DNA of 64,000 nucleotides from Candidatus Marithrix sp. GTDB taxonomy: Bacteria > Pseudomonadota > Gammaproteobacteria > Beggiatoales > Beggiatoaceae. The notes beneath the pieces were generated by a model. The model saw only the letters and a list, made by a program, of their open reading frames with translations. It searched no databases and had not been told where the DNA came from. A program made the translations under genes and the position numbers. The stretch is taken from contig JADGDS010000001.1 of the NCBI GenBank assembly GCA_016744775.1, positions 660,290 through 724,289 on the forward strand. Direction: 5' to 3'. Within the stretch, counting starts at the first letter, position 1; each line of letters opens with the position of its first letter. Positions 1 to 64,000 of this stretch are shown here, in pieces.

Positions 1-2
1 AT

Positions 3-578
3 AGTAATATTAATACTAGTAGCAATAGTAGTTTGGCTAATGCAGGTAATATTTATATAAATTCTAATATATTAGCATTGGATGATGCGACTATTTCGAC
101 TAATGCTGAAACAGCTCAGGGTGGCAATATTATTCTGAGTGCTAGAAAATGTTTTAAAATGAATAGTAGTGAGTTAAGTGCTACTGTGAAAGGTGGAATA
201 GGTAATGGTGGTAATTTAGCAATAGGCAATCCAAGTTTATTTAATATACAGGATAGTAAGATATTTGCTAATGCTAGCGGCGGTGATGGTGGGTTTATTT
301 TAATTATTAGTGATTCAGATATTTCAAGGGGTAATCAAATAACGGCTTCTTCTGAAACTGGGCGTGTTGGTGATATTAAAATTGATGATATTTATAATAT
401 AGATATAAGTACTTTACCAATAGAATTTTTTATAGATGATAAGTTAGTAATAAAACAAGATTGTTCAATAATAAATGATACTCAATCTGAATTGAGTACT
501 TTTGTTGTTACTGGTAGAGGTGGATTATCCAATGCACCTGATGATTTACAAACTTATATACCAAATATAAATTATTAA
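3..578 (+). CDS. C-terminal part of a filamentous-haemagglutinin-like beta-helix repeat protein (5' end outside window)
   Basis: The frame is open from the window edge. Gly/Asn/Ile-rich repeats (GGNIILSA, GNGGNLAIGN, GGDGGFILI) are typical of TPS/haemagglutinin-type exoproteins. Confidence 0.45.
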   Translation, partial: SNINTSSNSSLANAGNIYINSNILALDDATISTNAETAQGGNIILSARKCFKMNSSELSATVKGGIGNGGNLAIGNPSLFNIQDSKIFANASGGDGGFILIISDSDISRGNQITASSETGRVGDIKIDDIYNIDISTLPIEFFIDDKLVIKQDCSIINDTQSELSTFVVTGRGGLSNAPDDLQTYIPNINY

Positions 579-579
579 T

Positions 580-2367
580 ATGGCTAATCTCAAATTAGGT
601 AAGTGTAATCCCAAAGGCAATTTTGAATCATTATATATTCTTGAGGATGATTGTAATCCAAATTTAACAGGTAGTTTTCCAGAGCTACAACTTAAAACAG
701 GTGATGAAATCACTTTGCGTATTTTCCATTTTAATGATTTGCATAATGAGTTGAGGATTATTAATAAGGATAAAGACGATACACATGTTTTTTCTCAAAT
801 GGTTAAGATTGTTAAAGATGCAAAAGCGCAAGCGGCTGATAATGAGATTATATTATTTGTCTCGGCTGGCGATGATCATATGAATAATCCATTAGATGAG
901 TTATTGGGTTTTGATGTGGATAGTTTTAAGGCTAGTGCTGCATATATTGCTTATTCTGAAGCTGGTTTAGATGCTGCGGTTATTGGTAATCATGAGCTTG
1001 ATCGAGGTTCTGCTTTGTTGGCTAAGGCTATTGAAACTAATGCTAATTTTCCGGTTTTATCGGCTAATTTATATGGTTCTAAAAATTTAACCGCTGATCA
1101 TTATCATCCGGCTATTATTGGTATAGCTAAAGGTTTGAGAATTGGTATCATTGGTTTAACGACTCAACAAAAAACTTTAGTTAGGCAAAAGGATGATCCT
1201 AATTTCAATGTAGGTGACATATTGCTTAGTTTGAAAAATACAATATCAGATATTGCTCCATTGTCAGACATGGTCATTATCTTAAGTCATGTCGGTTATA
1301 ATGGTAAAATGAATGGTCAAGTTCGACATGAACTTGATGTAGGTGATATAGAAATTGCTGAGACAGCGGCTGCAATAACTGATAAACCAATGGTGATTGT
1401 TGGTGGGCATATGCACTTAAAGTTGAATGAAAATCGCTTGGAGGTGTATGGTCATAATGTGCCAATTGTGCAAGCTAGCGCGAAAGGTAATTATTTGGGT
1501 CAAGTAATTTTTTCTTTTGTACAATCAGAAACTTGTTTGCAATCACAAGTTAATGCTAATCTTATTCCTATAAAAAGACATGAGGATGAAGCTGATATAG
1601 ATATAGGATTTGAGCAATCGGTGATGGCTCCGTTATATGGAATGTTGGATGATAAGTTAGAAGAAATTATTGGGGTATTAAATTGTGCAGAGGATATTAG
1701 CTGTAGTAAAAATATGCAAGATCGTTATATTGGTGAAACGGTAATTGCAAATTTTATGAATGACGCTATTGTTGCACAAACTATGAATAAAGTTGATATT
1801 GCCGCTTTTAATGCTTCTGGCATCAGTGGTGGAATTGTTAATTCAGAAATTAGTTTTAACGATTGGTATCAGGTGATGCCATTTGCAGATACTATAGTTA
1901 TAGTTGATATGACAGGGCAACAAATTAAGGATATGTTGATGAGTAATGCACAACGTATTGTACGCCCTGAAGAGTTAAAAAGTAAGCAAGCTCCTGATTT
2001 AAAAGAATATATATCACGTGGTTTTTTACATTTTTCTAGTGCCCTACGTTATACTATTAAGTTAAATTATGATGCAACTACTGCCGTAGCAGAAGATATT
2101 ATGTTGCATAATCAAGCAATTGATGAGCAGTTAGATCTGGTTTTTAAAGTTGCTTTAAGTGATTTTCTTACCTTACGTGGTGCAGAAGGTTGGAATGGTA
2201 AAACAATTGGTGCTGGATTAGCTGAGCATATAATTGGTATGGATTTAACAAATTTGCCTCAAGATGATACTGGTCATGTTTATCGTAATGAAATTATTGC
2301 TTTTATTAAAAATAATTGGATTTTAAATGAAAGTATTGTTTGTGATGGTAGGTTAAATGTTATTTAA
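580..2367 (+). CDS. bifunctional metallophosphatase / 5'-nucleotidase family protein
   Basis: Calcineurin-like phosphoesterase motifs FNDLHN, AGDDH, GNHELD, SHVGY and GGHMH, followed by a 5'-nucleotidase-type C-terminal domain. The ATG lies 1 nt after the upstream stop. Confidence 0.8.
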   Translation: MANLKLGKCNPKGNFESLYILEDDCNPNLTGSFPELQLKTGDEITLRIFHFNDLHNELRIINKDKDDTHVFSQMVKIVKDAKAQAADNEIILFVSAGDDHMNNPLDELLGFDVDSFKASAAYIAYSEAGLDAAVIGNHELDRGSALLAKAIETNANFPVLSANLYGSKNLTADHYHPAIIGIAKGLRIGIIGLTTQQKTLVRQKDDPNFNVGDILLSLKNTISDIAPLSDMVIILSHVGYNGKMNGQVRHELDVGDIEIAETAAAITDKPMVIVGGHMHLKLNENRLEVYGHNVPIVQASAKGNYLGQVIFSFVQSETCLQSQVNANLIPIKRHEDEADIDIGFEQSVMAPLYGMLDDKLEEIIGVLNCAEDISCSKNMQDRYIGETVIANFMNDAIVAQTMNKVDIAAFNASGISGGIVNSEISFNDWYQVMPFADTIVIVDMTGQQIKDMLMSNAQRIVRPEELKSKQAPDLKEYISRGFLHFSSALRYTIKLNYDATTAVAEDIMLHNQAIDEQLDLVFKVALSDFLTLRGAEGWNGKTIGAGLAEHIIGMDLTNLPQDDTGHVYRNEIIAFIKNNWILNESIVCDGRLNVI

Positions 2368-3257
2368 TAAATGTTAGTTTCTCCTTCTGGGCGATCTTTA
2401 AAGCGTCTATGTACCCATAAATATTGTTCGGGTGCGTTTCTAGTCTGTGTTTCTATCAGTTGATTAATTTTGGTAGCGTCTTCTAAAGCTGCTTGCATTT
2501 TTATGGCTGGTAATAATATTACTTTATAGCCATTTTCTGTTCTTTGAGTGAAAAATGGAATTACAGCGGCGCCGCTTATTTTGGCAATACGTGAAATTGC
2601 GGTGTTAGTTGCCGCTGGTATTCCAAAAAAATCTGCAAAGATGCTATTTTTATGTCCAAAATTTTGATCGCTGGCAAACCATAGTGCTTTGTTTTGCTTT
2701 AAACTACGTATCATTTCTCGCACTGCTTCACGAGGTATGGCTTTTTCTGCACGACTTTCTCGACTTTTTTGCATAAAATGTTCAATTACTGGGTTTTCAT
2801 GTGGGCGATAGGTGGCATGAATTGCAGTGTGCATGGTTAAAAAGCGAGTTCCAATTTCTAGTGATGTAAAATGGGCACTTAGTAAAATTACGCCTTTGCC
2901 GCGTTTTAATGCGGCATCTAAGTGTTCTAAGCCTGAAATTGTTCCTAGAGATTCTAGACGTTTATCTGGCAACCACCATGCACTTAGCATTTCTAGTAAT
3001 CCCATTCCTAATGATTCAAAATGTTGACGTACTAGTTTATTTTGTTGTTTTTCATTTAGTTGAGGAAAACATAGTTTAATATTTATGCTTGCAATTTTAC
3101 GACGACGATTAGCTAGTTTATAAAATAATAATCCTAGTTTTTTGCCTGTAAAACGTTGCCAGCTATGTGGTAAACGGGTTAAACTCCATAATAAGCCAAT
3201 TCCAGCCCATAATAGCCAATAACGTGGTTTTAGTAAGGTAATAAAAGATGAGTTCAT
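2364..3257 (-). CDS. lpxL: lipid A biosynthesis lauroyl/myristoyl acyltransferase (LpxL/HtrB family)
   Basis: 297 aa with an N-terminal TM helix, the HX4E acyltransferase motif (SAHFTSLE) and family-typical length. Confidence 0.8.
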   Translation of the reverse strand: MNSSFITLLKPRYWLLWAGIGLLWSLTRLPHSWQRFTGKKLGLLFYKLANRRRKIASINIKLCFPQLNEKQQNKLVRQHFESLGMGLLEMLSAWWLPDKRLESLGTISGLEHLDAALKRGKGVILLSAHFTSLEIGTRFLTMHTAIHATYRPHENPVIEHFMQKSRESRAEKAIPREAVREMIRSLKQNKALWFASDQNFGHKNSIFADFFGIPAATNTAISRIAKISGAAVIPFFTQRTENGYKVILLPAIKMQAALEDATKINQLIETQTRNAPEQYLWVHRRFKDRPEGETNIY

Positions 3258-3265
3258 TAGTTAGT
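3156..3265. repeat. direct repeat copy A (functional 5' end of lpxL)
   Basis: Aligns by eye with 5580-5667 at roughly 90% identity, apart from one 21-nt in-frame gap in copy B. Confidence 0.85.
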
Positions 3266-3272
3266 TTTAGTA

Positions 3273-4313
3273 TCAAATATAAAAATTCTGTTTTTTTGTA
3301 ATTCCACTACCTAAATTTACGCCAATATCTGTTTTACTATCGATATCTAGGTTATTAAATATTTTATTATCTTTTTGAATTTCTAAAATTTCTTTTTTTA
3401 TAAATTTTTGATCAGGAGTTTTTATAATGATATAGTCTCCTATTTTAATTTTATTATTTTCAATTTCAAAGCATAAAATTGAACCCTTTTTAAAAACCCC
3501 TTTGACATTTACTATTTCAGTACGCAAAAACTGAGTTTCATATTCAAGTTCTTTTTCAACAATAGTTTCAAATATAGCTTTTCCATAGTTTTCCAAAAAT
3601 TCAATATAATTATCAAACTCTGTGATATTTAATATATTATCAATATCTGCGCCATGAGCAATCTCATTTCTACGAATTACAAGATCATCTATTATTGCAA
3701 ATAACTCATCTCCTCTATTTGAAATATTCTTACCAAATTTCTGCTTTAGAAATATAGAAAATTGCTCATTAAGTTTAAGCTTTGTTAGCAATTCAATATC
3801 GAGAGATTTAAAAGCCTCAATTATTTTTGAATGTTTTAGGTTTCCAGATAATGGGGAAAAAGCATCTCTGTTAAGTTTATAGTCGGATGGGTTACTAATA
3901 CAATGGCTTAAGCTAAGTAATAAGTCTTCTTTTGTCAAATGTTCGTATTTGACAAATCTATTCTCATTGACTAATGAAATTAATTTGACAGATAAATCAA
4001 AATTATTTTTGCGGAGTGTGCTGGGTAAGTCATTATAGCTCTTAATAATATTAGGAAGTGTATCAATATGTTCTTGTATCCAAATGCCAATATGTTTTTC
4101 TATTATGCCATATAGTGAAATGATAATAGCTTTATATTCAAATATTTTTTTTGATTTTCCAAAACTATGCAAATGCTCGTTAAATATTTTTAGTGATTGT
4201 TCATTTGAATTTCGAGTGGCAGCCTCAAGCTTATTAGTTAGATCTATATGCTTTATATATTCTTTAACATTATTGATATCATTGAAAAAATGTTGTAATG
4301 AAATATCTTGCAT
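3273..4313 (-). CDS. HEPN-domain protein (Rx4H motif) with a small C-terminal beta-barrel-like domain
   Basis: 346 aa. The helical N-terminal two-thirds contain RRNEIAHG (RNEIAH = Rx4H HEPN signature). The C-terminal ~80 aa (GVFKKGSILCFEIENNKIKIGDYIIIK...ILEIQKDNK...IGVNLG) resemble an EF-Tu-domain-2-like barrel. It lies 8 nt downstream of the DUF262 gene. Confidence 0.6.
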   Translation of the reverse strand: MQDISLQHFFNDINNVKEYIKHIDLTNKLEAATRNSNEQSLKIFNEHLHSFGKSKKIFEYKAIIISLYGIIEKHIGIWIQEHIDTLPNIIKSYNDLPSTLRKNNFDLSVKLISLVNENRFVKYEHLTKEDLLLSLSHCISNPSDYKLNRDAFSPLSGNLKHSKIIEAFKSLDIELLTKLKLNEQFSIFLKQKFGKNISNRGDELFAIIDDLVIRRNEIAHGADIDNILNITEFDNYIEFLENYGKAIFETIVEKELEYETQFLRTEIVNVKGVFKKGSILCFEIENNKIKIGDYIIIKTPDQKFIKKEILEIQKDNKIFNNLDIDSKTDIGVNLGSGITKKQNFYI

Positions 4314-4321
4314 ATTAAAGC

Positions 4322-5512
4322 CTAGTTTATGTATTTCTTAAATAAATTATCAAAATATTCAATTCTGGCTTTAACCTTTGATGGAAGGTTGTTTCTTCCC
4401 TCAAAAAATTTGCTACCATCACTGAAATGTTTCTTATCATATCGCGTATTATTTATCTCTTTTGCATGATGTAATATCTGATATTTTTTACTGATATTGT
4501 TTGCTATTGACTGCATTAATGGATCATAAATTACTTTTTGTGGTTTTGTGAATTGTCTCTCATATGCAGGTGCAATGAATGCTTTTTCACCAAATATTTC
4601 ATAGGCTATTTCAATGCTTTGTGTAAATAAGTTTTCTAATTCAAGTAATGTGCTGTCTGGAAATTGATTTGCTTGTTTTAAATATTCATCTAAGAAATCT
4701 TCAATTGTGCCTGAAAACTTATCTAGAAAACGATAAGCAAAGAATCTTAAAACTAATTCAACATCATCCATTTTTCGATAAGCGTCACTAGTCAATAATT
4801 TTTCTTCTCCATCACTTTCTAATGGAATTTGCCACATTTTTCTAAAATTATCATTCTTTGAAAGTTTTAGACATAATTGATTAAATTTCCCATTGTAAAG
4901 TGCATTTCTTGTTTCTTGGGCTGTTAATTTTTCGCCACCACTATTTAACCTTTCAAAAACAATTTGTTTTAATTCTTCTGCTTCTTCAGGTGTTTTTGCT
5001 GTTTCTTCAAGCAAGATTATTGAAGATATATACCTTCTATCAATTCCTTTTTGTATTTCTACTGGTAATTCATGATACTTTTTACCATCTAACTCTTTCC
5101 AATATTCAAGACTTTCTAAAGCAAAGTTACCACTATAATAATCAACAATTGATGTTAATCTTTGCAATCCATCCATGACTTCAAATTTTGAATAATCATA
5201 CTCGTATAAAAAGATAGGAGGCAGCGGCACATTCATAATAAAAGATTCTATTAATCTAGATTTTCTTCCTTTATCCCAGCGTTTTCTTCTTTGATATTCA
5301 GGGTTTAACTTGTAATCTCCACTATCGATCATGCTTTTTATACTTTTCACAGGATAGCGAGCTTGTTCTGTAACAATACGTATTTCACCTCTTTTATACT
5401 TAGCATTTATGTCTTCATCTGACATGGTTACTATATCTTCATTTATTTTCTTTAATGAGAAAATTTCACCTTCAATTTTTGGCATATTTTTTTGTTCGCT
5501 TTTATTAATCAT
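4322..5512 (-). CDS. DUF262 (ParB-like / GmrSD N-terminal nuclease-NTPase) domain protein
   Basis: 396 aa with the DUF262 hallmarks YQRRKRW and the DGxQR motif (MDGLQRLTS). No DUF1524/HNH half is present. Confidence 0.75.
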   Translation of the reverse strand: MINKSEQKNMPKIEGEIFSLKKINEDIVTMSDEDINAKYKRGEIRIVTEQARYPVKSIKSMIDSGDYKLNPEYQRRKRWDKGRKSRLIESFIMNVPLPPIFLYEYDYSKFEVMDGLQRLTSIVDYYSGNFALESLEYWKELDGKKYHELPVEIQKGIDRRYISSIILLEETAKTPEEAEELKQIVFERLNSGGEKLTAQETRNALYNGKFNQLCLKLSKNDNFRKMWQIPLESDGEEKLLTSDAYRKMDDVELVLRFFAYRFLDKFSGTIEDFLDEYLKQANQFPDSTLLELENLFTQSIEIAYEIFGEKAFIAPAYERQFTKPQKVIYDPLMQSIANNISKKYQILHHAKEINNTRYDKKHFSDGSKFFEGRNNLPSKVKARIEYFDNLFKKYIN

Positions 5513-5579
5513 TGAGTAGCTTTATAATAATTATAATAATATTTAACTAATTTGTCAATAGCTGTTATTTACCCTAACA

Positions 5580-5667
5580 TTGCCAACTATGTGGTAAATT
5601 AGTTAAACTCCATAATAGCCAATAACGTGGTTTTAATAAGGTAATTAAATATGAGTTCATTAGTAAG
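5580..5667. repeat. direct repeat copy B (orphan lpxL 5' fragment, overlaps the ABC gene start)
   Basis: The reverse strand reads MNSYLITLLKPRYWLLW-SLTNLPHSWQC*, a degraded copy of the LpxL N-terminus (MNSSFITLLKPRYWLLWAGIGLLWSLTRLPHSWQ). Confidence 0.85.
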
Positions 5668-7192
5668 TATTAAAAATTTTTCAGTTGCTTTTGGTAAAAA
5701 AGAAGTTGTTCATAATGTTAGTTTGGATATTCAAGCCGGCGAAAAATTAGCCTTAGTTGGTGAATCCGGTTCAGGTAAATCAGTGACGGCTTTGTCTATT
5801 TTACAATTACATGATAAGCGGCGTGTAACTTATCCTAGTGGTTCTATAGAATTGAATTCTAAAAATTTGCTGGAATTTAGTAAAGCCGAATTACGTCGTG
5901 TGCGTGGTAAAGATGTTGCTATGATTTTTCAGGAGCCAATGACTTCGTTAAATCCTGTTTATCCTATTGGCACACAATTAATAGAACCTTTATTGATACA
6001 TGAAGGTATCAGCCGTGCTGCCGCTCGTCGTCGTATGATTGAGTTATTGGATTTAACCGGTATTCCTGAACCTGATAAACGTTTTAATGTTTATCCTCAT
6101 ACTCTATCTGGTGGGCAACGTCAACGTGTTATGATTGCAATGGCATTGGCTTGTAATCCTAAATTGTTGATTGCTGATGAGCCAACTACTGCATTAGATG
6201 TCACAATTCAGTTGCAAATAATTGAGTTATTAGAAAAGATGCAAAAAGAATTTGGTATGGCGGTGTTATTAATTAGTCATGATTTAAATTTGGTAAAACG
6301 CTTTGCTAAACGCATTTGTGTGATGCAACAAGGTAATTTAGTTGAAACTGCCAGTGTAGATAATTTATTTAAAAATCCTCAACATCCTTATACCAAACAC
6401 CTACTAAATAGCCAACCTGAAAGAATTCAAACCGAATATGATTATAACTCTAAACCAGCTCCTTTATTAGAAGCTAAAAATGTTAATTGTGAATTTGTAA
6501 TCAAAAACACGAAAATTAAAGCGGTTGATAATGCAAATCTTCATATATTACCCGGAGAAACTTTAGGTGTAGTTGGAGAATCAGGCTCAGGTAAAACTAC
6601 ATTAGGAATGTGTCTATTAAAATTACAAGACTGTAGCGGCGATGTTGATTATTCGCAATTAACGCCCTTGCGTCGTAGTTTTCAGGTGGTTTTTCAAGAT
6701 CCTTATTCTTCCTTATCACCACGTATGACGATAGAAGATATTATTGGTGAAGGTTTGGTAATTCATTCTCCAGAATTAAGTCGTAAGCAGCGACGTGAAC
6801 GTATTATTAATATCTTAACTGAGGTAGGATTAGAAGCCAATGTCTTAAAACGTTATCCTCATGAATTTTCAGGCGGGCAACGACAACGTATTGCTATTGC
6901 ACGAGCTGTGATTTTAGAACCAAAATTAATTTTACTAGATGAACCAACTAGTGCTTTAGATGTATCCGTACAAAAACAAGTGTTGCAATTACTAGAAAAC
7001 TTACAACAAAAACATAATATCAGTTACTTATTTATCAGCCATGACTTAAAAGTAATTCGCGCTATATCTCACCGTATAATTGTAATGCGTCATGGTAAAT
7101 TTGTGGAACAGGGTGAAACTGAGCAATTATTTAAGAATCCACAACATGATTATACACAGGCTTTATTACACGCATCTTTATTTACAATATAA
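5651..7192 (+). CDS. ABC transporter ATP-binding protein with duplicated ATPase domains (YejF/oligopeptide-type)
   Basis: Two Walker A motifs (GESGSGKS, GESGSGKT), two signature motifs (LSGGQRQR, FSGGQRQR) and two Walker B motifs (LLIADEPT, LILLDEPT). No cognate permease is adjacent. Confidence 0.85.
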   Translation: MSSLVSIKNFSVAFGKKEVVHNVSLDIQAGEKLALVGESGSGKSVTALSILQLHDKRRVTYPSGSIELNSKNLLEFSKAELRRVRGKDVAMIFQEPMTSLNPVYPIGTQLIEPLLIHEGISRAAARRRMIELLDLTGIPEPDKRFNVYPHTLSGGQRQRVMIAMALACNPKLLIADEPTTALDVTIQLQIIELLEKMQKEFGMAVLLISHDLNLVKRFAKRICVMQQGNLVETASVDNLFKNPQHPYTKHLLNSQPERIQTEYDYNSKPAPLLEAKNVNCEFVIKNTKIKAVDNANLHILPGETLGVVGESGSGKTTLGMCLLKLQDCSGDVDYSQLTPLRRSFQVVFQDPYSSLSPRMTIEDIIGEGLVIHSPELSRKQRRERIINILTEVGLEANVLKRYPHEFSGGQRQRIAIARAVILEPKLILLDEPTSALDVSVQKQVLQLLENLQQKHNISYLFISHDLKVIRAISHRIIVMRHGKFVEQGETEQLFKNPQHDYTQALLHASLFTI

Positions 7193-7542
7193 TGTCATAC
7201 ATACTTGAAGCGATAAAAAAAGCAGAACGTGAACGTGAGATAATTCAATATATTGAATATACTCATAAATTATCATACCAAGTACCAGCTTGGCACAGAA
7301 AAAGTATAATATATATACCAATTATGGTATCTATAATAATGTTATTATGGCCTCAAGTACCATTGATGCCAAAAAAAACTTATATTATTAAACCTACAAT
7401 TTATCAATCCATGCCTCTATATAGAGTATATAATTATACTCCTACTACATCTATGATAAGCTCTACAAAGATTTATCATCGTGATGAAAAATTAAGTTTT
7501 GACAAGAAAAGAAGCAGAAAATTGATTAATTATGAAAATTAA
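7192..7542 (+). CDS. hypothetical small membrane protein
   Basis: 116 aa with one predicted TM segment. The start overlaps the upstream stop. No recognised domain. Confidence 0.35.
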   Translation: MSYILEAIKKAEREREIIQYIEYTHKLSYQVPAWHRKSIIYIPIMVSIIMLLWPQVPLMPKKTYIIKPTIYQSMPLYRVYNYTPTTSMISSTKIYHRDEKLSFDKKRSRKLINYEN

Positions 7543-8071
7543 AAGTCGTTGGAACAAACGTGCAAAACCGCAAACTATTGAAGATATAGCGGGAGCATTA
7601 GGTTTTATTAGTTGGACAATTTCTGGTAATGCAGTATTAGAATTAGAAAAGAAGGGCTACGACACAACAAGTAATAACCATCGTCTTGATATAATAGGAG
7701 AATTTTTAACATTTTTGCTGCAAGTTGCTGATAGATTAGCCTATAAACAAATGGATGATGAAAAGCGGAAGGCTTTTATTGTTGCTTTAGCGCAACATAT
7801 GGCAGATACTTTTGCTGGAAATAAAAAAGATTTGTTAGGTGAAGGAGAACACCGTCAAGCGTTTATTGATTTAATCAATAAACGAGCAGAAGATTATGCC
7901 GGATTAAGTTTTAATAATGGTGAAGCTGGCTTTGATTTTCTACGTTATTTTGGCGAACAAGTCGAAGCTTTGATGAAAGAAAAACATTTTGCCAGTCAAC
8001 AAATTATGGATATAGAAGCACCTGATGCTATTAGGGCTTTTAAAAAGGCAATGACGGATTTATTTAAATAA
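7532..8071 (+). CDS. hypothetical cytosolic protein
   Basis: 179-aa ORF with a protein-like, helical composition. It overlaps the upstream ORF by 11 nt. Family not recognised. Confidence 0.5.
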   Translation: MKIKSRWNKRAKPQTIEDIAGALGFISWTISGNAVLELEKKGYDTTSNNHRLDIIGEFLTFLLQVADRLAYKQMDDEKRKAFIVALAQHMADTFAGNKKDLLGEGEHRQAFIDLINKRAEDYAGLSFNNGEAGFDFLRYFGEQVEALMKEKHFASQQIMDIEAPDAIRAFKKAMTDLFK

Positions 8072-8329
8072 AATAATTTCAGTTTCTGCAAATGGCCTAA
8101 AAATAGGCCATTTCGGATTTTTATACCATTCCGGTTTTTTGCTTGATATATATAATGTTCCTGTCTTTAAGTCTCTCCAGCTATAAATAATAAGTTTGTG
8201 ACATGTTTTATCAATAGCAATACAAGCATTACCACAAGATTTGCCTCGTTTGCATTGTATTGCTTCTACATTTATATAAATAAATGTTAGGCTAATTATT
8301 AATAATATTTTCCAATGCCAGTAAATCAT
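8060..8329 (-). CDS. hypothetical small secreted Cys-rich protein
   Basis: 89 aa with a signal-like N-terminus (WKILLIISLTFIYINVEA) and a CxxGKSCGNACIxxxxxCH motif. It overlaps the lysA 3' end by 38 nt. Confidence 0.35.
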   Translation of the reverse strand: MIYWHWKILLIISLTFIYINVEAIQCKRGKSCGNACIAIDKTCHKLIIYSWRDLKTGTLYISSKKPEWYKNPKWPIFRPFAETEIILFK

Positions 8330-9545
8330 CTATAGTCTCACGTCTGCGTATTAGATATACACGATCTTGATCTACCATTATTTCTGGTATTCGTGGACGA
8401 CTATTATAATTGGAACTCATTACAAAACCATAGGCACCGCTGCCACGTATTGCTAATAAATCGCCTTCTTTTAAGGCTAACTCTCTGTTTTTACCTAAAA
8501 AATCACCAGTTTCACATATTGGTCCAACAATATCATAATTTTTTACTGTTTCATCTTGTCGTGGTTTAACTGGCACTATTTGTTGCCATGCGCCATATAA
8601 TGCTGGGCGAATTAAGTCATTCATTGCAGCGTCAACAATGGCAAAATTTTTGTCTGGTGTGTTTTTTAGATATTCTACTTGGGTGAGTAAAATACCTGCA
8701 TTCGCTGCAATCGCACGCCCGGGTTCAATCAAAATTTCATATGGAAATTCATCACCTAATATTTGTGTTAATGCTTCTACATATTCATTCGGTTTTGGTG
8801 GATTTTCATCCTGATAAACAACTCCTAAACCGCCACCTAAGTCTATATGCTGTAATTCTATATCTGCAAGTTTTAATTTTTTTATTAATATAAATACTCG
8901 TTTTAAGGCATCTACAAAAGGCTCTACTGTAGTTAATTGTGAACCAATATGACAATCTATACCAGTAATTTGAACATTATCTAATGATGCCGCTTTGATA
9001 AAAATATCCATTGCATCATCAATTGCAATACCAAATTTATTTTCTTTTAAGCCGGTAGAAATATAAGGATGTGTATTAGCATCGACATCAGGATTGACTC
9101 TAAATGAAACTGGAGCAGATTTACCCATTGTAGCCGCAATGTCATTTATACGATGCAATTCTGCCTCAGATTCAACATTAAAACATCGAATTCCTACATC
9201 TAAAGCGCGGGAAATTTCTGCCTTAGTTTTACCTACGCCAGAAAATACAATTTTTTCTGCTTTTCCACCTGCTTGTAATACACGTTCTAATTCTCCACCT
9301 GATACAATGTCAAAGCCGCTACCTAAACGTGCTAATATATTTAAGATGGCTAAATTGGAATTAGCTTTGACGGCATAACAAATTAGATGGCGATAATTTT
9401 TTAAGGAATTATCAAAAACCTGCCAATGTCGTTCCAATGTAGCGCGAGAATAAACATAACAAGGTGTACCATAAGTTTCAGCAATTTTGCTTAAATCTAC
9501 ATTTTCAGCATATAAGTAAGCATTGCGATAATCAAAGTAATCCAT
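8292..9545 (-). CDS. lysA: diaminopimelate decarboxylase
   Basis: 417 aa with the PLP-lysine region YAVKANSN, the GGGLG motif and CETGD, aligning full length to the LysA pattern. Confidence 0.9.
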   Translation of the reverse strand: MDYFDYRNAYLYAENVDLSKIAETYGTPCYVYSRATLERHWQVFDNSLKNYRHLICYAVKANSNLAILNILARLGSGFDIVSGGELERVLQAGGKAEKIVFSGVGKTKAEISRALDVGIRCFNVESEAELHRINDIAATMGKSAPVSFRVNPDVDANTHPYISTGLKENKFGIAIDDAMDIFIKAASLDNVQITGIDCHIGSQLTTVEPFVDALKRVFILIKKLKLADIELQHIDLGGGLGVVYQDENPPKPNEYVEALTQILGDEFPYEILIEPGRAIAANAGILLTQVEYLKNTPDKNFAIVDAAMNDLIRPALYGAWQQIVPVKPRQDETVKNYDIVGPICETGDFLGKNRELALKEGDLLAIRGSGAYGFVMSSNYNSRPRIPEIMVDQDRVYLIRRRETIDDLLALENIINN

Positions 9546-9661
9546 TAGTTTTTATCCGTTATTGTTTGTTCTGGTGGTAATGGGCGTATTAAGTCGCCTT
9601 TTTGACCACATGCACTAATATTTATTAAAAGTAAGGTAATTATTATAGTTACTATTTTCAT
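9545..9661 (-). CDS. lptM: small lipoprotein LptM/YifL-like (below ORF-track cutoff)
   Basis: Hand translation gives MKIVTIIITLLLINISACGQKGDLIRPLPPEQTITDKN*. It has a lipobox (ISAC) followed by the CGQKG-L motif typical of YifL/LptM. Its TAA overlaps the lysA ATG (TAATG). Confidence 0.6.
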   Translation of the reverse strand: MKIVTIIITLLLINISACGQKGDLIRPLPPEQTITDKN

Positions 9662-9705
9662 TAAAATTGCATCCTAAAAATTAAATCATCAATTAGAATC
9701 TAATT

Positions 9706-11754
9706 ATGGAAAATTTTAAATCAGCCCTTAAAGCTTTTTCTAAAAAGAAGTTAGATATTCAACAGTTAGCAATTAAGCTTGACATTGTTTTACAAAAAAC
9801 ACCCGCTCGTGCGATGTATTTATTGTCTTATCTACAAGACTTAAAACGAGAAGGAAAAATTTCTTTAGATGATTATTTAGTTCTTAAATCTCGAATTGAG
9901 CCCTTTTATGATAAAACTGTATTAACAGAAGAGCAACCAGCATCAGTAAGTTATTCATCTTCTTCATCTGATACAGATGATAATAGCAATATTAATTCCG
10001 GGCAAACGATTCAAGATGATCATCAATTTCGCCTAGAAACAAAGTTATATTTTGATATTGGAGGTTCTGTCTGGCAAGCTACTGATATTGTTAGACAACA
10101 ATCTGAATACCCTGATAGTTTTGTTAGTATTAAATTTCTGGATGAGAAATTTAAAGAAATGTCAGGTGTATTAAAGGCATTGGTCTATGAATTTCATCGT
10201 TATCAAAGATTGAATCATATTAATATTGCCGCTGCATATCAATTAGCTAAGACGCAAGAACACTTTTTTTTAGTCACAGAATATTTTAAAGGCTTACCAT
10301 TAAAAACGTTTATTGAGAAACACCCAGATGGCATTTTAATGACAGATGCGAAGCCTATTATTATAGCTATGGCTAATGCGCTGGAATATGCTCATAATAA
10401 TAATGTTATGCACTCTGATTTTAATTCAGAAAATGTTTTATATGCGCCTGACAGTCAGCAAATTAAAGTTACTAATTTTGGTATTTCTTATGTTATTAAG
10501 CATCAAAAAGGATCAGGTTTGGATTTTGATCTTCGTGATGATGTTTATGGTTTAGCCTGTGTTACTTATGAGTTATTAAGTGGTAAAAGTGTTGATCAAG
10601 AATCTTTTCAACCCATAAAAAAATTAAATCGAAAACAAAATAAAGCATTACGACATGCTTTAGCTGAGAATGATAGAACCCTTACTGTTAGACAGTTTAT
10701 AGATGAATTCTTTTCTCAGAAACAGAAAAAATCTTCTTCAATGGGAGCGATGATTTTTGGTCTTATGGCTGTAACTCTTGCCGCTGCTGCTGGAAGTATT
10801 TTCCAACCAGTGAAAAAAATTCAAGAATATATGCTGGTTGCCCAAAAAACTTCGATTCCTTCTACGACTGAAAATATAATTTCAGTAGCAGAGCCAAAAC
10901 CAGAACCAATACCAATACCAACTTTACAAGCACGCACACCAGTTGTTAATGAAATTAATCAACAAGAAATTATTAATTTATTGCAAGAGTGCCGATCTTA
11001 TATTAATTCTGATCATCTTACCACTAGTATCCGTGGTGACAAATACACTGCTCTGGCTTGTTATCGACAAGTATTAGAAAATTCACCTAATGATAGTGAA
11101 GCTATTACCGGCTTAAAATACATAGAAAATCGTTATATAAAATGGACTGAAAAATATTTAGATCTACAAAATTTTAGAAAAGCTGGCAGATATATCAAAC
11201 GTTTAGAAGAAGTTAATCCACGTTCACTAGTTCTACTTGATTTAAAACAACGTTTAAAACAAGGTTTTTTAGTTGAAGAAGCGCGTAAAATTGAACAAGT
11301 ACGTAGCACAGAAGAAGCTATGAAACAAGCTCTTCAAAATAATACTGAGATTGATACTCCAGTTAATGTTGAAATTGATATTAGTTCTAAAGAATTATCA
11401 GAAGAAGAAAAACAGAAAGTTACTGAATTACTTACAAAATGTCAAAGATTCTTTAAAATCAAACATTGGACAGCTGGGCGTAATGGTAATGCTGTAGCTT
11501 GTTACAAAGATGTCTTGAAACTAGATTCAACTAATACTGATGCCTTAGATGGAGTTAAAACAATAGAAGCTAAATATTCAGCTTGGATAGAAGCTGCTAT
11601 CAAAACTAAAAGATTTAAAAAGGCAGAACGTTTATTAAGACGCATGAAAAAAATCAATTCTGCAACTGCAAAGAATTTGAAACAGCATCTGGCAGAGGAA
11701 CGTAAAAAATATTTAGAAGAAAAAGCTTTAACTGAAACTTTTGTTAATGAATAG
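9706..11754 (+). CDS. membrane-anchored Ser/Thr kinase-like protein (probable pseudokinase) with two C-terminal TPR/Sel1-like repeats
   Basis: Kinase-fold signatures are VSIK, LVTEY, HSDFNSEN (for HRDxKxxN) and NFG (for DFG). A TM segment (GAMIFGLMAVTLAAAAG) follows, then two homologous ~110-aa helical repeats. Confidence 0.7.
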   Translation: MENFKSALKAFSKKKLDIQQLAIKLDIVLQKTPARAMYLLSYLQDLKREGKISLDDYLVLKSRIEPFYDKTVLTEEQPASVSYSSSSSDTDDNSNINSGQTIQDDHQFRLETKLYFDIGGSVWQATDIVRQQSEYPDSFVSIKFLDEKFKEMSGVLKALVYEFHRYQRLNHINIAAAYQLAKTQEHFFLVTEYFKGLPLKTFIEKHPDGILMTDAKPIIIAMANALEYAHNNNVMHSDFNSENVLYAPDSQQIKVTNFGISYVIKHQKGSGLDFDLRDDVYGLACVTYELLSGKSVDQESFQPIKKLNRKQNKALRHALAENDRTLTVRQFIDEFFSQKQKKSSSMGAMIFGLMAVTLAAAAGSIFQPVKKIQEYMLVAQKTSIPSTTENIISVAEPKPEPIPIPTLQARTPVVNEINQQEIINLLQECRSYINSDHLTTSIRGDKYTALACYRQVLENSPNDSEAITGLKYIENRYIKWTEKYLDLQNFRKAGRYIKRLEEVNPRSLVLLDLKQRLKQGFLVEEARKIEQVRSTEEAMKQALQNNTEIDTPVNVEIDISSKELSEEEKQKVTELLTKCQRFFKIKHWTAGRNGNAVACYKDVLKLDSTNTDALDGVKTIEAKYSAWIEAAIKTKRFKKAERLLRRMKKINSATAKNLKQHLAEERKKYLEEKALTETFVNE

Positions 11755-12852
11755 ATGATTATTAATCGTTATTTATTTCGCGAAATACTAAATACTTTAT
11801 TAGCAATAGCTTTGCTATTAATCATGATTTATATAAGTCATCGTTTTATGAAGTATTTAGTACAAGCTTCGGTAGGTGATTTACCGGCTGAATTCATATT
11901 TCAGTTATTAGCTTTGCGTCTCTTAAGTGATTTAATGCTAATTTTACCATTAGCATTTTTTTTAGCATTATTATTATCTTTAGGGCGTTTATATAAGGAT
12001 AATGAAATCACAGCGATGGTGGCTTGTGGTATTCCATTACCATTTAAAAGTATTATTGGCTTTGGTGTAAGTTTTGGCTTTATCATAGCATTATTATCCT
12101 TAATATTAGCTCCTTGGGCTGAAGAAAAACGGGCAATCTTACAGGTACAATTAACGACATCGGCGGAAATGGGAGGAATTGCCGCTGGGCGTTTTAAGGA
12201 GTTTAGTCATGGCAATGGTATATTTTATATAGAAGAATTAGATACAGATAGCAAGGTGATGAAAAGGCTATTTGTGCAGGTGAATTTAGATAAGAAACGA
12301 GTGGTAATGATAGCAAAACGCGGTTATCAATTGGTAGAAGATGGTGAATTATTTTTAGTTTTAATTGATGGTAATCGTTATGAAACTGAAGTAGGCAAAT
12401 TAAACTATCTTATAACTAACTTTGCTGAACATAGAATTAGAATTCCAAAACGTCTTGACGCTATACCAAAAATTGCTAGAGTTGAGGCAATGCCTAGCTA
12501 TTTATTATTTTTGGCAGAAAAAAAGGAGTTACAAGCAGAATTACAATGGCGTTTATCTTTGCCATTATCCGTAATTCTATTAGCAGCATTAGCGGTGCCG
12601 CTATCTCATACTACGCCGCGTCAGGGGCAATATTCTAAAATCGTTTTAGGTATTCTGATTTATTTGATTTATAACAATTTGTTAAATGTTGCCAAAAAAT
12701 GGGTAGAACGCGGTGATGTTCCAAATTGGATTGGAATCTGGTGGGTGCATTTGGTATTGTTATTGATAATCATTATTTTATTTAATTATAGTCATATGAA
12801 AAATCTAGTTAAAAGGAATGTTAATTATGCGACAACTAATGTTAAACATTAA
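11755..12852 (+). CDS. lptF: LPS export ABC transporter permease LptF (C-terminal tail replaced by cassette sequence)
   Basis: 365 aa with a YjgP/YjgQ-type N-terminus (MIINRYLFREIL) and six TM segments. Confidence 0.8.
   Translation: MIINRYLFREILNTLLAIALLLIMIYISHRFMKYLVQASVGDLPAEFIFQLLALRLLSDLMLILPLAFFLALLLSLGRLYKDNEITAMVACGIPLPFKSIIGFGVSFGFIIALLSLILAPWAEEKRAILQVQLTTSAEMGGIAAGRFKEFSHGNGIFYIEELDTDSKVMKRLFVQVNLDKKRVVMIAKRGYQLVEDGELFLVLIDGNRYETEVGKLNYLITNFAEHRIRIPKRLDAIPKIARVEAMPSYLLFLAEKKELQAELQWRLSLPLSVILLAALAVPLSHTTPRQGQYSKIVLGILIYLIYNNLLNVAKKWVERGDVPNWIGIWWVHLVLLLIIIILFNYSHMKNLVKRNVNYATTNVKH
12698..12804. repeat. direct repeat copy A (3' end of lptF)
   Basis: 12733-12804 is identical over 72 nt to 13558-13629. 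The upstream part matches apart from a gap. Confidence 0.9.
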
Positions 12853-13117
12853 TGATCAAAAGTTAGAAGCAGCACTAAATTCAATTGCAAAAGAACAAAG
12901 TAAAGATGTTACGGATGTGATAATAAATGTTCTTCAACATTTTATTAAACAAAAATCACAAATTCCTGTAAAAAAATTAGATCCTTTCCGTCACTCAGTT
13001 CAAATCCAATATGACGTTGAAGAAGATTTAAATGAAGTAAAACCTTTTGCTGAGGTTAAAAACAGTGCAAAATTTGGTCAAGAATTAAGAGAACAATTAT
13101 GGCGGAGAAACTATTAA
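12818..13117 (+). CDS. putative antitoxin of a VapBC-like pair
   Basis: 99-aa ORF directly upstream of the PIN gene, with its stop overlapping the toxin ATG (TAATG). The true start may be the ATG at 12827, after an AGGA. Confidence 0.5.
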   Translation: MLIMRQLMLNINDQKLEAALNSIAKEQSKDVTDVIINVLQHFIKQKSQIPVKKLDPFRHSVQIQYDVEEDLNEVKPFAEVKNSAKFGQELREQLWRRNY

Positions 13118-13521
13118 TGGGTAAGCTTTTGATGTGTGATACCTGTGTAATTATTGACTCTATCAATGGAAATGATTTGTTGTTGTTTCAATTAAAACAA
13201 AATTCTTTTATTCTCTTTATTAATTCCATTATTGAAATGGAATTATTGCAAGGATCGCATGATAAAAAAGAATTAAGAAAAATTGAACAAGAGTTAAAAA
13301 TCTTTCGTAGATTGGAAATCAATCAAGATATTTTAGATACGGCAACCCATTTAGTAAAAAAATACTCATTGTCTCATAACTTGAAATTAGCAGATGCGCT
13401 TATTGGAGCTACTGCTCTGACTTACGATCTACCTCTTTACACATATAATACCCGTGATTTCAAGTTTATTCCTAATATTGTACTTTGGGATTCGTCAACC
13501 ACCGAAAGTGGTAATTTTTGA
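13117..13521 (+). CDS. PIN-domain ribonuclease toxin (VapC-like)
   Basis: Acidic PIN residues occur in order: CDTCVIID, ELLQG, ADALIGATAL, TYNTRDF. The start was chosen at the TAATG overlap; the track start is 13099. Confidence 0.7.
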   Translation: MGKLLMCDTCVIIDSINGNDLLLFQLKQNSFILFINSIIEMELLQGSHDKKELRKIEQELKIFRRLEINQDILDTATHLVKKYSLSHNLKLADALIGATALTYDLPLYTYNTRDFKFIPNIVLWDSSTTESGNF

Positions 13522-13539
13522 TTATAAATCAAGCTTATA

Positions 13540-13629
13540 AATTGGGTAGAACGTGGAGGAATCTGGTGGGTGCATTTGGTATTGTTATTGATAATCATTA
13601 TTTTATTTAATTATAGTCATATGAAAAAT
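13540..13629. repeat. direct repeat copy B (orphan lptF 3' end with its own stop)
   Basis: Reads WVERGGIWWVHLVLLLIIIILFNYSHMKNAIRGLVKNA* and is followed by a perfect hairpin terminator. Confidence 0.9.
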
Positions 13630-13659
13630 GCTATAAGAGGTTTAGTAAAAAATGCATAA

Positions 13660-13690
13660 GACCTGACAGGTTTTAAAAACCTGTCAGGTC
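13660..13690. terminator. perfect palindrome GACCTGACAGGTTTT-A-AAAACCTGTCAGGTC (repeat family 1)
   Basis: Perfect 15-bp arms. Related copies lie at 32946-32978 and 45187-45213, all at gene ends. Confidence 0.7.
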
Positions 13691-13835
13691 TGAAGTACTA
13701 GTAGTCTGTCAACTTTGTTTTGAGGGTACGACCCAAACTAAAGTTTGGACTCCTACTAGGTTCTCATCTTTTAATAAAGTCTAAGGATGCGAGGAATATT
13801 GTTAGTTTTCAATGGGAACAAGTTTAATTGTTGAT

Positions 13836-13880
13836 TTATCATCTATTTATCGGTGATTATAACCGATAAATAGATGATAA
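13836..13880. repeat. perfect 19-bp inverted repeat (TTATCATCTATTTATCGGT / ACCGATAAATAGATGATAA)
   Basis: Read directly; the loop is 7 nt. It sits exactly at the 5' truncation point of the ATPase fragment. Confidence 0.8.
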
Positions 13881-14239
13881 TTCAACGTAATATTGATTAT
13901 GCAGAAATTCAGCGTAAACCAGAATTATTTCCCTTAATACGTTATTTAGTTGACACTATTCCTGAGCAACATTACCTAATTTTAGGAAGTGCATCACGAG
14001 ATTTAATTCGGCAAAGTTCAGAAACTCTTGCTGGTAGAATTTCTTACTATACCCTGTTAGGTTTGAGAACAATGGATATTAATTCTGACCAAATAGAACA
14101 ATTATGGTTCACAGGAGGCTTACCTTCTTCATTTTTAGCCGCAGATGATGCTATAAGTTATCAATGGCGCGAAGATTACATTAGAACCTTTCTGGAACGG
14201 GATATTCCAGCAGAGACTTACAGGCTATTTTATTTATAA
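13874..14239 (+). pseudogene. internal fragment of a COG1373-type AAA ATPase (DUF4143 family)
   Basis: The 121 aa (LILGSASRDLI...LAGRI...WFTGGLPSSF...YIRTFLERDI) match the middle of the family represented intact at 58074-59387. Walker A and the C-terminal domain are missing. Confidence 0.6.
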
Positions 14240-16350
14240 TGCAAAACCAACAAATTCTCATCAACCACTGAAGGTGGTAAATTTTGATTAAAGCTAGGCA
14301 CTTTATTTTCTAATACCACTTTAATTGCATCATTTGGGCGATAATAGGTGGATTTATATTTGTTGATACTTGTAACTTTATTGTTTTTAAGTCTCACATT
14401 TATATATTTTTCACCTATAATTGAAGTATTATAATAACCCTTTCCTGTTAATGTTACCCATTGATTATTTTTAAAAGTTACCATTTGTGCTATTTCTTTA
14501 CCGCTTGCAGTTTCCCATAAGCGTATAGTGCCGTCAGCACTGGCTGATAATATCAATTTGCCATTCGGAGAAAAACTCACAGATTCAACAAAAGAAGAAT
14601 GCCCTTTAAAACTACGGATTAAACGTCCATTTTTGATATTCCATAATTTTATGCTTTGATCTCTACTGCCAGATAACGCCATTTTACCATCAGGAGAAAA
14701 TGCTACCTGATTGATAGGACTTATATGCAAATTAAAATTACGAATTAAACGCTTTTGCTTAATATTCCATAATTTCATAGTGTTATCAGAACCACCAGAT
14801 AAAGCCATTTTACCATCAGGAGAAAATGCTACACTATTTACACCATAACTATGATCCCGAAAAGTAGTAATTAAACCCCCTGTATAAAGATCCCAAAGTT
14901 TTATAGTATGATCATCACTTGCGGATAATGCTTTGGTTCCATCAGGAGAAAATTTAATGCTATTTATAGTTTTACGATGTCCATATAAAGTGTGAATTAT
15001 ATCTCCTGTCTTAACATTCCATAACATAATACTTTTATCTAAACTAGCTGATAAAATAGTTTTTCCGTTTGGAGCAAATGCAACGCTATTTACCCAAGAA
15101 GCATGAGCCTCGAAGCTACGTATTAAATAACCATCTTTAATTGACCATAATTTTATCGTGTCATCCCAACTTCCAGATAACGCCATTTTACCATCAGGAG
15201 AAAAGGCAACTGCTTTTATAGGTAAAAAATGTCCATAAAACTTTTTCACCAGATTACCACTTTCAAGAGACCATAGTCTTAGTGTTTTATCTATACCACC
15301 AGATAATGCAAACTTACCATTAGGGGAAAAGGCAATCGCATTAACTGCTTTGGTTTTACCTTTAAATTCCCGAATTAATCGTTCACTATTAACAGCCCAT
15401 AATTTAATCTTTTTATCCGAACCAGCAGATAAAACAGTTTTACCATTTGGTGAAAATGTAACGCTATTTACCCAAGATTCATGTCCATTAAAAGTGTGAA
15501 TTAATCGCCCACTATTCACATTCCATAATTTCATGGTTTCATCAACACTGCCAGATAAAACCGTTTTGCCATCAGGCGAAAAGGCTACACTATTTACCCA
15601 GAAACTGTGCCCTTTAAAGCTACGAATTAAACGTAATCGTTTAAGATCCCATAATTTAACTGTATTATCCCAAGCACCAGATACAGCCATATTACCATCA
15701 GGAGAAAATTTTATATCTTGTATATATGATGTATGTGCCTGAAAATTATGCAATAATTTTCGTCTATTAATATCCCATAATTTGATTGTTTGATCCCAAC
15801 TCGCAGATAAAGCTCTTTTTCCATTAGGGGAAAATGCAACCGCTGTAACATTCCACGAATGTCCATAAAATGTACGTATTACACGCCCTGTTTTAATATT
15901 CCATAATTTAATAGTTTTATCATAGCTGCCAGTTAATATAGTTTTTCCATTAGGAGAAAAAGCGACACTACTAACATGTTTTAAATGCCCCTTAAAAGTA
16001 CGAATTAAACTTCCATCATTCAAATTCCACAATTTAACTGTTCTATCTGAACTAGCAGATGCTAGTATTTTAGCATTAGGAGAAATAGCGATACTTTCTA
16101 TTGATTCACTATGTGCATGAATCTTACGAATCAAACGCGCTGTTTTCATATCCCATAATTTAATGGTTTGATCATCACTAGCTGATATTACTTGTTTGCC
16201 ATCTGGTGTAAAAATTACATGATTTATATCACCAACATGCCCTAATTGTAATAAGAGTTTATTTATTGCTTGGTCGGCATATAAATAATTTATTGAATTA
16301 ATTAGTATTAATATATGTATTATGCTTATGGAAATATTTTTATAAAACAT
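14230..16350 (-). CDS. secreted WD40-repeat protein (about 14 blades, two propellers) with a ~90-aa C-terminal domain
   Basis: 706 aa with a signal-like N-terminus. It has ~14 consecutive ~42-aa units of the form GH...V.SVAFSPDGK...SGS.D.TIKLWN. Confidence 0.85.
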   Translation of the reverse strand: MFYKNISISIIHILILINSINYLYADQAINKLLLQLGHVGDINHVIFTPDGKQVISASDDQTIKLWDMKTARLIRKIHAHSESIESIAISPNAKILASASSDRTVKLWNLNDGSLIRTFKGHLKHVSSVAFSPNGKTILTGSYDKTIKLWNIKTGRVIRTFYGHSWNVTAVAFSPNGKRALSASWDQTIKLWDINRRKLLHNFQAHTSYIQDIKFSPDGNMAVSGAWDNTVKLWDLKRLRLIRSFKGHSFWVNSVAFSPDGKTVLSGSVDETMKLWNVNSGRLIHTFNGHESWVNSVTFSPNGKTVLSAGSDKKIKLWAVNSERLIREFKGKTKAVNAIAFSPNGKFALSGGIDKTLRLWSLESGNLVKKFYGHFLPIKAVAFSPDGKMALSGSWDDTIKLWSIKDGYLIRSFEAHASWVNSVAFAPNGKTILSASLDKSIMLWNVKTGDIIHTLYGHRKTINSIKFSPDGTKALSASDDHTIKLWDLYTGGLITTFRDHSYGVNSVAFSPDGKMALSGGSDNTMKLWNIKQKRLIRNFNLHISPINQVAFSPDGKMALSGSRDQSIKLWNIKNGRLIRSFKGHSSFVESVSFSPNGKLILSASADGTIRLWETASGKEIAQMVTFKNNQWVTLTGKGYYNTSIIGEKYINVRLKNNKVTSINKYKSTYYRPNDAIKVVLENKVPSFNQNLPPSVVDENLLVLHYK

Positions 16351-16405
16351 TATTTTTTATCCATGTGTTGCTACATTTATAGAGGGATTCAACGTAGCAT
16401 GAAAA

Positions 16406-16648
16406 CTAATGTGAGTTTTGTATAAAATTTTGTAATACAAATGCTATTTGAGTATGTTTTAACTGAAGAGATTGTTTCACAGCTATTTGTGCTTGATCAA
16501 TTTTATTGTTTATTAATAGCTTAATAGCTTGATTACAAAGATATGCGGCTTGAGATTCAATTGTTAGCAACCTAGATAAATCAGTGCCACAACGATTACA
16601 GATAGAATTGTCTTTGATACATGCCTTACAAATTGGACATCGTTCCAT
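16406..16648 (-). CDS. zinc-ribbon protein with a helical tail
   Basis: 80 aa with CPICKAC...CNRCG (CxxC-N9-CxxC). Its start overlaps the Hsp70 stop by 1 nt. Confidence 0.55.
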   Translation of the reverse strand: MERCPICKACIKDNSICNRCGTDLSRLLTIESQAAYLCNQAIKLLINNKIDQAQIAVKQSLQLKHTQIAFVLQNFIQNSH

Positions 16649-18330
16649 TATGATTCCAAATAATAAAGAATATCAGATAATTCATCCATTGATTCTTTTA
16701 AATCATTTTTATCTTTAATGGCTTCAATTAAATTTATAATATCCTCACTATCCTCAGAGGAAGCTTGATCTAACATACGTTCTGCTTTTTCTATTAAAGC
16801 TTTGGATTGTACAATCGTATGATGATTATCATCATCACCAAATATTGTGTCAATACGTTTTTTAGCTTCTGCAATTTCGTTTGCTTCAAAACGAGAAATC
16901 GCATTATCTATTATTATAGATTTTTCTAAGTTAGTATTTTTTTCTACTGCTGATACATTTAAAATTCCATTTAAATCTAATTCCAACTTCAGTAAAATTG
17001 GATTACCTTGAGGCACTTGACTTAAACCTTCAACCATGAATTCACCAATTTGAATATTATTCAGAGCATCAACATCTTCTCCTTGAAATATTCGTACTTC
17101 TACCGCTTCTTGATTATCCCGCATGGTATAGAAAACATCCGTTTTCATCATCGGTAGAGAACTATTTTTTTGAATAATTGGCACATACATATAAGGATAT
17201 AATTCTCCATTTAATTTCCCTATCGCGCTTGTGCCATAAGTATAAGGAGTAATATCAACTAATACAGATGCTGCTACTTTATGCCCTGCAATTATAGCAG
17301 CTTGAATTGCTGCACCAGTAGCAACACATAAATCTGGATCAACTTCTAATCGTGGTTGTTGTTTGAATTCTGCTTCTAAACGTTTACTGACTAATGGTGT
17401 GCGAGTGCTACCTCCAACTAATAAAATTTCATCAATATCAGACGCAACTAAATTGGCACCATTGAGTGCAATATGTACAGCTTCTAAGGTTTCATCTATA
17501 TAGTCAGCAATCATTTCTTCATAATCATCTCGTGATAATTCGAGTGATAAATGTATTGGAGTGCCATTTTGTTGTTCCAGATATTCTTCTTCAATTGTCA
17601 CAAAAGGTTGATTAGATAAAGCGCGTTTTGCTGTTTCAGCGGCACGATTAATACGTGCCATCGCCTTAGATGATTGTGGTTTTATATGATCAATAATATA
17701 ATCGATGATCTTTTGATCAAAATCATCACCACCTAATTTATTATTACCATGACTAGCTAAGACTTCTACTACATCTTCTTCCAAACTAACTACCGAAACG
17801 TCAAAAGTACCACCACCTAAGTCATAAACAAGAATTTTTTTATTGGTTTTATGATTAGCTTCATAAGACAATGCTGCCGCTGTTGGCTCGTTAATCATTC
17901 TTACAACTTCTAAGCCTGCAATTTCACCAGCTTCACGAGTAGCTTGACGTTGAGCATCTGAAAAATAAGCTGGTACGGTAATAACGGCTTTATTTACTGG
18001 TTCATTTAAATATGATTCTGCAATTGCTTTGAGCCGCTTTAGAATCATCGCGGAAATTTCTTGCGGAGTATAAGATTGTTCAGCTAGTTCTAATTTTATT
18101 TCTTCTCCCATATGACGCTTAACTGATTTAATAGTGCGTTCTGGGTATAAAACATATTGATTTTTAGCTGGTGTACCTACTAATATTTCATTGTTATCAC
18201 TCATCCCTACAAATGATGGAACAATTTTATTGCCAGCTTCTTCAATTACGATGATTTTGCCATCTTGAACTACTGCTATTTCAGAATTCGTAGTGCCTAA
18301 ATCAATACCTAGGATAATTTCATTATTCAT
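16648..18330 (-). CDS. non-canonical short Hsp70 family ATPase (HscC-like length)
   Basis: 560 aa with the Hsp70 signatures GIDLGTTNS, DLGGGTFDVS and VGGSTRTPLV. The substrate-binding/lid region is shortened relative to DnaK. Confidence 0.85.
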   Translation of the reverse strand: MNNEIILGIDLGTTNSEIAVVQDGKIIVIEEAGNKIVPSFVGMSDNNEILVGTPAKNQYVLYPERTIKSVKRHMGEEIKLELAEQSYTPQEISAMILKRLKAIAESYLNEPVNKAVITVPAYFSDAQRQATREAGEIAGLEVVRMINEPTAAALSYEANHKTNKKILVYDLGGGTFDVSVVSLEEDVVEVLASHGNNKLGGDDFDQKIIDYIIDHIKPQSSKAMARINRAAETAKRALSNQPFVTIEEEYLEQQNGTPIHLSLELSRDDYEEMIADYIDETLEAVHIALNGANLVASDIDEILLVGGSTRTPLVSKRLEAEFKQQPRLEVDPDLCVATGAAIQAAIIAGHKVAASVLVDITPYTYGTSAIGKLNGELYPYMYVPIIQKNSSLPMMKTDVFYTMRDNQEAVEVRIFQGEDVDALNNIQIGEFMVEGLSQVPQGNPILLKLELDLNGILNVSAVEKNTNLEKSIIIDNAISRFEANEIAEAKKRIDTIFGDDDNHHTIVQSKALIEKAERMLDQASSEDSEDIINLIEAIKDKNDLKESMDELSDILYYLES

Positions 18331-18893
18331 ATTTTATTAACTTTAACTTCTGCAAGACGTAAAATTTCATTTTCCCACATGAAACCTTTACGTAATTCTC
18401 CTGTAACAATAGCATTATCTATTGTTGTTTGTTTATCTACTTCAACTGCTCGCATCAAATGTGGATCAAGAATTTTATTTAACACATCTATAGGCAATAC
18501 TTTATGCTTAGCCAATTGCTGCTCAAAGCGTCGTAATGTCATTGCTTGACCTTCTTTTATACTTTCTATAAGCGCAAATTCTCGTTTATAAAACCATTTC
18601 CAAAATGAAGGTTTATAATTATTTAAACTAAGCATAGCTGCATGTAAACGATCATAAACTTCTAAGAAATCTAATAAGAGATGTCGTATCAATTCACGAT
18701 CTTGATTATTATCCTTGAACATATCCAAAGCTTTTTTGACTTGACGCGATTCTAATTTTACTTCATTACGTAATGCCGCTAATTCAGTAAATAAGGCAAA
18801 TAAATCTGTTGTATTTGTATCCTCAATTTCATCAACAGTTTGTAAATAAGTTTCAAATTGTGTAAGCAGTTCTACTTTTTTACTATCATCCAT
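18327..18893 (-). CDS. GrpE-like nucleotide exchange factor
   Basis: 188 aa. A coiled N-terminus is followed by a GrpE-type C-terminus (LDPHLMRAVE...VTGELRKGFMWENEILRLAEVKV). It overlaps the Hsp70 start by 4 nt. Confidence 0.65.
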   Translation of the reverse strand: MDDSKKVELLTQFETYLQTVDEIEDTNTTDLFALFTELAALRNEVKLESRQVKKALDMFKDNNQDRELIRHLLLDFLEVYDRLHAAMLSLNNYKPSFWKWFYKREFALIESIKEGQAMTLRRFEQQLAKHKVLPIDVLNKILDPHLMRAVEVDKQTTIDNAIVTGELRKGFMWENEILRLAEVKVNKI

Positions 18894-19182
18894 GAGTTTC
18901 TAATAAGACTTTTGTTAATAATTTTTCATTAGTGGCTTGTAATTTATCGACTGATAAGCTATCTTCTAAAAAAGCAAATATATTGGGCATATCCTTATTA
19001 AATAATTGATATTTTATACGTTTTTTTTCGGTACTGATTAAATCAAAAGCAGAACGAATTTTTTTAAATTCATCTGGAGCTTGCTCAGGGCTATAAATTC
19101 TGACCTTTTTTAAATAAGCTTTTTTGATGTCATCATCACTTGCATCTGTAGATACATCGAGAATATCAAAGGCTGTTATCAT
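18886..19182 (-). CDS. J-like domain protein lacking the HPD motif
   Basis: 98 aa. AFDILDVSTDASDDDIKKAYLKKVRIYSPEQAPDEFKKIRSAFDLIS aligns to the J-domain helices I-III, but SPE replaces HPD. Confidence 0.65.
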   Translation of the reverse strand: MITAFDILDVSTDASDDDIKKAYLKKVRIYSPEQAPDEFKKIRSAFDLISTEKKRIKYQLFNKDMPNIFAFLEDSLSVDKLQATNEKLLTKVLLETHG

Positions 19183-20785
19183 ATTTTTTCATAAAATTAA
19201 TAATCATCATTGCTGTGCGCTTATCTCCTTGATTGTTTGCAATTTCAATTGCTTTATCAATTATGTGAAATTTATTTCCATCTAAATTAAAAATTTTACC
19301 ATGAATTTCTCCATAAACTTGATAAAACATAAATGCTGGGTGATTTAACCAACGTTTATTGGCTTCAGTTGCAAATTTTGTTAGCAAATTATAATTTGCT
19401 AAATTTTTAAAGCATTCACATAAACTCAACATTTCGTTTTGAGAAAAATCCAGTTTAGCCATTTTTATAATAGTAGCTTTGATTTCCTCCACACTTTCGC
19501 TAAGACAATCTACCTTTTCTGCCAAATAAGCATTAATTATATTAAGTAATTTTAAAGCATTATTTTTAGTAGGGGTAATATTGGCTTTAGAAAGTTTCAA
19601 ATCAAGAAACTGACGCTTACTTTCAACAATGACTCTAAATCTATCACAAATACCATCTTTTTCAAGCAGCATCTTAATAGCTGTTGCTTGATTATCGCTA
19701 GTGTGTAAGGCTAATAAAGCTTGATTGATTTGCACAATATCATTAGGCTTATTAACTTTTTCTAATTCCTTACTAGCTAAAGTATATTTCTTGGTTTTAA
19801 TTAATTTATGAGCATGAGATATATGAGATGCGACAGCACAATCACGCGCTTTTGCATTAATTGGATCTATTTTTAATAAGGTTTGAGCATATTTTACGGC
19901 TTTTTTAAAGGCTTTTTTGCGTGTAGCAGATGCCATACCAAGTAACAAAATATCAGGATCTTTGGGTAAATGTTTCAGTGCAGTATCAACCCATTTATGA
20001 TATGACTTTAATTCACCCTTATGTTCATACCATTTGGCTAATTTGAGATAAGTGTTTTTATCTGCTGGATCATATAATAAACTTGCTTCTAAATCACTGA
20101 TTATATTTTCTTTATTGTGAGCTAATTCAACTAAATGACGATAAATAAAAGCGATTTTTAATTCATTATTTTGTTCCTGTTTCAGATATTTGATACATTT
20201 ACGCCAATACTTATCAGCTTCATCTTGTTCAGAGCTAAGTGCTAAAATACGATTTTTTTCAAATGATGATAATGATCCAAATTCGCGTTCATAAATTTTA
20301 ATTCCTGTAGGATAATGAGGCAATAAGGCTAGGCAAAACTGACGACTTTTTTCTTTACCGAAAAATTGCCAATTTTTTATCACTAGTTCTAATAAGACTT
20401 TATTGCTTTGTGGTTTTATAACTTTATTAATCATGTTAATTTGCTTATCATTCCAGCCTTTCAAGCTAGCAATCAAAGCCAATTCATCAGAATTAGGCTT
20501 GCTAGAAATCAATGATTCAATTGAATTTGTTGATAAACTAATAACCGTAGCTAATTTCTTATATGGAGAATCTTCTGGAATTTTATTAAAAAGTTGCAAA
20601 CTAGCATCAGTTTCAATTAAAATTAATCCCTTAATAATAGTAGTGCAATCTCTATAAGGCGAGCGAAAAGGAATTTGTTTTAAAGCGGCTTTACAGGCTT
20701 CATAGTTTCTTTGTTTATAGTTTGACAGAGCGTCTTTAAGCAAAATCAAGTCTTGTGTTTTAGAATGTTTTTTCTTTTTACGCAT
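19166..20785 (-). CDS. TPR-like helical repeat protein, first gene of the Hsp70 operon
   Basis: 539 aa, all-helical, with several TPR-like units (e.g. YLKLAKWYEHKGELKSYHKWVDTALKHLPKDPD). It overlaps the J-like gene by 17 nt. Confidence 0.5.
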   Translation of the reverse strand: MRKKKKHSKTQDLILLKDALSNYKQRNYEACKAALKQIPFRSPYRDCTTIIKGLILIETDASLQLFNKIPEDSPYKKLATVISLSTNSIESLISSKPNSDELALIASLKGWNDKQINMINKVIKPQSNKVLLELVIKNWQFFGKEKSRQFCLALLPHYPTGIKIYEREFGSLSSFEKNRILALSSEQDEADKYWRKCIKYLKQEQNNELKIAFIYRHLVELAHNKENIISDLEASLLYDPADKNTYLKLAKWYEHKGELKSYHKWVDTALKHLPKDPDILLLGMASATRKKAFKKAVKYAQTLLKIDPINAKARDCAVASHISHAHKLIKTKKYTLASKELEKVNKPNDIVQINQALLALHTSDNQATAIKMLLEKDGICDRFRVIVESKRQFLDLKLSKANITPTKNNALKLLNIINAYLAEKVDCLSESVEEIKATIIKMAKLDFSQNEMLSLCECFKNLANYNLLTKFATEANKRWLNHPAFMFYQVYGEIHGKIFNLDGNKFHIIDKAIEIANNQGDKRTAMMIINFMKKYDNSL

Positions 20786-20843
20786 AGGATGTTATTATAT
20801 AGCTTTATTAAAAATAGTATAGTATAAGGAGATATAAAGAAAT

Positions 20844-21440
20844 ATGACTGACAATGTCGTTGAAGATAATAGCAGACGACGCTTCTTGGTTGCGGCTACA
20901 AGTGTAGTTGGAGCTATTGGAGCTGGTTTTGTAGCAGTACCTTTTTTAACATCCTTCTCTCCAAGCGCAAAAGCACAAGCAGCTGGTGCCCCAGTAGAAG
21001 TTGATATTAGTAAAATCGAAGAAGGTCAAAGACTTACCGTGGAATGGCGCGGTAAACCTATTTGGATAGTCAAAAGATCAGAACAAGCCTTACAAGAATT
21101 GTCAAGTTTAAATGGTAAATTGCGTGATCCTAATTCTGAGGTAATTAGTCAACAACCTGATTATGCGAAAAATGCTGAGCGTTCAATTAAGCCAGAATAT
21201 TTAGTATTGATAGGAATCTGTACTCATTTAGGTTGTTCACCTTCTTATGTTGAGGCTGATAATCCGATAGGAAGCACCATTGATCCTGACTGGAAAGGTG
21301 GGTTTTTCTGCCCATGTCATGGTTCTAAATTTGATTTAGCAGGGCGAGTATATCAGAGTGTTCCAGCACCTACGAATTTAGTTGTGCCTCCTTACACTTA
21401 TCTAAGTGATACTCGTATTTTAATAGGAGCTACTGCTTAA
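20844..21440 (+). CDS. petA: ubiquinol-cytochrome c reductase Rieske iron-sulfur subunit
   Basis: Tat-type signal (SRRRFLVAAT) and the Rieske boxes CTHLGC and CPCHGS. Confidence 0.9.
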   Translation: MTDNVVEDNSRRRFLVAATSVVGAIGAGFVAVPFLTSFSPSAKAQAAGAPVEVDISKIEEGQRLTVEWRGKPIWIVKRSEQALQELSSLNGKLRDPNSEVISQQPDYAKNAERSIKPEYLVLIGICTHLGCSPSYVEADNPIGSTIDPDWKGGFFCPCHGSKFDLAGRVYQSVPAPTNLVVPPYTYLSDTRILIGATA

Positions 21441-22654
21441 TGAATAAAATGTTAGATTGGGTGGATAGTCGTTTTCCATTAATGAGTTTGTGGAATGAAC
21501 ACTTAGCAAAATATTATGCACCGAAAAATTTTAATTTTTGGTATTACTTTGGATCATTAGCATTATTAGTGCTGATATTACAAATAGTAACTGGTATTTT
21601 TCTTACCATGAATTATAAACCAGATGCAGAATTAGCCTTTGGCTCTGTTGAATACATCATGCGCGATGTGAATTATGGTTGGTTGATTCGCTATATGCAC
21701 GCAGTTGGTGCCTCATTCTTTTTTGTAGTGGTTTATCTACATATGTTTAGAGGTTTGATGTATGGTTCATATAGAAAACCGCGTGAATTAGTCTGGTTAA
21801 TAGGCATGTTTATTTATGTGTGCTTAATGGCTGAAGCATTTTTAGGTTATTTGTTACCTTGGGGGCAAATGTCTTATTGGGGTGCGCAAGTTATTATTTC
21901 CTTATTTGGTGCAATTCCTTATGTTGGTGAAGATTTAGCATTGTGGATACGCGGTGATTATGTAATTGCTGATGCTACTTTAAATCGTTTCTTTGCTTTT
22001 CATGTAATTTTGGTACCTTTAATTTTATTGGTGTTAGTCGTATTACATATTATAGCTTTACATGAAGTAGGTTCTAATAACCCTGATGGTGTTGAAATTA
22101 AGAAGAATAAAGATCCAAAAACAGGTATTCCTGTAGATGGAATTCCTTTTCATCCATATTATAGTGTTAAAGATATAGTTGGCGTAACAGTATTTTTAAT
22201 GCTATTTGCTGGGGTAATATTTTATGCACCAGAATTCGGTGGCTATTTCATTGAAGCTAATAACTTTTTCCCTGCTGATCCATTAAAAACACCTGAACAT
22301 ATTGCGCCTTTATGGTATTTCACACCTTTTTATGCAATATTGCGTGCAATACCTGATAAATTAATGGGCGTAATGGCAATGGGTGCAGCTATTGTAATTT
22401 TATTTGCTTTACCTTGGTTGGATAGAAGTCCTGTAAAATCAATTCGTTATAAGGGTTGGATTTATAAATTTGCTTTAACTTTATTTGTTATAAGCTTTTT
22501 TGGTTTGTGTTATTTAGGTATGGTAGGACCCACACCAGTTAAAACTCTGTTAGCACAAATATTTTCCTTTATATATTTTGCATTTTTCTTATTAATGCCT
22601 TGGTATTCCACAATAGATAAAACCAAGCCGGTTCCAGAAAGGGTGACTGACTAA
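21440..22654 (+). CDS. petB: cytochrome b of the bc1 complex
   Basis: 404 aa, polytopic, with a conserved cytochrome b N-terminus (FNFWYYFGSLALL, RYMHAVGASFFF). Confidence 0.9.
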   Translation: MNKMLDWVDSRFPLMSLWNEHLAKYYAPKNFNFWYYFGSLALLVLILQIVTGIFLTMNYKPDAELAFGSVEYIMRDVNYGWLIRYMHAVGASFFFVVVYLHMFRGLMYGSYRKPRELVWLIGMFIYVCLMAEAFLGYLLPWGQMSYWGAQVIISLFGAIPYVGEDLALWIRGDYVIADATLNRFFAFHVILVPLILLVLVVLHIIALHEVGSNNPDGVEIKKNKDPKTGIPVDGIPFHPYYSVKDIVGVTVFLMLFAGVIFYAPEFGGYFIEANNFFPADPLKTPEHIAPLWYFTPFYAILRAIPDKLMGVMAMGAAIVILFALPWLDRSPVKSIRYKGWIYKFALTLFVISFFGLCYLGMVGPTPVKTLLAQIFSFIYFAFFLLMPWYSTIDKTKPVPERVTD

Positions 22655-23349
22655 TGAAAAGAGTAATTTTAACTTTAATTTTCTTAATACCAAATATTAG
22701 TGTTGCTAGTGGTGGTGTTCAACTACAACATGCAAATAATGACATTCGTGATAAAGGCTCATTACAACAAGGGGCTAAGTTATTTGTCAACTATTGTATT
22801 GGTTGTCACACTGCAAAATATATGCGTTATCAACGCATTGGTAAAGACTTAGGTTTAACTAATGCTGAATTACAAGATAATTTAATGTTTAGTGCTGAAA
22901 AAGTCGGTGAAACTTTAGATATAGCAATGGATAAAGATGATGCTAAAAAATGGTTTGGTGTAAACCCACCAGATTTAAGTGTTATTGCTCGCGCTCGCGG
23001 TACTGATTGGTTATATACTTATTTGTTAAGTTTTTATTTAGATCCTTCACGCCCAAATGGTATAAACAATCTAGTATTTAAAGATGTTGGTATGCCTCAT
23101 GTTTTATGGGAACGTCAAGGTTGGCAAAAACTTGTTGATAATAAATTAGAATTAGTAAATAAGGAAGATGAGGCGAAAGCTAAACAATATCGTCAAGATG
23201 TACGTAATTTAGTGAATTTCTTAGATTATGTTGGAGAACCTGCCAAAGTAGCGCGTTATGATTTAGGTTGGAAAGTTATATTCTACCTTGCAATATTCTT
23301 TATATTTGCTTATGCATTGAAAAAAGAATATTGGCGTGATATACATTAA
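22654..23349 (+). CDS. petC: cytochrome c1
   Basis: Signal peptide, haem motif CIGCH and a C-terminal TM anchor. Third gene of the translationally coupled petABC. Confidence 0.85.
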   Translation: MKRVILTLIFLIPNISVASGGVQLQHANNDIRDKGSLQQGAKLFVNYCIGCHTAKYMRYQRIGKDLGLTNAELQDNLMFSAEKVGETLDIAMDKDDAKKWFGVNPPDLSVIARARGTDWLYTYLLSFYLDPSRPNGINNLVFKDVGMPHVLWERQGWQKLVDNKLELVNKEDEAKAKQYRQDVRNLVNFLDYVGEPAKVARYDLGWKVIFYLAIFFIFAYALKKEYWRDIH

Positions 23350-23355
23350 TGTATA

Positions 23356-23449
23356 AAATCCCCCCTAGCCCCCCTTTTATTAAAGTGGGGGATTATCAAA
23401 TAATACGATTTCCTCCCCCTTTATTAAAGGGGGGTAGGGGGGGATTTTA
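23356..23449. repeat. composite poly-C/poly-G palindromic element (repeat family 3)
   Basis: AAAATCCCCCCTAGCCCCCCTTTT ... AAAGGGGGGTAGGGGGGGATTTT, with internal CCCCCTTT/AAAGGGGG hairpins. Relatives lie at 34745-34782, 38834-38896 and 26005-26031. Confidence 0.75.
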
Positions 23450-23459
23450 GGAGAAAATT

Positions 23460-23828
23460 ATGACTTCAATGCAACCATATTTATTACGTGCTGTACATGA
23501 ATGGATTACTGATAATGATTTTACAGCATATATATTAGTGAATGCGGATTACGAGGGCTGTGAAGTACCTCGTGAATATGTTGATAATGGTAATATTATT
23601 TTAAATATTTCCACAACAGCGGTAGAAAATTTAGTATTAGATAATGATTCGGTGGATTTCAATGCTAGATTTTCAGGGCAACAAATGAATGTATCTATTC
23701 CGATACCAGCAGTTTTAGCAATTTATGCACAAGAAAATGGCAAAGGTATGTCATTTCAAGCTGAGCCTGAAGAAAAGAAGGAAGTATCTCCACCGCCAAA
23801 AAAACCAACACTTACATTGGTTGAATAA
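23460..23828 (+). CDS. sspB: ClpXP adaptor / stringent starvation protein B
   Basis: The N-terminus MQPYLLRAVHEWITDN matches the SspB family. The tail is acidic/Pro-rich. Confidence 0.8.
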   Translation: MTSMQPYLLRAVHEWITDNDFTAYILVNADYEGCEVPREYVDNGNIILNISTTAVENLVLDNDSVDFNARFSGQQMNVSIPIPAVLAIYAQENGKGMSFQAEPEEKKEVSPPPKKPTLTLVE

Positions 23829-24126
23829 AACCGGGCATCTCCAACATTTCTAAGGAGATGCCACGCATCAACACCCTTCCCGTCTGACGCTGATTATTAC
23901 CATCGTCAAATTCAAATTGATATAGTCTTTGTATTATTAATTTACCATTATTATTACGTTTTAAACCCATTCGTACTAATGCAATAGTATCATCTAATAA
24001 TTGTAGTTTCAATTCTCTACAGGTTTGTTTACAAATAAGTTTTGCCCTTTCACGAGATTTTAATGTGTCAAGCCAAAACCATGTTATAATACTGATTAAT
24101 AATAGTAATATTATTGTTGTTATCAT
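23812..24126 (-). CDS. DUF3301 family membrane protein
   Basis: 104 aa with an N-terminal TM segment, then WFWLDTLKSRERA...LQLLDDTIAL...YQFEF, as in DUF3301. Confidence 0.65.
   Translation of the reverse strand: MITTIILLLLISIITWFWLDTLKSRERAKLICKQTCRELKLQLLDDTIALVRMGLKRNNNGKLIIQRLYQFEFDDGNNQRQTGRVLMRGISLEMLEMPGFIQPM
24020..24126. repeat. direct repeat copy A (5' end of the DUF3301 gene)
   Basis: 24024-24085 matches 25341-25402 with 1 mismatch in 62 nt. Weaker similarity continues to the start codon. Confidence 0.85.
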
Positions 24127-24159
24127 GAGAATTTAATTTTATTATTAGTAATGGATTTT

Positions 24160-24180
24160 GGAGTTCAAACTTTGAACTCC
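24160..24180. repeat. GGAGTTCAAA-C-TTTGAACTCC hairpin (repeat family 2)
   Basis: Perfect 10-bp arms. Relatives lie at 25167-25188, 26038-26060, 27647-27680 and 38316-38337. Confidence 0.75.
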
Positions 24181-24221
24181 TGAATTAAAAATATGTCAGA
24201 TTAGTTAATAAGGAGTTTGTA

Positions 24222-25124
24222 ATTTTTAAAAACCTTTCAATTATTATATTTTTAGCCGCTGTGATTAGTGGTTGTAATGATGATGATGGTGCTGGTGATT
24301 CGCCGGTTATTGATTTAATAAAATCTCAATCAGAGAAAAATTCACAGAAAATAGCTGATTTACAAGTTCAGTTATCTGAGCAATTAGAAAAAATTCAAAC
24401 AAATACTTTTGTTGCTGGTAAAGTCTTTCGCGATAAGTTAAAGGATGGTAGCTTTGCTCCAGAGATGGTTATGATTGCTGGTGGTTCTTTTAGAATGGGT
24501 GATATTCAAGGTGGTGGCAGGGATAATGAACAGGCAGTGCATTATGTTTTGGTTGATAGGTTTGCTATGGGGAAATATGAAGTTACCTTTGCTGAATATG
24601 ATAAGTTTGCTGAAGCTACTGGTAGAGAAAAGCCTAGTGATAGTGGTTGGGGGCGCGGTAATCGTCCAGTAATTAATGTTTCTTGGAATGATGCTACTGC
24701 CTATACAAAATGGCTTAGTGATCAAACTGGTAAGCAATATCGTTTGCCTACTGAAGCTGAGTGGGAATATGCAGCTAGAGCTGGTACGGATACTAAGTAT
24801 TGGTGGGGTAATGAGATTGATGGCAGTAAAGCAAATTATAACCAGAATCTTGGTAAAACTTCTTCAGTGGGAAATTATAAAGCTAATAAATTTGGTTTAT
24901 ATGATACTTCAGGAAATGTATGGGAATGGACATGTTCTGAATTTGAAGATAAATATAATGGTAAAGAAAAACAATGTGTTACGAATGCAAGCAATTTATC
25001 CTTTCGTGGCGGCTCGTGGAACAGCGGCGCGAGGGTTGTGCGCTCGGCTAACCGCTACTGGAACACGCCGACTGACCGCAGCCTCTACGTGGGCTTTCGG
25101 GTGTTAAGACTCGTAACCCTTTAA
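24222..25124 (+). CDS. lipoprotein with a formylglycine-generating-enzyme / C-type-lectin fold (SUMF1-like) domain; candidate DGR target
   Basis: FGE-sulfatase family motifs (MVMIAGGSFRMG, INVSWNDA, RLPTEAEWEYAAR, GNVWEWT, RGGSW...GFRV). The track start is GTG 24261, which would cut a lipoprotein signal. The in-frame upstream sequence after AAGGAG reads (ATT)FKNLSIIIFLAAVISGC. Confidence 0.75.
   Translation: MFKNLSIIIFLAAVISGCNDDDGAGDSPVIDLIKSQSEKNSQKIADLQVQLSEQLEKIQTNTFVAGKVFRDKLKDGSFAPEMVMIAGGSFRMGDIQGGGRDNEQAVHYVLVDRFAMGKYEVTFAEYDKFAEATGREKPSDSGWGRGNRPVINVSWNDATAYTKWLSDQTGKQYRLPTEAEWEYAARAGTDTKYWWGNEIDGSKANYNQNLGKTSSVGNYKANKFGLYDTSGNVWEWTCSEFEDKYNGKEKQCVTNASNLSFRGGSWNSGARVVRSANRYWNTPTDRSLYVGFRVLRLVTL
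25005..25103 (+). other. candidate DGR variable region (VR) at the gene 3' end
   Basis: By hand count about 67/99 nt are G+C and about 14/99 are A, against AT-rich flanks. It encodes RGGSWNSGARVVRSANRYWNTPTDRSLYVGFRV, and the variable-position codons are mostly NNC. Confidence 0.55.
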
Positions 25125-25166
25125 ACTTTATCACTTTTACCATTTTTTTTGAGTATTTATGGAATT

Positions 25167-25306
25167 TGGAGTTCAAAGCGGAGCTTTGTTTTTGTGGATA
25201 GGGGTTTATAGCTATATACAACAACTACAGGGATTGCACCGCAGGGATAAATATTCTTAACTAACAAGAAAATCCCTGTTAAAATGCAATCCCTGTAGTT
25301 TTTTTT
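25167..25306 (+). mobile_element. ~140-nt MITE-like / small-RNA-like repeat, copy 1
   Basis: More than 90% identical by eye to 38316-38452. It contains a family-2 hairpin, TTGTGG-N15-TATATA, then a 27-bp-arm hairpin (CTACAGGGATTGCA...TGCAATCCCTGTAG) followed by a T-run. Confidence 0.7.
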
Positions 25307-25336
25307 CTACACGTTCGGCATTACGTTCTTGTTATA

Positions 25337-25440
25337 CAGCTTTGTTTACAAATAAGTTTTGCCCTTTCACGATATTTTAATGTGTCAAGCCAAAACCATG
25401 TTCCAAGGTTTATTATTAACAATAATAACTGAAATGAATT
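25337..25440 (-). pseudogene. orphan duplicate of the DUF3301 gene 5' end (direct repeat copy B)
   Basis: The reverse strand reads ..LLLLIINLGTWFWLDTLKYRERAKLICKQS, against the intact gene's LLLLISIITWFWLDTLKSRERAKLICKQT. There is no in-frame ATG and similarity ends abruptly. Confidence 0.8.
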
Positions 25441-25482
25441 ATTATATAGTTTTTTTCATCTTTTATAAAAGGAATATTCTTC

Positions 25483-25998
25483 ATGAAAACCAAAATATAT
25501 TTAGTCAGCAGTATAGTATTAGGTTTTACAATAAGTGTTGCAGCAGTTGCTGAACCTAAAACTAAACGTTTATTAGAAGCTTTTGATGTTAATCAAGATG
25601 GTTCTATGACAACATCTGAAGTGAAACAAGTTTTAACTAAACGTTTCAAAGCTAATGATAGCGATGGTGATGGATTTTTAAATTTCAATGAAACCGTAGC
25701 TGCTTATGAACAAGCAAAACAAGAACGTGCAGTAAAACGTTTTAATAAGATTGATCAAAATGGAGATGGTACAGTAACACTAAATGAATTTTTAACTACA
25801 GTCAAAAAATATTCTGCTTATAAACAGAAACTTATTCAACATAGATTTACAAAAAAAGATAAAAATAATGATGAATTAGTTTCATTAACTGAATTTACTA
25901 AGCCATTACCATTTTTTGATCATTTTGATTTTAATAAAGATAATGTAATTTCCTTAGAAGAAATTACAAGTAAGTTTAATCATCATCATCATAAGTAA
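25483..25998 (+). CDS. secreted EF-hand calcium-binding protein
   Basis: Signal peptide and five DxDxDG-type loops (DVNQDGSMTTSE, DSDGDGFLNFNE, DQNGDGTVTLNE, DKNNDELVSLTE, DFNKDNVISLEE). AGGA lies 8 nt upstream of the ATG. Confidence 0.8.
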   Translation: MKTKIYLVSSIVLGFTISVAAVAEPKTKRLLEAFDVNQDGSMTTSEVKQVLTKRFKANDSDGDGFLNFNETVAAYEQAKQERAVKRFNKIDQNGDGTVTLNEFLTTVKKYSAYKQKLIQHRFTKKDKNNDELVSLTEFTKPLPFFDHFDFNKDNVISLEEITSKFNHHHHK

Positions 25999-26037
25999 GT
26001 TCCTTAGCCCCTCCAGCCCCATTTAGGGGCTTAAATT

Positions 26038-26060
26038 GCAAAGCTCCGCTTTGTACTCCA
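26038..26060. repeat. family-2 half element (GCAAAGCTCCGCTTTGTACTCCA)
   Basis: Shares GCTTTGTACTCCAG with 27667-27681. Confidence 0.6.
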
Positions 26061-26107
26061 GATTTGTTGTTATCTAACATCCTCTCCAAAATAAAGAAGT
26101 TTTAATC

Positions 26108-27643
26108 ATGAAAAAATTTTTCAACACTGCTGGAGCTTGTGTGCCAGAAAAGCATTATATGCTAACTAACGATGTTAGTAATATGAAAAAATTGATTGAC
26201 AATGAACGTTATTTCATTCTACACGCTCCACGTCAAACTGGTAAAACCACCTTAATGTTGCAATTGATGGAACAAATCAACAAAGAAGATAAATATATTG
26301 CACTATATGTAAATGTAGAAGTAGCACAAGCGTGGCGTAATAATGTTATCGAAGTTAATAATACAATTGTTAATCAGTTCCGTATTCAAACTGAAATATC
26401 TTTACCAAAACAATATCAACCATCAGCGGCTTGTTTTGAAAATATAGGTAATGAATTTTCATTATTCTTAATACGATGGTGTTTAGAACTTTCAAAACCC
26501 TTAATAGTATTTATGGATGAAGTAGATGCACTAATTGGTGATGGCTTAATATCAGTATTACGCCAATTACGTAGCGGCTATACTCAACGCCCACGCGCCT
26601 TTCCTCATGCTTTATGTATGATCGGATTACGAGATATTCGAGATTATAGAATCTATTCCGACTCATCACAGCGTTACATAGTTGGAGGTTCAGCTTTCAA
26701 CATAAAAGAAAAATCAATTCGCCTACAAGATTTTACCTATGAACAAGTAAAAGAATTATACGCACAACACACAGCGGCAACTGGTCAAAATTTTACTCAC
26801 CATGCACTACAAAGAGTTTTTGAACTAACCCAAGGGCAACCGTGGCTAGTAAATGCTTTGGCTAGAGAATTATGTTTTGATGATTATGCAATACCGTGGG
26901 AACAAACAATTACTAAAGAAGACGTAAATAATGCCGCAGAAATTTTAATCAAACGTCGCGATGTACATTTAGATCAACTAGCAGACAAATTGACAGAACC
27001 AAGAGTAGAACGGGTTATTCAATCAATATTAATTGGCGAAGAAGTAGAAAATACCAATCTGAATGAAGATAAACAATACTTAATTGACTTAGGATTAATT
27101 CGTTCCGGAGAACAAGGCTTAGAAATAGCCAATCCAATTTATCGCGAAGTCATTCCAAGAGAATTAACAGCTTACCGTCAAGATATGTTAGGACAAAATC
27201 CTCAATGGTATGTAAAAGAAGACGGAAAACTAGATATTCAGAAAGTATTAGAAGCTTATATAGAATTTTATAAAGAGCATAGCGAACTAGTAACCAAACG
27301 AAAAACCTATACTGAAGCAGCACATCACTTATTATTTATGGCATGGCTACAAAGAATAGTAAATGGAGGCGGCTATATTAGTCGAGAATACGCCGCTGGT
27401 TTAGGGCGAGTAGATTTATGTATTGATTTTGCTGATGAAAGATTTGCTTTTGAATTAAAACTAAGCGGCAAAAAAGCCTTAACAGAAGGAATAAAACAAC
27501 TAATAAACTACTTAGATAGACTAAGCTTAGACAGCGGCTGGTTGATAATTTTTAATCGTAAGACAGTTGAAGACTGGGATAAAGTAGGTGAAAGACAAAT
27601 TGTGGAAGAAAAAGGCAAAAGGATTGAGGTTATTTGGTTATAA
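26108..27643 (+). CDS. AAA+ ATPase with a C-terminal PD-(D/E)XK-type nuclease motif
   Basis: Walker A (HAPRQTGKTT), Walker B (VFMDEVD) and a C-terminal GRVDLCIDF...FAFELKL (D...ExK) motif. Confidence 0.7.
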   Translation: MKKFFNTAGACVPEKHYMLTNDVSNMKKLIDNERYFILHAPRQTGKTTLMLQLMEQINKEDKYIALYVNVEVAQAWRNNVIEVNNTIVNQFRIQTEISLPKQYQPSAACFENIGNEFSLFLIRWCLELSKPLIVFMDEVDALIGDGLISVLRQLRSGYTQRPRAFPHALCMIGLRDIRDYRIYSDSSQRYIVGGSAFNIKEKSIRLQDFTYEQVKELYAQHTAATGQNFTHHALQRVFELTQGQPWLVNALARELCFDDYAIPWEQTITKEDVNNAAEILIKRRDVHLDQLADKLTEPRVERVIQSILIGEEVENTNLNEDKQYLIDLGLIRSGEQGLEIANPIYREVIPRELTAYRQDMLGQNPQWYVKEDGKLDIQKVLEAYIEFYKEHSELVTKRKTYTEAAHHLLFMAWLQRIVNGGGYISREYAAGLGRVDLCIDFADERFAFELKLSGKKALTEGIKQLINYLDRLSLDSGWLIIFNRKTVEDWDKVGERQIVEEKGKRIEVIWL

Positions 27644-27646
27644 GTT

Positions 27647-27680
27647 TGGAGTTCAAAGCGAAGCTTTGCTTTGTACTCCA
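27647..27680. terminator. family-2 hairpin TGGAGTTCAAAGC...GCTTTGTACTCCA
   Basis: Imperfect long hairpin between two convergent genes. Confidence 0.6.
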
Positions 27681-27688
27681 GTTCTCAA

Positions 27689-28612
27689 CTAATATTTAAC
27701 CTGTTGATCTGCATGATAAGACGAACGAACCATTGGACCACTTGCAACATTTTTAAAACCCATTTTTTCCCCTTCAATTCTCAACTGTTCAAATTCTTCT
27801 GGAGTAACATAACGTTGCACCGCTAAATGATGAGGGCTAGGTTGTAAATATTGCCCTAAAGTTAGCATTTCACAATCATGAGCGCGTAAATCTTTCATTA
27901 CCTCTAAAACTTCATCAATTTCTTCACCTAAACCTAACATCAAACCAGACTTAGTCGGAACATCAGGATGTTCAGCCTTAAAACGTTTTAACAATTGCAA
28001 TGACCACTTATAATCAGCACCCGGGCGAGCTTGCTTATATAAACGTGGCACAGTTTCTAAATTATGATTTAAAACATCAGGCGGTGCTTGATGAAATATA
28101 TCCAAAGCAACATCCATACGCCCACGAAAATCAGGAACTAAAATTTCAATTTTAGTATTTGCTGATTGCTCACGTATTGTCTGAATACAGGCGACAAAAT
28201 GTGCAGAACCACCATCGCGCAAATCATCACGATCAACTGAAGTAATCACAACATAATTTAATTTCATATCAGCAATAGTTTTAGCTAAATTATGTGGTTC
28301 CTCAGTATCTAAAGGCTCCGGGCGACCATGTGCAACATCACAAAAAGGACAACGTCGCGTACAAATATCGCCCATAATCATAAAAGTTGCAGTACCACCC
28401 GAAAAACATTCATTTAAATTTGGACAAGCCGCCTCTTCACATACAGTATGTAAATTATTTGCTCGCAACTTCTCTTTTAAACCATTAACAGTATTACCTG
28501 TAGGTACTTTCATACGTATCCATTTAGGCTTACGTAATGGAGTCGTAGTAGGTATAACCTTAATAGGAATACGAGCAGTTTTATCAGCACCACGCTGTTT
28601 AATAGGAGTCAT
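27689..28612 (-). CDS. lipA: lipoyl synthase
   Basis: Radical-SAM cluster CTRRCPFC plus the auxiliary cluster [12 protein letters not shown]. 307 aa. Confidence 0.9.
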
Positions 28613-28614
28613 AA

Positions 28615-28977
28615 TTAAAATTTATTTATAGGTCCTCGATAAATAACCATAGTAGTTCCAACAGATTGTTTTTTATTGTCATAGCCTACTAAACGAATAT
28701 GATCAGTAGGGTGAATACGATGACATGTTTTGGCTTCAGCTAAGATATTATCTACCTTTGACTCACCAAACATTGGTAATTTCCAGAAATACCAATAATG
28801 ACCATCAACATTATTGGGTTCAGTATGTTCAATAGCTGGCACCCAACCTTTATTGATTATATATTTAATCTGTAACTCTATATGCTCATCACTCATTTCA
28901 GGTAAATATGAAAAAATTTCAAATTTTCTACTATTTGGATCATTTAAACCTGAATGATAATCTTGCATTGCATTCAT
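28615..28977 (-). CDS. cbbS: RuBisCO small subunit
   Basis: [22 protein letters not shown]...GWVPAIEH...[11 protein letters not shown] matches form IA CbbS. The start was moved to the internal Met; the track start is 28998. Confidence 0.85.
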
Positions 28978-28984
28978 ATTATTT

Positions 28985-30367
28985 TTACTCAAATTCATGC
29001 CATGTTTTCATAGCAATTTTAAGTTCAGGGCTATGTTGAGCAGCATCCCTTAAAATATCCTTGCTTTGTTCTTCTAAATTAATGCCTTGATTGCGTGCAT
29101 CTGTACAAGCTTCAAGGGCAATGCGATTAGCAGCAGCTCCTGCTGCGTTACCCCAAGGATGCCCAAGCGTAGCTCCACCAAATAAAAATACAGCATCATC
29201 ACCAAAAATTGACACCAGTGCTGGCATATGCCAAACATGAATACCACCCGATGCAACAGGAAATATCCCCGGTGTTAATCCCCAATCCTGATCAAACATT
29301 ATGCCATGATCAGGATTTTCCTTTACATATGATTCACGTAATATATCAATGCAACCTAAAGTAGAATTGCGTTCAGATTCTAATCTTTCAACAACTGTAC
29401 CAGTATGTAAATGATCACCGCCCGATAAACGTAATATCTTACTTAATACGCGAGAATGCACACCATGAAATGGATGGCGATCAATAACCGCGTGCATAGT
29501 ACGTTGAATATGTAACAACATACCATTCTCACGACACCAATTAGCCAATCCTGTATTGGCACAAATACCACCAATAATATAATCATGCATAATAATAGGC
29601 GCACCTAATTCTTTAGCAAACTCAGCGCGTTTATACATTTCTTCAGGAGTAGCAGCGGTTACATTTAACAAATGACCTTTACGTTCACCAGTTTCAGCCT
29701 CAGCTTTTTTTACAGCCTCCATTACAAATTCAAAACGATCTCGCCAACGTATAATAGCTTGAGAATGCACACTTTCATCATCTTTAGTAAAATCTAAACC
29801 GCCTCGTAAACACTCATAAACGGCACGACCATAATTTTTAGCTGATAAACCTAATTTAGGTTTAATTGGACTACCAAGTAGGCTACGACCATACTTATTT
29901 AATTTATCGCGTTCTACCAACATACCATTAGGTGGACCACCGCAAGTCATGACATAAGATATTGGAAATCTTATATCTTCTAAACGTAATGCCCTTAATA
30001 TATTAAGGTTAAACACACTTCCTAATAATGAAGTAAAAACATTTACAATAGAACCTTCCTCAAATAAATCAATTGGATATGCAATATAAGCATAAAAAAT
30101 ATTTTCATAACCCGGTATATCTTTTATATGGTAGGCACGAGCTTTATAACGTTCTAAATCAATAAATAAATCAGTCCATACATGAGTCCAAGTACCAGTG
30201 GAAGATTCTGCTGCTACAGTAGCCGCTGCTTCTTCATAGCATACAGGATTTTTTGTGGTAATTTTAAAACATGCCAGAAAATCTGTTTCTTTTGGCGTAT
30301 AATCTGGTTCCCAATAAGTATTGCGATATTGTTGTACACCAGCTTGATAACTTTTACTTGACACCAA
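28985..30367 (-). CDS. cbbL: form I RuBisCO large subunit with atypical active-site residues and a short C-terminus
   Basis: Strong form IA similarity ([70 protein letters not shown]). The start is TTG 30367 or GTG 30364, after AAGGAGAG. Confidence 0.85.
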
Positions 30368-30403
30368 TCTCTCCTTATTTTATAACTAATAACAGGTTTT
30401 ACT

Positions 30404-31330
30404 ATGCACATGACTTTACGTCAATTAACTTTATTTAAAGCGGTAGCACAACATTTAAGTTTCACTCGCGCCGCTGCTGAATTATGTTTAACTCAACCCG
30501 CTGTTTCAATACAAATCAAACAGTTAGAAGGTCATATGGGTATGCCTTTATTTGAACAAATAGGCAAACGCATATTTTTAACTGATGCAGGGCGTGAATT
30601 ATACGCTGCTAGCGATGATATTTTTAATCGTATTGAAAATTTGCAAACATCTCTTAATGAATTACAGGGTTCAATTAAAGGGCAATTAAAATTATCTGTA
30701 GTAACAACAGCGACATATTTTATACCATCTATATTTAAAAGTTTTTTAAAACAGTATCCAGAAGTTAGTCTTCGCCTCACAGTTAGAAATAGAAATAATG
30801 TTTTAGAACGGCTAACGAATAATAAAGAAGATTTAGTGATAATGGGGCAAGTGCCTGAACAATTGCATGTTACAGCTAAACCTTTTTTAGACAATCCCTT
30901 AGTTGTATTAGCACCACCACAACATGCTCTTATAAATAAATCTAATATACCATTAGAAAGATTAGCAAAAGAGACTATGTTAGTTCGAGAAGTAGGATCT
31001 GGAACACGTCTAGCGATGGAACGTTGTTTTGCCTCACATAATTTAGAATTAGCACAAACAATGGAATTAGGCAGTAGTGAGGCAATTAAACAAGGTGTGA
31101 TAGCAGGCTTAGGAATTTCTGTATTATCAAAACATGCCGCTAATTTAGAATTAGCAAGCGGAATGATAAAATTATTAGATGTAGAAGATTTTCCTTTGGA
31201 ACGTAATTGGTATGTAGCACATTTAGCAGATAAAGAAATGTCTTTAGTAGCCCGTACTTTCTTAGAATTTTTATTAAAAAGCGGTTCAGAAGTAGTCAAA
31301 GAAGTTTCAAAACAATTTAATAAAAGCTAA
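30404..31330 (+). CDS. cbbR: LysR-family regulator, divergent from cbbL
   Basis: N-terminal wHTH (LRQLTLFKAVAQHLSFTRAAAELCLTQPAVSIQIKQLE) plus a LysR substrate-binding domain, in the classical divergent position. Confidence 0.85.
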   Translation: MHMTLRQLTLFKAVAQHLSFTRAAAELCLTQPAVSIQIKQLEGHMGMPLFEQIGKRIFLTDAGRELYAASDDIFNRIENLQTSLNELQGSIKGQLKLSVVTTATYFIPSIFKSFLKQYPEVSLRLTVRNRNNVLERLTNNKEDLVIMGQVPEQLHVTAKPFLDNPLVVLAPPQHALINKSNIPLERLAKETMLVREVGSGTRLAMERCFASHNLELAQTMELGSSEAIKQGVIAGLGISVLSKHAANLELASGMIKLLDVEDFPLERNWYVAHLADKEMSLVARTFLEFLLKSGSEVVKEVSKQFNKS

Positions 31331-31332
31331 AA

Positions 31333-31354
31333 AAAATCCCCTTATGGGGATTTT
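31333..31354 (+). terminator. AAAATCCCCTTATGGGGATTTT hairpin
   Basis: Perfect stem flanked by A-run and T-run, directly after the cbbR stop. Confidence 0.7.
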
Positions 31355-31367
31355 CCCTTCATTAATT

Positions 31368-32033
31368 ATGATTTTATTCAATCAAGGCAATTCGCTACAA
31401 ATTCGTCAAATTCAACCAAAAGATGCTTCAATATTAACTGAAGCTTATAAAAACCCTGAATTCATGCGCCTTTACGGCACCACTATCACACCGCTAACCG
31501 AAGAACAATTATACGAACGTCAAAATTACAGCATCGAAGACTTAGGCTTTATAGAATATTTAATAATACACAAACAACATGGAGCAATTGGCATAGCAAT
31601 ATTAACTGAATATGCCGCTATTCATAAACGCGCCCAATTCATGATAGGTTTATTTGAAACAGAACACCGTTCAATTGGCTATGGCACCGAAGCGACATTA
31701 TTAGTACTAGATTTAGCATTTAACGCCTATGGTTTACACAAGATTTTTTCATATGTTTATGCTTACAATGAATTTTCTCATAAAAATATGCTGAAATTTG
31801 GTTTTGAACATGAAGGAATATTAAAAGATCATCATTTCCTAATAGAAGAAGAAAAATTTATAAATCTATATGTAAATGCTATGACAGAAACAAGATTTAG
31901 AAACTATGAAAAAATTAGCCGCTATTCTCGACGACTAATTGGACGAGATGTTACTCAAAAACCAATCAAACTAAGCCCAAAAAAAATATCATCAAACAAT
32001 CATAAAAATTTTCTTAATAGTTTATATTATTAA
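31368..32033 (+). CDS. GNAT-family N-acetyltransferase with a basic C-terminal tail (paralogue 1)
   Basis: RimJ/L-like GNAT core (IGYGTEATLLVLDLAFN..LHKIFSYVYAYNE...FGFEHEG). Paralogous to 34804-35514. The start was moved past the terminator; the track start is 31344. Confidence 0.7.
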   Translation: MILFNQGNSLQIRQIQPKDASILTEAYKNPEFMRLYGTTITPLTEEQLYERQNYSIEDLGFIEYLIIHKQHGAIGIAILTEYAAIHKRAQFMIGLFETEHRSIGYGTEATLLVLDLAFNAYGLHKIFSYVYAYNEFSHKNMLKFGFEHEGILKDHHFLIEEEKFINLYVNAMTETRFRNYEKISRYSRRLIGRDVTQKPIKLSPKKISSNNHKNFLNSLYY

Positions 32034-32100
32034 AATAATAAAAAACTAGAAATTTTAAAAAATATGTATTAATATATATACTGAAGTCAATGAAACATAT

Positions 32101-32910
32101 ATGAGGGTAAAAAAAATGGGAAGTCAAATGAAGAAAAAAACCATACAAAATGCCGTAGCTAGCACATTTCTGATAGCTACAAGTCCAGCTTGGGCAAAAG
32201 GCAGTGGTGCTGGTACCTCTGAAGGCGGCAAAAGCCAATTAGGTGTAAATCAATTGTCTTTAGAAGAATTTCCGGGGCGCAATGCGACAGTTTGTACAGA
32301 TCCAAATGATAATGCAGGTAAAGGTGGAGCCAATGCTATACCTAATGATCTTGACATTGCTGTTGATCCTTTTAAAGATAATTACATAGGTGTGGAATTT
32401 GTAGTACGAGATATTATAGCGCATAATACAGATTACATATTGTATCTAGTATATAGTCCTCAATTATCACCTACTCCGCAAATGCCTACTCCTAAATCAA
32501 CAAATAAATTAGGTGTTGATCTTTCTGGTTTAGAAATAGTGGCAATTATGGATATTCCAGCTCAAACACTCCTAGCTCAAGGCTCTACTCGTTTAGGGGC
32601 TGCTGATCCAAGACCCCATAGCGCAGTAAGTTTCTCCTTTAACTTCGATACAAGCACTTTACCCGGGTTTGTACGCGATAATGCAAAAGTCTATTTCCAA
32701 GCTGCCTTAATAAGTAAAAGCAATTTTAATGCTGGAAGATTTAGTGAAATGATTTTATCTGAAGTTGATACTGTCGGATTTGTGGCTAATAATTGTGCTG
32801 CTGGTAGTAACAGTATAAATGCTGGTGATGATGATGGACTATCTAAATCTGGTAGTATAGTACCTGATAATGTTCAAGTTCAGCCGGGTAGTGGTACTGG
32901 TGGCAAATAG
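32101..32910 (+). CDS. secreted protein of unknown family (X1), homologous to 35520-36548
   Basis: Signal peptide (MKKKTIQNAVASTFLIATSPAWA; the start is probably 32128). It shares the block FNFDTSTL...YFQAALISKSNFNAGRFSEMILSEVDTVGFVANNC with X2. Confidence 0.6.
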   Translation: MRVKKMGSQMKKKTIQNAVASTFLIATSPAWAKGSGAGTSEGGKSQLGVNQLSLEEFPGRNATVCTDPNDNAGKGGANAIPNDLDIAVDPFKDNYIGVEFVVRDIIAHNTDYILYLVYSPQLSPTPQMPTPKSTNKLGVDLSGLEIVAIMDIPAQTLLAQGSTRLGAADPRPHSAVSFSFNFDTSTLPGFVRDNAKVYFQAALISKSNFNAGRFSEMILSEVDTVGFVANNCAAGSNSINAGDDDGLSKSGSIVPDNVQVQPGSGTGGK

Positions 32911-32945
32911 AATAACTTGCAAACCACATTAGTTTGAATAAGTCA

Positions 32946-32978
32946 AGACCTGTCAGGTTTTAAAAACCTGACAGGTCT
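32946..32978. terminator. family-1 palindrome AGACCTGTCAGGTTTT-A-AAAACCTGACAGGTCT
   Basis: Perfect arms, in inverted orientation relative to the copy at 13660. Confidence 0.7.
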
Positions 32979-33010
32979 GATAATATCATTAATCCTCTTA
33001 AGGAAGTAAC

Positions 33011-34738
33011 ATGTACAAAAAATTCCTAACTTTATTTATCCTATTAATATTCACGTCACCGATATACGCTATTCCAACCATCAACCTTGATAAACCCACT
33101 GCTAGTTGCAGCCAAGCGGATAATCATTTCATTTTAACTGGTACTGCAACCGGAGTTGGTGGTGGTCAAGGTATTGATATAATATTAGTTTTAGATGATT
33201 CTGGTAGTTTAGGTCATACTGATCCTGCTGCTACACGTTTTAATGCTCTTACAGAACTATTAAATAGTTTTGGTCCAGATGCTAATTTGAGATTAGGTTT
33301 AGCATTTTTTACATCAACTGCTACATTAAATGTACCTTTAGCTAAATTAGATACTGTTATACCAGCAATTAATCAAGAAATACTAGATCATCAAAAGCCC
33401 GGTGGTGGTACAGCAATTGGTGAAGGCATTAGAATAGCTGATGCAGAACTAAAAGCTAATGGTCGTGCTGGTGCTACACATGTGATAATGGTATTTACTG
33501 ATGGTATGGATGGAGGTTCAGATCCAATTGGAGCTGCTACAACGGCTTCTGCTCATGCTATCGTTAATGTTGTTGGCTTAGGTCCAGAAGCATTTAATCT
33601 ACCTGAAAACCAAGCGATTGCAGATGCAGGTAAAGGCACACTAATGCCTGCAACTGATCCCCAAAAATTAGCTGCATTATTCCGAGATGCTAGACAAGTT
33701 GGTATTCAAAGTGTTGAAGTTAAAAACCTAACAACTAATACTCCAGCTAATATTACAATGAGTACCGGTATTTTTACCGCACCAATTGATTTAGTAGAAG
33801 GTCAAAATACTATAGAAATTACTGCGGTTGATACTGATAATCAAAGTGAATCCACTTCAATTGACATTGAAAGAATCACAGAAGGTTGTGGAACTTGCCC
33901 CGGTAGCCCTTGTCTTGATAAAAAAGAACCTACTGTTGAAAAAGGACAATGTTCTGGTCGTAAAATCAGAACACGCCCACAAGTAGTTATGGCTGGTTTT
34001 GATCCACCAGTAATTGGTAAAAATACCAAAACCTTTAATGTCATAGCAACAGTACGTGAAGGTAGTAATCCTATTGCTAATGTTACCGTTGATCCGATTC
34101 AATCTAACGGCATGAATTCATTAGGTTTAGGTTGGCCAATGAGAAAAGTTGGCAAATGGGAAAATGGAGATCAAGTATGGATAATTAGCCTAGAAAGCAA
34201 TATTCTACCTAATGATGTACCTATAGCCAATTTGTTTGGTACCAAGGCTGGTCAATATGTAATTACCATAGCCGATAATGCTCGTAATCACCATTCATTT
34301 CCAAATTTAGAATTTGGTAATAATGCTGAAATGCCACTAAACGATAACTTAGATAAAACATCAGCAATTTACACCGCAAAAGGACCAACAGCTCCAATAC
34401 CAATGGTATTAGCCGCAGGTTTTGATCCAACACTAGTAGATTTTGGTGATAATTGTTATAAAGTAAAAGCTATGATTCGTCCCGGTGCTGCCGCTATCAA
34501 ATCAGTAACATGGCAACAAAATAATGGTGAACGTTCTTTCCCATTAACAGAAGAACAAGATCTCAGTAATGGTGATAAATTATATACATATATAAGAACC
34601 TTTCCACGAGGAAGCTTATCAACTCAAGTATTAACCAACTTATTTGGTTCAGGAAAGATACAATCAGTGATTGAAGTTATTGATGCTAATAATAATTCAT
34701 ATCAATTTCCAGTGCTTATGAGAAGTAGTAAATTTTAA
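33011..34738 (+). CDS. secreted von Willebrand factor A domain protein with two C-terminal Ig-like repeats
   Basis: Signal peptide, MIDAS motif (LDDSGSLG ... T ... FTDG), and two homologous ~115-aa repeats beginning MAGFDPPVIG / LAAGFDPTLVD. Confidence 0.8.
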   Translation: MYKKFLTLFILLIFTSPIYAIPTINLDKPTASCSQADNHFILTGTATGVGGGQGIDIILVLDDSGSLGHTDPAATRFNALTELLNSFGPDANLRLGLAFFTSTATLNVPLAKLDTVIPAINQEILDHQKPGGGTAIGEGIRIADAELKANGRAGATHVIMVFTDGMDGGSDPIGAATTASAHAIVNVVGLGPEAFNLPENQAIADAGKGTLMPATDPQKLAALFRDARQVGIQSVEVKNLTTNTPANITMSTGIFTAPIDLVEGQNTIEITAVDTDNQSESTSIDIERITEGCGTCPGSPCLDKKEPTVEKGQCSGRKIRTRPQVVMAGFDPPVIGKNTKTFNVIATVREGSNPIANVTVDPIQSNGMNSLGLGWPMRKVGKWENGDQVWIISLESNILPNDVPIANLFGTKAGQYVITIADNARNHHSFPNLEFGNNAEMPLNDNLDKTSAIYTAKGPTAPIPMVLAAGFDPTLVDFGDNCYKVKAMIRPGAAAIKSVTWQQNNGERSFPLTEEQDLSNGDKLYTYIRTFPRGSLSTQVLTNLFGSGKIQSVIEVIDANNNSYQFPVLMRSSKF

Positions 34739-34744
34739 TAATTA

Positions 34745-34782
34745 AATCCCCCCTAACCCCCCTTTTTCAAAGGGGGGATTTC
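34745..34782. terminator. family-3 poly-C/G hairpin
   Basis: AATCCCCCCTAACCCCCCTTTTTTCAAAGGGGGGATT, directly after the vWA gene stop. Confidence 0.65.
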
Positions 34783-34803
34783 AACAAAGAGTAAAAAAAC
34801 CCC

Positions 34804-35514
34804 ATGATTATCTCCAACCAAGGAAAATCATTACACCTACGTCAAACCGAAGCCAAAGACGCTCCAATCTTATTAAAAGCCTACGACGATGAATCCTTTA
34901 TCCGCCTCTATCGTTCTAACAATGTCACTCCAAAACCAGAACAACTAGTTGAAGGTTTAAAAAAACGAACTGAACTTCATCCAACTCAATTGGGTTATTT
35001 AGAATTTATGATAGAGCATAAGGAACATGGTGCTATTGGTGTCGCAGCATTTGGTGATTATGCGCCCTATCATAAACGAGCAGAATTTCTAATTGGTTTA
35101 TTTCAAGAAAAAAATCATTCAGTAGGTTATGGTACTGAAGCCACACTTTTAATGCTTGATTTAGCCTTTAACGTCTATAATTTAAATAAGATTTATACAT
35201 ATGTATATGAATATAATGAATCTTCAGAAGATCAAACGGTTAAATTTGGTTTTAAAAAGGAAGGTTATTTAGAATCTCATCATTATTCAACACGCGAAAA
35301 AGGCTTTGTTGATTTATATATCAATGGTTTAACACTAGCAAACTTTCGCAAACATGAAAAACTTCGTCGCTTTTCTAAACGGTTAATAGGGCGAGATATT
35401 ACTCAAGCTCCTAGGCAAATAAATGTAAATGAAGATGTTTCTCCTGTAGAGAATGAAGAACAAATGAAAAAACGTTTTTTAGAAGGCATACGATCAATGG
35501 CAACACAAGGATAA
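34804..35514 (+). CDS. GNAT-family N-acetyltransferase with a basic C-terminal tail (paralogue 2)
   Basis: Collinear with 31368-32033 (e.g. VGYGTEATLLMLDLAFNVYNLNKIYTYVYEYNE; RFSKRLIGRDITQAP vs RYSRRLIGRDVTQKP). Confidence 0.75.
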   Translation: MIISNQGKSLHLRQTEAKDAPILLKAYDDESFIRLYRSNNVTPKPEQLVEGLKKRTELHPTQLGYLEFMIEHKEHGAIGVAAFGDYAPYHKRAEFLIGLFQEKNHSVGYGTEATLLMLDLAFNVYNLNKIYTYVYEYNESSEDQTVKFGFKKEGYLESHHYSTREKGFVDLYINGLTLANFRKHEKLRRFSKRLIGRDITQAPRQINVNEDVSPVENEEQMKKRFLEGIRSMATQG

Positions 35515-35519
35515 TTACA

Positions 35520-36548
35520 ATGTTAAAAAAAGCAATCTTAATCTCAACAATCAGTATTTATAGTCAATTTAGTGCCGCCGCTATCTGTTTAGATGAATTA
35601 CAAACAGATAACGCACAAATTTGCACTCCAATAACGACAAAAAATAAATGCACAATGCCAAACCAACTAACTTTGGCGATTAACTCAAAAGTTCCTGCCA
35701 TCAAAATAGGATTTGCTACCAGTCAAATTCCAGCAGATGGTAAAGATTACAAATTATTTCTATTAGTTGAACGTACCAAACTATTAACTTCACTGTTAAA
35801 ACTCAAAAAACCAGAAACAACTAACACATTTGAAGATCACTTATGGAAATTGAAAAAAATCTTGATCACAAAATTAGAAATTCCAGCAACTCGACTATTA
35901 CGAAATGCACGAACTCGTATAGCGGCAACTCCAGCAATTGCTAATTTAACCAAAATACTACCTTTTAATTTTGATACAGCAACACTGTTGAAACAGAAGC
36001 AACTATCTATTCAAGCGGCTTTAATCACAACCACAGATTTCAAAGCGGCAAAATGGGATAAGATCAAGTTTTCTGAAATTGACACACTGAAATTTATAAC
36101 AAAATCATGTCCAAATAAAGTCAGAAAAAAAAAACTAATTACAACTAAACTAAAGCCAGAACAAGTACAGGAATTTACCGATAGAAAAAAGCTAGCAACA
36201 GAAATGTTTAGATCAGTATTCACTCACTTAGAAAACGGAAATGTAACTGTTATTATTGACAAAATCAATAACAAATGGCAATTAGTACCAGTTGATATAA
36301 CAAAATATCCAATGAATATTTACTGCCTAGCAAAAAAAAATTGTATAGGTGGAATATATGCAAGCATACAGAATCACAACAAAAAAGGAGAAATATTATA
36401 TAGAATACACAAAGGCAAAAACATGACAATAAGCTGCGCATGGAAAGAATTCTATTCTGAACCATTTAAAACCATGTCAGAACAACTTAAAAAAGATGCT
36501 CTGGAACGGGCGTGGCATTGGGGAAAAGTTTGTTTTAAAGCTTCTTAA
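35520..36548 (+). CDS. secreted protein of unknown family (X2) with an extra Cys-containing C-terminal domain
   Basis: Signal peptide (MLKKAILISTISIYSQFSAAA). The homologous block is FNFDTATL...IQAALITTTDFKAAKWDKIKFSEIDTLKFITKSC. Confidence 0.6.
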   Translation: MLKKAILISTISIYSQFSAAAICLDELQTDNAQICTPITTKNKCTMPNQLTLAINSKVPAIKIGFATSQIPADGKDYKLFLLVERTKLLTSLLKLKKPETTNTFEDHLWKLKKILITKLEIPATRLLRNARTRIAATPAIANLTKILPFNFDTATLLKQKQLSIQAALITTTDFKAAKWDKIKFSEIDTLKFITKSCPNKVRKKKLITTKLKPEQVQEFTDRKKLATEMFRSVFTHLENGNVTVIIDKINNKWQLVPVDITKYPMNIYCLAKKNCIGGIYASIQNHNKKGEILYRIHKGKNMTISCAWKEFYSEPFKTMSEQLKKDALERAWHWGKVCFKAS

Positions 36549-36912
36549 AATGCGATTCTAACAATTTAGCATCAATTGGATAGAATAATGCTTCTATTTT
36601 GATATGATCATCATAACGTTGTCTTAACTTATCTAAATGATGAACTTCCGCTTTGTCAACAAATAAAATTAACTTAGTTTCTGGAAGGTGGCTGGCTATT
36701 TTTGCAAATAATGAATCAACATTGCTTATAAATGAGCCATATTTTGGTCCAAAAATAAATTCAGCCACTATAATATTAGGACTATTTTTATTCAAATAAA
36801 ATAAAGCTTTCCGCACTGTATTGATTTTAAAGACTTCATACCCATTTTTTTTATACAGTTCAGAAAAATCTGGATAGCCACCTATTTCTATTATTGATAG
36901 TAAGTTTTTCAT
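36535..36912 (-). CDS. hypothetical protein with a receiver-like (flavodoxin-like) pattern
   Basis: 125 aa with an alternating beta/alpha pattern (IIVAEF, LILFVD). No clear phospho-acceptor Asp. Confidence 0.4.
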   Translation of the reverse strand: MKNLLSIIEIGGYPDFSELYKKNGYEVFKINTVRKALFYLNKNSPNIIVAEFIFGPKYGSFISNVDSLFAKIASHLPETKLILFVDKAEVHHLDKLRQRYDDHIKIEALFYPIDAKLLESHFKKL

Positions 36913-36928
36913 AGTATCTTGTTTTTTT

Positions 36929-36954
36929 AAATGGTATTACATATAATACCATTT
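36929..36954. promoter_or_regulatory. 11-bp-arm palindrome AAATGGTATTA-CATA-TAATACCATTT containing TATAAT, directly upstream of the PIN gene
   Basis: Read directly. TATAAT lies at 36942-36947 and the ATG at 36955. Plausibly a TA operator/promoter. Confidence 0.45.
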
Positions 36955-37377
36955 ATGAATACTGTTAATGTTGTTATTGATACAAACGTTGTAATTGCTG
37001 CACTTAAGTCAAAAAAAGGTGCATCATATAAACTATTAATGTCTTTACCTAAAAATATTTTTGTTCCTAATATTTCTGTACCACTCTTTCTTGAATATGA
37101 ATCAGTTGCAAAAAGGAGTGGGATGATAACAAAGCTTAGCACTATTGATATTGATGCCATTCTTGATTATTTGTTAAGCAAATCAAATATTAGAAAAATT
37201 TTCTTCTTATGGCGTCCCTTTTTGAAAGATCCAAAAGATGATTTGGTGTTAGAAGTAGCAGTCAAATCACAAAGTGAATATATTATTACGTTTAACAAAA
37301 GAGACTTTGAGGGCTGTGATAAATTTGGTATTACGGTAATAACCCCTCATGAATTCATAGTAACAAGAAATATATAA
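36955..37377 (+). CDS. PIN-domain toxin
   Basis: NVVIDTNVVIAAL...ILDYLL...DPKDDLVLEVAV...IITFNKRDF is the PIN (TIGR00305-like) pattern. The track start is 36931. Confidence 0.7.
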   Translation: MNTVNVVIDTNVVIAALKSKKGASYKLLMSLPKNIFVPNISVPLFLEYESVAKRSGMITKLSTIDIDAILDYLLSKSNIRKIFFLWRPFLKDPKDDLVLEVAVKSQSEYIITFNKRDFEGCDKFGITVITPHEFIVTRNI

Positions 37378-37379
37378 TT

Positions 37380-37616
37380 ATGAGTACACTAAGCTTAAGA
37401 TTACCAGATTCACTTCACAATGAAGTTAAATCGCTGGCAAAAAATGAAGGAATTTCTATTAATCAATTTATTTCATCTGCTGTAGCTGAAAAAATGTCTG
37501 CACTATTAACGGAGCAATATCTTATGAAAAGAGCAAAGCAAGGAAATGAACAAACATTTCTAAGAGCAATGTCTAAAGTTCCAGATGTTGAACCTGACAT
37601 AGAAGACAGACAATAA
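37380..37616 (+). CDS. ribbon-helix-helix (HicB/Arc-like) antitoxin
   Basis: MSTLSLRLPDSLHNEVKSLAKNEGISINQFISSAVAEK is a typical RHH. It lies 2 nt after the PIN gene, i.e. in reverse TA order. Confidence 0.65.
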   Translation: MSTLSLRLPDSLHNEVKSLAKNEGISINQFISSAVAEKMSALLTEQYLMKRAKQGNEQTFLRAMSKVPDVEPDIEDRQ

Positions 37617-37630
37617 GAAATATTTACACA

Positions 37631-38311
37631 ATGCACATTATAATTTTATTATTACTTTTATTAGCAATAATTTATGGTCCCCAACTTTGGGCTAAAAGAG
37701 TTCTAAATAAGTATAGCCGACATCGTGATGATTTTCCCGGCACGGGCGGTGAATTAGCTCAACATTTATTAAAGCAACTTAATATGCCTGTTAAAGTTGA
37801 GATTACTGAAGCCGGCGATCATTATGATCCTATAGATAAAGTTGTCCGTTTAAGTTCAGATAATTTTAATGGCAAATCTTTAACCGCTGTTGCTACAGCG
37901 GCTCATGAAGTTGGACATGCTATTCAAGATCATAGTGGTTATAAGGCTTTACATAATCGCACTAAGTTAGTGCGTATTGCGCAAGTTGCTGAAAAAGTTG
38001 GTGCTGGTTTAATGATGATGATTCCTGTTATTGCTTTAATTGCGCGTATTCCTGCCGCTGGTGTTTTGATGTTTTTAGGCGGTATTGCCAGTTTAGGAGC
38101 TTCGGTATTGGTTCATTTAATAACTTTGCCAGTTGAGTTTGATGCTAGTTTTAATCGCGCTTTACCAATATTAGAAAAAGGTCAATATATTAATGAAATT
38201 GATCAAAAAGCTGCACGTAAAATTCTTATCGCCTGCGCTTTAACTTATGTTGCTAGTTCATTAGTTAGTTTGCTTAGCTTGTGGCGATGGATTGCTATTT
38301 TAAGGAGATAA
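37631..38311 (+). CDS. membrane zinc metallopeptidase (YugP-like)
   Basis: HEVGHAIQ (HExxH) with an N-terminal TM segment and C-terminal TM segments. 226 aa. Confidence 0.75.
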   Translation: MHIIILLLLLLAIIYGPQLWAKRVLNKYSRHRDDFPGTGGELAQHLLKQLNMPVKVEITEAGDHYDPIDKVVRLSSDNFNGKSLTAVATAAHEVGHAIQDHSGYKALHNRTKLVRIAQVAEKVGAGLMMMIPVIALIARIPAAGVLMFLGGIASLGASVLVHLITLPVEFDASFNRALPILEKGQYINEIDQKAARKILIACALTYVASSLVSLLSLWRWIAILRR

Positions 38312-38315
38312 TTAA

Positions 38316-38452
38316 TGGAGTTCAAAGCTGAGCTTTGTTTTTGTGGATAGGGATTTATAGCTATATACAACTACAGGGATTGCATTTTAGCAGGGATAAA
38401 TATTCTTAACTTACAAGAAAATCCCTGTTAAAATGCAATCCCTGTAGTTTTT
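38316..38452 (+). mobile_element. ~140-nt MITE-like / small-RNA-like repeat, copy 2
   Basis: See copy 1 (25167-25306). 27-bp inverted arms, a 23-nt loop and a terminal T-run. Confidence 0.7.
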
Positions 38453-38534
38453 GAGATATATTTGTTGTAATTGATTTTAAATACTCCATACCCATTTTGT
38501 TCACACATTTTAATTTTAATAGAATAAAAAATTT

Positions 38535-38813
38535 TTGAATCGCAAAATTTATAGCCTATTATGCGCTGCATTTCTATTTGTTCAATATACAGCCATAATT
38601 CATGCAACAAATCATCAGTTTCACACTCCTACATCTGACTGTGAAGTGTATTTTGCTGCCGAAAATTTGGGCAATGCCTTAGTTGATCTGGCTATAAATT
38701 TTAATTTTTGTATCTTTGGTTGTGATGTTTTACCTTTCTTTATAGCTGATTATTCTCAGCTAGTTATTCTACATTTCTTTGCTCGCGCTCCTCCTATTTC
38801 TCTTCATATTTAA
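38535..38813 (+). CDS. hypothetical small membrane/secreted protein upstream of the metal-uptake genes
   Basis: 92 aa with a TTG start, a hydrophobic N-terminus, His/Cys residues and a C-terminal ARAPP. Weak evidence. Confidence 0.3.
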   Translation: MNRKIYSLLCAAFLFVQYTAIIHATNHQFHTPTSDCEVYFAAENLGNALVDLAINFNFCIFGCDVLPFFIADYSQLVILHFFARAPPISLHI

Positions 38814-38833
38814 ATTGTTTTGTTTAACTTTTC

Positions 38834-38896
38834 AGCCCCCCTACCCCCTAAAGGGGGAGCTACAATAAACACCCCCTTTAGGGGGCTGGGGGGCTT
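38834..38896. repeat. family-3 long inverted repeat (AGCCCCCCTACCCCCTAAAGGGGG ... CCCCCTTTAGGGGGCTGGGGGGCT)
   Basis: ~24-nt arms with 2 mismatches, read directly. Confidence 0.75.
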
Positions 38897-38921
38897 AATC
38901 AATTAATATGAAGGAAATTTA

Positions 38922-40082
38922 ATGAAAAAATTAACAACAGCTATTGCTTTAGCTATTTCTACTAACAGTGCTATTGCGGAAACCAATAAGTCATTTAATC
39001 CTGACATAAGTATTATTTTGGATGGGCGTTATGCTAATTTTCAAAATAATCCTGAAGACTATGAATTGCCCGGCTTTCAATTAGGTGGTGAATCTGGTTT
39101 AGGTGAAGATGGATTTAGTCTTGGGCATAGTGAATTGGTGTTTAGTGGCAATATTGATGATAAATTTTATGGTGTCTTAACTGCCGCTTTGCATTCTCAT
39201 GATGGAGAAACTCATATCGAATTGGAAGAGGCTTATTTTGAAACTTTAGGCTTGGGTGCTGGTTTAAATGTTAAAGCTGGACGGTTTTTTTCTGCTATGG
39301 GTTATCTAAATGACCAACATGAACATTCTTGGGATTTTGCTGATGCGCCGCTGATTTATCAAGGATTATTTGCTAATCATTTGAGCAATGATGGAGTACA
39401 AGTTAGTTGGATTGCTCCTACTGATTTATTTATTCAAACTGGTGCCGAAGTTTCTCATGATGATGCTTATACTTTATTTGCTAACTTTGGTGGTGATATT
39501 GGTGATAGTCATAGTTGGCAAATTGGTATTTCTCATTGGTCAAGTAATATAGATGCTCGTACTAGTGCTGCTCATGATCATGGAGCGGAAGTAGTTCATA
39601 CTCCTAGTTTTAGTGGTGATAGTCAAATCAATGCCATTGATATTGTTTGGAAATGGGCACCTAATGGTAATTATAAAGATCGCAATTTTAAATTACAATT
39701 TGAATATTTTGATCGTCAAGAAGATGGTACATTTGAGATCTTAGGTAGTGATCCATTGAAAACTGTTGCTTATGATGGTAGTCAAAGTGGTTGGTATCTA
39801 CAATCGGTTTATCAATTTATGCCTCAATGGCGCGTTGGCTTACGCTATGATCGTTTAGATAGTGATAATAAGGCTTCAAATGAAACCTTTTTATCTAATG
39901 TTGGATTAGATAATGAAGGTATTACGCCACAGCGTTATAGCATGATGCTAGATTGGTCTTATACTGAATATAGTCGTGTTCGTTTGCAATATAATCGCGA
40001 TGAGTCTTATGAACAGGCAGATGATCAAATCTTTTTACAATATACCATGAGTTTAGGTTCACATGGTGCGCATACATTTTAA
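38922..40082 (+). CDS. outer-membrane beta-barrel protein (porin-like, metal-uptake associated)
   Basis: Signal peptide, alternating beta-strand pattern and a C-terminal aromatic residue (..GAHTF). Confidence 0.6.
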   Translation: MKKLTTAIALAISTNSAIAETNKSFNPDISIILDGRYANFQNNPEDYELPGFQLGGESGLGEDGFSLGHSELVFSGNIDDKFYGVLTAALHSHDGETHIELEEAYFETLGLGAGLNVKAGRFFSAMGYLNDQHEHSWDFADAPLIYQGLFANHLSNDGVQVSWIAPTDLFIQTGAEVSHDDAYTLFANFGGDIGDSHSWQIGISHWSSNIDARTSAAHDHGAEVVHTPSFSGDSQINAIDIVWKWAPNGNYKDRNFKLQFEYFDRQEDGTFEILGSDPLKTVAYDGSQSGWYLQSVYQFMPQWRVGLRYDRLDSDNKASNETFLSNVGLDNEGITPQRYSMMLDWSYTEYSRVRLQYNRDESYEQADDQIFLQYTMSLGSHGAHTF

Positions 40083-40092
40083 GGAAACTATT

Positions 40093-40992
40093 ATGAATAA
40101 GAAATGGTATATATTAATATTAATTATTACTTTTAGTCAACCAGCAGCAGCAAAACTAAATGTATTTGCATGTGAGCCTGAATGGGCGGCATTAGCTAAA
40201 GAACTAGGTGGTAATAAACTTAGAATTTATAGTGCTACCACTGGCTTACAAGATCCACATCATATTCAAGCTCGCCCTAGCTTATTAGCAAAAGCGCGAC
40301 GTGCTGATTTATTAGTTTGTACTGGAGCAGAATTGGAAATCGGTTGGTTGCCAATTTTGTTAAGACGAACTGGTAATAGAAAAATACAAGTTGGGCAACT
40401 TGGGCATTTTATGGCAAGCGATTATGTGAAAATGTTAGATATACCAACTGTTGTTGATAGAAGTCTAGGCGATATTCATGCTGCTGGTAATCCACATATT
40501 CAAACAGATCCATCTAATATTGCTAACGTTGCTTTAGTATTAGCACAACGTTTGATTCAAATAGATCCTAGAAGAGCTAATTATTATCAGCGTCGTTATC
40601 AAAATTTTTCTAAACGTTGGCAACAAGCAATGCAACGTTGGAAAAAACAAGCTGCAATATTAAAAGGTACATCCATAGTTGTTCATCATAAAAGTTGGGT
40701 CTATATGGAAAATTGGTTAGGATTACAAGAAGTTGCTACTTTGGAACCAAAACCGGGCTTACCACCTAGTAGTTGGCATTTAGCACAAGTTCTAAGAACG
40801 CTAAAACAAAATCCAGCAAAAATGGTTATTCATTCAGCTTATCAAAATTCGCGCCCTGCAAAATGGCTAGCAAGAAGAGCTAATATTCCAGCAGTTGCTT
40901 TACCTAGTACGGTAGGTGGTAACAAAGCAGCTAAGGATTTATTTAGTTTATTTGATAACATTATAAATCAATTAAAGGCAGCTATTAAATGA
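40093..40992 (+). CDS. metal (Zn/Mn) ABC transporter substrate-binding protein, ZnuA/TroA family
   Basis: Signal peptide and conserved DPHHIQARPS and AAGNPHIQTDP metal-ligand regions. The start was set at the ATG after AAGGAAA; the track start is 40063. Confidence 0.75.
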   Translation: MNKKWYILILIITFSQPAAAKLNVFACEPEWAALAKELGGNKLRIYSATTGLQDPHHIQARPSLLAKARRADLLVCTGAELEIGWLPILLRRTGNRKIQVGQLGHFMASDYVKMLDIPTVVDRSLGDIHAAGNPHIQTDPSNIANVALVLAQRLIQIDPRRANYYQRRYQNFSKRWQQAMQRWKKQAAILKGTSIVVHHKSWVYMENWLGLQEVATLEPKPGLPPSSWHLAQVLRTLKQNPAKMVIHSAYQNSRPAKWLARRANIPAVALPSTVGGNKAAKDLFSLFDNIINQLKAAIK

Positions 40993-41774
40993 GCTTAGAA
41001 GGTTTGGACTTAAATATTTTAGGTCCAGCCTTCTTGGCTGGATTATTAGTAATTGCTACTCATGTGCCGCTTGGTCAAGAAGTTTTAGCGCGTGGTATTA
41101 TTTTTATTGATTTAGCTATTGCTCAAATAGCTGGACTTGGAGTAATTGCTGCTCATAGCTTTGGCTGGGAAAGTCATGGTTGGGAAGTACAAATTGCCGC
41201 TGTAAGTGCTGCATTATCAGGAGCATTAATCTTGCATTGGACAGAAAAACTATGGCCAGATATACAAGAAGCCTTAATTGGCGTATCATTTATACTAGCT
41301 GCCTGTATTGGCATATTGCTTCTATCAAATAATCCTCATGGCGGAGAACACTTACAAGAATTATTAGTCGGTCAAATTTTATGGGTTAATCCAAGCAACT
41401 TAATACCAATAGCAGTAATATATGCAATTATTTTAGGAATTTGGTTTGGACTAGCAACAGCGCGTATTGGTAGATTAGGATTTTATATACTATTTGCTAT
41501 TAGCGTCACAGCCTCAGTACAACTAGTAGGAGTATATTTAGTATTTGCGACGCTAATTATTCCAGCATTAGCAACACGAAATCTAAAGAAAAAACTAATT
41601 TATGGATATATTATTGGTATTTCAGCCTATATTATAGGTTTAGTATTATCAGCACTGTTTGATTTACCTACCGGAGCAGTGGTGGTATTGTCATTAGCAG
41701 TTATTGCCGTTTTATCGCGCTATTTAATTATTTATGTCAAAAAAAACAATTCAAGCTATCAGGGGAATGAATGA
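40989..41774 (+). CDS. metal ABC transporter permease (ZnuB-like)
   Basis: 261 aa, polytopic, translationally coupled to the binding protein. No ZnuC-type ATPase gene is adjacent. Confidence 0.7.
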
Positions 41775-43011
41775 CATTCTCCCAACACAAACACCAATTT
41801 GGCAACATATTGAACTTACACTTCGTAAAGTTTTAGAAAGCTACGGCTATCAAGAAATTCGGATGCCCATATTAGAAACAACAGAATTATTTAGTCGTTC
41901 TATAGGAGAAGTTACTGATATTGTTGAAAAAGAAATGTTCAGTTTTATAGATCGTAATTCTGATAATCTCACATTACGCCCTGAAGGAACTGCTAGTTGT
42001 GTTAGAGCCGGCATTGAAAATGGATTATTTTATAATCAAATACAAAGATTATGGTATATGGGTCCAATGTTTCGTCATGAACGCCCGCAAAAAGGTCGAT
42101 ATCGACAATTTAATCAACTCGGTGTAGAAGCTTACGGCTTAACCGGTGCTGATATTGACGCTGAAATAATTTTAATAACAGCGCGTTTTTGGCAAAAATT
42201 AGGACTTGATAATTTAGAATTACAAATTAATTCACTTGGAAGTGCCGAAGCACGAGCAGTTTATCGTGATAAACTAGTAAATTATTTTTTAGCTAACGAA
42301 AGTCAATTAGATGAAGACAGTAAACGCCGCTTAAACACAAATCCTTTGCGGATATTGGATAGTAAAAATCCTCAAATGCAAAATTTGATACAATCAGCAC
42401 CACAATTATTAGATCATCTTGACAAAGAATCACAAACACATTTTAATGAATTAAAGAATATTCTTGATCAAGCTGGTATTAATTATCGCGTCAATCCCCA
42501 ACTAGTACGTGGTTTAGATTATTATAATCGCACCGTATTTGAATGGGTAACACAAGAATTAGGCGCACAAGGCACTATATGTGCAGGTGGGCGTTATGAT
42601 ACCCTAGTAGAACAAATCGGCGGGCATCCAACTCCAGCGATTGGTTTTGCAATGGGGCTAGAACGACTGGTATTATTATTAGAATCTAAATTGCAATTAA
42701 ACGACATTAATCCCCATATTTATATGATAATAGTGGGTAATGAAGCAGTGCAACAACAAGGTTTTGTTTTAGCAGAATCTTTACGTACTGCCTTACCAGA
42801 ACTACGTTTGATTACCAATTGTGGTGGTGGTAGTTTTAAAGCTCAATTTAAACGCGCTGATAAAAGTGCTGCTAAATTCGCGTTAATACTTGGTGAAGAT
42901 GAACTTAATAAGCAACAAGTTGCAATCAAATTTTTACGTGAAAAGCAAGCACAAAAATTATTATCCATATCTGAATTAGCAGATAAACTAAAACAATTAA
43001 TAAAGGAATAA
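41734..43011 (+). CDS. hisS: histidine--tRNA ligase
   Basis: [17 protein letters not shown], class II motifs ([28 protein letters not shown]) and an anticodon-binding C-terminus. Confidence 0.9.
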
Positions 43012-43013
43012 GA

Positions 43014-43715
43014 GTGGCACATTACGAAACTGAACAAGAACAATTAGAAGCAATTAAAAAATGGTGGAAAGACAATGGTAGTTCGATTTTTATTGGAATA
43101 TTAGTAGGAGTAGGCTTATTATTTGGCTGGCGTTGGTATAATAGTCACACCGATCAACAAGCACAATTAGCCTCGAATCTATATGAAAATATGCAAAATT
43201 CAGTTTCAACAGAAGATTTAGAAAATGCAGAAAATATCACCGCCAAACTATTAACTGATCACAGTGATAGCCCTTATGCGATTTTGGCTGCTTTGAATAT
43301 GGCACGTCAAGATATAACAAAAAAAGACTTAGCAAGTGCCCATGTACGTTTACAATGGATACTTGATCAAGATATAAAATTAGAGGAATTAAAACACATT
43401 GCTCGCTTACATAAAGCGAAATTATTCTTATCAGAACAAAAAGTAGCAGAAGTAAAAAAATTAATTACAAATATTGATGTAGGTAAATTTAAAGCTTCTT
43501 ATGCAGAATTAACAGGTGATATTGCAATAATAGAAAATGAAACTGATAAAGCACGGATTGCTTATACAGAAGCCTTAGAAGCTGATTCCACTCGTCAACT
43601 TGTGCAAATGAAATTAGATAATTTAGGAAATAAAGTACAAATTCAGGCACAAATTCCTAAATCTATAATTTTACCGGAAATTGTTGACGATTATGGCAAT
43701 GAAAGCACTTTATAA
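43014..43715 (+). CDS. yfgM: YfgM-like membrane-anchored TPR protein
   Basis: EQEQLEAIKKWWKDNG followed by a TM segment, in the conserved position between hisS and bamB. GTG start. Confidence 0.7.
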   Translation: MAHYETEQEQLEAIKKWWKDNGSSIFIGILVGVGLLFGWRWYNSHTDQQAQLASNLYENMQNSVSTEDLENAENITAKLLTDHSDSPYAILAALNMARQDITKKDLASAHVRLQWILDQDIKLEELKHIARLHKAKLFLSEQKVAEVKKLITNIDVGKFKASYAELTGDIAIIENETDKARIAYTEALEADSTRQLVQMKLDNLGNKVQIQAQIPKSIILPEIVDDYGNESTL

Positions 43716-44850
43716 ACTAGTTTTTTTTATATTATTGCTATTACTAAATGGCTGTGGTTGGTTTAAAACCAAAGATAATAGTGAACCACCTGCACCTTTA
43801 GTAAAATTTACTCCCAGTTTCAGTTTAAAAACTTTATGGACAGCTGATACGGGAGCGGGAATTGACAAGTACTTTCTAAAACTAAAACCTACTCTAAAAA
43901 CTGGTAATTTATTTACTACATCTCCAAAGGGACATGTACGTGTCTTTGAATTTGCCAACGGTAAATCAATATGGCAGACTAAATTAGATATACCCATTTC
44001 AACTGGTCCTGGAGTTGGTGAAGATTTAGTTTTAATTGGAAGTCATAAAGGTGATGTAGTTGCATTATCATTAGAAAATGGTAGCAAACAATGGCAGACC
44101 AATGTTTCTAGTGAAATATTAGCAACTCCTCGTATAAATCAAGGCATAGTGATAGTACGTACTATTGATGGCAAAATATCTGCTCTAAATAGCCAAACCG
44201 GAAAACGTATCTGGATTTATGAACGCCCACGGGTTCCATTACTAAGTTTGCGTGGAACCAGTTCACCAATATTAACGGATCGTTTTATTATTGCAGGCTT
44301 TGATGATGGCAAAATGGCAGTTTTAGAATTACAAACCGGCAAAGTATTATGGGAAGCTCAAATTGCAACACCAAGTGGGCGTACCGAATTAGACAGAATA
44401 GTTGATATTGACGCTGATCCTATCTTATATAAAGACATAGTTTATGTAACCAGTTATCAAGGGCGTACCGTAGCTATTGACTTAGTAAGGGGTAAATTAT
44501 TATGGGAAAAAAAATCATCATCCTATAGCGGCTTAGCTATAGATGATGATTATCTTTATATCAGTGATAGTAATGGCTATGTTGCTGCAATGGATAGGTT
44601 TTCAGGAGCAGAACAATGGAAACAAGAAAAACTAAAAGCTCGTGCTATAACAACCCCAGTATTAATCAATGATTATATTGTCGTTGGAGATTTAGAAGGT
44701 TATTTACATTGGATGAAACGTGAAGATGGCAAATTTGTGACTCGCCATCAAATAGATAATTCTAGTATCAAGGTTGCACCAATGGTATTAGATGAAACCT
44801 TAGTAGCTATTAGCAGTGATGGAAAAATAGTGGCATTGCAAGTAGAATAA
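43699..44850 (+). CDS. bamB: outer membrane protein assembly factor BamB
   Basis: Lipobox LLLLLNGC and PQQ-like beta-propeller repeats. The track start is TTG 43681. Confidence 0.85.
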   Translation: MKALYKLVFFILLLLLNGCGWFKTKDNSEPPAPLVKFTPSFSLKTLWTADTGAGIDKYFLKLKPTLKTGNLFTTSPKGHVRVFEFANGKSIWQTKLDIPISTGPGVGEDLVLIGSHKGDVVALSLENGSKQWQTNVSSEILATPRINQGIVIVRTIDGKISALNSQTGKRIWIYERPRVPLLSLRGTSSPILTDRFIIAGFDDGKMAVLELQTGKVLWEAQIATPSGRTELDRIVDIDADPILYKDIVYVTSYQGRTVAIDLVRGKLLWEKKSSSYSGLAIDDDYLYISDSNGYVAAMDRFSGAEQWKQEKLKARAITTPVLINDYIVVGDLEGYLHWMKREDGKFVTRHQIDNSSIKVAPMVLDETLVAISSDGKIVALQVE

Positions 44851-44853
44851 AAT

Positions 44854-45183
44854 ATGCAAGGTTTTATTGACTTCCTAAACTTCAGGTTTTTTATAAGTCC
44901 CTATGTTTTGCTAGCCTGTTACTATATTGGAGCAATTGGTGTTCCAATTGGAAGTTGGTTCTTAGCCTTGTGGATAAAACGTAAATATTGGTTAGCGTCT
45001 AATATTTACGATTTAAGTAAAATAACATTCATTAAGATCACAAGAACAAAAGATAGAATACTGTTATATATTCTATTTCTTGTGTTTTTCATTTGTATGG
45101 AAATTATGTGGCGTATGATGTTTGAATTTATTATTGCTTATTTACAAATGAGAGATGCGCTTATGGAACTGGCAGGACATTGA
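44854..45183 (+). CDS. hypothetical membrane protein
   Basis: 109 aa with three hydrophobic segments. Family not recognised. Confidence 0.4.
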   Translation: MQGFIDFLNFRFFISPYVLLACYYIGAIGVPIGSWFLALWIKRKYWLASNIYDLSKITFIKITRTKDRILLYILFLVFFICMEIMWRMMFEFIIAYLQMRDALMELAGH

Positions 45184-45186
45184 GAC

Positions 45187-45213
45187 AACAGACCTGACAG
45201 CTGTCAGGTTGTT
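45187..45213. terminator. family-1-related hairpin (AACAGACCTGACAG/CTGTCAGGTTGTT)
   Basis: Lies between the convergent genes 44854-45183 and mraY. Confidence 0.6.
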
Positions 45214-45221
45214 CTAACAAT

Positions 45222-46304
45222 TTAACGAATTTTCAAACTAGCCAATCCAATCAACACCAACATAATAGTAATTATCCAAAAGCGTACAATGACACGCGGC
45301 TCAGGCCATCCTTTTAGTTCAAAATGATGATGTATCGGTGCCATACGAAATATTCGTCGCCCCGTTAGTTTGAAGGAAGCTACTTGCAACATCACTGATA
45401 CAGTTTCCATTACAAATACACCTCCCATAATAAGTAACACTAATTCTTGTCTAACCACTACTGCTAATATTCCTAATGCAGCACCTAATGCTAATGCACC
45501 AACATCTCCCATAAAGACTTGAGCTGGGTAAGTATTAAACCATAGAAAACCTAATCCAGCTCCTACTATTGCTCCGCAAAATATCATTACTTCCCCAACA
45601 CCAGCAATGTAAGGAATACCTAAATATTTAGCAAAATTAATATGTCCAGTGGTATAAGCAAATAATGCAAACGCACCTGCTACTAAAACAGTTGGTACAA
45701 TTGCCAAACCATCTAAACCATCAGTCAGGTTTACCGCATTACTGGTACCTACAATTACAAAATAAGTTAATAATATAAACATCCACGGTGATAACTGAAT
45801 TACCGTTTTAACAAATGGTATTACTAATTGTGTTTCAGTCGGTGATTGGACATTCATTAATAAAAATACAGCGGCTCCAAAACCAAATACCGATTGCCAA
45901 AAATATTTAGCTTTAGCAGATAAACCTTTAGAATTACCCAAAGCTACTTTTCTATAATCATCAATCCAACCTATGACTCCAAACAATAAAGTGACAATTA
46001 ACACTACCCACACAAAACGATTTGATAAATCACCCCATAACAAAGTACTAAAAGCTATAGAAATTAAAATAAGTGCCCCACCCATTGTCGGAGTGCCACT
46101 CTTTTTTAAATGGCTTTGTGGTCCATCATCGCGTACACTTTGTCCAATTTTTAATAGCGTTAAACTTTTTATTAATACTGGACCAACAATTAAAGAAATA
46201 ACTAATGCGGTAATAGTAGCTAAGATCGCTCGTAAAGTTAGATATTGAAAGACATTAAAGCCGCTATAAAAAGAACTTAGATACTCACTTAACCAAAGCA
46301 ACAT
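45222..46304 (-). CDS. mraY: phospho-N-acetylmuramoyl-pentapeptide transferase
   Basis: 360 aa, polytopic, with MraY motifs ([25 protein letters not shown]). Confidence 0.9.
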
Positions 46305-46305
46305 A

Positions 46306-47646
46306 TTATACTTCCTCCTGTAAGGCGTTTACTATTGTTTCCATTTTCATTCCGCGTGATCCTTTAACTAATATAGTTGCATTTGTTGATTTTTGTTTTA
46401 AATATTCTATTAAATCAGTATGTTGTTCAAAATGCTTAGCTCCTTCACCAAAACTATCGACTGCATTCTTACTCAATTCGCCAATAGCTAATAATGATTC
46501 AACTCCAAATTCTCGTGCTTGTTTTCCAGCTTGTTTATGGAATTCAACATCTTGGCTACCAAGTTCATTCATATCACCTAGCACTAAGATGCGTGGCGCA
46601 TCACTTTGCTGTAATACCATTAAAGCAGCTTCCAAAGAAGTTGGATTAGCATTATAAGTATCATTAATAATTGCAGAATCATTAATGCCTTTGCATAATT
46701 GTAAACGCCCTTTTACTGCTTGCATGGTTTCTAAACCATTTTTTATAGTGTCTAAAGAGCAAGCACTAGCCAAGGCACATGCACTAGCGGCTAAAGCATT
46801 CATGATATTATGTTGCCCGGGTATGGGTAAATGAATTGTTATATCACCATTTGGTGTTTTTAAATTAAAATCGCTGCTAGCAACATTTAATTGAATCTTT
46901 GTTGCCATAACATCAGCATGGTTTTTAATAGCAAAAGTACTAATAGTATGTGGTGCCGCTAAATCACGCCAAAGATCAGCATAATCATCATCATTATTAA
47001 TAACAGCAATACCATCAGCTTGTAAATTAGAAAAAATTTCCCCTTTAGCCAGTGCTACACCCTTAATAGTTTTAAAACCTTCCAGATGAGCTGGAGCGCA
47101 TTGAGTAATAGTCGCTACATTTGGCGGTGCTAATTGAGTTAAATAGTCGATTTCACCAGCATGATTCGCACCCATCTCAATTACAGCCTGACGATGCGTA
47201 GAATTTAAATTAAATAAAGTCAAGGGAACTCCAATATCATTATTGAAATTACCCTCATTAGCTAAAACATTTTCTGCAAAAATAGCGCGTAGCATTTCTT
47301 TAGTAGTAGTTTTACCATTACTACCAGTAATTGCAACTAATGGTAATTTAAAACGTTCTAACCAAAATTTGGCTAAAGAACCTAAAGCTTTGCGCGTATC
47401 AGCCACACACAAGCAGGGTAAATTACAATCTGCTACTACCTGTTCAACAATAACCGCGCTAGCTCCATTCTCTTGAGCCGCTGACACAAATTTATGTCCA
47501 TCAAAATTTTCACCGCGTAAGGCAACATAAATTGTTCCCGGTGTAATCTTGCGCGTATCGGTGTTACAACCGGTAAATTTAACATCATCTCCTAATAAAG
47601 TTGCATTTAATGCTGGTGCAACTTCACTTAAATAAAGTTCTATCAT
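46306..47646 (-). CDS. murF: UDP-MurNAc-tripeptide--D-Ala-D-Ala ligase
   Basis: Mur ligase P-loop [14 protein letters not shown], in the position between murE and mraY. Confidence 0.9.
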
Positions 47647-47652
47647 AATAAT

Positions 47653-49065
47653 TTATTTTACTAATTCTCTATCACTAAATGGCAAACGATGATCACCAAT
47701 TTCTTGATAATCTTCATGCCCTTTACCAGCAATTAAAACAATATCATCAACAGTTGCCTGTTGTAGAACATATTCAATAGCCTCTTTTCGATTAGCTATA
47801 ACTGCTTCAGGTTTTGGGCAACCCTGTAATATGTCATCAATAATGCTTTGAGAAGTTTCATGACGTGGATTATCATCTGTAATAATAACCTTATCAGCAT
47901 AAGTTTGTGCAATTTCACCCATAATTGGGCGTTTACCTTTATCACGATCACCACCGCAACCGAATACACACCATAATGTTCCCTTATTATGTTGTTTTAA
48001 TGTTAATAAGGCTTGCTTTAAAGCGTCAGGAGTGTGTGAATAATCAATGATGATGGTGGCTTGATCTGAGTTGCCAAATCGTTCCATTCTACCGGCTACT
48101 GCTGGTAATTTTTTGATTTGTTTCAATAATTCAGATAAAGAATAACCCATATTTAGTAATACTGCTAACACAGCTAAAATATTACTAATATTAAATTCTC
48201 CAAACCAAGGAAAATAACATTGCTCACCTTGGATTGTAAAAACAGAACCATTGTTATCATAACGCTCTATTTTGGCATATAGATCAGCAGATTTATCATG
48301 CAGACTATAAGTCAATGGCGTAACTGTACTTGCTAAATTACTTAAAATCTGTTGCCCAAAAATATCATCACTATTTATAATAGCAGTTTTTAAATTAGGC
48401 ATGGTAAACAATCGTAACTTAGCTTCACCATAAGCCTGCATAGTTTTATGATAATCCAAATGATCGCGACTTAAATTAGTAAATACCGCAGTATCAAAAT
48501 TAATTGCATTAACTCTGCCTTGCACTAAAGCATGAGATGAAACCTCCATAGCAACTGTTGACGCTTGAAGCTCAGCAAATAAAGCTTGCAAACGAATTGC
48601 ATCAGGAGTGGTATGACTAGCAGTTTTCAAATTCCCATAAACACCATAACCCAAAGTACCTAATAAACCACAGGCTGTATTTTGAGTTTGTAATAAATGA
48701 GCGATTGCATGTGTAATAGAAGTTTTACCATTAGTGCCAGTCACGCCAATCACTTGCATATTATCAGAAGGATTCTTATAGAAACGCGCTGCGATTGTTC
48801 CGACTTGTTGAGATAAATTAGGGATACTGATACAAGGGATGCCACCGGCTAATTGTTCAACGCCGGCAACTGGAGCCTCTTTTAAGATTGCGACTGCACC
48901 TTTTTCTAAACTAGATTCAATATAAACATCGCCATGCTGTTGCGTACCTGCGAGCGCGAAAAATGCCTCACCACCGCATACAGCGCGACTATCTAAATTT
49001 AAACCACTAATATTGCAATCTAACTCTTTGGGTAAATCAATTTTTAATAAATTACTTAATAACAT
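47653..49065 (-). CDS. murE: UDP-MurNAc-L-Ala-D-Glu--2,6-diaminopimelate ligase
   Basis: GVTGTNGKTS P-loop and the DNPR motif (TDDNPRHE). Confidence 0.9.
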   Translation of the reverse strand: MLLSNLLKIDLPKELDCNISGLNLDSRAVCGGEAFFALAGTQQHGDVYIESSLEKGAVAILKEAPVAGVEQLAGGIPCISIPNLSQQVGTIAARFYKNPSDNMQVIGVTGTNGKTSITHAIAHLLQTQNTACGLLGTLGYGVYGNLKTASHTTPDAIRLQALFAELQASTVAMEVSSHALVQGRVNAINFDTAVFTNLSRDHLDYHKTMQAYGEAKLRLFTMPNLKTAIINSDDIFGQQILSNLASTVTPLTYSLHDKSADLYAKIERYDNNGSVFTIQGEQCYFPWFGEFNISNILAVLAVLLNMGYSLSELLKQIKKLPAVAGRMERFGNSDQATIIIDYSHTPDALKQALLTLKQHNKGTLWCVFGCGGDRDKGKRPIMGEIAQTYADKVIITDDNPRHETSQSIIDDILQGCPKPEAVIANRKEAIEYVLQQATVDDIVLIAGKGHEDYQEIGDHRLPFSDRELVK

Positions 49066-49133
49066 TAGGTTCTTATTATTTAACTCTAAGAGAGGATAAT
49101 TTTAATTGCTAAAACATCCAACTATCGTGCCAA

Positions 49134-50279
49134 TTATCTGGCTAATATACATTTAAATTGTTCTTGTTCAATATCATTGATAAATTCAACATTTGAAGTA
49201 ATGCTTAATATTCTTTTGATACCACTGCCTCTACCACTATAATGCAATACATATTTTGCAATAGAATTTAAAATAGGGTTTCTGTGTATTGATATGCCCC
49301 TTTTAATTTTTTCAACAGTTAGAGAATTTGTTAATTTTCCCGGATTTATGATTTCTATTCTATCATCAAACATAAAAATATTAATAGGAGCATTAATATA
49401 GTAATCTCTATGAACCAAAGCATTAATGATAAGTTCACTAATCACTATCTCATCTATTTCTAATTTTCCATTAGAATTAAAATCTTTTTCTACTTGATAC
49501 CTTCTTAAATGACTTACAATAAACCTTAAACTATCTTCATAAAGTGTTTTAAGAGATCCTTTTATTCTAGCTTCTGATAAATATTGATTAGAAGATATGT
49601 CATCACCAATAAAATAAACACAATCTACATAAAATGATGGGCAAAATTTTTGGGTTAAGATTCCAAAAATTAGATTTCCTGCTAATGTTAAATGATTATT
49701 TTTTATCACCCCATAATTCTCTAAAATAGTTTCTAATTTCAAGTCACCATTTTTTAGATTGTCATATATATTTCTATCTTCAGTTGCCAAAAATTGATAA
49801 AAAAACTCTATATTCAAATCTGTAATATCTGTAGCTTTTAATTCTTCTTCATCTGCATAAAGTTTTTTAGATTCTGCAAAAAGTCTTCTTAACTCTTCTG
49901 ACGATACTTTTCTTTTATCACTTCCTGCTTTGGTGATATATAAGCCTTTATTGGTAGCGTATGGTTTATTCATACCCTCATCAACTTCAATAATTAATAT
50001 TTTTTTAGCCGCTATTTCTTCTATCTTTACAAGTGGATAAATAGGAGGATTTATATTTGCATTAATAACATTTCCAATCAATTGATTTAATCTTCTAATA
50101 TCATGATCATTTAAACCAACAATATTGCCGCCATCATCCACTCCAATAATTAACCAACCACCTTTGGCATTTGAAAAAGCAACAAACTCTTCGGCTAATT
50201 TATCACTATTTGTAATATTTACTTTAAACTGTGTATAACTATCTTCACCAAGTGAAATTCTTTTTTGTAAATCCTTCAT
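49134..50279 (-). CDS. AlbA_2 (Schlafen-like) + HATPase_c_4-type ATP-binding protein, copy 1
   Basis: EDSYTQFKVN...AFSNAKGGWLIIGVDDGGNIVG (AlbA_2) and a C-terminal ...ELIINALVHRDY... region. The start was set at the internal Met 1 nt after the upstream stop; the track start is 50393. Confidence 0.65.
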   Translation of the reverse strand: MKDLQKRISLGEDSYTQFKVNITNSDKLAEEFVAFSNAKGGWLIIGVDDGGNIVGLNDHDIRRLNQLIGNVINANINPPIYPLVKIEEIAAKKILIIEVDEGMNKPYATNKGLYITKAGSDKRKVSSEELRRLFAESKKLYADEEELKATDITDLNIEFFYQFLATEDRNIYDNLKNGDLKLETILENYGVIKNNHLTLAGNLIFGILTQKFCPSFYVDCVYFIGDDISSNQYLSEARIKGSLKTLYEDSLRFIVSHLRRYQVEKDFNSNGKLEIDEIVISELIINALVHRDYYINAPINIFMFDDRIEIINPGKLTNSLTVEKIKRGISIHRNPILNSIAKYVLHYSGRGSGIKRILSITSNVEFINDIEQEQFKCILAR

Positions 50280-50280
50280 A

Positions 50281-51318
50281 TTAACTAGCAGTTTTAGTTT
50301 CAAAAGCCCCTTTAAGTGAAGACATAACTTCACGACGTATTTCTTTGAAGCGTGGTTTTTCGTCTTCCATAAATGGTAATGGGCGACAAGCATTCATTGC
50401 ATGAATACCAAGTCGTGCCGTTAATATGCCCGCACCTAAACCTTGTGCGATTTGAGTTGACATCACTGATAATACTGAACCACCTATAATTTCAGCAGTT
50501 CCATCGGCAACTGTTTCACTTACATCAGCATAAATTAGATTTTGTATCACCGTAAGCATTAAACTCATTGAACCGAAAAATCCCGGTTTACCATTATAAA
50601 GTGTAGCAATTTGTCTAATCATACGCACATTACGCCATAAAGTTAATATCGTATCTATTAAAGCTATTTGACTGATCATAACAAATAAGGCTGTTTCTTT
50701 AGAAGATTTGGTAACTATTTGATATGCTTGTTGATCTATATCGTGCATAACTTGTTTAGAAAATAAGGCATAGATTTCGCGATCATGATGGCTGTCATTA
50801 ATGCTTATATAAAAACGATCTAAACGATTTCTAAAACTTAAATCTTCACTATAAAATAATCCTATTTTATTTAAATACGCTTTAGCGTTACCATAAGCAT
50901 TATTTGTAATAATTTTCTGCCCCTCTTGTTGTAAATTTGAAACAGTGCGTAATGTACGTATTTTTTGAATAGCTTGCCAAGTTAATGTTAAACTAGCTCC
51001 AGATATAATAATTATTAAAAATAAAAATACTGTACCTAGTATAAAATTATTATCATATTGTTCTACGATAAAATTATAACTATCCACTAATAGCATTAAA
51101 GTTAATAATCCACCTAATGAGGCTGCTAACCACAACCAAGCAGAATGTTTTGAAACGACAGGAATCGAGTTGGTGATTCTATCTTCATGCGATTGATCGG
51201 TTTCTAACTGAATATCATCTGGTAAAATGACTGGTGGAGTATAATCTAAGGTAACTTTTGCCTCATCTTCAACAGTAATTTCTACTTTATCTACATCAAA
51301 ATAAATTGCTGTACTCAT
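50281..51318 (-). CDS. YcjF-like membrane protein (UPF0283/DUF697)
   Basis: 345 aa with an acidic N-terminus, two central TM segments and a conserved C-terminal region (GILTARLGIHAMNACRPLPF). Confidence 0.6.
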   Translation of the reverse strand: MSTAIYFDVDKVEITVEDEAKVTLDYTPPVILPDDIQLETDQSHEDRITNSIPVVSKHSAWLWLAASLGGLLTLMLLVDSYNFIVEQYDNNFILGTVFLFLIIIISGASLTLTWQAIQKIRTLRTVSNLQQEGQKIITNNAYGNAKAYLNKIGLFYSEDLSFRNRLDRFYISINDSHHDREIYALFSKQVMHDIDQQAYQIVTKSSKETALFVMISQIALIDTILTLWRNVRMIRQIATLYNGKPGFFGSMSLMLTVIQNLIYADVSETVADGTAEIIGGSVLSVMSTQIAQGLGAGILTARLGIHAMNACRPLPFMEDEKPRFKEIRREVMSSLKGAFETKTAS

Positions 51319-51417
51319 AGGAATTATTCCTTATAAAATTATAAATAATCTGTAAAATGCTCTTGTATTATTATATCATTCTCATAAATTATAGTGTACA
51401 TAAAGGAAAATCAAATA

Positions 51418-51780
51418 ATGATGAATAAAATTCTTGCTGTAGATGATTCAAAAGTAGATCTTACAAATATGGAGAATATTATAACCGAGGCAGGTTATGA
51501 AGTTATAACAGCTTCTTCAGGCAAAGAGGCTATTGAAAAGGCAATTGCTGAACATCCTGACTTAATTTTTATGGATGTCATAATGCAAAAAATGGATGGC
51601 TATCAAGCGTGTAGGATATTAAATGAAAATGATGAAACTAAAAATATTCCTATTATTTTTGTTACTTGCAAGGGTCAAAAAGCAGATCGTATCTGGGCGG
51701 AAATGACAGGGGGTAAAGGTTTAGTCCAAAAACCTTACACCCCAAAAGACATTATTGAACAAATTGATAATTTACTTTAA
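51418..51780 (+). CDS. single-domain response regulator (CheY-like receiver)
   Basis: ILAVDDS, FMDVIMQKMDG (phospho-acceptor Asp), T(C)KG and KP are the receiver signature residues. Confidence 0.8.
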   Translation: MMNKILAVDDSKVDLTNMENIITEAGYEVITASSGKEAIEKAIAEHPDLIFMDVIMQKMDGYQACRILNENDETKNIPIIFVTCKGQKADRIWAEMTGGKGLVQKPYTPKDIIEQIDNLL

Positions 51781-53100
51781 TCAACTCATTATTGCATCTA
51801 ATGTTTCAAAATATTTATTTATTTCTGTTTCAGTACGCATTTCAGTAGCACATACTAATAAGGTATTGTCTGTTAGCTTATATCCACCTAAAATATTATT
51901 TTTTAATAATTGCTTTAAAACATCATCTACGGGTTTGTCTAACCTTAATACACATTCATGAAAGAATGGTGCATTAAAAACACGATTTACTCCGGTAATA
52001 GTTGATAGTTTTTCTACTAATTCACTGGTATTAGTGTGACATTTCAAAGCAGCTCGTTCTAAGCCTTCAGCTCCTAAGATCGCAGTATGAATCGTAGCTG
52101 CTGTCACCATCAAACCTTGATTAGTACAAATATTAGAAGTCGCTTTAGAGCGACGAATATGTTGTTCACGGGCTTGTAGGGTTAAAGTGTAACCAGTGTT
52201 ACCTTCTAAATCGACAGTGCGCCCAACAATGCGCCCGGGCATTTGACGTACATAAGCTTTTTTGCAACACATAAAGCCAAAATATGGTCCACCTCCAGAT
52301 AAAGGAATACCTAAAGATTGCCCTTCGCCACAGGCAATATCGGCACCTTTAGTACCCCATTCACCGGGAGGTGATAATGTCGCAATTGCTAATGGATTTA
52401 CCACTGCTATGACTAATAAACCTTGTGCATGTGCCCAATCAGTTAATTCATCAACTGCTTCTATGCCACCAAAAAAATTGGGTTGTGGAATAACTAAAGC
52501 GGCTGCATCAGATGTTTCAATATTAAGATTAATGGTGCCAGTTTCAGAATCATAAGGTATTTCTATCATAGAAATACCTTGATTTTTCACAATGGTATTG
52601 ACAACTTGCCTATAAATAGGATTTACAGTTGTCGGCATTAAAATCTGTTTTGCCTTTGCCTTTTTCAGCCGCACCGCCATTAAAACCGCTTCAGCTAATC
52701 CAGATGCACCATCATATAAAGAAGCATTAGAAGCTTCCATAGCGGTTAAATTAACCATCATACTTTGAAATTCATATAATAATTGCAAAGTACCTTGGCT
52801 AGCTTCAGCTTGATAAGGTGTATAAGCTGAATAAAATTCACCACGTGTAGTGATTTCCCAAACAGCGGCTGGAATATGATGCTCATATGCACCAGCACCA
52901 GCAAAACAAGTTGCAGTTGGAGTAGCGCGTTGCTGCATTAATTGTGAAATTTCCATTTCTGTTAATGCAGATGGAATTTTTTCTAAATCACCGCAACGTA
53001 ACTCAGCCGGAATTTCATCAAATAAATCTTCAATACTATTGGCACCAATAGTATCGAGCATACTGGCAATGTCATTATTCGTGTGAGGTATGTAGGGCAT
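51781..53100 (-). CDS. gcvPA: glycine dehydrogenase (aminomethyl-transferring) subunit 1
   Basis: [15 protein letters not shown] start, 439 aa, directly downstream of gcvH. Confidence 0.9.
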
Positions 53101-53458
53101 ATTCTTCAGGTTTCAGTAAATTGTCTAAAGTTTCACTTGGTTTGATTTTAAATAACCAAGCCTCTTCATATGGGCTACTATTAACCAATTCTGGAGAATC
53201 AGTTAAATTATCATTAATTGCAATGATTTCACCTGATAATGGGCTATATACATCTCCAGCAGCTTTAACCGATTCAATTACTACGACTTCATCTTTAGCA
53301 TTCACTTGAATGTTGAGTTCTGGTAACTCAATAAAAACTATATCGCCTAAAAGCTCTTGAGCATGATCAGTAATGCCTACAGTTACTGTATCATCATTTT
53401 CAACACGTACCCATTCATGAGTTTTGGTATATTTTAATTCTTGAGGTATATTACTCAT
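53075..53458 (-). CDS. gcvH: glycine cleavage system H protein
   Basis: Lipoyl-lysine motif [12 protein letters not shown]. 127 aa. Confidence 0.9.
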
Positions 53459-53474
53459 AACTATTTATTATAAA

Positions 53475-54560
53475 TTAAACAAAAATTTTACCATTTCTAA
53501 CAAACGGTGGTTTAACTACTTTTGCCGCTAACTGTTTATTGCGTATTGTTACCATAACTTGCTCATATTTTCCTGCTGGTACACGCGCAAAAGCTATAGA
53601 CTTACCAATAGTAGGTGAGAAAGTGCCGCTGGTTATTTGTCCAATACCACCACCTTCAACGGTGACAGTTTGATGCCCACGTAATACCCCTTTATCTTCT
53701 AATACTAAAGCGAGCATAATTTCATGATCTGCTTTCTCTTGTTGAGCTTCTAAAGCTTTACGCCCAATAAAATCTCGATCTTCAGGTTTAAAAGCCACCG
53801 TCCAAGTTAAACCGGCCTCTAAAGGAGAATAATTCTCATCCATATCAATTCCATATAGATTCATACCAGCTTCGAGTCGTAAAGTATCACGGGCACCTAA
53901 ACCAATTGGCGCGACATCAGCCGCTAATAATGCCTCCCAGAATTCTGGTGCTTGTTGTTCGGGTAATATGACTTCAAAACCATCTTCACCGGTATAACCA
54001 GTACGCCCAACAAAAACTTCATCATTCCAAGCGGCATTAAAAGGCTTAAGTTCCATTGCTGATTCTTGTAAATCTGCTGACAATAAAGGCTTAACTTTTT
54101 CACGTGCAAGAGGCCCTTGTACCGCAATTATTGCAAGATCGTCACGTTGTTTCACATCAACCTTAAAATCTTCAGCATGTTTTCTAATCCAAGCCAGATC
54201 TTTTTCAGTTGTAGCAGCATTAACAACTAAACGAAATTGGGTATCTGATACCAAATAAACAATTAAATCATCAATTACACCACCATTTTCATTCAACATG
54301 CAACTATAGAGGGCTTTACCTACATTTTTCAAGCGTCCAACATCATTTGCTAACAAATAGCTTAAAAAATAACCTACATTTTCTCCACTTAAATCGACAA
54401 CAGTCATATGTGAAACATCAAACATACCCGCAGATTTACGAACTTGATGATGTTCATTCAATTGTGAAGAATAATGCAAAGGCATATCCCAACCACCAAA
54501 ATCAACGATCTTAGCATTTGATTGTAAATGATTATTATATAAATAAGTTTTATTGCCCAT
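53475..54560 (-). CDS. gcvT: glycine cleavage system aminomethyltransferase T
   Basis: 361 aa with FGGWDMPLHY, MFDVSHM and GYTGEDGFE motifs. Confidence 0.9.
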   Translation of the reverse strand: MGNKTYLYNNHLQSNAKIVDFGGWDMPLHYSSQLNEHHQVRKSAGMFDVSHMTVVDLSGENVGYFLSYLLANDVGRLKNVGKALYSCMLNENGGVIDDLIVYLVSDTQFRLVVNAATTEKDLAWIRKHAEDFKVDVKQRDDLAIIAVQGPLAREKVKPLLSADLQESAMELKPFNAAWNDEVFVGRTGYTGEDGFEVILPEQQAPEFWEALLAADVAPIGLGARDTLRLEAGMNLYGIDMDENYSPLEAGLTWTVAFKPEDRDFIGRKALEAQQEKADHEIMLALVLEDKGVLRGHQTVTVEGGGIGQITSGTFSPTIGKSIAFARVPAGKYEQVMVTIRNKQLAAKVVKPPFVRNGKIFV

Positions 54561-54615
54561 ATAAGATTATATCCTGAGTAAATGACTTTGTTATTATAGC
54601 ATGAGATAATTAAAT

Positions 54616-55731
54616 TTAACTAAATCGCCAACGCAATGCTAAATAAGCACTAATAAAAAAAACAAAACTAACTATAAATAAATAAAATAAAGGTGGCCAT
54701 AAATGACCAAAATCACGCAGCTTAAAAAATGATCTAACTAATGAAGTATTTTTAGTTTCAACTAAATTAAGATCATTAAAACTATTTAAGTTAAATTTTA
54801 ATTTTAATATTCCTCCTTGCGCATAAGCATCAGTAGTTAAAATAGACTCAAAAGCCCAACGCTGAATCGTAATTGCACTAAGACTATTAGCTAAATTAGA
54901 CCAAATATGATTTTCTAAATCTACTTGAGGGCGCAATAATCCACCAAATAACAATTGTGGAATCATTAATAATGGAACCAATGTCAAAGCGACACGATAA
55001 CTTTTTACTATTGATGAAATAAATAAACCTAACGAAGCGGAAACAAAAGCGGCTACCCAAAGTATTAGCCAAATATACAAAATATAATGAAATGATAATT
55101 CTAATAATAAAGGAACGACTATTATAGATAATAATACTGTTTGTATGCCTAAAATCACAGCTAAGACAAAGAATTTAGCTGATAAATAAGGAAAAAGAAA
55201 TAAATAAGAACGAATTTCTCTCTTTAACAAACCTTGTTCAGTAACAATTTCTTTGCATGATCCCATGATACCAAACCAAATACTTGCTGCTACTAATAGA
55301 AAATAAACACTACCACGTCGTAAACTGCCTATATTACTAATGATTGTATGCTTAACATCATTTAAAGCAAAATGAGGCAATTGCACATTTTTCTGATCAA
55401 AAAAAGCTTTAATGGTGGTTTGAATATATTGATGTCGTAAGATAAAACTATCCTGTTTAGCTAATGTTTTAGCATACCTATGTAATTTATCAATATTGAC
55501 GCTTTTCTTAGCCTGTTGCAAAGCTGATTTCATCACATCAAAATAATATAATACCCTTATTGCCTCATCATAATTATGATTATCGCGTTCAAAATTATAA
55601 AACGCGACAATAATCAACATAGCAATTAAAGGAACCTGTAATATTATTAAAGCTAAATTAAGTTTATCAGCAAAAATAACCCTAAAATTACGTTGTATTA
55701 ATACAATAAATTGATTTAATTGAATAAGCAA
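54616..55731 (-). CDS. ABC-2 type transporter permease-like membrane protein
   Basis: 371 aa with a TM1-long loop-5 TM layout typical of ABC-2/ABCG permeases. No ATPase partner is adjacent. Confidence 0.55.
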
Positions 55732-55761
55732 AAAATTTTAATTCTAAGTAGGAGAAATAAA

Positions 55762-56397
55762 ATGACACGTACCCGTGTAAAAATTTGCGGTATTACTCGT
55801 GCAGAAGATGGACGTATAGCCGCGAAATATGGTGCAGATGCTATTGGCTTAGTATTTTATGAAAAAAGCCCACGCGCTGTCAATATTGAACAGGCACAAA
55901 CAATTATTCAAAGCTTACCAGCTTTTGTAACAGTTGTGGGTTTATTTGTAAATGCTGAACCTGATGTGATAAATAATATCTTGGCAAAAGTGCCAATAGA
56001 TTTATTACAATTTCATGGGGAAGAATCACCAGAATATTGCAGTGGTTTTAATAAACCCTATATGAAAGCTTTACGAATGCGCCCCAATATAGAACTTGAA
56101 ACTGTAATTGCAAAATATCAAACAGCAAAAGGGATATTATTAGATAGCTATGTACAAGGAGTAAAAGGCGGCACAGGTACGGTATTTGATTGGCAACAAA
56201 TACCATCAAATCTATCGAAACCCATTATAGTAGCAGGTGGTTTAACAGCAACAAATGTAAATGCAGCCATCAAAGTTTTAAATCCTTATGCGGTTGATGT
56301 TAGTGGCGGGGTAGAATCAGCGAAGGGTATTAAAGATAGTGGAAAAATTGCTGAATTTATGCAGGGAATTAGCCATTACGATAAAGGGCAACCATAA
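55762..56397 (+). CDS. trpF: phosphoribosylanthranilate isomerase
   Basis: [17 protein letters not shown] and AGGL motifs. The start was set at the ATG after AGGAG; the track start is 55720. Confidence 0.85.
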
Positions 56398-56473
56398 AGG
56401 ATTGCCCCTACATAGGGTGGTTTAACATAATAAATATATTGTAGGGGCAATCCCTTGTGGTTGCCCTTTATCG
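56379..56473. terminator. 34-nt-arm inverted repeat that includes the last 19 nt of trpF
   Basis: CGATAAAGGGCAACCATAAAGGATTGCCCCTACA ... TGTAGGGGCAATCCCTTGTGGTTGCCCTTTATCG, with 2 mismatches. It lies between convergent genes. Confidence 0.7.
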
Positions 56474-56479
56474 AATTAG

Positions 56480-56698
56480 CTAGGAAGCTTTTTCACACTC
56501 TTCAATCAATTTATCTAAAGCTTTAACATGACTTTTGGCTTCATTTTTTAATTCTGTAAGGAAATCGAATTCGCTTTTGCTGATTTTGCCATCAGCAAAT
56601 AGGCTTTCACGTAAAACATTGACTTCTTTTTCACTGATATGACCATCACCTAATGCAAAAGCTTTTGCTACTTTGCGCCATTCTGCCATTTTATTCAT
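56480..56698 (-). CDS. hypothetical small helical protein with two DG-IS-E repeats
   Basis: 72 aa with GDGHISEKEVNVL and ADGKISKSEFDFL (TerB/EF-hand-like repeats). Weak evidence. Confidence 0.4.
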   Translation of the reverse strand: MNKMAEWRKVAKAFALGDGHISEKEVNVLRESLFADGKISKSEFDFLTELKNEAKSHVKALDKLIEECEKAS

Positions 56699-56765
56699 TC
56701 TCCTTTTTTATAAAATAATAGAAAAAATAAGTTAGGCTTTTTATATGAGAGTGTTTTTTAGAATT

Positions 56766-56850
56766 TCAAGATGCCAACGCAAGGTTAAATATTCCTCCCT
56801 GTGCATAAGCGTCAGTAGAAGCCCAACACAACCAAGGGGTTGTTTTATAA
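56766..56850 (-). pseudogene. short remnant related to the ABC-2 permease gene at 54616-55731
   Basis: The reverse strand reads ..[23 protein letters not shown], against [23 protein letters not shown] in the intact gene. DNA similarity to ~54811-54870 is visible by eye. Confidence 0.5.
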
Positions 56851-56852
56851 AA

Positions 56853-58067
56853 TCATTTCCAAAGAGTAACTTTAACATAATCTTCAGTTACCTCAAAATC
56901 GACTTCTGTACCATTATGTTCTTTCATTAACGGAATAATCTTGCGACGTATCCCCATGCCGCGATTATCCATAAAATTATAATCTCGTAAAATATTAGTT
57001 ATAATCGGATTACGTGGAAAACGTTGCCCAGCTTTCATTTTTTCTATAGTCATACTATTAGCTAATCCGCCCGGGCTAGTTATTTCAAGGCGATTGGCAT
57101 AAATGTTCAAATTAACTTTATTAGGATTAGTCCAATCTCTATGAGCAAAGGCATTGACAATTAGTTCTCGAATAACAGCTTTGGGATAATCCCAACACCG
57201 TATTCGTCTCATAGAAACTAAACGCTCTTCAGAAATATAAGGTTGTAAATAATACAAAACTCTATCTGGTAAACTATATTCCAATACATCACGATGATTA
57301 ATAGCACTAGTTAATCCAGTAAACGGTATATTTAATATTTCATCTAAGCTAGCATCATAATCCATTTCCTTTCCAGAAAAAACTAATAAATGAATACCAG
57401 CTTGTGGTATTCCATAACAAGGCTGCTTACCAAACAAGGATAAACCAGTGATTGTGCATACTGGCGTACCAAATTCAGTTGCTACCATGAGATCAAGATT
57501 TTGTAATTTTTGATGCCAAGCTTCTTCTGAACTAGGAATTTCATCATCTTCAATAATATCAACTAAATATTGTTCTAAGCGTCGCTTATCTAATTGATCA
57601 AAACCGCGCCCTGATATAGGTAAAGATTCAGCATGTAATAAGCCACCTGTTTGAAATAAACGTAATTGTTGTTCTCTACTTGCCAAACGACTACTGCTAC
57701 CAAAACGAATATAAACATCTTCACGATCATTATGCCTTACTACATAAGGCTTAGTAGTGCCCATACCAACAGTCAGCACAGCTACCTTTTTACCATCATC
57801 CATGATAAGCTCTTCATAAAAAGGTATAATCTGTGGATGGATAAAACGACCAAATACAGTATCCATCAACCAATCTTGCAAATTTTCTCGTTGTATGCCA
57901 GATATACTACCATCATCTTCTACACCGAGTAATATTCTCCCACCTTGAAAATTAGCAAATGCTACAATTTCCTTAGCTAATTGTTCAGGGCGTAAATTAT
58001 CACGTTTAAATTCAACATTATAATTTTCCCCGTTGCTGATTATATTCAATAATTCTTTGTGATTCAT
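56853..58067 (-). CDS. AlbA_2 (Schlafen-like) + HATPase_c_4-type ATP-binding protein, copy 2
   Basis: GENYNVEFKRD...AFANFQGGRILLGVEDDGSISG, and a C-terminal ELIVNAFAHRDW... region. Same architecture as 49134-50279. Confidence 0.7.
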   Translation of the reverse strand: MNHKELLNIISNGENYNVEFKRDNLRPEQLAKEIVAFANFQGGRILLGVEDDGSISGIQRENLQDWLMDTVFGRFIHPQIIPFYEELIMDDGKKVAVLTVGMGTTKPYVVRHNDREDVYIRFGSSSRLASREQQLRLFQTGGLLHAESLPISGRGFDQLDKRRLEQYLVDIIEDDEIPSSEEAWHQKLQNLDLMVATEFGTPVCTITGLSLFGKQPCYGIPQAGIHLLVFSGKEMDYDASLDEILNIPFTGLTSAINHRDVLEYSLPDRVLYYLQPYISEERLVSMRRIRCWDYPKAVIRELIVNAFAHRDWTNPNKVNLNIYANRLEITSPGGLANSMTIEKMKAGQRFPRNPIITNILRDYNFMDNRGMGIRRKIIPLMKEHNGTEVDFEVTEDYVKVTLWK

Positions 58068-58073
58068 AATTAT

Positions 58074-59387
58074 TCAAACTTTAACAATTATTTTAGCTAA
58101 ACTTCCAGCCATATAAAGCGGAAAATATTTAACAACACTATCTTTCTTACTGGCAATATTTTTTTTAGATAAAATGATGGCATCATTCGGTGAATATTTT
58201 TGAATATACTGTTGCAAGCTCTTAGCTTGAGTGCGTATTCCAGCTTTTACTTCCAGAGGTATGATTTTATCATCTCTATTTTGCAAAAATTCTATTTGTG
58301 AATTGCGCTCTATCCAAGAATACAATTTTTGATTACCAGCACTCATAAGTTCTTGAGCTACAAAGTTTTCAGCAAAATAGCCCTTTGTGATTCCATAATC
58401 TTCATTAACCGGCAGATTGAGCATACAACCTAACAATCCAACATCAAACATAAAAAGTTTAAACATATTAGGCTTACAAAAGCTCTCTAGCGGCAATTCA
58501 GCTCGGTTGCAAACCTTAACCTTAATAATAAGCCCAGCCTGTTCTAGCCAATCAATCGGACCCTGTAGATCGGCAAAGCTCTTTTTTCCGGGAATCACAT
58601 CTTTAAAAATATATCTCTTTACTGACCCATCTAGGTTACGGACTAATTGCATAGGAAGATTTTCCAATACAGCCACAATATGCATTGAATTAGTTGCGCC
58701 AGCGTGTTTGGCAAAATCTTTATAATAACTTGCCAGTAAGTCTTGCTGAAGTTTTCGCGTATTATAACGGGCTTCAACTGGCGTATCTCGCAATGGTATA
58801 TATTCTTTGACAACTTGAGGCAAACCACCAGTTATAAAATATTCCATTAAATGTTCCCACAACATATCATGAACAATTTCAGGAATATTGGCGGATTTCA
58901 AACTTTCAACAAGCTGATCTTTACCAAGAGCTTGCAAAAATTCTTCAAATGTCATAGGGTATAGATGAAGTAAATTAACCTTACCCACTGGAAAAGATTC
59001 AGAGGATAATTTTACTCCAAGCAGAGAACCAGCACAGCACAAAGCCAATTCTGGCATTTCTTCATTGAAATATTTTAAACTAGTCAATGCTTTAGGACAT
59101 TCCTGTATCTCATCAAAAATAAGCAAATGCTTTTCAGGAATGATAGTTTTTCCAGCTACCAAGGATAATTCTCGAATAATTCGCTTTGGTACTAGATCAG
59201 CCTGAAAAATCTTAGCAAGTTGTGGCATTTGTTCAAAATTAAATCGAAAAAATGTTGGAAATTCATTTTTTCCAAATTGTTCAAGCAGATAACTTTTTCC
59301 AACTTGCCTTGCTCCATGTAGCAGCAGTGGTTTTCTAACAACTGAGTCTCGCCACTTAATTAATTCTGCATAAAGTATTCTTTTCAT
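58074..59387 (-). CDS. AAA ATPase with DUF4143 C-terminal domain (COG1373 family)
   Basis: Walker A (GARQVGKS), Walker B (LLIFDEIQ) and a C-terminal restriction-endonuclease-like region (..IEFL...IPLEVK). Confidence 0.75.
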   Translation of the reverse strand: MKRILYAELIKWRDSVVRKPLLLHGARQVGKSYLLEQFGKNEFPTFFRFNFEQMPQLAKIFQADLVPKRIIRELSLVAGKTIIPEKHLLIFDEIQECPKALTSLKYFNEEMPELALCCAGSLLGVKLSSESFPVGKVNLLHLYPMTFEEFLQALGKDQLVESLKSANIPEIVHDMLWEHLMEYFITGGLPQVVKEYIPLRDTPVEARYNTRKLQQDLLASYYKDFAKHAGATNSMHIVAVLENLPMQLVRNLDGSVKRYIFKDVIPGKKSFADLQGPIDWLEQAGLIIKVKVCNRAELPLESFCKPNMFKLFMFDVGLLGCMLNLPVNEDYGITKGYFAENFVAQELMSAGNQKLYSWIERNSQIEFLQNRDDKIIPLEVKAGIRTQAKSLQQYIQKYSPNDAIILSKKNIASKKDSVVKYFPLYMAGSLAKIIVKV

Positions 59388-59398
59388 CGTCTTTTATC

Positions 59399-59920
59399 TC
59401 AAATCCTAACAATCCCCGTCACCGCCTCAACCGCCTCTGGTGATCTTAATATATAAACTTTCCTAAAACCTTCATGTTTTAAATATCTTATAGATCTTTT
59501 TAAATCTTGATATTGCCTGCTGATTACATAATCATCAAAATTTCTATCTTGTCTGGCTTTATGTCTATCTTGACAGATTTGTTCTGGAATATCTAAAACT
59601 ATAGCTATAGGTGTATAAGAATATTTTAGTGTAAGATGAATCAAACTTTTACGACTTTCTTTTTGTACACTTGTTGCATCTACTACTGTTAAACATTTAT
59701 TTTTCATACGTTTAGCAATAATATAATCTAACAATGCAAACGCATCCTTTGTAACAGCCTGATTATTTTCATCATCAGAAATAATTGCCCTACATTCATC
59801 AGAAGATACTATTTCAGTTTTTTTAAAATGTTTTTTTGCAAAACTACTTTTGCCAGCACTAGAAACACCAATTATTACTACCAAAGATAAATTAGGAATT
59901 TTTATTTTCATATCTACCAT
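59399..59920 (-). CDS. stand-alone polynucleotide 5'-kinase domain (Pnkp N-terminal-like, AAA_33)
   Basis: GVSSAGKSSFAKKHF (P-loop), SSDECRAIISDDENNQ and VVDATSVQ, collinear with the kinase module of bacterial Pnkp RNA-repair enzymes. Confidence 0.7.
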   Translation of the reverse strand: MVDMKIKIPNLSLVVIIGVSSAGKSSFAKKHFKKTEIVSSDECRAIISDDENNQAVTKDAFALLDYIIAKRMKNKCLTVVDATSVQKESRKSLIHLTLKYSYTPIAIVLDIPEQICQDRHKARQDRNFDDYVISRQYQDLKRSIRYLKHEGFRKVYILRSPEAVEAVTGIVRI

Positions 59921-59967
59921 TATAATGATAAAATATCCTATTCAATCAAAAAACTTTATGTTCGCTA

Positions 59968-61152
59968 ATGACTGATTATTATAACCTACCTGATGAAAAT
60001 GGTCACTTTGGACCTTACGGTGGTCTTTTTGTATCTGAAACCTTGATGCAGCCGCTTGATGAATTGAAAAAAGCTTATGAATATTATAAGCAAGATCCTG
60101 AATTCTTAGCTGAATTAGATCATGATTTAAAACACTTTGTTGGACGACCATCTCCTTTATATCATGCCGCTCGTTGGTCTGAACGTTTAGGTGGCGCACA
60201 AATTTATCTGAAACGTGAAGATTTAAATCATACCGGCGCTCATAAAATTAATAATACCGTTGGGCAAGCACTATTGGCTAAACGCATGGGTAAAAAGCGC
60301 ATCATTGCCGAAACCGGTGCTGGACAACATGGTGTAGCTACTGCTACTGTTGCAGCTCGATTCGGTATGGAATGTGTCGTCTATATGGGTGCGGAAGATA
60401 TTAAGCGTCAAGCAATTAATGTTTATCGTATGCGCCTTTTAGGTGCCGAAGTTCGCGCAGTTGAATCTGGCTCTAAAACCTTAAAAGATGCACTCAATGA
60501 AGCCATGCGTGATTGGGTCACAAATGTCGATAACACCTTTTATATCATTGGCACTGTCGCAGGACCCCATCCATATCCAGCAATGGTACGTGATTTTCAA
60601 ACTATTATTGGTAGAGAAACACGCGAACAAATTTCACCAGATGTCTTAATTGCTTGTGTTGGTGGCGGTTCTAATGCTATTGGCTTATTTTATCCATTCT
60701 TAGAAGATAAACATGTTAGTATTTATGGTGTCGAAGCCGCTGGTGATGGCTTAGAAACCGGACATCATGCCGCTCCATTATGTGCTGGTAAACCGGGCGT
60801 TTTACATGGTAATCGTACCTATTTAATGTCAGATCAAAATGGTCAAATAATTGAAACCCATTCAATTTCTGCTGGTTTGGACTATCCCGGAGTTGGTCCT
60901 GAACATGCTTGGTTAAAGGATAGTGGGCGCGTCAATTATGTAGCCGTAACTGATAAAGAAGCCTTAACAGCCTTTCATGATCTAACTCGTTTAGAAGGTA
61001 TTATTCCAGCTTTGGAATCTAGTCATGCCCTTGCTTATTGTCAAAAACTTGCACCTACTCTTGACAAAGATAAAATTATAGTCGTTAATTTATCAGGACG
61101 TGGAGATAAAGATATTCACACAGTTGCTACGCTTGAAGGAATAGAAATATGA
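59968..61152 (+). CDS. trpB: tryptophan synthase beta chain
   Basis: [12 protein letters not shown]-lysine motif and GGGSNAIG. 394 aa. Confidence 0.95.
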
Positions 61153-61919
61153 GTCGTTTCACTAATTGTTTTAATAAAAAAGCCGCACTAATACCATTTA
61201 TCACAGCAGGTGATCCGAATCCAAAATTAACGGTGCCGCTAATGCACACACTAGTTGAAGCTGGAGCTGATGTTATTGAATTAGGTATTCCATTTTCTGA
61301 CCCAATGGCAGATGGACCAGTTATTCAACGCGCTAGTGAACGCGCCTTAGCCGCTGGTACTAGTCTTACTAAAGTTTTAGCAATGGTAAAACAATTTAGA
61401 ATTGACAATCAAACTACACCTGTGGTACTAATGGGTTATTTAAACCCAATAGAAATAATGGGTTATGAACAGTTTGCTAAAGCGGCACAAGATGCTCAAG
61501 TTGATGGTGTATTAACAGTTGACTTACCGCCAGAAGAAGCAACAGAATTTACTAATATATTAAAAAACTATAAAATTGCCCCAATTTTCCTCTTAGCTCC
61601 AACCACCACCACAGAACGGATTAAAAAAATTGCCAGCCAAGCAGAGGGATATTTATATTATGTATCACTAAAAGGAGTAACTGGCAGTGCCAATCTGGAT
61701 TTAAACAGTGTTGCTGAGAAATTAACCGAAATTAAAAAATATTCTAACTTACCAATTGGCGTAGGATTTGGAATCAAAGATGCAAAAACAGCGGCACAAG
61801 TAGCTACAATTAGTGATGCTGTAATTGTAGGAAGTGCCTTAGTACAATTAATTGAAAATACTTCTGAAGATAAAATATTAGAAGTTGTATCTGCGTTTAT
61901 AAGAGAATTCAATGAATAA
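61149..61919 (+). CDS. trpA: tryptophan synthase alpha chain
   Basis: [17 protein letters not shown] motif. Overlaps the trpB stop. Confidence 0.9.
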
Positions 61920-62709
61920 TACAAACTTCATTAAAATTCGTGATCTCCGCTTTGTGCGGGGAGAACGTGTTATTTTTGATGGTGTTGACATGGATATACC
62001 ACGTGGTAAAATTACTGCCATCATGGGACCCAGCGGCACCGGTAAAACAACTTTATTACGCTTAATTGGTGGACAACTTCGCCCAGATGCTGGTACAATT
62101 GAAGTTGATGACTTAAATGTACCAAACTTAAGAACCAAAGCACTTTATAATCTGCGTAAACGTATGGGAATGTTATTTCAAACCGGTGCCTTACTGACAG
62201 ATTTAACTGTATTTGAAAATGTAGCCTTTCCCTTACGCGAACATACTAAATTAACAGAATCCCTTATTCGTAATTTAGTTCTAATGAAATTAGAAGCCGT
62301 AGGTTTACGCGGAGCGCGTGATTTAATGCCAAATGAATTATCAGGCGGAATGGCGCGACGAGTCGCTTTAGCTAGAACCTTAGTCTTAGATCCAATGATG
62401 ATAATGTATGATGAACCTTTTACCGGACAAGATCCAATTTCTATGGGAGTTTTAGTGCGGCTAATTCGTTCTATAAATGACGCTTTAGGTTTAACCAGTA
62501 TTATAGTATCACATGATGTACATGAAACTGCTGAAATAGCGGATCTTATTTATGTTATTTCTAATGGCAAAATAGTTGGTAAAGGATCACCAAATGAATT
62601 AAAAACATCAGATTCTGCTTGGGTGAAACAATTTATCAATGCCGAATCCGATGGACCAGTACCATTTCATTATCCAGCACCAGATTACGCAGAAGACTTA
62701 TTATGTTAA
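61912..62709 (+). CDS. mlaF: phospholipid (Mla) ABC transporter ATP-binding protein
   Basis: [22 protein letters not shown] and MYDEPF, followed by mlaE. Confidence 0.85.
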
Positions 62710-63491
62710 TGTTAAATTTTTTTCAACGCATCGGTAGTGCCACAATTGACATTGTTCAACGCTTAGGGCGTGGGCACATTTTTTTTCTACAAGTACTAAC
62801 TAACATACCAAGTATATTTTTACGCCCCTCCTTAATCATCGCTCAAATTTATGCAGTTGGAGTTTTATCCTTAACAATTATAATTGTTTCAGGGCTATTT
62901 GTCGGAATGGTCTTAGGTTTACAAGGTTATAATACACTAGTAAATTTTGGTGCTACTGAAAGTTTAGGGGCAGTAGTATCATTATCATTAGTGCGTGAAT
63001 TAGGACCAGTATTAGCATCATTATTATTTGCAGGGCGTGCCGGTTCAGCTTTAACCGCTGAAATTGGACTAATGAAAGCAACTGAACAATTATCAGCTAT
63101 GGAAATGATGGCAGTAAATCCAATTAAACGAATAATTGCTCCCCGTCTAATTGCAGGAATATTTACCGTGCCTTTATTAGCAGCTATATTCAGCGCGGTT
63201 GGTATTATCGGTGGTTATATGGTTGTGGTTGAATTATTAGGAGTCGATTCAGGTGCATATTGGTCACAAATGCAAGCTCAAACCGACTTTATGGATGACA
63301 TAGTAAACGGCATCATAAAAAGTATAATTTTTGGTATAGTAGTAACTTGGATTGCAGTTTTTGAAGGTTACGATTGTACACCAACATCCGCTGGTGTAAG
63401 CCGTGCAACTACAAGAACAGTTGTACATGCCTCATTAGCAACTTTAGCACTTGATTTCATACTAACAGCTTTAATGTTTAACAATGTATAA
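62703..63491 (+). CDS. mlaE: phospholipid (Mla) ABC transporter permease
   Basis: MlaE-type polytopic protein (LVRELGPVL..LLFAGRAGSALTAEIG.MK.TEQL.A.E.M). The start was set at the ATGTTAATG overlap; the track start is 62619. Confidence 0.85.
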   Translation: MLMLNFFQRIGSATIDIVQRLGRGHIFFLQVLTNIPSIFLRPSLIIAQIYAVGVLSLTIIIVSGLFVGMVLGLQGYNTLVNFGATESLGAVVSLSLVRELGPVLASLLFAGRAGSALTAEIGLMKATEQLSAMEMMAVNPIKRIIAPRLIAGIFTVPLLAAIFSAVGIIGGYMVVVELLGVDSGAYWSQMQAQTDFMDDIVNGIIKSIIFGIVVTWIAVFEGYDCTPTSAGVSRATTRTVVHASLATLALDFILTALMFNNV

Positions 63492-63936
63492 ATTAATAAC
63501 TATCACATTCATCCTATTAACTTCATTTAATGTTGCAATGGCAACAGAAGATGAAGTACAACTAAAAAAGATCGCACCAACTATACAAGCCATAAATATC
63601 AGATTAAAAGGCACACAAAGAGAAGAACAAGTGCTTGATACTATTAAAGATATGGTCAATGATATATTATATAATGCTCGATTAGGAGTAGAAACGATAC
63701 CAATTGCAACAGATCCGACTATAACAACAATCGAAAACTACAAAAATTTAGAAATTATCATCCACGCCAAATCGCCAGAAAAAACCGGTCAAGCCTACCA
63801 AATTAGTATTACCTTACAAGAACAAGGTTATCGTGGAGAACCCAGATTATTTAAATATGTAGCTAAAGACTGGTGGTATTTTTATAGAGCTTTACAAGTT
63901 TTTTTATTGAAACGACTTAATTTGCAGACTAGATAA
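63484..63936 (+). CDS. hypothetical secreted protein (sits where mlaD would be expected, but is not MCE-like)
   Basis: 150 aa with a signal peptide (MYKLITITFILLTSFNVAMA). I recognise no MCE-domain features. Confidence 0.4.
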   Translation: MYKLITITFILLTSFNVAMATEDEVQLKKIAPTIQAINIRLKGTQREEQVLDTIKDMVNDILYNARLGVETIPIATDPTITTIENYKNLEIIIHAKSPEKTGQAYQISITLQEQGYRGEPRLFKYVAKDWWYFYRALQVFLLKRLNLQTR

Positions 63937-64000
63937 TACCATTTTATGTAATTCAGTAGTTGCAATACAGAATTACATAAATTATCATAACTGTATGATG

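What the first reader, a model, noticed from the sequence alone, without database searches (positions are those of the whole stretch)
3156..25440. Recurring pattern: three accessory cassettes each bracketed by a ~100-bp direct duplication of the neighbouring core gene's terminus
The same architecture occurs three times within 22 kb. The order is always: core gene with its intact terminus (copy A), a 0.7-2.3 kb accessory cassette, then a degraded orphan copy B of the same ~100-nt terminus next to the original neighbour. The three cases are lpxL 5' end / DUF262+HEPN, lptF 3' end / VapBC-like pair, and DUF3301 5' end / FGE-fold gene plus MITE. Two orphan copies carry a gap of about 20 nt relative to copy A (21 nt, in-frame, in the lpxL case). 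No integrase, transposase or short TSD-type ends are visible. Duplications this long do not fit classical transposition. They suggest single-crossover (Campbell-type) integration of circles carrying a gene-end homology patch, or an uncharacterised cassette-insertion mechanism.
Basis: partly seen in the sequence, partly recalled or inferred. Interest (0 to 1): 0.7.

Follow-up and report, generated by a model that had tools for sequence, protein, structure and literature searches.

The report
Gene-end duplications flanking swapped-in cargo genes
In this giant sulfur bacterium (Candidatus Marithrix), three small defence, toxin-antitoxin or accessory gene sets sit between ~100-base duplicate copies of a neighbouring gene's end, which look like scars of recombination between alternative gene arrangements and match a rarely studied, already described pattern rather than a new kind of mobile element.

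Summary
Self-BLAST of the 64-kb window finds three strong short-range direct repeats (E 4e-15 to 1e-23), exactly at the reported sites. Each brackets cargo that is absent from a related Candidatus Marithrix genome, where the repeated segment is single-copy. No integrase or transposase was found.

- **Site 1 is a hotspot.** Four states exist: empty, DUF262+HEPN, CdsA+CDP-alcohol transferase, and radical SAM. The junctions lie within 3 nt of each other.
- **Sites 2 and 3 join two arrangements found separately in other genomes.** They are joined head-to-tail. At site 2 the inner junction also carries a 28-33-nt fragment of the other flanking gene.
- **The orphan copies change over time.** They decay by small deletions. 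They undergo gene conversion with the intact copy. They can be lost.

Best reading (about 0.57): host-recombination scars. These would arise from non-allelic exchange between alternative haplotypes, or equivalently from Campbell-type reintegration of an excised circle, in a bacterium considered highly polyploid.

The pattern matches "insertion with long target duplication" (Nobusato 2000; Furuta 2010), so far reported for restriction-modification genes. Here the cargo differs, as does the host.

A new insertion mechanism is not needed.

The parts
2364..3257 (-). lpxL (lipid A acyltransferase), core gene of site 1. Its start codon overlaps the ABC gene start in empty-site genomes.
   Evidence: Pfam PF03279, E 3e-79. 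Empty site in L117/L121.
3152..3269 (.). Site 1 copy A: the lpxL 5' end (3152-3257) plus an orphan copy of the first 22 nt of the ABC gene (3248-3269).
3273..4313 (-). Cargo gene: HEPN (RiboL-PSP type). Its stop codon lies 3 nt from the junction and 15 nt upstream of the lpxL start.
   Evidence: Pfam PF18735. The same gene sits next to lpxL in L035 and several JGI contigs.
4322..5512 (-). Cargo gene: DUF262/GmrSD_N protein, a candidate defence protein.
   Evidence: Pfam PF03235. PADLOC NsnA, E 2e-73.
5530..5558 (-). Perfect sigma-70 consensus (TTGACA-17-TATAAT, 12/12) inside the cargo's own upstream spacer, pointing into DUF262-HEPN-lpxL.
   Evidence: This is a consensus match only.
5576..5672 (.). 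Site 1 copy B: orphan lpxL 5' end (reads MNSYLITLLKPRYWLLWSLTNLPHSWQC*, with a 21-nt deletion) plus the real start of the ABC gene.
   Evidence: L116 shares the deletion and two substitutions.
5651..7192 (+). ABC-transporter ATPase, the original head-to-head neighbour of lpxL.
   Evidence: Pfam PF00005 x2. Adjacent to lpxL in L117, L118 and L121.
11755..12852 (+). lptF, core gene of site 2. Its last 9 native codons are replaced by a 15-codon cassette-encoded tail.
   Evidence: Pfam PF03739..
12697..12804 (.). Site 2 copy A (lptF 3' region).
12805..13499 (+). vapBC unit proper: RBS, vapB (12818 or 12830 to 13117) and vapC up to codon 'SST'. vapC as called runs 13099-13521.
   Evidence: PIN domain. 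89% identical to L119 5697-6383 in an unrelated context. VapC tails differ after SST in every context.
13492..13527 (.). Y' fragment: a copy of the WD40-repeat gene's 3' end in antisense. Of it, 13500-13527 is the inherited WD40 piece proper and supplies the last codons and stop of vapC. Its twin is at 14258-14290.
   Evidence: (D9). In L121/L122 vapC runs directly into the WD40 3' end.
13541..13659 (+). Site 2 copy B (13541-13629, with an 18-nt gap) followed by the native lptF tail and stop (13630-13659).
   Evidence: Matches the single copy in L003 and L117.
13659..13691 (.). Palindromic hairpin (terminator-like or REP-like) after the native lptF end. A second copy is at 32945-32980.
13874..14239 (+). 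Truncated AAA_14 gene, a remnant of the AAA_14-DUF4143 gene that is full length in L117 and L035.
   Evidence: Pfam PF13173..
14230..16350 (-). WD40-like repeat gene (126-nt period), the right-hand core flank of site 2.
23812..24126 (-). DUF3301 gene, core gene of site 3.
   Evidence: Pfam PF11743. Orthologues P0001-P0005.
24018..24126 (.). Site 3 copy A. 24018-24085 is identical to the empty-site allele. The first 14 codons (24086-24126) are the canonical Marithrix type.
24127..25195 (+). FGE-sulfatase-domain unit (ORF 24261-25124) with its own flanks. Hairpin-containing repeats lie at 24137-24177 and 25145-25177.
   Evidence: Pfam PF03781. Flanks are 85-93% identical to L123 4884-6371, where a 17-nt DUF3301 5' remnant precedes the unit.
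25167..25303 (.). MITE copy. The second copy is at 38316-38452.
25335..25427 (.). Site 3 copy B: orphan DUF3301 5' end. Its right part is identical to the L028 allele (protein P0002, MLIINLGTWFW…).
25483..25998 (+). EF-hand gene, the neighbour of DUF3301 in the empty-site haplotype L028.

Best explanation
Each 'cassette plus orphan' is a scar of host recombination at a hypervariable slot between core genes. It is not the footprint of a self-mobile element.

**What is shown**
- Marithrix populations carry alternative arrangements (haplotypes) of these slots.
- The junctions of these arrangements sit at, or a few codons inside, gene ends.
- At sites 2 and 3 the window equals two such arrangements, found separately in other genomes, joined head-to-tail.
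- Orphans lose 18-21-nt pieces between short repeats.
- Orphans are homogenised with the intact copy by gene conversion.
- Orphans can be deleted.

**What is inferred**
- A non-allelic exchange joined two haplotypes head-to-tail. One end used homology in the core gene and the other end used an illegitimate or microhomology joint.
- Formally this is a short tandem duplication spanning the slot, whose two copies carry different cargo.
- It is topologically the same as Campbell-type integration of a circle excised from the other haplotype.
- The first copy keeps the whole core gene. The second copy keeps only its ~100-nt terminus.
- Repeat-by-repeat recombination can remove the cargo again.
- Polyploidy, with co-resident genome copies, supplies the partner molecules.
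- Only duplications of about 100 nt or less persist, because longer ones recombine out.
For: **Empty sites exist for all three sites, and the repeat is single-copy there.**
- Site 1: L117/L118 and L121.
- Site 2: L003 and L117.
- Site 3: L028, 97.5% identical to the window.

**Site 2 equals two observed arrangements joined together.**
- H1 is lptF|vapBC|WD40, in L121/L122, where vapC runs into the WD40 3' end.
- H2 is lptF-tail-terminator-AAA14/DUF4143-WD40, in L117 and L003.
- The window is H1 up to 13527, including the WD40-derived fragment Y' (13500-13527), followed by the lptF orphan and then H2.
- An independent contig encodes the same 140-aa VapC with the Y' tail (P0101).

**Site 3 shows the same logic.**
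- L123 carries the FGE unit preceded by a 17-nt DUF3301 5' remnant and followed by the g26108 orthologue, with no EF-hand gene.
- L028 carries DUF3301 directly next to the EF-hand gene.
- The window has both, separated by copy B.
- L028 equals winA-left plus winB-right exactly.
- winB-left carries the G (KQSC) found in the other alleles, not the C of winA and L028.

**Site 1 is a hotspot with a frame older than its cargo.**
- There are four states, and the copy-A boundary falls at ABC nt 22, 19 or 20.
- winB and L116B share the 21-nt deletion and two substitutions although their cargo differs, so the frame is older than the cargo.
- Canyon 246 keeps 3' (138-200 nt) and 5' (22 nt) pieces of a second lpxL copy.

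**The copies interact and decay.**
- Gene conversion: L035A equals L035B at three positions where winA differs from winB.
- At site 2, 72/72 nt are identical between A and B, while winA differs from L035A at 4 positions.
- Orphan loss: L035 has the same vapBC left junction but no copy B.

**The pattern is general.**
- Over 259 kb of Marithrix loci, short-range direct repeats dominate and the only inverted ones are REP-like hairpins.
- Further cases are HicAB with a 29-30-nt duplication spanning two stop codons and a PIN_3 toxin-antitoxin pair with 45-nt repeats.

**Supporting context.**
- No integrase or transposase was found.
- Marithrix is considered highly polyploid, with heterogeneity among genome copies (PMC4971068).
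- Two assemblies of the Canyon 246 project differ structurally at a defence slot.
Against: - No donor haplotype with only the DUF262+HEPN cargo was found for site 1. There the cargo sits exactly at the novel junction, which fits a true insertion as well.
- The three full duplication lengths are oddly similar (118, 105-108 and about 108 nt). Random exchange points would not predict this without the added assumption of survivorship.
- The direction of events cannot be fixed. L028 could be ancestral, or it could be a secondary A-by-B deletion. L123 could be a derived state.
- No circular or junction reads could be examined.
- All comparators are metagenome or single-filament assemblies.
- That the compared Canyon 246 assemblies come from one filament is inferred from the project description, not checked.
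Confidence: 0.57

Rival explanations
1. This is de novo 'insertion with long target duplication'. Each cargo entered an empty site through a staggered double-strand break about 30-120 nt wide, which was filled in after ligation. The break may have been provoked by cargo-encoded nucleases (PIN, HEPN, GmrSD-like), as Kobayashi's group hypothesised for restriction-modification genes.
For: - Empty sites exist and the repeats align to a single copy there.
- No mobility genes were found.
- Duplication lengths cluster at 105-118 nt.
- Cargo ends abut ORF boundaries within a few nt (HEPN stop, HicA start, HicB stop).
- The phenomenon is documented, with repeats that often span start or stop codons (PMC2853133).
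- Site 1 cargo lies exactly at the novel junction.
Against: - At site 2 the inner junction carries a fragment of the other flank (the WD40 3' end). That fragment is inherited from a haplotype in which vapBC already sat between lptF and WD40.
- Site 3 copies are allelic chimeras.
- Canyon 246 and L035 show remnants of much longer duplicated segments.
- The orphan at site 1 predates the cargo difference between the window and L116.
Confidence: 0.15
2. An ordinary tandem duplication of a core gene or segment within one genome came first. Cargo was inserted independently between the copies, and the second copy then decayed to about 100 nt.
For: - A second lpxL copy in Canyon 246 is reduced to 3' and 5' fragments.
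- L035 has an orphan made of kinase and lptF fragments.
- Small deletions are seen in the orphans.
Against: - At sites 2 and 3 each half of the structure exists separately as a natural haplotype, so no separate cargo insertion is needed.
- The copies differ by allele-type changes concentrated at one end rather than by uniform decay.
Confidence: 0.12
3. The cargo blocks are integrase-less derivatives of integrative elements (CIME-like). The repeats are attL and attR made by a site-specific recombinase that acts in trans and targets gene ends.
For: - Direct repeats of a gene terminus flanking cargo are typical of elements that integrate into gene ends.
- Three different cargo sets occupy site 1 with junctions within 3 nt.
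Against: - No integrase was found in the window ORFs scanned or in neighbouring loci.
- The three repeats show no obvious shared core motif on inspection. No formal motif search was run.
- Boundaries differ by 1-3 nt on one side, and the orphan's extent differs widely between lineages on the other (at least 97, about 97 and 22 nt).
- Repeat lengths range from 29 to 200 nt.
- The Y' fragment and the allelic chimeras are not expected from site-specific recombination.
Confidence: 0.07
4. This is an assembly artefact. The metagenome assembler threaded two co-existing strain variants into one contig.
For: - The window is a MAG contig.
- Alternative haplotypes co-occur in sibling samples.
Against: - The orphan copies differ from the intact copies by specific deletions and substitutions, and they have unique junction sequences. 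Mis-threading cannot create these.
- The site 1 structure recurs in an unrelated JGI sample (L035) and in a Logan contig.
- The Y'-tailed VapC recurs in another contig.
Confidence: 0.03

Closest known systems
Insertion with long target duplication (Nobusato, Uchiyama, Ohashi & Kobayashi 2000, Gene 259:99; Furuta, Abe & Kobayashi 2010, NAR, PMC2853133)
   Same: - Small gene sets are inserted relative to an empty-site genome.
- They are flanked by direct repeats longer than 30 bp and of variable length, which align to a single copy in the empty site.
- There are no mobility genes.
- The repeats often span a start or stop codon, so the target gene stays intact.
- Allelic substitution of different cargo occurs at one locus.
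- The mechanism is unresolved.
   Different: - Reported cargo was restriction-modification genes (Types I-IV). Here it is a DUF262/GmrSD_N + HEPN pair, VapBC, HicAB, and an FGE-domain gene.
- The host is a giant sulfur bacterium considered highly polyploid, rather than mostly naturally competent pathogens.
- Here natural donor arrangements and a fragment of the opposite flank at the inner junction point to exchange between haplotypes rather than a staggered break.
Minimal mobile elements of Neisseria (Saunders & Snyder; recalled from memory, not read here)
   Same: - Different whole-gene cargo lies between the same conserved flanking genes in different strains.
- There are no mobility genes.
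- Spread is attributed to homologous recombination in the flanks.
   Different: Minimal mobile elements are not defined by duplicated gene termini. Natural transformation is assumed there and is unknown here.
Campbell-type (single-crossover) integration of a circular molecule, as with suicide plasmids or amplifiable units
   Same: The product topology is identical: homology copy, insert, homology copy. The product is reversible by recombination between the copies.
   Different: No circle, replicon or selectable plasmid backbone is seen, and the homology patches are only about 100 nt. Whether a circle ever existed is untested.
CIMEs and other integrase-less att-flanked islands at gene 3' ends or tRNA genes (recalled from memory)
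   Same: Cargo is flanked by direct repeats derived from a gene end. Arrays and turnover occur at one site.
   Different: Those depend on a site-specific recombinase and a defined att core. Here there is no integrase, no obvious shared core, and the boundaries vary.

Membership tests
Insertion with long target duplication (criteria of Furuta et al. 2010) | The insert is absent from a related genome whose sequence aligns on both sides (an empty site). | tested here: met
   Site 1: L117/L118/L121. Site 2: L003/L117. Site 3: L028.
Insertion with long target duplication (criteria of Furuta et al. 2010) | The flanking direct repeat is longer than 30 bp, and both copies align to one copy in the empty site. 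| tested here: met
   118, 105-108 and at least 93 nt.
Insertion with long target duplication (criteria of Furuta et al. 2010) | The insert is shorter than 20 kb and has no linked mobility genes. | tested here: met
   Inserts are 0.7-2.3 kb. Pfam finds no integrase or transposase.
Insertion with long target duplication (criteria of Furuta et al. 2010) | The cargo is a restriction-modification system. This was a search criterion of the original surveys. | tested here: not met
   Cargo is DUF262/GmrSD_N (PADLOC NsnA, E 2e-73) + HEPN, VapBC, and an FGE-domain protein. There is no methyltransferase.
Site-specific integrative element or CIME | A tyrosine or serine recombinase in the element or nearby. 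| tested here: not met
   None among the ORFs scanned in the window or among the annotated genes of related loci. The rest of the genome was not examined.
Site-specific integrative element or CIME | A defined att core with fixed crossover boundaries shared by independent insertions. | tested here: not met
   Copy-A boundaries fall at ABC nt 22, 19 and 20. The extent of copy B varies between lineages. The sites show no obvious common motif on inspection, and no formal motif search was run.
Classical transposon, IS or MITE | Terminal inverted repeats, a short (<15 bp) target-site duplication, and a transposase in cis or trans. | tested here: not met
   No inverted repeats bracket the cargo. The duplications are 29-200 nt. 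The MITE at 25167-25303 is a passenger inside the cargo.
Integron gene cassette | An attC site at the cassette end and an intI/attI platform. | not tested
   No intI was seen in the scanned ORFs, and the cargo is not in arrays. No formal attC model was run.
Minimal-mobile-element or hotspot-type variable slot | Different cargo between the same conserved flanking genes in different genomes, without mobility genes. | tested here: met
   - Site 1: four states.
- Upstream of DUF3301: EF-hand, FGE, caspase-FGE, CopG toxin-antitoxin, or RyR.
- lptF-WD40 slot: three states.
Campbell-type integration of a circle | Existence of the circular intermediate (cargo plus one hybrid repeat). | not testable with these tools
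   No read data were available, and the collection scans were exhausted.

The most novel reading that the evidence does not exclude
In the genomes of these giant bacteria, considered highly polyploid, gene-end duplications of about 105-118 nt would be made systematically by a dedicated process. Candidates are break-induced copying between genome copies triggered by cargo nucleases, or a recombinase-free excise-and-reintegrate cycle that uses the duplicated gene end as a portable homology arm. Defence and toxin-antitoxin cassettes would then form a distinct class of host-recombination-driven mobile units.
Probability: 0.12. Interest if true: 0.75.

Novelty: new member of a known kind. Interest (0 to 1): 0.4.

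Why it matters
The mechanism of "insertion with long target duplication" has been unexplained since 2000. It has been tied to restriction-modification genes.

- **Wider cargo and host.** Here the same architecture recurs many times in one lineage, with toxin-antitoxin, defence and unrelated cargo.
- **A concrete mechanism.** Natural genomes supply both parental arrangements for two of the three cases. That points to exchange between alternative haplotypes, followed by decay of the second copy. Raw reads and long-read data from single filaments could test this.
- **How genes reshuffle without mobility genes.** The pattern suggests how giant bacteria considered highly polyploid reshuffle accessory genes while keeping tightly packed or overlapping core genes intact.
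- **A warning for annotation.** Short 'orphan' gene-end fragments and altered protein termini mark such events.

Tried and rejected
1. **Metagenome scan with the ABC ATPase.** The cap was wasted. Related loci were recovered instead through cluster members and exact look-ups.
2. **First reading of the lptF tail in copy A as a diverged lptF tail.** This is rejected. The stretch 12805-12817 is the vapB ribosome-binding region and travels with the cassette in an unrelated context (L119).
3. **Homology-facilitated illegitimate recombination of a linear single strand.** This was considered and rejected on topology. It yields deletions of recipient DNA, not duplications (inference from established knowledge).
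4. **The duplication exists to give promoterless cargo a promoter.** Not supported at site 1, where the cargo has its own 12/12 consensus promoter. At site 2 the duplicated piece has no evident function.
5. **The 41-nt repeat in L003 (11937/14172) as a clean fourth case.** Rejected. The second copy looks like a conserved motif of a paralogous gene remnant, and the window is a deletion variant rather than an empty site.
6. **L034 (caspase-FGE upstream of DUF3301) as donor of the site 3 cargo.** Only 68% amino-acid and 81% nucleotide identity, with different flanks. L123 is the better match.
7. **The Marithrix genome paper.** It does not describe these structures.

Full report
**Observation**

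Repeat finding and a gapped self-BLAST of the whole window confirm three direct repeats.

| Site | Copy A | Copy B | Identity | E-value |
|---|---|---|---|---|
| 1 | 3152-3269 | 5576-5672 | 88% outside one 21-nt gap | 4e-15 |
| 2 | 12697-12804 | 13541-13629 | 72 nt perfect; 18-nt gap in the left part of B | 1e-23 |
| 3 | 24018-24110 | 25335-25427 | 88% | 2e-22 |

They are the only strong direct repeats spaced 0.2-5 kb apart in 64 kb. One weak 41-nt pair lies at 36820/38470, and no inverted repeats of that class occur.

Pfam confirms the gene identities:
- lpxL (2364-3257, minus strand)
- HEPN RiboL-PSP (3273-4313, minus)
- DUF262/GmrSD_N (4322-5512, minus; PADLOC NsnA E 2e-73)
- an ABC ATPase (5651-7192)
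- lptF (11755-12852)
- a PIN toxin (13099-13521) with an upstream small ORF
- DUF3301 (23812-24126, minus)
- an FGE-sulfatase-domain gene (24261-25124)

No integrase or transposase appears among the ORFs scanned in the window or in the annotated neighbourhoods.

**Source and comparators**

The window is a metagenome-assembled contig (ENA ERZ28566607, BORC21-1 scaffold_1). Its closest named relative is Candidatus Marithrix sp. Canyon 246, with LptF 92% identical. This is a giant, vacuolated sulfur bacterium considered highly polyploid (PMC4971068). Gene order is not conserved outside the genus. All useful comparisons therefore come from Marithrix-like contigs reached through protein clusters and exact look-ups.

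**Site 1 (lpxL / ABC)**

- **Empty state.** In L117/L118 and L121 the two genes are head-to-head and their start codons overlap within ATGAGTTCAT. The segment duplicated in the window is single-copy there.
- **What is duplicated.** The block is the lpxL 5' end plus the first 22 nt of the ABC gene.
- **Four states of the slot:**
  - empty;
  - DUF262+HEPN, in the window and in L035 from an unrelated JGI sample;
  - CdsA plus a CDP-alcohol phosphatidyltransferase, in L116, which is 98% identical to the window in the lpxL flank;
  - a radical SAM gene with a MITE and further repeats, in Canyon 246.
- **Junctions.** The copy-A boundary lies at ABC nt 22, 19 and 20 respectively. In L124 a different neighbour abuts exactly at the lpxL ATG.
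- **Age of the frame.** The orphan copies of the window and L116 share the 21-nt deletion and two substitutions although their cargo differs. The duplicated frame is therefore older than the present cargo.
- **Gene conversion.** L035A equals L035B at three positions where the window's two copies differ.
- **A longer ancestral duplicate.** In Canyon 246 the insert also holds a 138-200-nt copy of the lpxL 3' end. Its orphan 5' piece is only about 22 nt. The second copy was once a much larger part of lpxL.
- **Promoter.** The window's cargo carries its own perfect sigma-70 consensus at 5558-5530 on the minus strand.

**Site 2 (lptF 3' end)**

- **Empty state.** Canyon 246 and L117 are empty sites. 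Their single lptF end matches copy B plus the native tail. The real lptF stop is therefore after copy B. In copy A, lptF acquires a cassette-encoded 15-codon tail.
- **The vapBC unit.** The unit proper is 12805-13499. It occurs at 89% identity in an unrelated context, without flanking repeats, in L119. VapC proteins from different contexts all diverge right after '…SST'.
- **The decisive comparison.** In L121 and the Logan contig L122, vapBC lies directly between lptF and the WD40-repeat gene. Its left junction is the same as in the window, and its right junction is three codons before the WD40 stop. vapC therefore ends inside the antisense of the WD40 3' end.
- **The window's structure.** It contains that arrangement up to 13527, including a 28-33-nt copy of the WD40 3' end (13500-13527, with its twin within 14258-14290). 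A 13-nt joint follows, then the lptF orphan, then the other arrangement: native tail, hairpin, AAA_14 remnant and WD40. In other words, two natural haplotypes are joined head-to-tail, and fragments of both flanking genes sit at the inner junction.
- **Orphan loss.** L035 has the same left junction but lacks the orphan (…GATTATAAAT|GCTATAAGAGG). This fits deletion between ATAAAT and AAAAAT. L035 carries a separate orphan made of kinase and lptF fragments further downstream.
- **Unresolved identity.** The 72-nt perfect identity of A and B contrasts with four differences between the window's and L035's copy A. This points to gene conversion or to a recent event.

**Site 3 (DUF3301 5' end)**

- **Empty state.** L028, from a sibling sample and 97.5% identical, is an exact empty site, with DUF3301 and the EF-hand gene divergent and 60 nt apart.
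- **Chimeric copies.** L028 equals the left part of copy A joined to the right part of copy B.
  - The first 14 codons in copy A are the canonical type of all other Marithrix alleles (MITTIILLLLIS…).
  - The right part of copy B is the unusual 5' end found only in L028 (MLIINLGTWFW…).
  - The left part of copy B has the G (KQSC) of the other alleles, not the C of copy A and L028.
- **The FGE unit elsewhere.** In L123 the FGE unit with its own flanks (85-93% identity) is preceded by a 17-nt remnant of the DUF3301 5' end. It is followed by the orthologue of the window's gene 26108-27643, without the EF-hand gene.
- **Same logic as site 2.** The window again looks like an FGE-type arrangement joined to an EF-hand-type arrangement through an orphan.
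- **A variable slot.** Upstream of DUF3301, different lineages carry EF-hand, FGE, caspase-FGE, a CopG-type toxin-antitoxin pair, or a RyR-domain gene.

**Generality**

Across about 259 kb of Marithrix loci, short-range direct repeats dominate, and the only inverted ones are REP-like hairpins. Additional cases:
- HicAB inserted between the overlapping stop codons of DUF3301 and sspB in Canyon 246, with a 29-30-nt duplication. L032 is the empty site.
- A PIN_3 toxin-antitoxin pair with 45-nt repeats in L121.
- An AIPR cassette next to an orphan 5' end in L031. L031 differs structurally from L029 of the same Canyon 246 project.

**Mechanism**

Shown:
- The cargo is polymorphic.
- The repeats are single-copy in empty sites.
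- Alternative arrangements exist.
- The inner junction at site 2 carries pieces of both flanks.
- The copies are allelic chimeras.
- Orphans decay, convert and disappear.

Inferred:
- A non-allelic exchange between different haplotypes created each structure. Formally this is a tandem duplication with different cargo in its two copies, or equivalently Campbell-type reintegration of a circle.
- Co-resident genome copies of a polyploid cell, or imported DNA, were the partners.
- Survivorship favours repeats too short to recombine out efficiently.

I give this 0.57. The rivals are:

| Rival | Confidence |
|---|---|
| True staggered-break insertion | 0.15 |
| Same-genome tandem duplication with later cargo insertion | 0.12 |
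| A recombinase acting in trans | 0.07 |
| Assembly artefact | 0.03 |

Site 1 is the weakest fit, because no cargo-only donor arrangement was found.

**Comparison with what is known**

The architecture meets the structural criteria of 'insertion with long target duplication'. That pattern was described for restriction-modification genes in Helicobacter, Haemophilus, Neisseria, Campylobacter, Microcystis and others. Its authors noted that the repeats often span start or stop codons, and they left the mechanism open (PMC2853133). The variable-slot behaviour resembles the Neisseria minimal mobile elements (recalled from memory). The structure fails the tests for transposons and for integrase-dependent elements.

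**Verdict**

It is a new member of a known kind rather than a new mechanism. Its value lies in the natural 'parental' arrangements, which make the mechanism of this old puzzle testable.

Noticed in passing
window 36820-36860 and 38470-38510: A weak fourth case. A 41-nt, 85% direct repeat of an internal 5' part of the 125-aa gene (36535-36912, minus strand) brackets a PIN_3 gene (36931-37377), a Zn-peptidase gene (37631-38311) and a MITE. The second copy still reads …QNGYGVFKIN, against …KNGYEVFKIN in the gene.
   Followed up: partly
window 25167-25303 and 38316-38452; also L124 8882-8965, L034 ~7274-7744, L029 ~4863-4896: A MITE family of about 140 nt with an internal palindrome (…CTACAGGGATTGCA…TGCAATCCCTGTAG). 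Its 5' end begins with half of a GGAGTTCAAAGC… hairpin. It sits at several rearrangement junctions.
   Followed up: partly
window 13658-13693 and 32945-32980; L117 3646-3866 (three tandem copies), 7426-7462, 12389-12426: A REP-like 33-37-nt perfect palindrome (AGACCTGACAGG…CCTGTCAGGTCT) recurs after genes and at synteny breakpoints.
   Followed up: no
window 24137-24177 and 25145-25177; L123 ~4930-4990 and 6314-6371: The FGE gene is bracketed, in two different genomes, by a ~33-40-nt direct repeat that contains a GGAGTTCAAA…TTTGAACTCC-type hairpin. These may be the cargo unit's own terminal repeats or REP elements.
   Followed up: partly
L029 5474-7576 versus L031 1-1881: Two assemblies of the Canyon 246 project differ at one slot. 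One has a NACHT-TPR gene. The other has an AIPR cassette plus an orphan copy of the next gene's 5' end, and the two are 99.9% identical downstream. This may be structural heterogeneity among genome copies or filament segments.
   Followed up: partly
window 14230-16350 (minus strand): A 706-aa WD40-like repeat gene built from at least 11 copies of a 126-nt unit at 63-71% identity. Its last codons differ between haplotypes because the vapBC junction lies three codons before its stop.
   Followed up: partly
window 49134-50393, 56853-58067 and 58074-59387: Two paralogous SLFN_AlbA_2/HATPase_c_4 genes, one wedged next to the mur ligase genes, and a full AAA_14-DUF4143 gene. These look like further accessory cargo in core operons.
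   Followed up: no
window 9706-12852: A 682-aa Ser/Thr protein kinase gene ends one base before the lptF start, and no lptG follows lptF. This arrangement is conserved in all the Marithrix loci examined.
   Followed up: no
window 24261-25124 (homologue search): FGE-sulfatase-domain proteins form a very large paralogous family in Beggiatoaceae, with 5562 hits at E<=1e-30. They are often fused to caspase or kinase domains. The closest relative of the window's copy is only 76% identical.
   Followed up: partly
window 23354-23449: A 97-nt imperfect palindrome lies between the cytochrome c1 gene and sspB. A related 50-nt stretch is at 34735-34784.
   Followed up: no
proteins P0079, P0089 and P0092 (LptF variants): LptF C-termini differ after …HIKN/…IKNAIR in several lineages (…ALLKPLIYKKP, …GLFF, …LVKRNVNYATTNFKH). 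This suggests that the last ~10 codons of lptF are a recurrent rearrangement junction.
   Followed up: no

What the first reader, a model, noticed from the sequence alone, without database searches (positions are those of the whole stretch)
14230..20785. Six-gene operon coupling a non-canonical Hsp70/GrpE/J-like chaperone set to TPR, zinc-ribbon and secreted 14-blade WD40 proteins
On the minus strand, five genes overlap start-to-stop by 1-17 nt: a 539-aa TPR-like protein, a 98-aa J-like protein, a 188-aa GrpE-like protein, a 560-aa short Hsp70 and an 80-aa CxxC-CxxC zinc-ribbon protein. A 706-aa WD40 protein with a signal-like N-terminus follows after 55 nt. This is not the housekeeping dnaK-dnaJ-grpE arrangement. 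The Hsp70 lacks most of the lid, the J protein lacks HPD, and the partners are repeat scaffolds typical of signalling or conflict systems. I know of no characterised function for such a module.
Basis: partly seen in the sequence, partly recalled or inferred. Interest (0 to 1): 0.7.

Follow-up and report, generated by a model that had tools for sequence, protein, structure and literature searches.

The report
Self-contained specialised Hsp70 chaperone cassette
The region encodes a conserved five-gene set that forms a second, private Hsp70 chaperone machine (a scaffold protein, an unusual helper that lacks the normal activating motif, its own nucleotide-exchange factor, a short Hsp70 and a small zinc protein); its function is unstudied, and the WD40 gene behind it is a local add-on, not part of the conserved set.

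Summary
The six ORFs, their overlaps (17, 8, 4 and 1 nt) and the 55-nt gap are exactly as described. Five of them form a conserved, colinear cassette: a TPR-like solenoid, a J-like protein, a GrpE-like protein, a short Hsp70 and a Zn-ribbon/TPR-like protein. The cassette is complete in 57 of 59 genome loci with enough flank. These loci span Beggiatoaceae, Competibacteraceae, Methylococcales, Accumulibacter and others, and their flanks differ by lineage. Two distant high-GC metagenome variants also exist. The WD40 gene follows only in the window and in Marithrix, so "six-gene operon" overstates it.

The Hsp70 fails the DnaK and HscA equivalog cut-offs. It shares the HscC-type insertions and deletions, but it keeps the GrpE loop and has its own exchange factor. 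Its lid is shortened, not mostly missing. The J-like protein carries [P/S]P[E/D] in place of HPD across the whole family, and it is closest to E. coli DjlB/DjlC, which have HPE.

Nothing points to a conflict system: no effector, no PADLOC match, and strong purifying selection.

Best reading: an orthogonal, client-dedicated Hsp70 machine with an unknown client. It is a new variant of a known kind. I found no description of it in the literature I searched.

The parts
19166..20785 (-). TPR-like alpha-solenoid protein (539 aa), first gene of the cassette. This is a shortened copy. Family members are about 800 aa. The window copy keeps the basic N-terminus MRKKKK but lacks about 140 aa of N-terminal TPRs and the acidic and basic C-terminal tail.
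   Evidence: 130 homologues, unnamed or called 'TPR repeat protein'. Alignment A1 shows the deletion, the near-invariant FRSPYRD loop and the KAFKKA/DPIN motifs. AF2 pLDDT is 90 and the fold is all helical. Foldseek finds only generic TPR scaffolds such as Ctr9, BBS4, OGT and LbcA, at E about 1e-5.
18886..19182 (-). J-like protein (98 aa): a J-domain fold plus a C-terminal extension of about 35 aa. The HPD position reads SPE (PPE or PPD in the family).
   Evidence: Pfam DnaJ scores 42.9 bits against a cut-off of 27.8. Family alignment: PPE in 31, PPD in 22 and SPE in 3 of 66 sequences, never HPD; the other 10 escaped the regex used, but the printed alignment shows no HPD in any of the 66. It aligns best with the N-terminal J-domains of E. 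coli DjlB/DjlC (HPE, same short loop).
18327..18893 (-). GrpE-like nucleotide-exchange factor (188 aa). It has a deletion of about 23 aa in the long helix relative to family members, which are about 215 aa.
   Evidence: Pfam GrpE scores 72.9 bits against a cut-off of 25.8, covering profile positions 23-165 of 165. It falls far below all NCBIfam GrpE equivalog cut-offs. Aligned with E. coli GrpE.
16648..18330 (-). Short Hsp70 (560 aa) with a full NBD, linker, SBD-beta and a shortened lid, and no disordered tail. The C-terminus ...LSDILYYLES is conserved.
   Evidence: Pfam HSP70 1e-143. NCBIfam DnaK scores 521.6 against a cut-off of 648, and HscA 403 against 708. Catalytic and allosteric motifs are intact. 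It shares HscC-type indels but retains the GrpE-signature loop. The C-terminal motif is conserved in all family members. NCBI names these proteins only 'Hsp70 family protein'.
16406..16648 (-). Small Zn-ribbon protein (80 aa): MERCPxC...CxRC followed by a three-helix TPR-like unit. Its start overlaps the Hsp70 stop by 1 nt.
   Evidence: Family alignment with invariant C4, C7, C17 and C20. 379 homologues, nearly all 'hypothetical' and none with a Pfam domain. AF2 pLDDT is 87 with helices 25-46, 50-63 and 67-79. Foldseek finds only non-significant TPR matches. The median Hsp70-ZnR gap is -1 nt in 47 loci.
14230..16350 (-). WD40 protein (706 aa) with 14 repeats, a signal-peptide-like N-terminus and an unassigned C-terminal domain of about 85 aa. 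It is a lineage-specific gene downstream of the cassette and is probably co-transcribed with it.
   Evidence: 14 WD40 stretches. It is present after ZnR only in the window and in L001 (Marithrix) out of 80 loci. dN/dS is 0.23 against Marithrix. No terminator-like site lies in the 55-nt gap. The C-terminal 100 aa has no Pfam hit.
20786..20843 (.). 58-nt divergent spacer between the cassette and petA (Rieske protein, + strand). It must hold or abut the cassette promoter.
   Evidence: Sequence read. petA/petB/petC ORFs. The same divergent arrangement is seen in Beggiatoaceae loci.

Best explanation
The region encodes an autonomous, vertically maintained, specialised Hsp70 chaperone machine that runs in parallel to the housekeeping DnaK system.

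Shown:
- Five genes (TPR-like scaffold, J-like, GrpE-like, short Hsp70, Zn-ribbon/TPR-like) travel together in fixed order.
- The Hsp70 keeps every ATPase and allostery motif, and it keeps the GrpE-contact loop.
- The exchange factor has a complete GrpE domain.
- The J-like protein has a J-domain fold with [P/S]P[E/D] instead of HPD.
- The Hsp70 substrate-binding domain carries the HscC-type loop insertion at the substrate arch.

Inferred:
- The Hsp70 cycles ATP with its private exchange factor.
- The small J-like protein docks at the conserved NBD surface (R167, N170 and T173 equivalents are kept). It either stimulates hydrolysis weakly, in a manner tuned to this Hsp70, or it holds the Hsp70 on the scaffold through its C-terminal extension.
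- The large TPR solenoid is the platform, or the client itself. It may present one dedicated substrate, and its conserved poly-lysine N-terminus, FRSPYRD loop and basic C-terminal tail may be the handles the HscC-like binding domain grips.
- The Zn-ribbon/TPR-like protein, translationally coupled to the Hsp70, acts as a stoichiometric partner (an escort or tail binder).

The logic is that of HscA/HscB or HscC/DjlB/DjlC: one Hsp70 dedicated to one task, not general folding. The client is unknown. The WD40 protein is a later addition in the Marithrix-like lineage and is probably exported.
For: Cassette conservation:
- tblastn of the six window proteins against 80 genome loci finds TPR-J-GrpE-Hsp70-ZnR in the same order on the same strand.
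- All-vs-all clustering finds only these five families shared across loci, and the flanks differ by lineage.
- 57 of 59 loci with enough flank are complete: 53 by tblastn, plus 4 in which the J gene is found only by ORF clustering.
- The same cassette appears in further places on record and in two distant high-GC variants. These have Hsp70 at 43-45% identity and J-likes reading FPPERE and YPPERE.

Selection:
- Identity to the window is 55-77% for the Hsp70 and 24-59% for the partners.
- dN/dS against Marithrix is 0.17-0.52.

Paralogue status:
- The Hsp70 scores below the DnaK and HscA equivalog cut-offs.
- It has the NBD lobe-I deletion, the 8-aa L1,2 insertion and the helix-B deletion, as in HscC. 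The loop that HscA and HscC delete (the GrpE signature, Mayer 2021, PMC8215388) is present.

J-like protein:
- The family motif is shown.
- The DjlB/DjlC alignment and HMM give E about 1e-12.

Tight coupling: overlaps of 1-17 nt in the window, and a median Hsp70-ZnR gap of -1 nt across 47 loci.
Against: - No client was identified.
- No protein-protein interaction was tested, because co-folding was not available.
- A J-domain without His at the HPD position is expected from DnaJ work to be unable to stimulate ATPase activity, so the cycle may work differently from what I propose.
- Whether the source genome also has a canonical dnaK could not be checked. There is none in the 64-kb window.
- In the window lineage, all five cassette proteins are shorter than the family norm. 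The TPR gene has the most relaxed dN/dS, 0.52. This could mean partial loss of function.
- Two Beggiatoaceae loci have the cassette split after GrpE.
Confidence: 0.6

Rival explanations
1. It is a conflict or defence (or signalling) system. The Hsp70 would act as an NTP-driven switch or threshold device, and the TPR and WD40 repeat proteins would act as sensors of an invader. This would resemble the chaperone-based systems of multicellular bacteria described by Kaur et al. 2020.
For: Kaur et al. (PMC7159879) describe GAP1-N2 GTPase systems that include HSP70, GrpE and DnaJ- or TPR-fused proteins. The hosts here are large or filamentous bacteria, which are rich in such systems. The window has a PIN toxin, an AAA_14 fragment and an FGE-sulfatase protein nearby.
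Against: No PADLOC family matches any of the five core proteins; the only hit, for the Hsp70, is a weak partial one at E 8e-4. No GTPase, FNIII, effector or other sixth conserved gene exists in 80 loci. The cassette is single-copy and colinear, and it is highly conserved (Hsp70 55-77% identical across orders). Defence genes usually diversify and move. In Beggiatoaceae it sits stably beside petABC-sspB. WD40 is not conserved with it.
Confidence: 0.1
2. It is simply a second, stress-inducible general chaperone set (a DnaK/DnaJ/GrpE duplicate) with broad clients. It would have been retained for extra folding capacity in large-genome bacteria.
For: The full Hsp70 cycle components are present. DnaK duplication correlates with proteome complexity (PMC11019930). 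Catalytic and allosteric motifs are intact.
Against: The J-like protein has no client-binding domains (98-120 aa) and no HPD. The substrate arch of the Hsp70 is remodelled by the L1,2 insertion. The obligatory TPR and Zn-ribbon partners have no counterpart in general systems. Sigma-32 or CIRCE motifs upstream (3 of 72 loci) are not above background (20 of 360 control windows).
Confidence: 0.15
3. All six genes, including the WD40 gene, form one functional unit in this organism. The Hsp70 set would chaperone or hold the 14-blade WD40 protein before export, making WD40 the client.
For: The WD40 gene is on the same strand, 55 nt downstream, with no terminator-like site between. The arrangement and the signal-like N-terminus are kept in Marithrix, with dN/dS 0.23. 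A large double propeller is a plausible difficult folding or export substrate.
Against: 78 of 80 loci lack WD40 after the cassette. WD40 therefore cannot be the family's client; at most it is a lineage-specific one. WD40 proteins are very abundant in these genomes, so adjacency may be chance.
Confidence: 0.1

Closest known systems
E. coli HscC (Hsc62) with DjlB/DjlC (the 'third' bacterial Hsp70 system)
   Same: Both are short Hsp70s (550-590 aa). Both have the NBD lobe-I deletion (DnaK 76-101), the insertion in SBD-beta loop L1,2, the 9-aa helix-B deletion and no long disordered tail (features as listed in PMC8215388). The J-domain starts at residue 1, has the same short helix II-III loop, and carries Glu at the third position of the triad (HPE against PPE/SPE). 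TPR-class repeat genes sit in the locus: Sel1 proteins YbeQ and YbeT in E. coli.
   Different: Identity to HscC is only 34%, against 37% to DnaK. The GrpE-signature loop is retained and a dedicated GrpE-like gene is present, whereas HscC is described as GrpE-independent. The J-like protein is 98-120 aa with Pro or Ser for His, whereas DjlB and DjlC are 475-483 aa. The partner is a solenoid of about 800 aa plus a Zn-ribbon protein, and there is no DUF1266. In a crude NJ tree the family is a separate tight clade, and HscC branches further out.
DnaK-DnaJ-GrpE housekeeping system
   Same: It has the same three-component cycle logic. All Hsp70 ATPase and allostery motifs and the J-binding NBD residues are conserved. 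The GrpE domain is complete.
   Different: It fails the DnaK equivalog cut-offs. It has no HPD, and the J protein has no Zn-finger or C-terminal client-binding domains. It has no C-terminal tail. It carries extra obligatory TPR and Zn-ribbon genes. It has no heat-shock promoter signal.
HscA-HscB-IscU (Fe-S cluster Hsp70)
   Same: This is the model for a single-client Hsp70 with a small dedicated J protein encoded beside it.
   Different: It scores below the HscA cut-off. No isc genes are adjacent. HscA lacks the GrpE loop and needs no exchange factor, whereas here an exchange factor is part of the cassette.
GAP1-N2 GTPase-centric conflict systems with HSP70, GrpE and DnaJ/TPR-FNIII proteins (Kaur et al. 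2020, PMC7159879)
   Same: Both co-occur an Hsp70 paralogue, GrpE, a J domain and TPR repeats in one neighbourhood.
   Different: No GTPase, FNIII or effector gene is conserved here. The published systems are in Actinobacteria and Firmicutes, whereas this one is in Proteobacteria and two unidentified high-GC lineages.
Myxococcus xanthus SglK (MxDnaK2) with GrpS (MXAN_6671/6672)
   Same: Both are a tail-less DnaK paralogue encoded next to its own GrpE homologue (PMC11019930).
   Different: No TPR, J-like or Zn-ribbon partners are reported for SglK in the text read.
Eukaryotic Hsp70-TPR co-chaperone pairs (Hop, CHIP, Tom70 reading the EEVD tail)
   Same: An Hsp70 with a conserved extreme C-terminus is genetically tied to TPR proteins.
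   Different: This is analogy only. The conserved ...D-h-h-[FY]-[FY]-h-E end aligns with the last lid helix of DnaK. It may therefore be structural rather than a docking peptide. No binding was tested.

Membership tests
DnaK (NCBIfam equivalogs NF001413, TIGR02350) | Whole-protein score at or above the curated cut-off | tested here: not met
   521.6 against 648, and 509.9 against 822.55.
DnaK | About 640 aa with a C-terminal disordered tail and an unmodified SBD-beta L1,2 loop | tested here: not met
   The protein is 560 aa, ends at the last lid helix, and has an 8-aa insertion in L1,2.
HscA (TIGR01991) | Score at or above the cut-off, N-terminal extension, and isc gene context | tested here: not met
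   403.4 against 708.55. There is no N-terminal extension and there are no isc genes in the flanks.
HscC-type Hsp70 | 550-580 aa; deletion of DnaK 76-101; insertion of 4-8 aa in L1,2; deletion of about 9 aa in helix B (features as in PMC8215388) | tested here: met
   All four are seen in the alignment with E. coli DnaK, HscA and HscC (feature list).
HscC-type Hsp70 | GrpE-signature loop absent and GrpE-independent | tested here: not met
   The loop is retained where HscA and HscC have a gap. A GrpE-like gene is in the cassette in every complete locus.
HscC-type Hsp70 | Groups with E. coli HscC in a phylogeny | tested here: inconclusive
   34% identity to HscC against 37% to DnaK. The NJ tree is star-like. 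The family sits in a wide radiation of short Hsp70s, with HscC branching outside it but nearer than HscA or DnaK. No curated HscC model appeared among the NCBIfam matches.
J-domain protein | J-domain fold (Pfam PF00226 above the gathering score) | tested here: met
   42.9 bits against 27.8, residues 4-58.
J-domain protein | HPD tripeptide between helices II and III | tested here: not met
   SPE in the window. Among 66 family members PPE occurs 31 times, PPD 22 and SPE 3, and the remaining 10 were not matched by the regex used. No HPD is visible in any of the 66 sequences of the printed alignment. The distant variants also read PPE.
GrpE | Pfam PF01025 above the gathering score over the full domain | tested here: met
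   72.9 bits against 25.8, profile positions 23-165 of 165. All NCBIfam housekeeping GrpE equivalogs are far below their cut-offs, so it is a divergent paralogue.
Known anti-phage defence systems (PADLOC-DB 2.0) | Match of the core proteins to a defence-system model | tested here: not met
   No family matches TPR, J, GrpE or ZnR. The Hsp70 has one weak partial hit (E 8e-4). WD40 matches only a generic repeat model.
GAP1-N2 GTPase / HSP70 conflict system (Kaur 2020) | Linked GAP1-N2 GTPase and FNIII-repeat protein | tested here: not met
   Clustering of all flank ORFs in 80 loci gives no conserved family beyond the five.
Operon (single transcription unit) | One transcript covering all genes | not testable with these tools
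   The evidence is indirect only: overlaps of 1-17 nt, and no terminator-like site within or after the cassette up to the WD40 gene.

The most novel reading that the evidence does not exclude
This is a fourth, orthogonal class of bacterial Hsp70 machine, alongside DnaK, HscA and HscC. It is spread beyond the Gammaproteobacteria. Its J-like partner works through a conserved Pro-Pro-Glu/Asp triad instead of HPD. TPR proteins (the large solenoid and the Zn-ribbon/TPR protein) read the Hsp70's conserved C-terminal ...D-h-h-[FY]-[FY]-h-E end. That would make it a prokaryotic counterpart of the eukaryotic Hsp70-EEVD/TPR co-chaperone network, dedicated to one still unknown cellular structure or client.
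Probability: 0.2. Interest if true: 0.8.

Novelty: new variant of a known kind. Interest (0 to 1): 0.55.

Why it matters
A 2026 review (PMC13580251) calls bacterial Hsp70 paralogues other than DnaK and HscA 'largely unexplored dark matter'. This cassette is a clean, compact case. Hsp70, exchange factor, J-like protein and two TPR-class partners are always encoded together, so partner specificity can be studied with five purified proteins.

It raises two sharp questions:
- How does a J-domain with Pro (or Ser) instead of the catalytic His act on an Hsp70 whose J-binding surface is conserved?
- Why does an HscC-like Hsp70 keep a private GrpE, when HscA and HscC have dispensed with exchange factors?

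The cassette occurs in cultivable, genetically tractable methanotrophs (Methylotuvimicrobium, Methylomonas). A knockout phenotype and the client are therefore within reach.

Tried and rejected
- PADLOC scan of all six proteins gave nothing usable.
- Foldseek of the TPR model found only generic TPR scaffolds and gave no functional lead.
- Foldseek of the Zn-ribbon model gave no significant match (E >= 1). The CHIP, Hip and Tom71 TPR hits are what any short TPR would give, so I do not count them as evidence.
- I first read the conserved Hsp70 C-terminus as an EEVD-like docking peptide. I downgraded this after the alignment showed it corresponds to the last lid helix of DnaK and after finding it widely shared among unrelated short Hsp70s.
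Only 3 of 80 loci were informative.
- The search for sigma-32, CIRCE and sigma-54 motifs upstream of the cassette showed no enrichment.
- Literature searches for the gene combination found only Kaur et al. 2020, which describes a different system.
- Co-folding of the proteins was not possible with the structure tool, which takes single chains only and allows two jobs.
- The adjacency of a second, distant Hsp70-like gene plus DUF2760 in some Methylobacter loci was considered as a functional link. I set it aside because it occurs in only 4-5 loci.

Full report
**Observation**

The six minus-strand ORFs are at the stated coordinates.

| Gene | Coordinates | Length |
|---|---|---|
| TPR-like | 19166-20785 | 539 aa |
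| J-like | 18886-19182 | 98 aa |
| GrpE-like | 18327-18893 | 188 aa |
| Hsp70 | 16648-18330 | 560 aa |
| Zn-ribbon | 16406-16648 | 80 aa |
| WD40 | 14230-16350 | 706 aa |

- Successive genes overlap by 17, 8, 4 and 1 nt, and WD40 follows after 55 nt.
- Profile scans confirm the domain calls: Pfam DnaJ 5e-11, GrpE 3e-20, HSP70 1e-143, and 14 WD40 repeats.
- The 539-aa protein gives only sub-threshold TPR hits. An AlphaFold model built on 21 homologues is confidently all-helical (pLDDT 90). Foldseek matches generic TPR solenoids at E about 1e-5.
- The consensus scan finds no terminator-like site inside the cassette or between the Zn-ribbon and WD40 genes.
- The window is AT-rich (about 33% GC). 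Homologues and record titles place it among Marithrix-like Beggiatoaceae.

**What is conserved**

- A search with the TPR-like protein found 130 relatives.
- A scan of one genome per species found 159 loci, and 80 were fetched.
- tblastn of the six window proteins against these loci shows TPR, J, GrpE, Hsp70 and Zn-ribbon genes in that order, on one strand, in nearly every locus.
- All-against-all clustering of every flank ORF finds only these five families shared across lineages. Everything else changes with the taxon.
- Of 59 loci with enough downstream sequence, 53 are complete by tblastn. Four more have a J gene that only ORF clustering detects. Two Beggiatoaceae loci stop after GrpE. A 74%-identical Hsp70 from one of those two organisms is on record elsewhere, so in that genome the cassette appears to be split rather than lost.
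- Carriers are Beggiatoaceae, Competibacteraceae, many Methylococcales, Accumulibacter (a betaproteobacterium), Sedimenticola and Granulosicoccaceae.
- Two further places on record show the same cassette beside unrelated neighbours.
- The WD40 gene follows the cassette only in the window and in Marithrix L001. The conserved unit is therefore five genes, and WD40 is a lineage-specific addition.
- All six genes are under purifying selection between the window and Marithrix:

| Gene | dN/dS vs Marithrix |
|---|---|
| TPR | 0.52 |
| J | 0.29 |
| GrpE | 0.17 |
| Hsp70 | 0.20 |
| ZnR | 0.33 |
| WD40 | 0.23 |

**The Hsp70**

- It scores below the curated cut-offs for DnaK (521.6 against 648) and HscA (403 against 708). 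NCBI names its relatives only 'Hsp70 family protein'.
- I aligned it with E. coli DnaK, HscA and HscC, taken from the MG1655 record.
- It keeps the phosphate-binding loops, K70, E171, the DLGGGTFD motif, the R151/D148 allosteric residues, the R167/N170/T173 J-contact surface and a hydrophobic linker.
- It shares four features with HscC: the deletion of DnaK residues 76-101, an insertion in SBD-beta loop L1,2 (8 aa here), a 9-residue deletion in lid helix B, and the absence of a long disordered tail. These are the features Mayer's review lists as HscC hallmarks (PMC8215388).
- Unlike HscA and HscC, it retains the loop that review calls the GrpE signature. This fits the presence of a GrpE-like gene in the cassette.
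- The lid is present. It is about 15 residues shorter than DnaK's. The window lineage has lost another 20 or so residues relative to the 578-590-aa family norm. 'Lacks most of the lid' is therefore not correct.
- The last residues, L-[AS]-D-[IL]-h-[YF]-Y-L-[ED]-x, are conserved in every family member.
- An exhaustive search of 1.8 billion representatives shows the nearest non-family proteins at 42-51% identity. They are mostly 565-625 aa, and many have a similar ending.
- A neighbour-joining tree places the family as a tight clade within this radiation, with HscC, HscA and DnaK progressively further out. The tree is star-like and should not be over-read.

**The partners**

*J-like protein*
- The J-like family never has HPD. 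The triad reads PPE (31), PPD (22) or SPE (3, including the window) in the 56 of 66 members that the regex matched, and the printed alignment of all 66 shows no HPD.
- It aligns from residue 1 with the J-domains of E. coli DjlB and DjlC, the HscC co-chaperones. These carry HPE and the same short helix II-III loop. A family HMM hits them at about 1e-12.
- HPE variants make up about 1% of J-domain proteins and include DjlB and DjlC (PMC10410713). I found no discussion of a PPE class.

*GrpE-like protein*
- It covers the whole Pfam domain but is far from the housekeeping equivalogs.

*Zn-ribbon protein*
- It has invariant C4, C7, C17 and C20, followed by three helices (AF2 pLDDT 87).
- Its homologues are nearly all 'hypothetical' and none has a Pfam domain. 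In methanotrophs it carries a second helical repeat.
- Its start is within a few nucleotides of the Hsp70 stop in 46 of 47 loci.

*TPR-like protein*
- In most genomes it is about 800 aa. It has a basic N-terminus (MxKKKK), a near-invariant FRSPYRD segment, an acidic disordered stretch and a basic C-terminal tail. In the model, the FRSPYRD segment lies in a loop between helices.
- The window copy has lost about 140 N-terminal residues and the tail but has kept MRKKKK.

**Wider reach**

It also recovered two high-GC loci, L089 (61% GC) and L090 (64% GC). Both have a TPR protein (876 and 752 aa), a small J-like protein reading FPPERE or YPPERE, a long GrpE-like protein and a short Hsp70 that is 45% or 43% identical to the window. 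L089 also has a Zn-ribbon/TPR protein. The L089 TPR protein again has a basic N-terminus, an RSPY motif, an acidic stretch and a basic tail. The module, including the PPE triad, is therefore older and wider than the gammaproteobacterial family. I could not assign these two loci to a taxon.

**What it most likely does**

The shown facts are these:
- a complete Hsp70 cycle kit;
- a substrate-binding domain remodelled at the arch;
- a minimal J-like protein with no client-binding domain;
- two obligatory TPR-class partners;
- strict co-inheritance;
- strong purifying selection.

These facts fit a client-dedicated Hsp70 machine on the HscA/HscB or HscC/DjlB/DjlC model. It would run beside the housekeeping system.

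I infer, without direct test, the following:
- The GrpE-like protein is the private exchange factor.
- The J-like protein docks on the conserved NBD surface. It either tunes hydrolysis or tethers the Hsp70 to the scaffold through its C-terminal extension.
- The TPR solenoid is the platform or the client.
- Kluck et al., as summarised by Mayer, found that positive charge dominates peptide binding to HscC. The conserved poly-lysine terminus of the TPR protein is therefore a candidate handle for this HscC-like binding domain.
- The Zn-ribbon/TPR protein is a stoichiometric partner of the Hsp70.

The client is unknown.

**Rivals**

- *Conflict system.* This reading has little support. PADLOC gives no match. 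No effector, GTPase or other conserved neighbour exists. Conservation is high, and the location is stable next to petABC-sspB in Beggiatoaceae. The HSP70/GrpE/DnaJ/TPR theme of Kaur et al. is tied to GAP1-N2 GTPases in Actinobacteria and Firmicutes, and none is present here.
- *General stress chaperone.* This is unlikely given the minimal J-like protein, the altered substrate arch and the absence of sigma-32 or CIRCE enrichment upstream (3 of 72 loci against 20 of 360 control windows).
- *WD40 as client.* This can hold at most for this lineage.

**Limits**

- No interaction, activity or transcript was tested.
- The presence of a canonical dnaK in the source genome was not checked. There is none in the window. 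dnaK is reported in 98.9% of bacteria (PMC11019930).
- The signal peptide of the WD40 protein is judged by eye.
- The tree is crude.

**Novelty**

Specialised bacterial Hsp70 systems are known, and the individual domains are ordinary. This particular five-gene module was not described in any paper I could find. Its distinguishing features are a PPE-type J-like protein, a private GrpE, an HscC-like Hsp70, a TPR solenoid and a Zn-ribbon/TPR protein. I rate it a new variant of a known kind. It is of moderate interest and is directly testable in cultivable methanotrophs.

Noticed in passing
window 16406-20785, compared with L002-L080: In the window lineage every cassette protein is shorter than the family norm: TPR 539 against about 800 aa, GrpE 188 against about 215, Hsp70 560 against about 583, and ZnR 80 against 84-146. 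The cause is internal deletions that keep the reading frames. Marithrix shares the GrpE, Hsp70 and ZnR shortening, but its TPR gene has lost less (666 aa). This looks like lineage-wide streamlining.
   Followed up: partly
L031 5813-8784 (also L032, L034, L057): In several Methylobacter loci, a second and very distant Hsp70-like protein (640-646 aa, 23-30% identical to DnaK) lies just upstream of the cassette on the same strand. It is preceded by a membrane-anchored DUF2760 protein (Pfam 5e-54).
   Followed up: partly
L089 2888-9106 and L090 3328-8752: These are distant high-GC versions of the cassette. Their GrpE-like proteins are much longer (329 and 347 aa). L090 has a 569-aa unknown protein where the Zn-ribbon gene would be. 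L090 also has a WD40 protein about 5 kb further downstream, cut by the locus end.
   Followed up: partly
L011 and L017: Two Beggiatoaceae MAG loci carry TPR-J-GrpE with no Hsp70 or ZnR after them. A 74%-identical Hsp70 from one of these organisms, Parabeggiatoa sp. nov. 3 (L017), is on record elsewhere. The cassette there is either split or the contig is mis-assembled.
   Followed up: partly
window 12818-14239: Directly downstream of the WD40 gene lie a truncated AAA_14 ATPase fragment (121 aa, 13874-14239) and a PIN-domain toxin (13099-13521). The toxin has an overlapping 99-aa upstream ORF that is probably its antitoxin. Together these look like a small variable patch.
   Followed up: partly
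window 13659-13691: A 33-nt perfect palindrome (15-bp stem, 3-nt loop) followed by a T-rich run. It is the only strong terminator-like hairpin in the 8 kb scanned.
   Followed up: no
window 9706-11754: A Ser/Thr protein kinase (Pfam Pkinase 5e-22) with a predicted membrane segment and C-terminal TPR-like repeats. Its stop abuts the start of the lptF-like gene at 11755.
   Followed up: no
window 24261-25124: An FGE-sulfatase-domain protein (Pfam 2e-55) with a lipoprotein-like N-terminus. This domain is often found in the conflict systems of multicellular bacteria, but here it is not linked to the cassette.
   Followed up: no
L081 (E. coli MG1655 676000-684000): The E. coli hscC locus is itself a repeat-scaffold neighbourhood. 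Two Sel1-repeat genes (ybeQ, ybeT) and two DUF1266 genes (ybeR, ybeU) alternate with djlB and djlC next to hscC. This parallels the Hsp70-plus-TPR theme seen here.
   Followed up: partly

What the first reader, a model, noticed from the sequence alone, without database searches (positions are those of the whole stretch)
25005..25103. Possible DGR variable region at the 3' end of an FGE/C-type-lectin-fold lipoprotein gene, with no template repeat or RT in the window
The last ~33 codons of the 24222-25124 gene switch abruptly from AT-rich codons to GC-rich ones. By hand count about 67 of 99 nt are G/C and only about 14 are A, while the flanks are about one-third G+C. The encoded peptide is RGGSW-NSGA-RVV-RSANR-YWNT-P-TD-R-SLYV-GFRV. 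This fits the conserved scaffold (GGSW..A...RSA.R....P..R....GFR) that, as I recall, frames the hypervariable residues of CLec/FGE-type DGR target proteins. Most of the non-scaffold codons are NNC (aac agc ggc tac aac gac agc ctc tac), as expected if they derive from AAC codons by adenine-specific mutagenesis. I found no A-rich near-copy of this patch and no reverse-transcriptase ORF in the 64 kb. If real, this is a remote target of a DGR located elsewhere.
Basis: partly seen in the sequence, partly recalled or inferred. Interest (0 to 1): 0.75.

Follow-up and report, generated by a model that had tools for sequence, protein, structure and literature searches.

The report
DGR variable region, template not found
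The GC-rich 99-base patch is the hypervariable tip of a surface-lipoprotein gene that was written by a diversity-generating retroelement located outside this window; this is a known kind of system, and this copy shows mild signs of decay.

Summary
Window 25005-25103 has 67 G/C and 14 A in 99 nt and is the most GC-rich 99-nt stretch in a 33.6% GC window. The same peptide back-translated with local codon usage gives 45.8±2.6 G/C.

The patch ends an FGE-sulfatase-fold (C-type-lectin-like) lipoprotein gene, 24222-25124. Ten related VRs share its A-free scaffold codons nucleotide for nucleotide. They come from at least five genomes, including Marithrix and Parabeggiatoa. They differ almost only at codon positions 1 and 2 of NNC/NGG codons: 14, 11 and 1 hypervariable columns at positions 1, 2 and 3. 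The upstream 120 nt shows the normal pattern. This is the signature of adenine-specific DGR mutagenesis of AAC/AGG codons.

The inferred template, RGGSWNNNARNVRSANRNRNTPTNRNNNVGFR, matches real TRs of other DGRs. A conserved DNA motif follows every VR.

No TR or RT is in the window. The source genome is not in any searchable DNA collection, so its TR and RT remain unlocated.

This copy has an ATT where orthologues have ATG, three synonymous C/G→T changes and a degenerate 3′ motif, so it may be decaying.

Verdict: a new member of a known kind, of moderate interest.

The parts
24222..25124 (+). DGR target gene: a lipoprotein with an FGE-sulfatase (C-type-lectin-like) domain. It has 300 codons and begins at ATT.
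   Evidence: Pfam PF03781, E 2.7e-55, aa 79-296. PDB sequence hits are PvdO, FGEs and T. denticola TvpA 2Y3C at 3e-15. Orthologues P0002 and P0004 start MFKNISII... with ATG at the aligned codon.
24210..24215 (+). Shine-Dalgarno sequence AAGGAG, 6 nt before the ATT at 24222
   Evidence: Read from the sequence. It is conserved in L002 ahead of the ATG.
24222..24275 (+). Lipoprotein signal peptide (M/I)FKNLSIIIFLAAVISGC, with the lipobox Cys at codon 18 (24273-24275)
   Evidence: Translation. The same N-terminus is present in P0002, P0004 and P0103.
25005..25103 (+). Variable region (VR), 33 codons: A-free scaffold codons with NNC/NGG variable codons
25089..25102 (+). GC-rich 14-mer GTGGGCTTTCGGGT at the 3' end of the VR. 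It is IMH-like and is where TR-VR homology ends. The family consensus is GTGGGCTTCCGGGT.
   Evidence: Alignment A3. TR ORFs of other DGRs diverge from the VR right after GFRV.
25104..25141 (+). Conserved 3' DNA motif TTAAGACTCGTAACCCTTTAAACTTTATCACTTTTACC, spanning the stop codon at 25122-25124. It is a candidate target-recognition element. The first part is degenerate in this copy: TTAAGA where the consensus has TCCAGG.
   Evidence: It occurs once in the window and once after the VR(s) in 11 of the 15 loci held then. It is conserved whether coding or not.
25174..25188 (+). Small terminator-like hairpin CAAAGC-GGA-GCTTTG followed by a T run. It is part of a repeated GGAGTTCAAAGC element.
   Evidence: D2, I3.
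25224..25311 (+). Long hairpin followed by T8, probably the transcription terminator of the gene
   Evidence: Inverted repeat I5. DNA fold z-score -4.0.
24160..24180 (+). Upstream hairpin GGAGTTCAAA-C-TTTGAACTCC. It belongs to the same repeat family as the downstream element and is conserved upstream of the orthologue in L002.
   Evidence: (I20).

Best explanation
Window 25005-25103 is the variable region of a target gene of a diversity-generating retroelement.

The gene encodes a lipoprotein, presumably exported and lipid-anchored at the cell envelope (inferred from its signal peptide). Its C-terminal FGE-type C-type-lectin fold presents about 13 variable residues on a fixed scaffold.

Inferred mechanism, following the DGR paradigm: a reverse transcriptase encoded elsewhere copies a GC-rich template repeat into cDNA. 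The repeat carries adenines only where variation is wanted. The inferred template is CGC GGC GGC TCG TGG AAC AAC AAC GCG AGG AAY GTG CGC TCG GCT AAC CGC AAC AGG AAC ACG CCG ACG AAC CGC AAC AAC AAC GTG GGC TTC CGG, which encodes RGGSWNNNARNVRSANRNRNTPTNRNNNVGFR. The transcriptase misincorporates opposite adenines, and the cDNA overwrites the VR up to the GC-rich 14-mer at its 3' end. That is why a 68% GC, A-poor patch sits with sharp edges in a 36% GC gene.

Shown here: the composition anomaly, the fold, the family-wide adenine-position variation, the conserved 3' DNA motif, and the absence of TR and RT from the window.

Inferred: a cognate TR and RT exist or existed elsewhere in this genome and act in trans, and the 3' motif is the homing signal.

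Whether this copy is still being rewritten is open. It carries several small lesions that suggest it may not be.
For: 1. Composition. 67/99 G+C against 45.8±2.6 expected for the same peptide. All scaffold codons are A-free (p about 2e-4). All 14 A lie in variable codons.

2. Variation pattern. Ten unique VRs of the same subfamily were compared. They come from GCA_054015915.1, metagenome Ga0256847, Marithrix, Parabeggiatoa and the source sample series. Hypervariable columns (3 or more bases) number 14, 11 and 1 at codon positions 1, 2 and 3. The third-position C of 12 NNC codons is invariant. Five VRs differ from the inferred TR only at inferred adenines. The window VR has 14 of 17 differences at adenines.

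3. Control. Pairwise difference per codon position is 0.127/0.171/0.237 in the 120 nt upstream and 0.329/0.234/0.060 in the VR.

4. Real templates. Short ORFs called over genuine TRs of other DGRs read RGGSWNNNARN[CV]RSANRNRNTPTNRNNNVGFRV. The window peptide differs from these only at N and R(AGG) positions. L016 and L017 show such TRs next to DGR RTs.

5. Paralogue. A paralogue without a VR (L002:124-1677) encodes the same fold segment with AT-rich codons.

6. Other targets. Other targets in the same sample series and in relatives are also scattered, with no DGR-type RT within 10 kb. Remote targets and trans diversification are described in the literature (PMC10907252).

7. A conserved DNA motif follows every VR.
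Against: No TR and no DGR RT were found for this genome. None is in the window. The source MAG is absent from the searchable DNA collections. Pattern scans of the genome, metagenome and viral collections found only other VRs.

No sequence variants of this protein exist in the 15-billion-protein collection. It forms a singleton 90% cluster and is identical on 2-3 contigs. There is therefore no direct evidence of diversification at this locus.

The window VR has 3 non-adenine differences from the family-inferred TR, all synonymous C/G→T. It also has 4 deviations in otherwise (nearly) invariant columns of the 3' motif and ATT in place of the orthologous ATG.

The inferred TR is a consensus reconstruction, not an observed sequence.
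Confidence: 0.85

Rival explanations
1. Relic VR. The patch was written by a DGR in the past, but this copy is no longer a working target, or the DGR has been lost from this genome. The sequence is frozen and slowly drifting towards AT. This is a sub-case of the best explanation and differs only on present activity.
For: ATT replaces the ATG used by orthologues. Three private or semi-private synonymous C/G→T changes lie inside the VR, whereas five related VRs have none. TTT replaces TTC in the GC-rich 14-mer, and TTAAGA replaces the nearly invariant TCCAGG in the 3' motif. The protein is identical in 2-3 independent contigs and has no variants at 90% identity or above.
Against: The patch is still 68% GC with sharp edges, and the reading frame is intact. 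ATT can serve as a weak start codon. One of the T changes (third base of GTT) is shared with another target of the same sample series (CTT in L008), and CGT is shared with L010. Some of these changes may therefore simply reflect this genome's own TR. Consensus assemblies hide minority variants.
Confidence: 0.35
2. Not DGR-related. The patch is the ordinary conserved C-terminal motif of the FGE-sulfatase fold, and its GC richness comes from horizontal transfer or from gene conversion among paralogues.
For: The peptide scaffold RGGSW..AR..RSA.R..GFR also occurs in non-DGR proteins: PvdO 5HHA and PorK/GldK. The FGE-domain bodies of these paralogues are also similar at the DNA level, with 55-87% identical codons at identical residues.
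Against: Gene conversion or transfer does not explain several findings. Variation sits at codon positions 1 and 2 while position 3 is frozen. Adenines are excluded from all scaffold codons. The variable codons collapse to AAC/AGG and reproduce real TR sequences. The non-VR paralogue uses AT-rich codons for the same fold segment.
Confidence: 0.04
3. The patch is itself a template repeat, or a TR-like donor, embedded in a gene.
For: It is the only copy in the window, and its 3' flank is conserved.
Against: Only 14 of the 28 inferred template adenines are A here. The variable codons are a mix (AGC, GGC, GTT, TAC, TGG, GAC, CTC) like the other VRs, not AAC/AGG runs. The patch lies at the C-terminus of an FGE-fold ORF, as VRs do.
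Confidence: 0.01

Closest known systems
Treponema denticola TvpA (PDB 2Y3C), a DGR variable protein with the FGE-type C-type-lectin fold
   Same: It has the same fold family, with a direct sequence match of E 3e-15 over aa 166-294. The VR is at the C-terminal end of the domain. From my own knowledge, TvpA is also a lipoprotein.
   Different: TvpA lies beside its DGR cassette, whereas here no TR or RT is within 64 kb. The host here is an AT-rich, RuBisCO-encoding (probably autotrophic) bacterium whose targets most resemble those of the sulfur-oxidising Beggiatoaceae. The VR stands out as a GC island.
Remote or trans-diversified CLec targets of clade-5 DGRs in multicellular bacteria: Thiohalocapsa PB-PSB1, Marithrix, Thiomargarita (Doré et al. 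2024, PMC10907252)
   Same: Many FGE/CLec targets are scattered around the genome away from any RT. Marithrix targets share this VR's scaffold nucleotide for nucleotide. Some family members are fused to Peptidase_C14 or kinase domains.
   Different: This target is a small stand-alone lipoprotein, not a STAND-, kinase- or caspase-linked sensor. Diversification at this locus is not shown. The RT clade is unknown because the RT was not found.
Legionella pneumophila LdtA, a DGR-diversified surface lipoprotein (Arambula et al. 2013; cited from my own knowledge)
   Same: It is a lipobox lipoprotein with a C-terminal CLec-fold VR, presumably displayed on the cell surface.
   Different: LdtA is encoded in cis within a DGR on a genomic island and uses a TAT signal. 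Its VR scaffold sequence is different.
Bordetella phage BPP-1 Mtd/Brt, the DGR prototype
   Same: The logic is the same: AAC-rich TR, adenine mutagenesis, VR at the C-terminus of a CLec fold, and a GC-rich element marking the 3' limit of information transfer (IMH).
   Different: No BPP-1-like hairpin lies a few bases after the VR. Instead a pyrimidine-rich motif, TAACCCTTT..TTTATCACTTTTACC, is conserved. The element is cellular rather than viral, with no hits in IMG/VR.

Membership tests
DGR variable region / target gene | A cognate template repeat: a near-identical copy whose differences from the VR fall at TR adenines | not testable with these tools
   Within the window this was tested and no copy with 45 or fewer mismatches in 99 exists on either strand. 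The source genome is not in genome contigs; even the VR itself is not found there. Scans of the metagenome and viral collections found only other VRs. The TR is inferred from 10 related VRs only.
DGR variable region / target gene | A DGR-type reverse transcriptase encoded in the same genome | not testable with these tools
   No RVT_1 hit in the window's scanned ORFs of 110 aa or more. An RT search seeded with a real DGR RT (L016) returned 6675 hits, none on a contig of this MAG among the 120 listed.
DGR variable region / target gene | The VR lies at the C-terminal end of a C-type-lectin / FGE-sulfatase fold | tested here: met
   PF03781 E 2.7e-55, aa 79-296 of 300. PDB hits include TvpA 2Y3C. 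No structure was predicted.
DGR variable region / target gene | Substitutions among related VRs are confined to template-adenine positions (AAC→NNC), with non-adenine positions fixed | tested here: met
   Hypervariable columns number 14, 11 and 1 at codon positions 1, 2 and 3. Five VRs have 0 non-A differences from the inferred TR; the window VR has 14 of 17 at A. The upstream control shows the opposite codon-position pattern.
DGR variable region / target gene | Adenines are excluded from the codons of invariant residues | tested here: met
   All 18 scaffold codons are A-free, p about 2e-4 given local codon usage.
DGR variable region / target gene | An IMH-type GC-rich element at the VR 3' end plus a nearby downstream hairpin/cruciform (BPP-1 paradigm) | tested here: inconclusive
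   The GC-rich 14-mer is present with one deviation (TTT for TTC). A different, pyrimidine-rich motif is conserved downstream. No hairpin lies within a few bases; the first is about 50 nt after the stop codon and looks like a terminator.
DGR variable region / target gene | Hypervariability of the locus within a population | tested here: inconclusive
   The protein is a singleton 90% cluster and is identical on 2-3 contigs. No read data are available.
Formylglycine-generating enzyme (catalytic FGE/SUMF1) | The catalytic cysteine pair in the C-terminal segment (Cys336/Cys341 in human FGE; from my own knowledge) | tested here: not met
   The last 45 residues contain no cysteine. The protein has the fold but is not filed as an enzyme.
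Bacterial lipoprotein | An N-terminal signal peptide ending in a lipobox with Cys | tested here: met
   (M/I)FKNLSIIIFLAAVISGC, with Cys at codon 18. It is shared with P0002 and P0004. It depends on initiation at ATT 24222. The nearest canonical start, GTG 24261, would remove the signal peptide.

The most novel reading that the evidence does not exclude
The motif GGCTTCCGGGTnTCCAGGCTnGTAACCCTTTnnnnTTTATCACTTTTACC follows every VR of this family in at least five genomes, whether or not it is translated. It could be a hairpin-less homing signal that lets one RT/TR pair rewrite many scattered targets in trans. On that reading, the window copy, with four deviations in otherwise (nearly) invariant columns (one in the GC-rich 14-mer, three in the first part of the motif), would be a natural example of a target that has dropped out of the system.
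Probability: 0.3. Interest if true: 0.6.

Novelty: new member of a known kind. Interest (0 to 1): 0.4.

Why it matters
This adds an uncultured, AT-rich, RuBisCO-encoding (probably autotrophic) bacterium to the list of hosts that diversify FGE-fold surface or sensor proteins with DGRs.

It also shows that in AT-rich genomes a VR can be spotted from composition alone, as a sharp GC-rich, A-poor island at a gene's 3' end.

The more useful by-product is the conserved DNA motif downstream of all VRs of this family. How a DGR finds remote targets is poorly understood, and this motif is a concrete, testable candidate for the recognition signal.

The window copy offers a natural comparison: an apparently degenerating target set against intact ones.

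Tried and rejected
1. An adenine-tolerant pattern of the VR was scanned against genome contigs and gave 0 hits; not even the VR was found, so the genome is not in that collection. The first three bases (CGT) later proved variable among targets, so the pattern may also have been too strict.

2. A scaffold pattern with N at the variable codons was scanned against the genome, viral and metagenome collections. It found only four more VRs, all from Ga0256847, and no TR. The pattern also missed the Marithrix VRs, which have AAG at one codon, so it was not fully general.

3. Ten look-ups of contigs carrying homologous targets found no DGR-type RT within 10 kb of any of them. The only RT seen was a group II intron RT.

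4. A protein search with the predicted TR translated in four frames found TR ORFs of other, GC-richer DGRs but none from this lineage.

5. An RT search seeded with the RT of L016 gave too many equally distant RTs. The most AT-like candidate, P0250 (L017), belongs to an unrelated 48% GC genome with a different TR.

6. The supplements of Doré et al. list the Marithrix and Thiomargarita RT gene ids but hold no sequences for them.

7. I expected the VR scaffold to be far better conserved than synonymous sites of the gene body. Codon identity did not show this: about 81% in the scaffold against 55-87% in the body. The per-position analysis did show third positions four times less divergent in the VR.

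8. Rfam has no family in the region.

Full report
OBSERVATION. The patch is real and extreme. Window 25005-25103 has C 30, G 37, T 18 and A 14, which is 67.7% G+C. The rest of the gene is 35.8% GC and the window is 33.6%. It is the most GC-rich 99-nt stretch in the 64 kb, and no other stretch reaches even 55 G/C. I back-translated the same 33 residues 100,000 times with the window's own codon usage. This gave 45.8±2.6 G/C, with a maximum of 57, and 22.5±2.8 A. The composition is therefore a property of codon choice, not of the peptide. All 18 codons of the scaffold residues lack adenine (p about 2e-4), and all 14 adenines sit in the other codons.

THE GENE. ORF 24222-25124 matches Pfam FGE-sulfatase (E 2.7e-55, aa 79-296). 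Its solved relatives by sequence are PvdO, formylglycine-generating enzymes and the Treponema denticola DGR variable protein TvpA (2Y3C, 3e-15). The last 45 residues contain no cysteine, so the catalytic cysteine pair of true FGEs (known from the literature) is absent. The protein has the fold but is not the enzyme. The N-terminus, FKNLSIIIFLAAVISGC, is a lipoprotein signal with a lipobox. It is a signature of the fold and is not diagnostic for DGRs on its own.

NO TR OR RT IN THE WINDOW. No stretch on either strand matches the patch with 45 or fewer mismatches in 99. Pfam annotation of the window's long ORFs found no reverse transcriptase (for 14.3-35.1 kb; for ORFs of 110 aa or more elsewhere).

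FAMILY EVIDENCE THAT THE PATCH IS DGR-WRITTEN. The protein has thousands of homologues. The closest are from Beggiatoaceae (Marithrix, Thiomargarita, Parabeggiatoa) and unnamed AT-rich relatives, and some are fused to Peptidase_C14 or kinase domains. Their C-termini keep the scaffold and are hypervariable in between.

At the DNA level, targets from several sources carry the same A-free scaffold codons nucleotide for nucleotide. These sources are NCBI GCA_054015915.1, JGI metagenome Ga0256847, Marithrix and Parabeggiatoa, plus further contigs of the source sample series. In each case the scaffold sits in an otherwise AT-rich gene.

In ten unique VRs of the subfamily, columns with three or more bases number 14, 11 and 1 at codon positions 1, 2 and 3, and the third-position C of 12 NNC codons never changes. 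The 120 nt upstream behave normally, with pairwise differences of 0.127/0.171/0.237 at positions 1/2/3. The VR is inverted, at 0.329/0.234/0.060. Collapsing the hypervariable columns to A gives RGGSWNNNAR(N/K)VRSANRNRN(T/K)PTNRNNNVGFR. Five VRs differ from this only at inferred adenines, and the window VR does so at 14 of 17 positions.

A search with the translated inferred template found short ORFs that gene callers had placed over genuine TRs of other DGRs. They read RGGSWNNNARN[CV]RSANRNRNTPTNRNNNVGFRV. Two of these loci were fetched and show the expected cassettes: RT-TR-target in L016 and avd-RT-TR in L017. Their DNA is not cognate to the window VR, with 16 non-A mismatches. A paralogue without a VR (L002:124-1677) encodes the same fold segment with AT-rich codons. 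That shows what the segment looks like when no DGR writes it.

A CONSERVED DNA MOTIF AFTER EVERY VR. The sequence GGCTTCCGGGTnTCCAGGCTnGTAACCCTTTnnnnTTTATCACTTTTACC follows the variable codons in 14 targets from at least five genomes. There are 22 invariant and 11 nearly invariant columns in about 55. Its core occurs once in the window and, in the other loci, only directly after VRs. In some targets TAACCCTTT is translated as VTL-stop, and in others the TAA is the stop codon itself. The conservation is therefore at the DNA level. TR ORFs of other DGRs diverge from VRs right after GFRV. This places the 3' limit of copied information at the GC-rich 14-mer (25089-25102), as with the IMH of the Bordetella phage paradigm. 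No hairpin lies immediately downstream; the first one, at 25174-25188, looks like a terminator. I infer that the motif is the target-recognition signal for trans homing. This is untested.

STATE OF THIS COPY. Five observations bear on it.
- Orthologues P0002 and P0004 begin MFKNISII with ATG. The window has ATT at the aligned codon behind the same Shine-Dalgarno sequence. The next canonical start, GTG 24261, would delete the signal peptide.
- The VR has three non-adenine differences from the family template, all synonymous C/G→T: CGT, ACT and TTT. CGT is shared with L010. The T of GTT is shared with CTT in L008, another target from the same sample series. Part of this may therefore reflect the genome's own TR.
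- The window deviates at four otherwise (nearly) invariant columns of the aligned 3' end: one in the GC-rich 14-mer (TTT for TTC) and three in the first part of the motif (TTAAGA for TCCAGG).
- The protein is a singleton cluster and is identical on the 2-3 contigs that carry it.
- Taken together, these fit a target that is no longer being rewritten, or is rewritten only rarely. None of them is decisive.

THE HUNT FOR THE COGNATE TR AND RT. The window comes from ENA ERZ28566607 scaffold_1 (430 kb), and the gene also lies on a 919-kb NCBI contig. That genome is not in the GTDB-representative DNA collection. Pattern scans of the JGI metagenomes and IMG/VR found only other VRs or nothing. Ten look-ups around homologous targets found no DGR RT within 10 kb. 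This fits the scattered-target architecture reported for Marithrix, Thiomargarita and Thiohalocapsa (PMC10907252). An RT-seeded protein search was too crowded to pick out this genome's RT. The question 'is there a TR and RT in this genome?' is therefore unanswered rather than answered in the negative.

COMPARISON AND VERDICT. This is a DGR target of the well-known FGE/CLec class. It is closest structurally to TvpA and closest in architecture to the remote targets of cellular DGRs in Beggiatoaceae-like bacteria. It is a new member of a known kind. I give 0.85 confidence that the patch is DGR-written, and about 0.35 that this copy is now a relic. Two points go beyond routine: the compositional island as a detection cue in AT-rich genomes, and the conserved 3' motif as a candidate trans-homing signal.

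Noticed in passing
window 24222-24224: The target gene starts with ATT where the orthologues (L002:10001, P0004) have ATG, behind an identical AAGGAG Shine-Dalgarno sequence. This is either a rare ATT start or a start-codon lesion. Public gene calls use GTG 24261 and so lose the lipoprotein signal.
   Followed up: yes
window 24018-24086 and 25335-25403: A 69-nt direct repeat (2 mismatches) brackets the target gene. The left copy is the 5' end of the intact DUF3301 gene (23812-24126, minus strand). The right copy is a truncated pseudo-copy (..TWFWLDTLKYRERAKLICKQSCITRT*). This points to an insertion or rearrangement that placed the target gene here.
   Followed up: partly
window 25196-26103, compared with L002:11371-11530: In GCA_054015915.1 the orthologous target is followed after about 160 nt by the AAA_35 ATPase gene, which is 90% identical to window 26104-27521. 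The window has an extra 0.9 kb between them. This segment holds a long hairpin, the DUF3301 pseudo-copy and an EF-hand gene (25483-25998).
   Followed up: partly
window 24160-24180, 25166-25188, 26039-26059 (inverted), 27645-27679; also L002, L003, L005, L008: A repeated hairpin element GGAGTTCAAAGC..GCTTTGAACTCC (REP- or terminator-like) flanks the target gene, the EF-hand gene and the AAA_35 gene, and recurs next to targets in related genomes.
   Followed up: partly
L002:11218-11300, L003:11204-11270, L005, L006, L008:11350-11420: A second conserved module of about 100 nt lies downstream of some targets but not the window's: TTTAGAATCTnGTTTCTTTTTCTGnTTAGTTTnnGCTAATnAGAATTTnTTAGCGTGGAAGC. It includes an 8-bp hairpin. 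Its function is unknown.
   Followed up: no
L002:124-1677 (minus strand): A Peptidase_C14-FGE paralogue whose C-terminal fold segment (RGGSWDSKRKITNSNRAKW..GFRV) is encoded by AT-rich codons. It is an undiversified counterpart of the VR.
   Followed up: partly
L006:3129-4754 (Ga0256847_1005432): A Peptidase_C14-FGE target with a 1-nt frameshift just upstream of its VR, so the VR is read out of frame. This is either a pseudogene or an assembly error.
   Followed up: no
L008:11219-11314 (same sample series, scaffold_68): This VR shares the window's scaffold, but its middle part differs by a codon insertion, a codon deletion and non-adenine changes. This implies a second TR variant in the same community or genome.
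   Followed up: partly
L008:3862-5757: A group II intron reverse transcriptase (RVT_N, RVT_1, GIIM, HNH) lies 4 kb from a target gene. It is not a DGR RT.
   Followed up: no
proteins P0121-P0150: Public gene calls over DGR template repeats yield short spurious 'FGE-sulfatase' proteins (..RGGSWNNNARNCRSANRNRN..). These are an annotation artefact that can be used to find TRs by protein search.
   Followed up: yes
window 3273-5512, 9706-11754, 14230-16350, 26108-27643, 49134-50393, 56853-59387: The window is rich in conflict- or defence-type genes: HEPN RiboL-PSP, GmrSD, a Ser/Thr kinase with TPR, a 14-repeat WD40 protein, AAA_35, two SLFN/AlbA_2-HATPase_c_4 proteins, and AAA_14-DUF4143. This is typical of Beggiatoaceae-like genomes.
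   Followed up: no
window 23354-23449: A 39-nt inverted repeat rich in C and G runs lies between the cytochrome c1 gene and sspB. It is probably a bidirectional terminator. It gave only weak, sub-threshold Rfam miRNA matches, which are chance.
   Followed up: no
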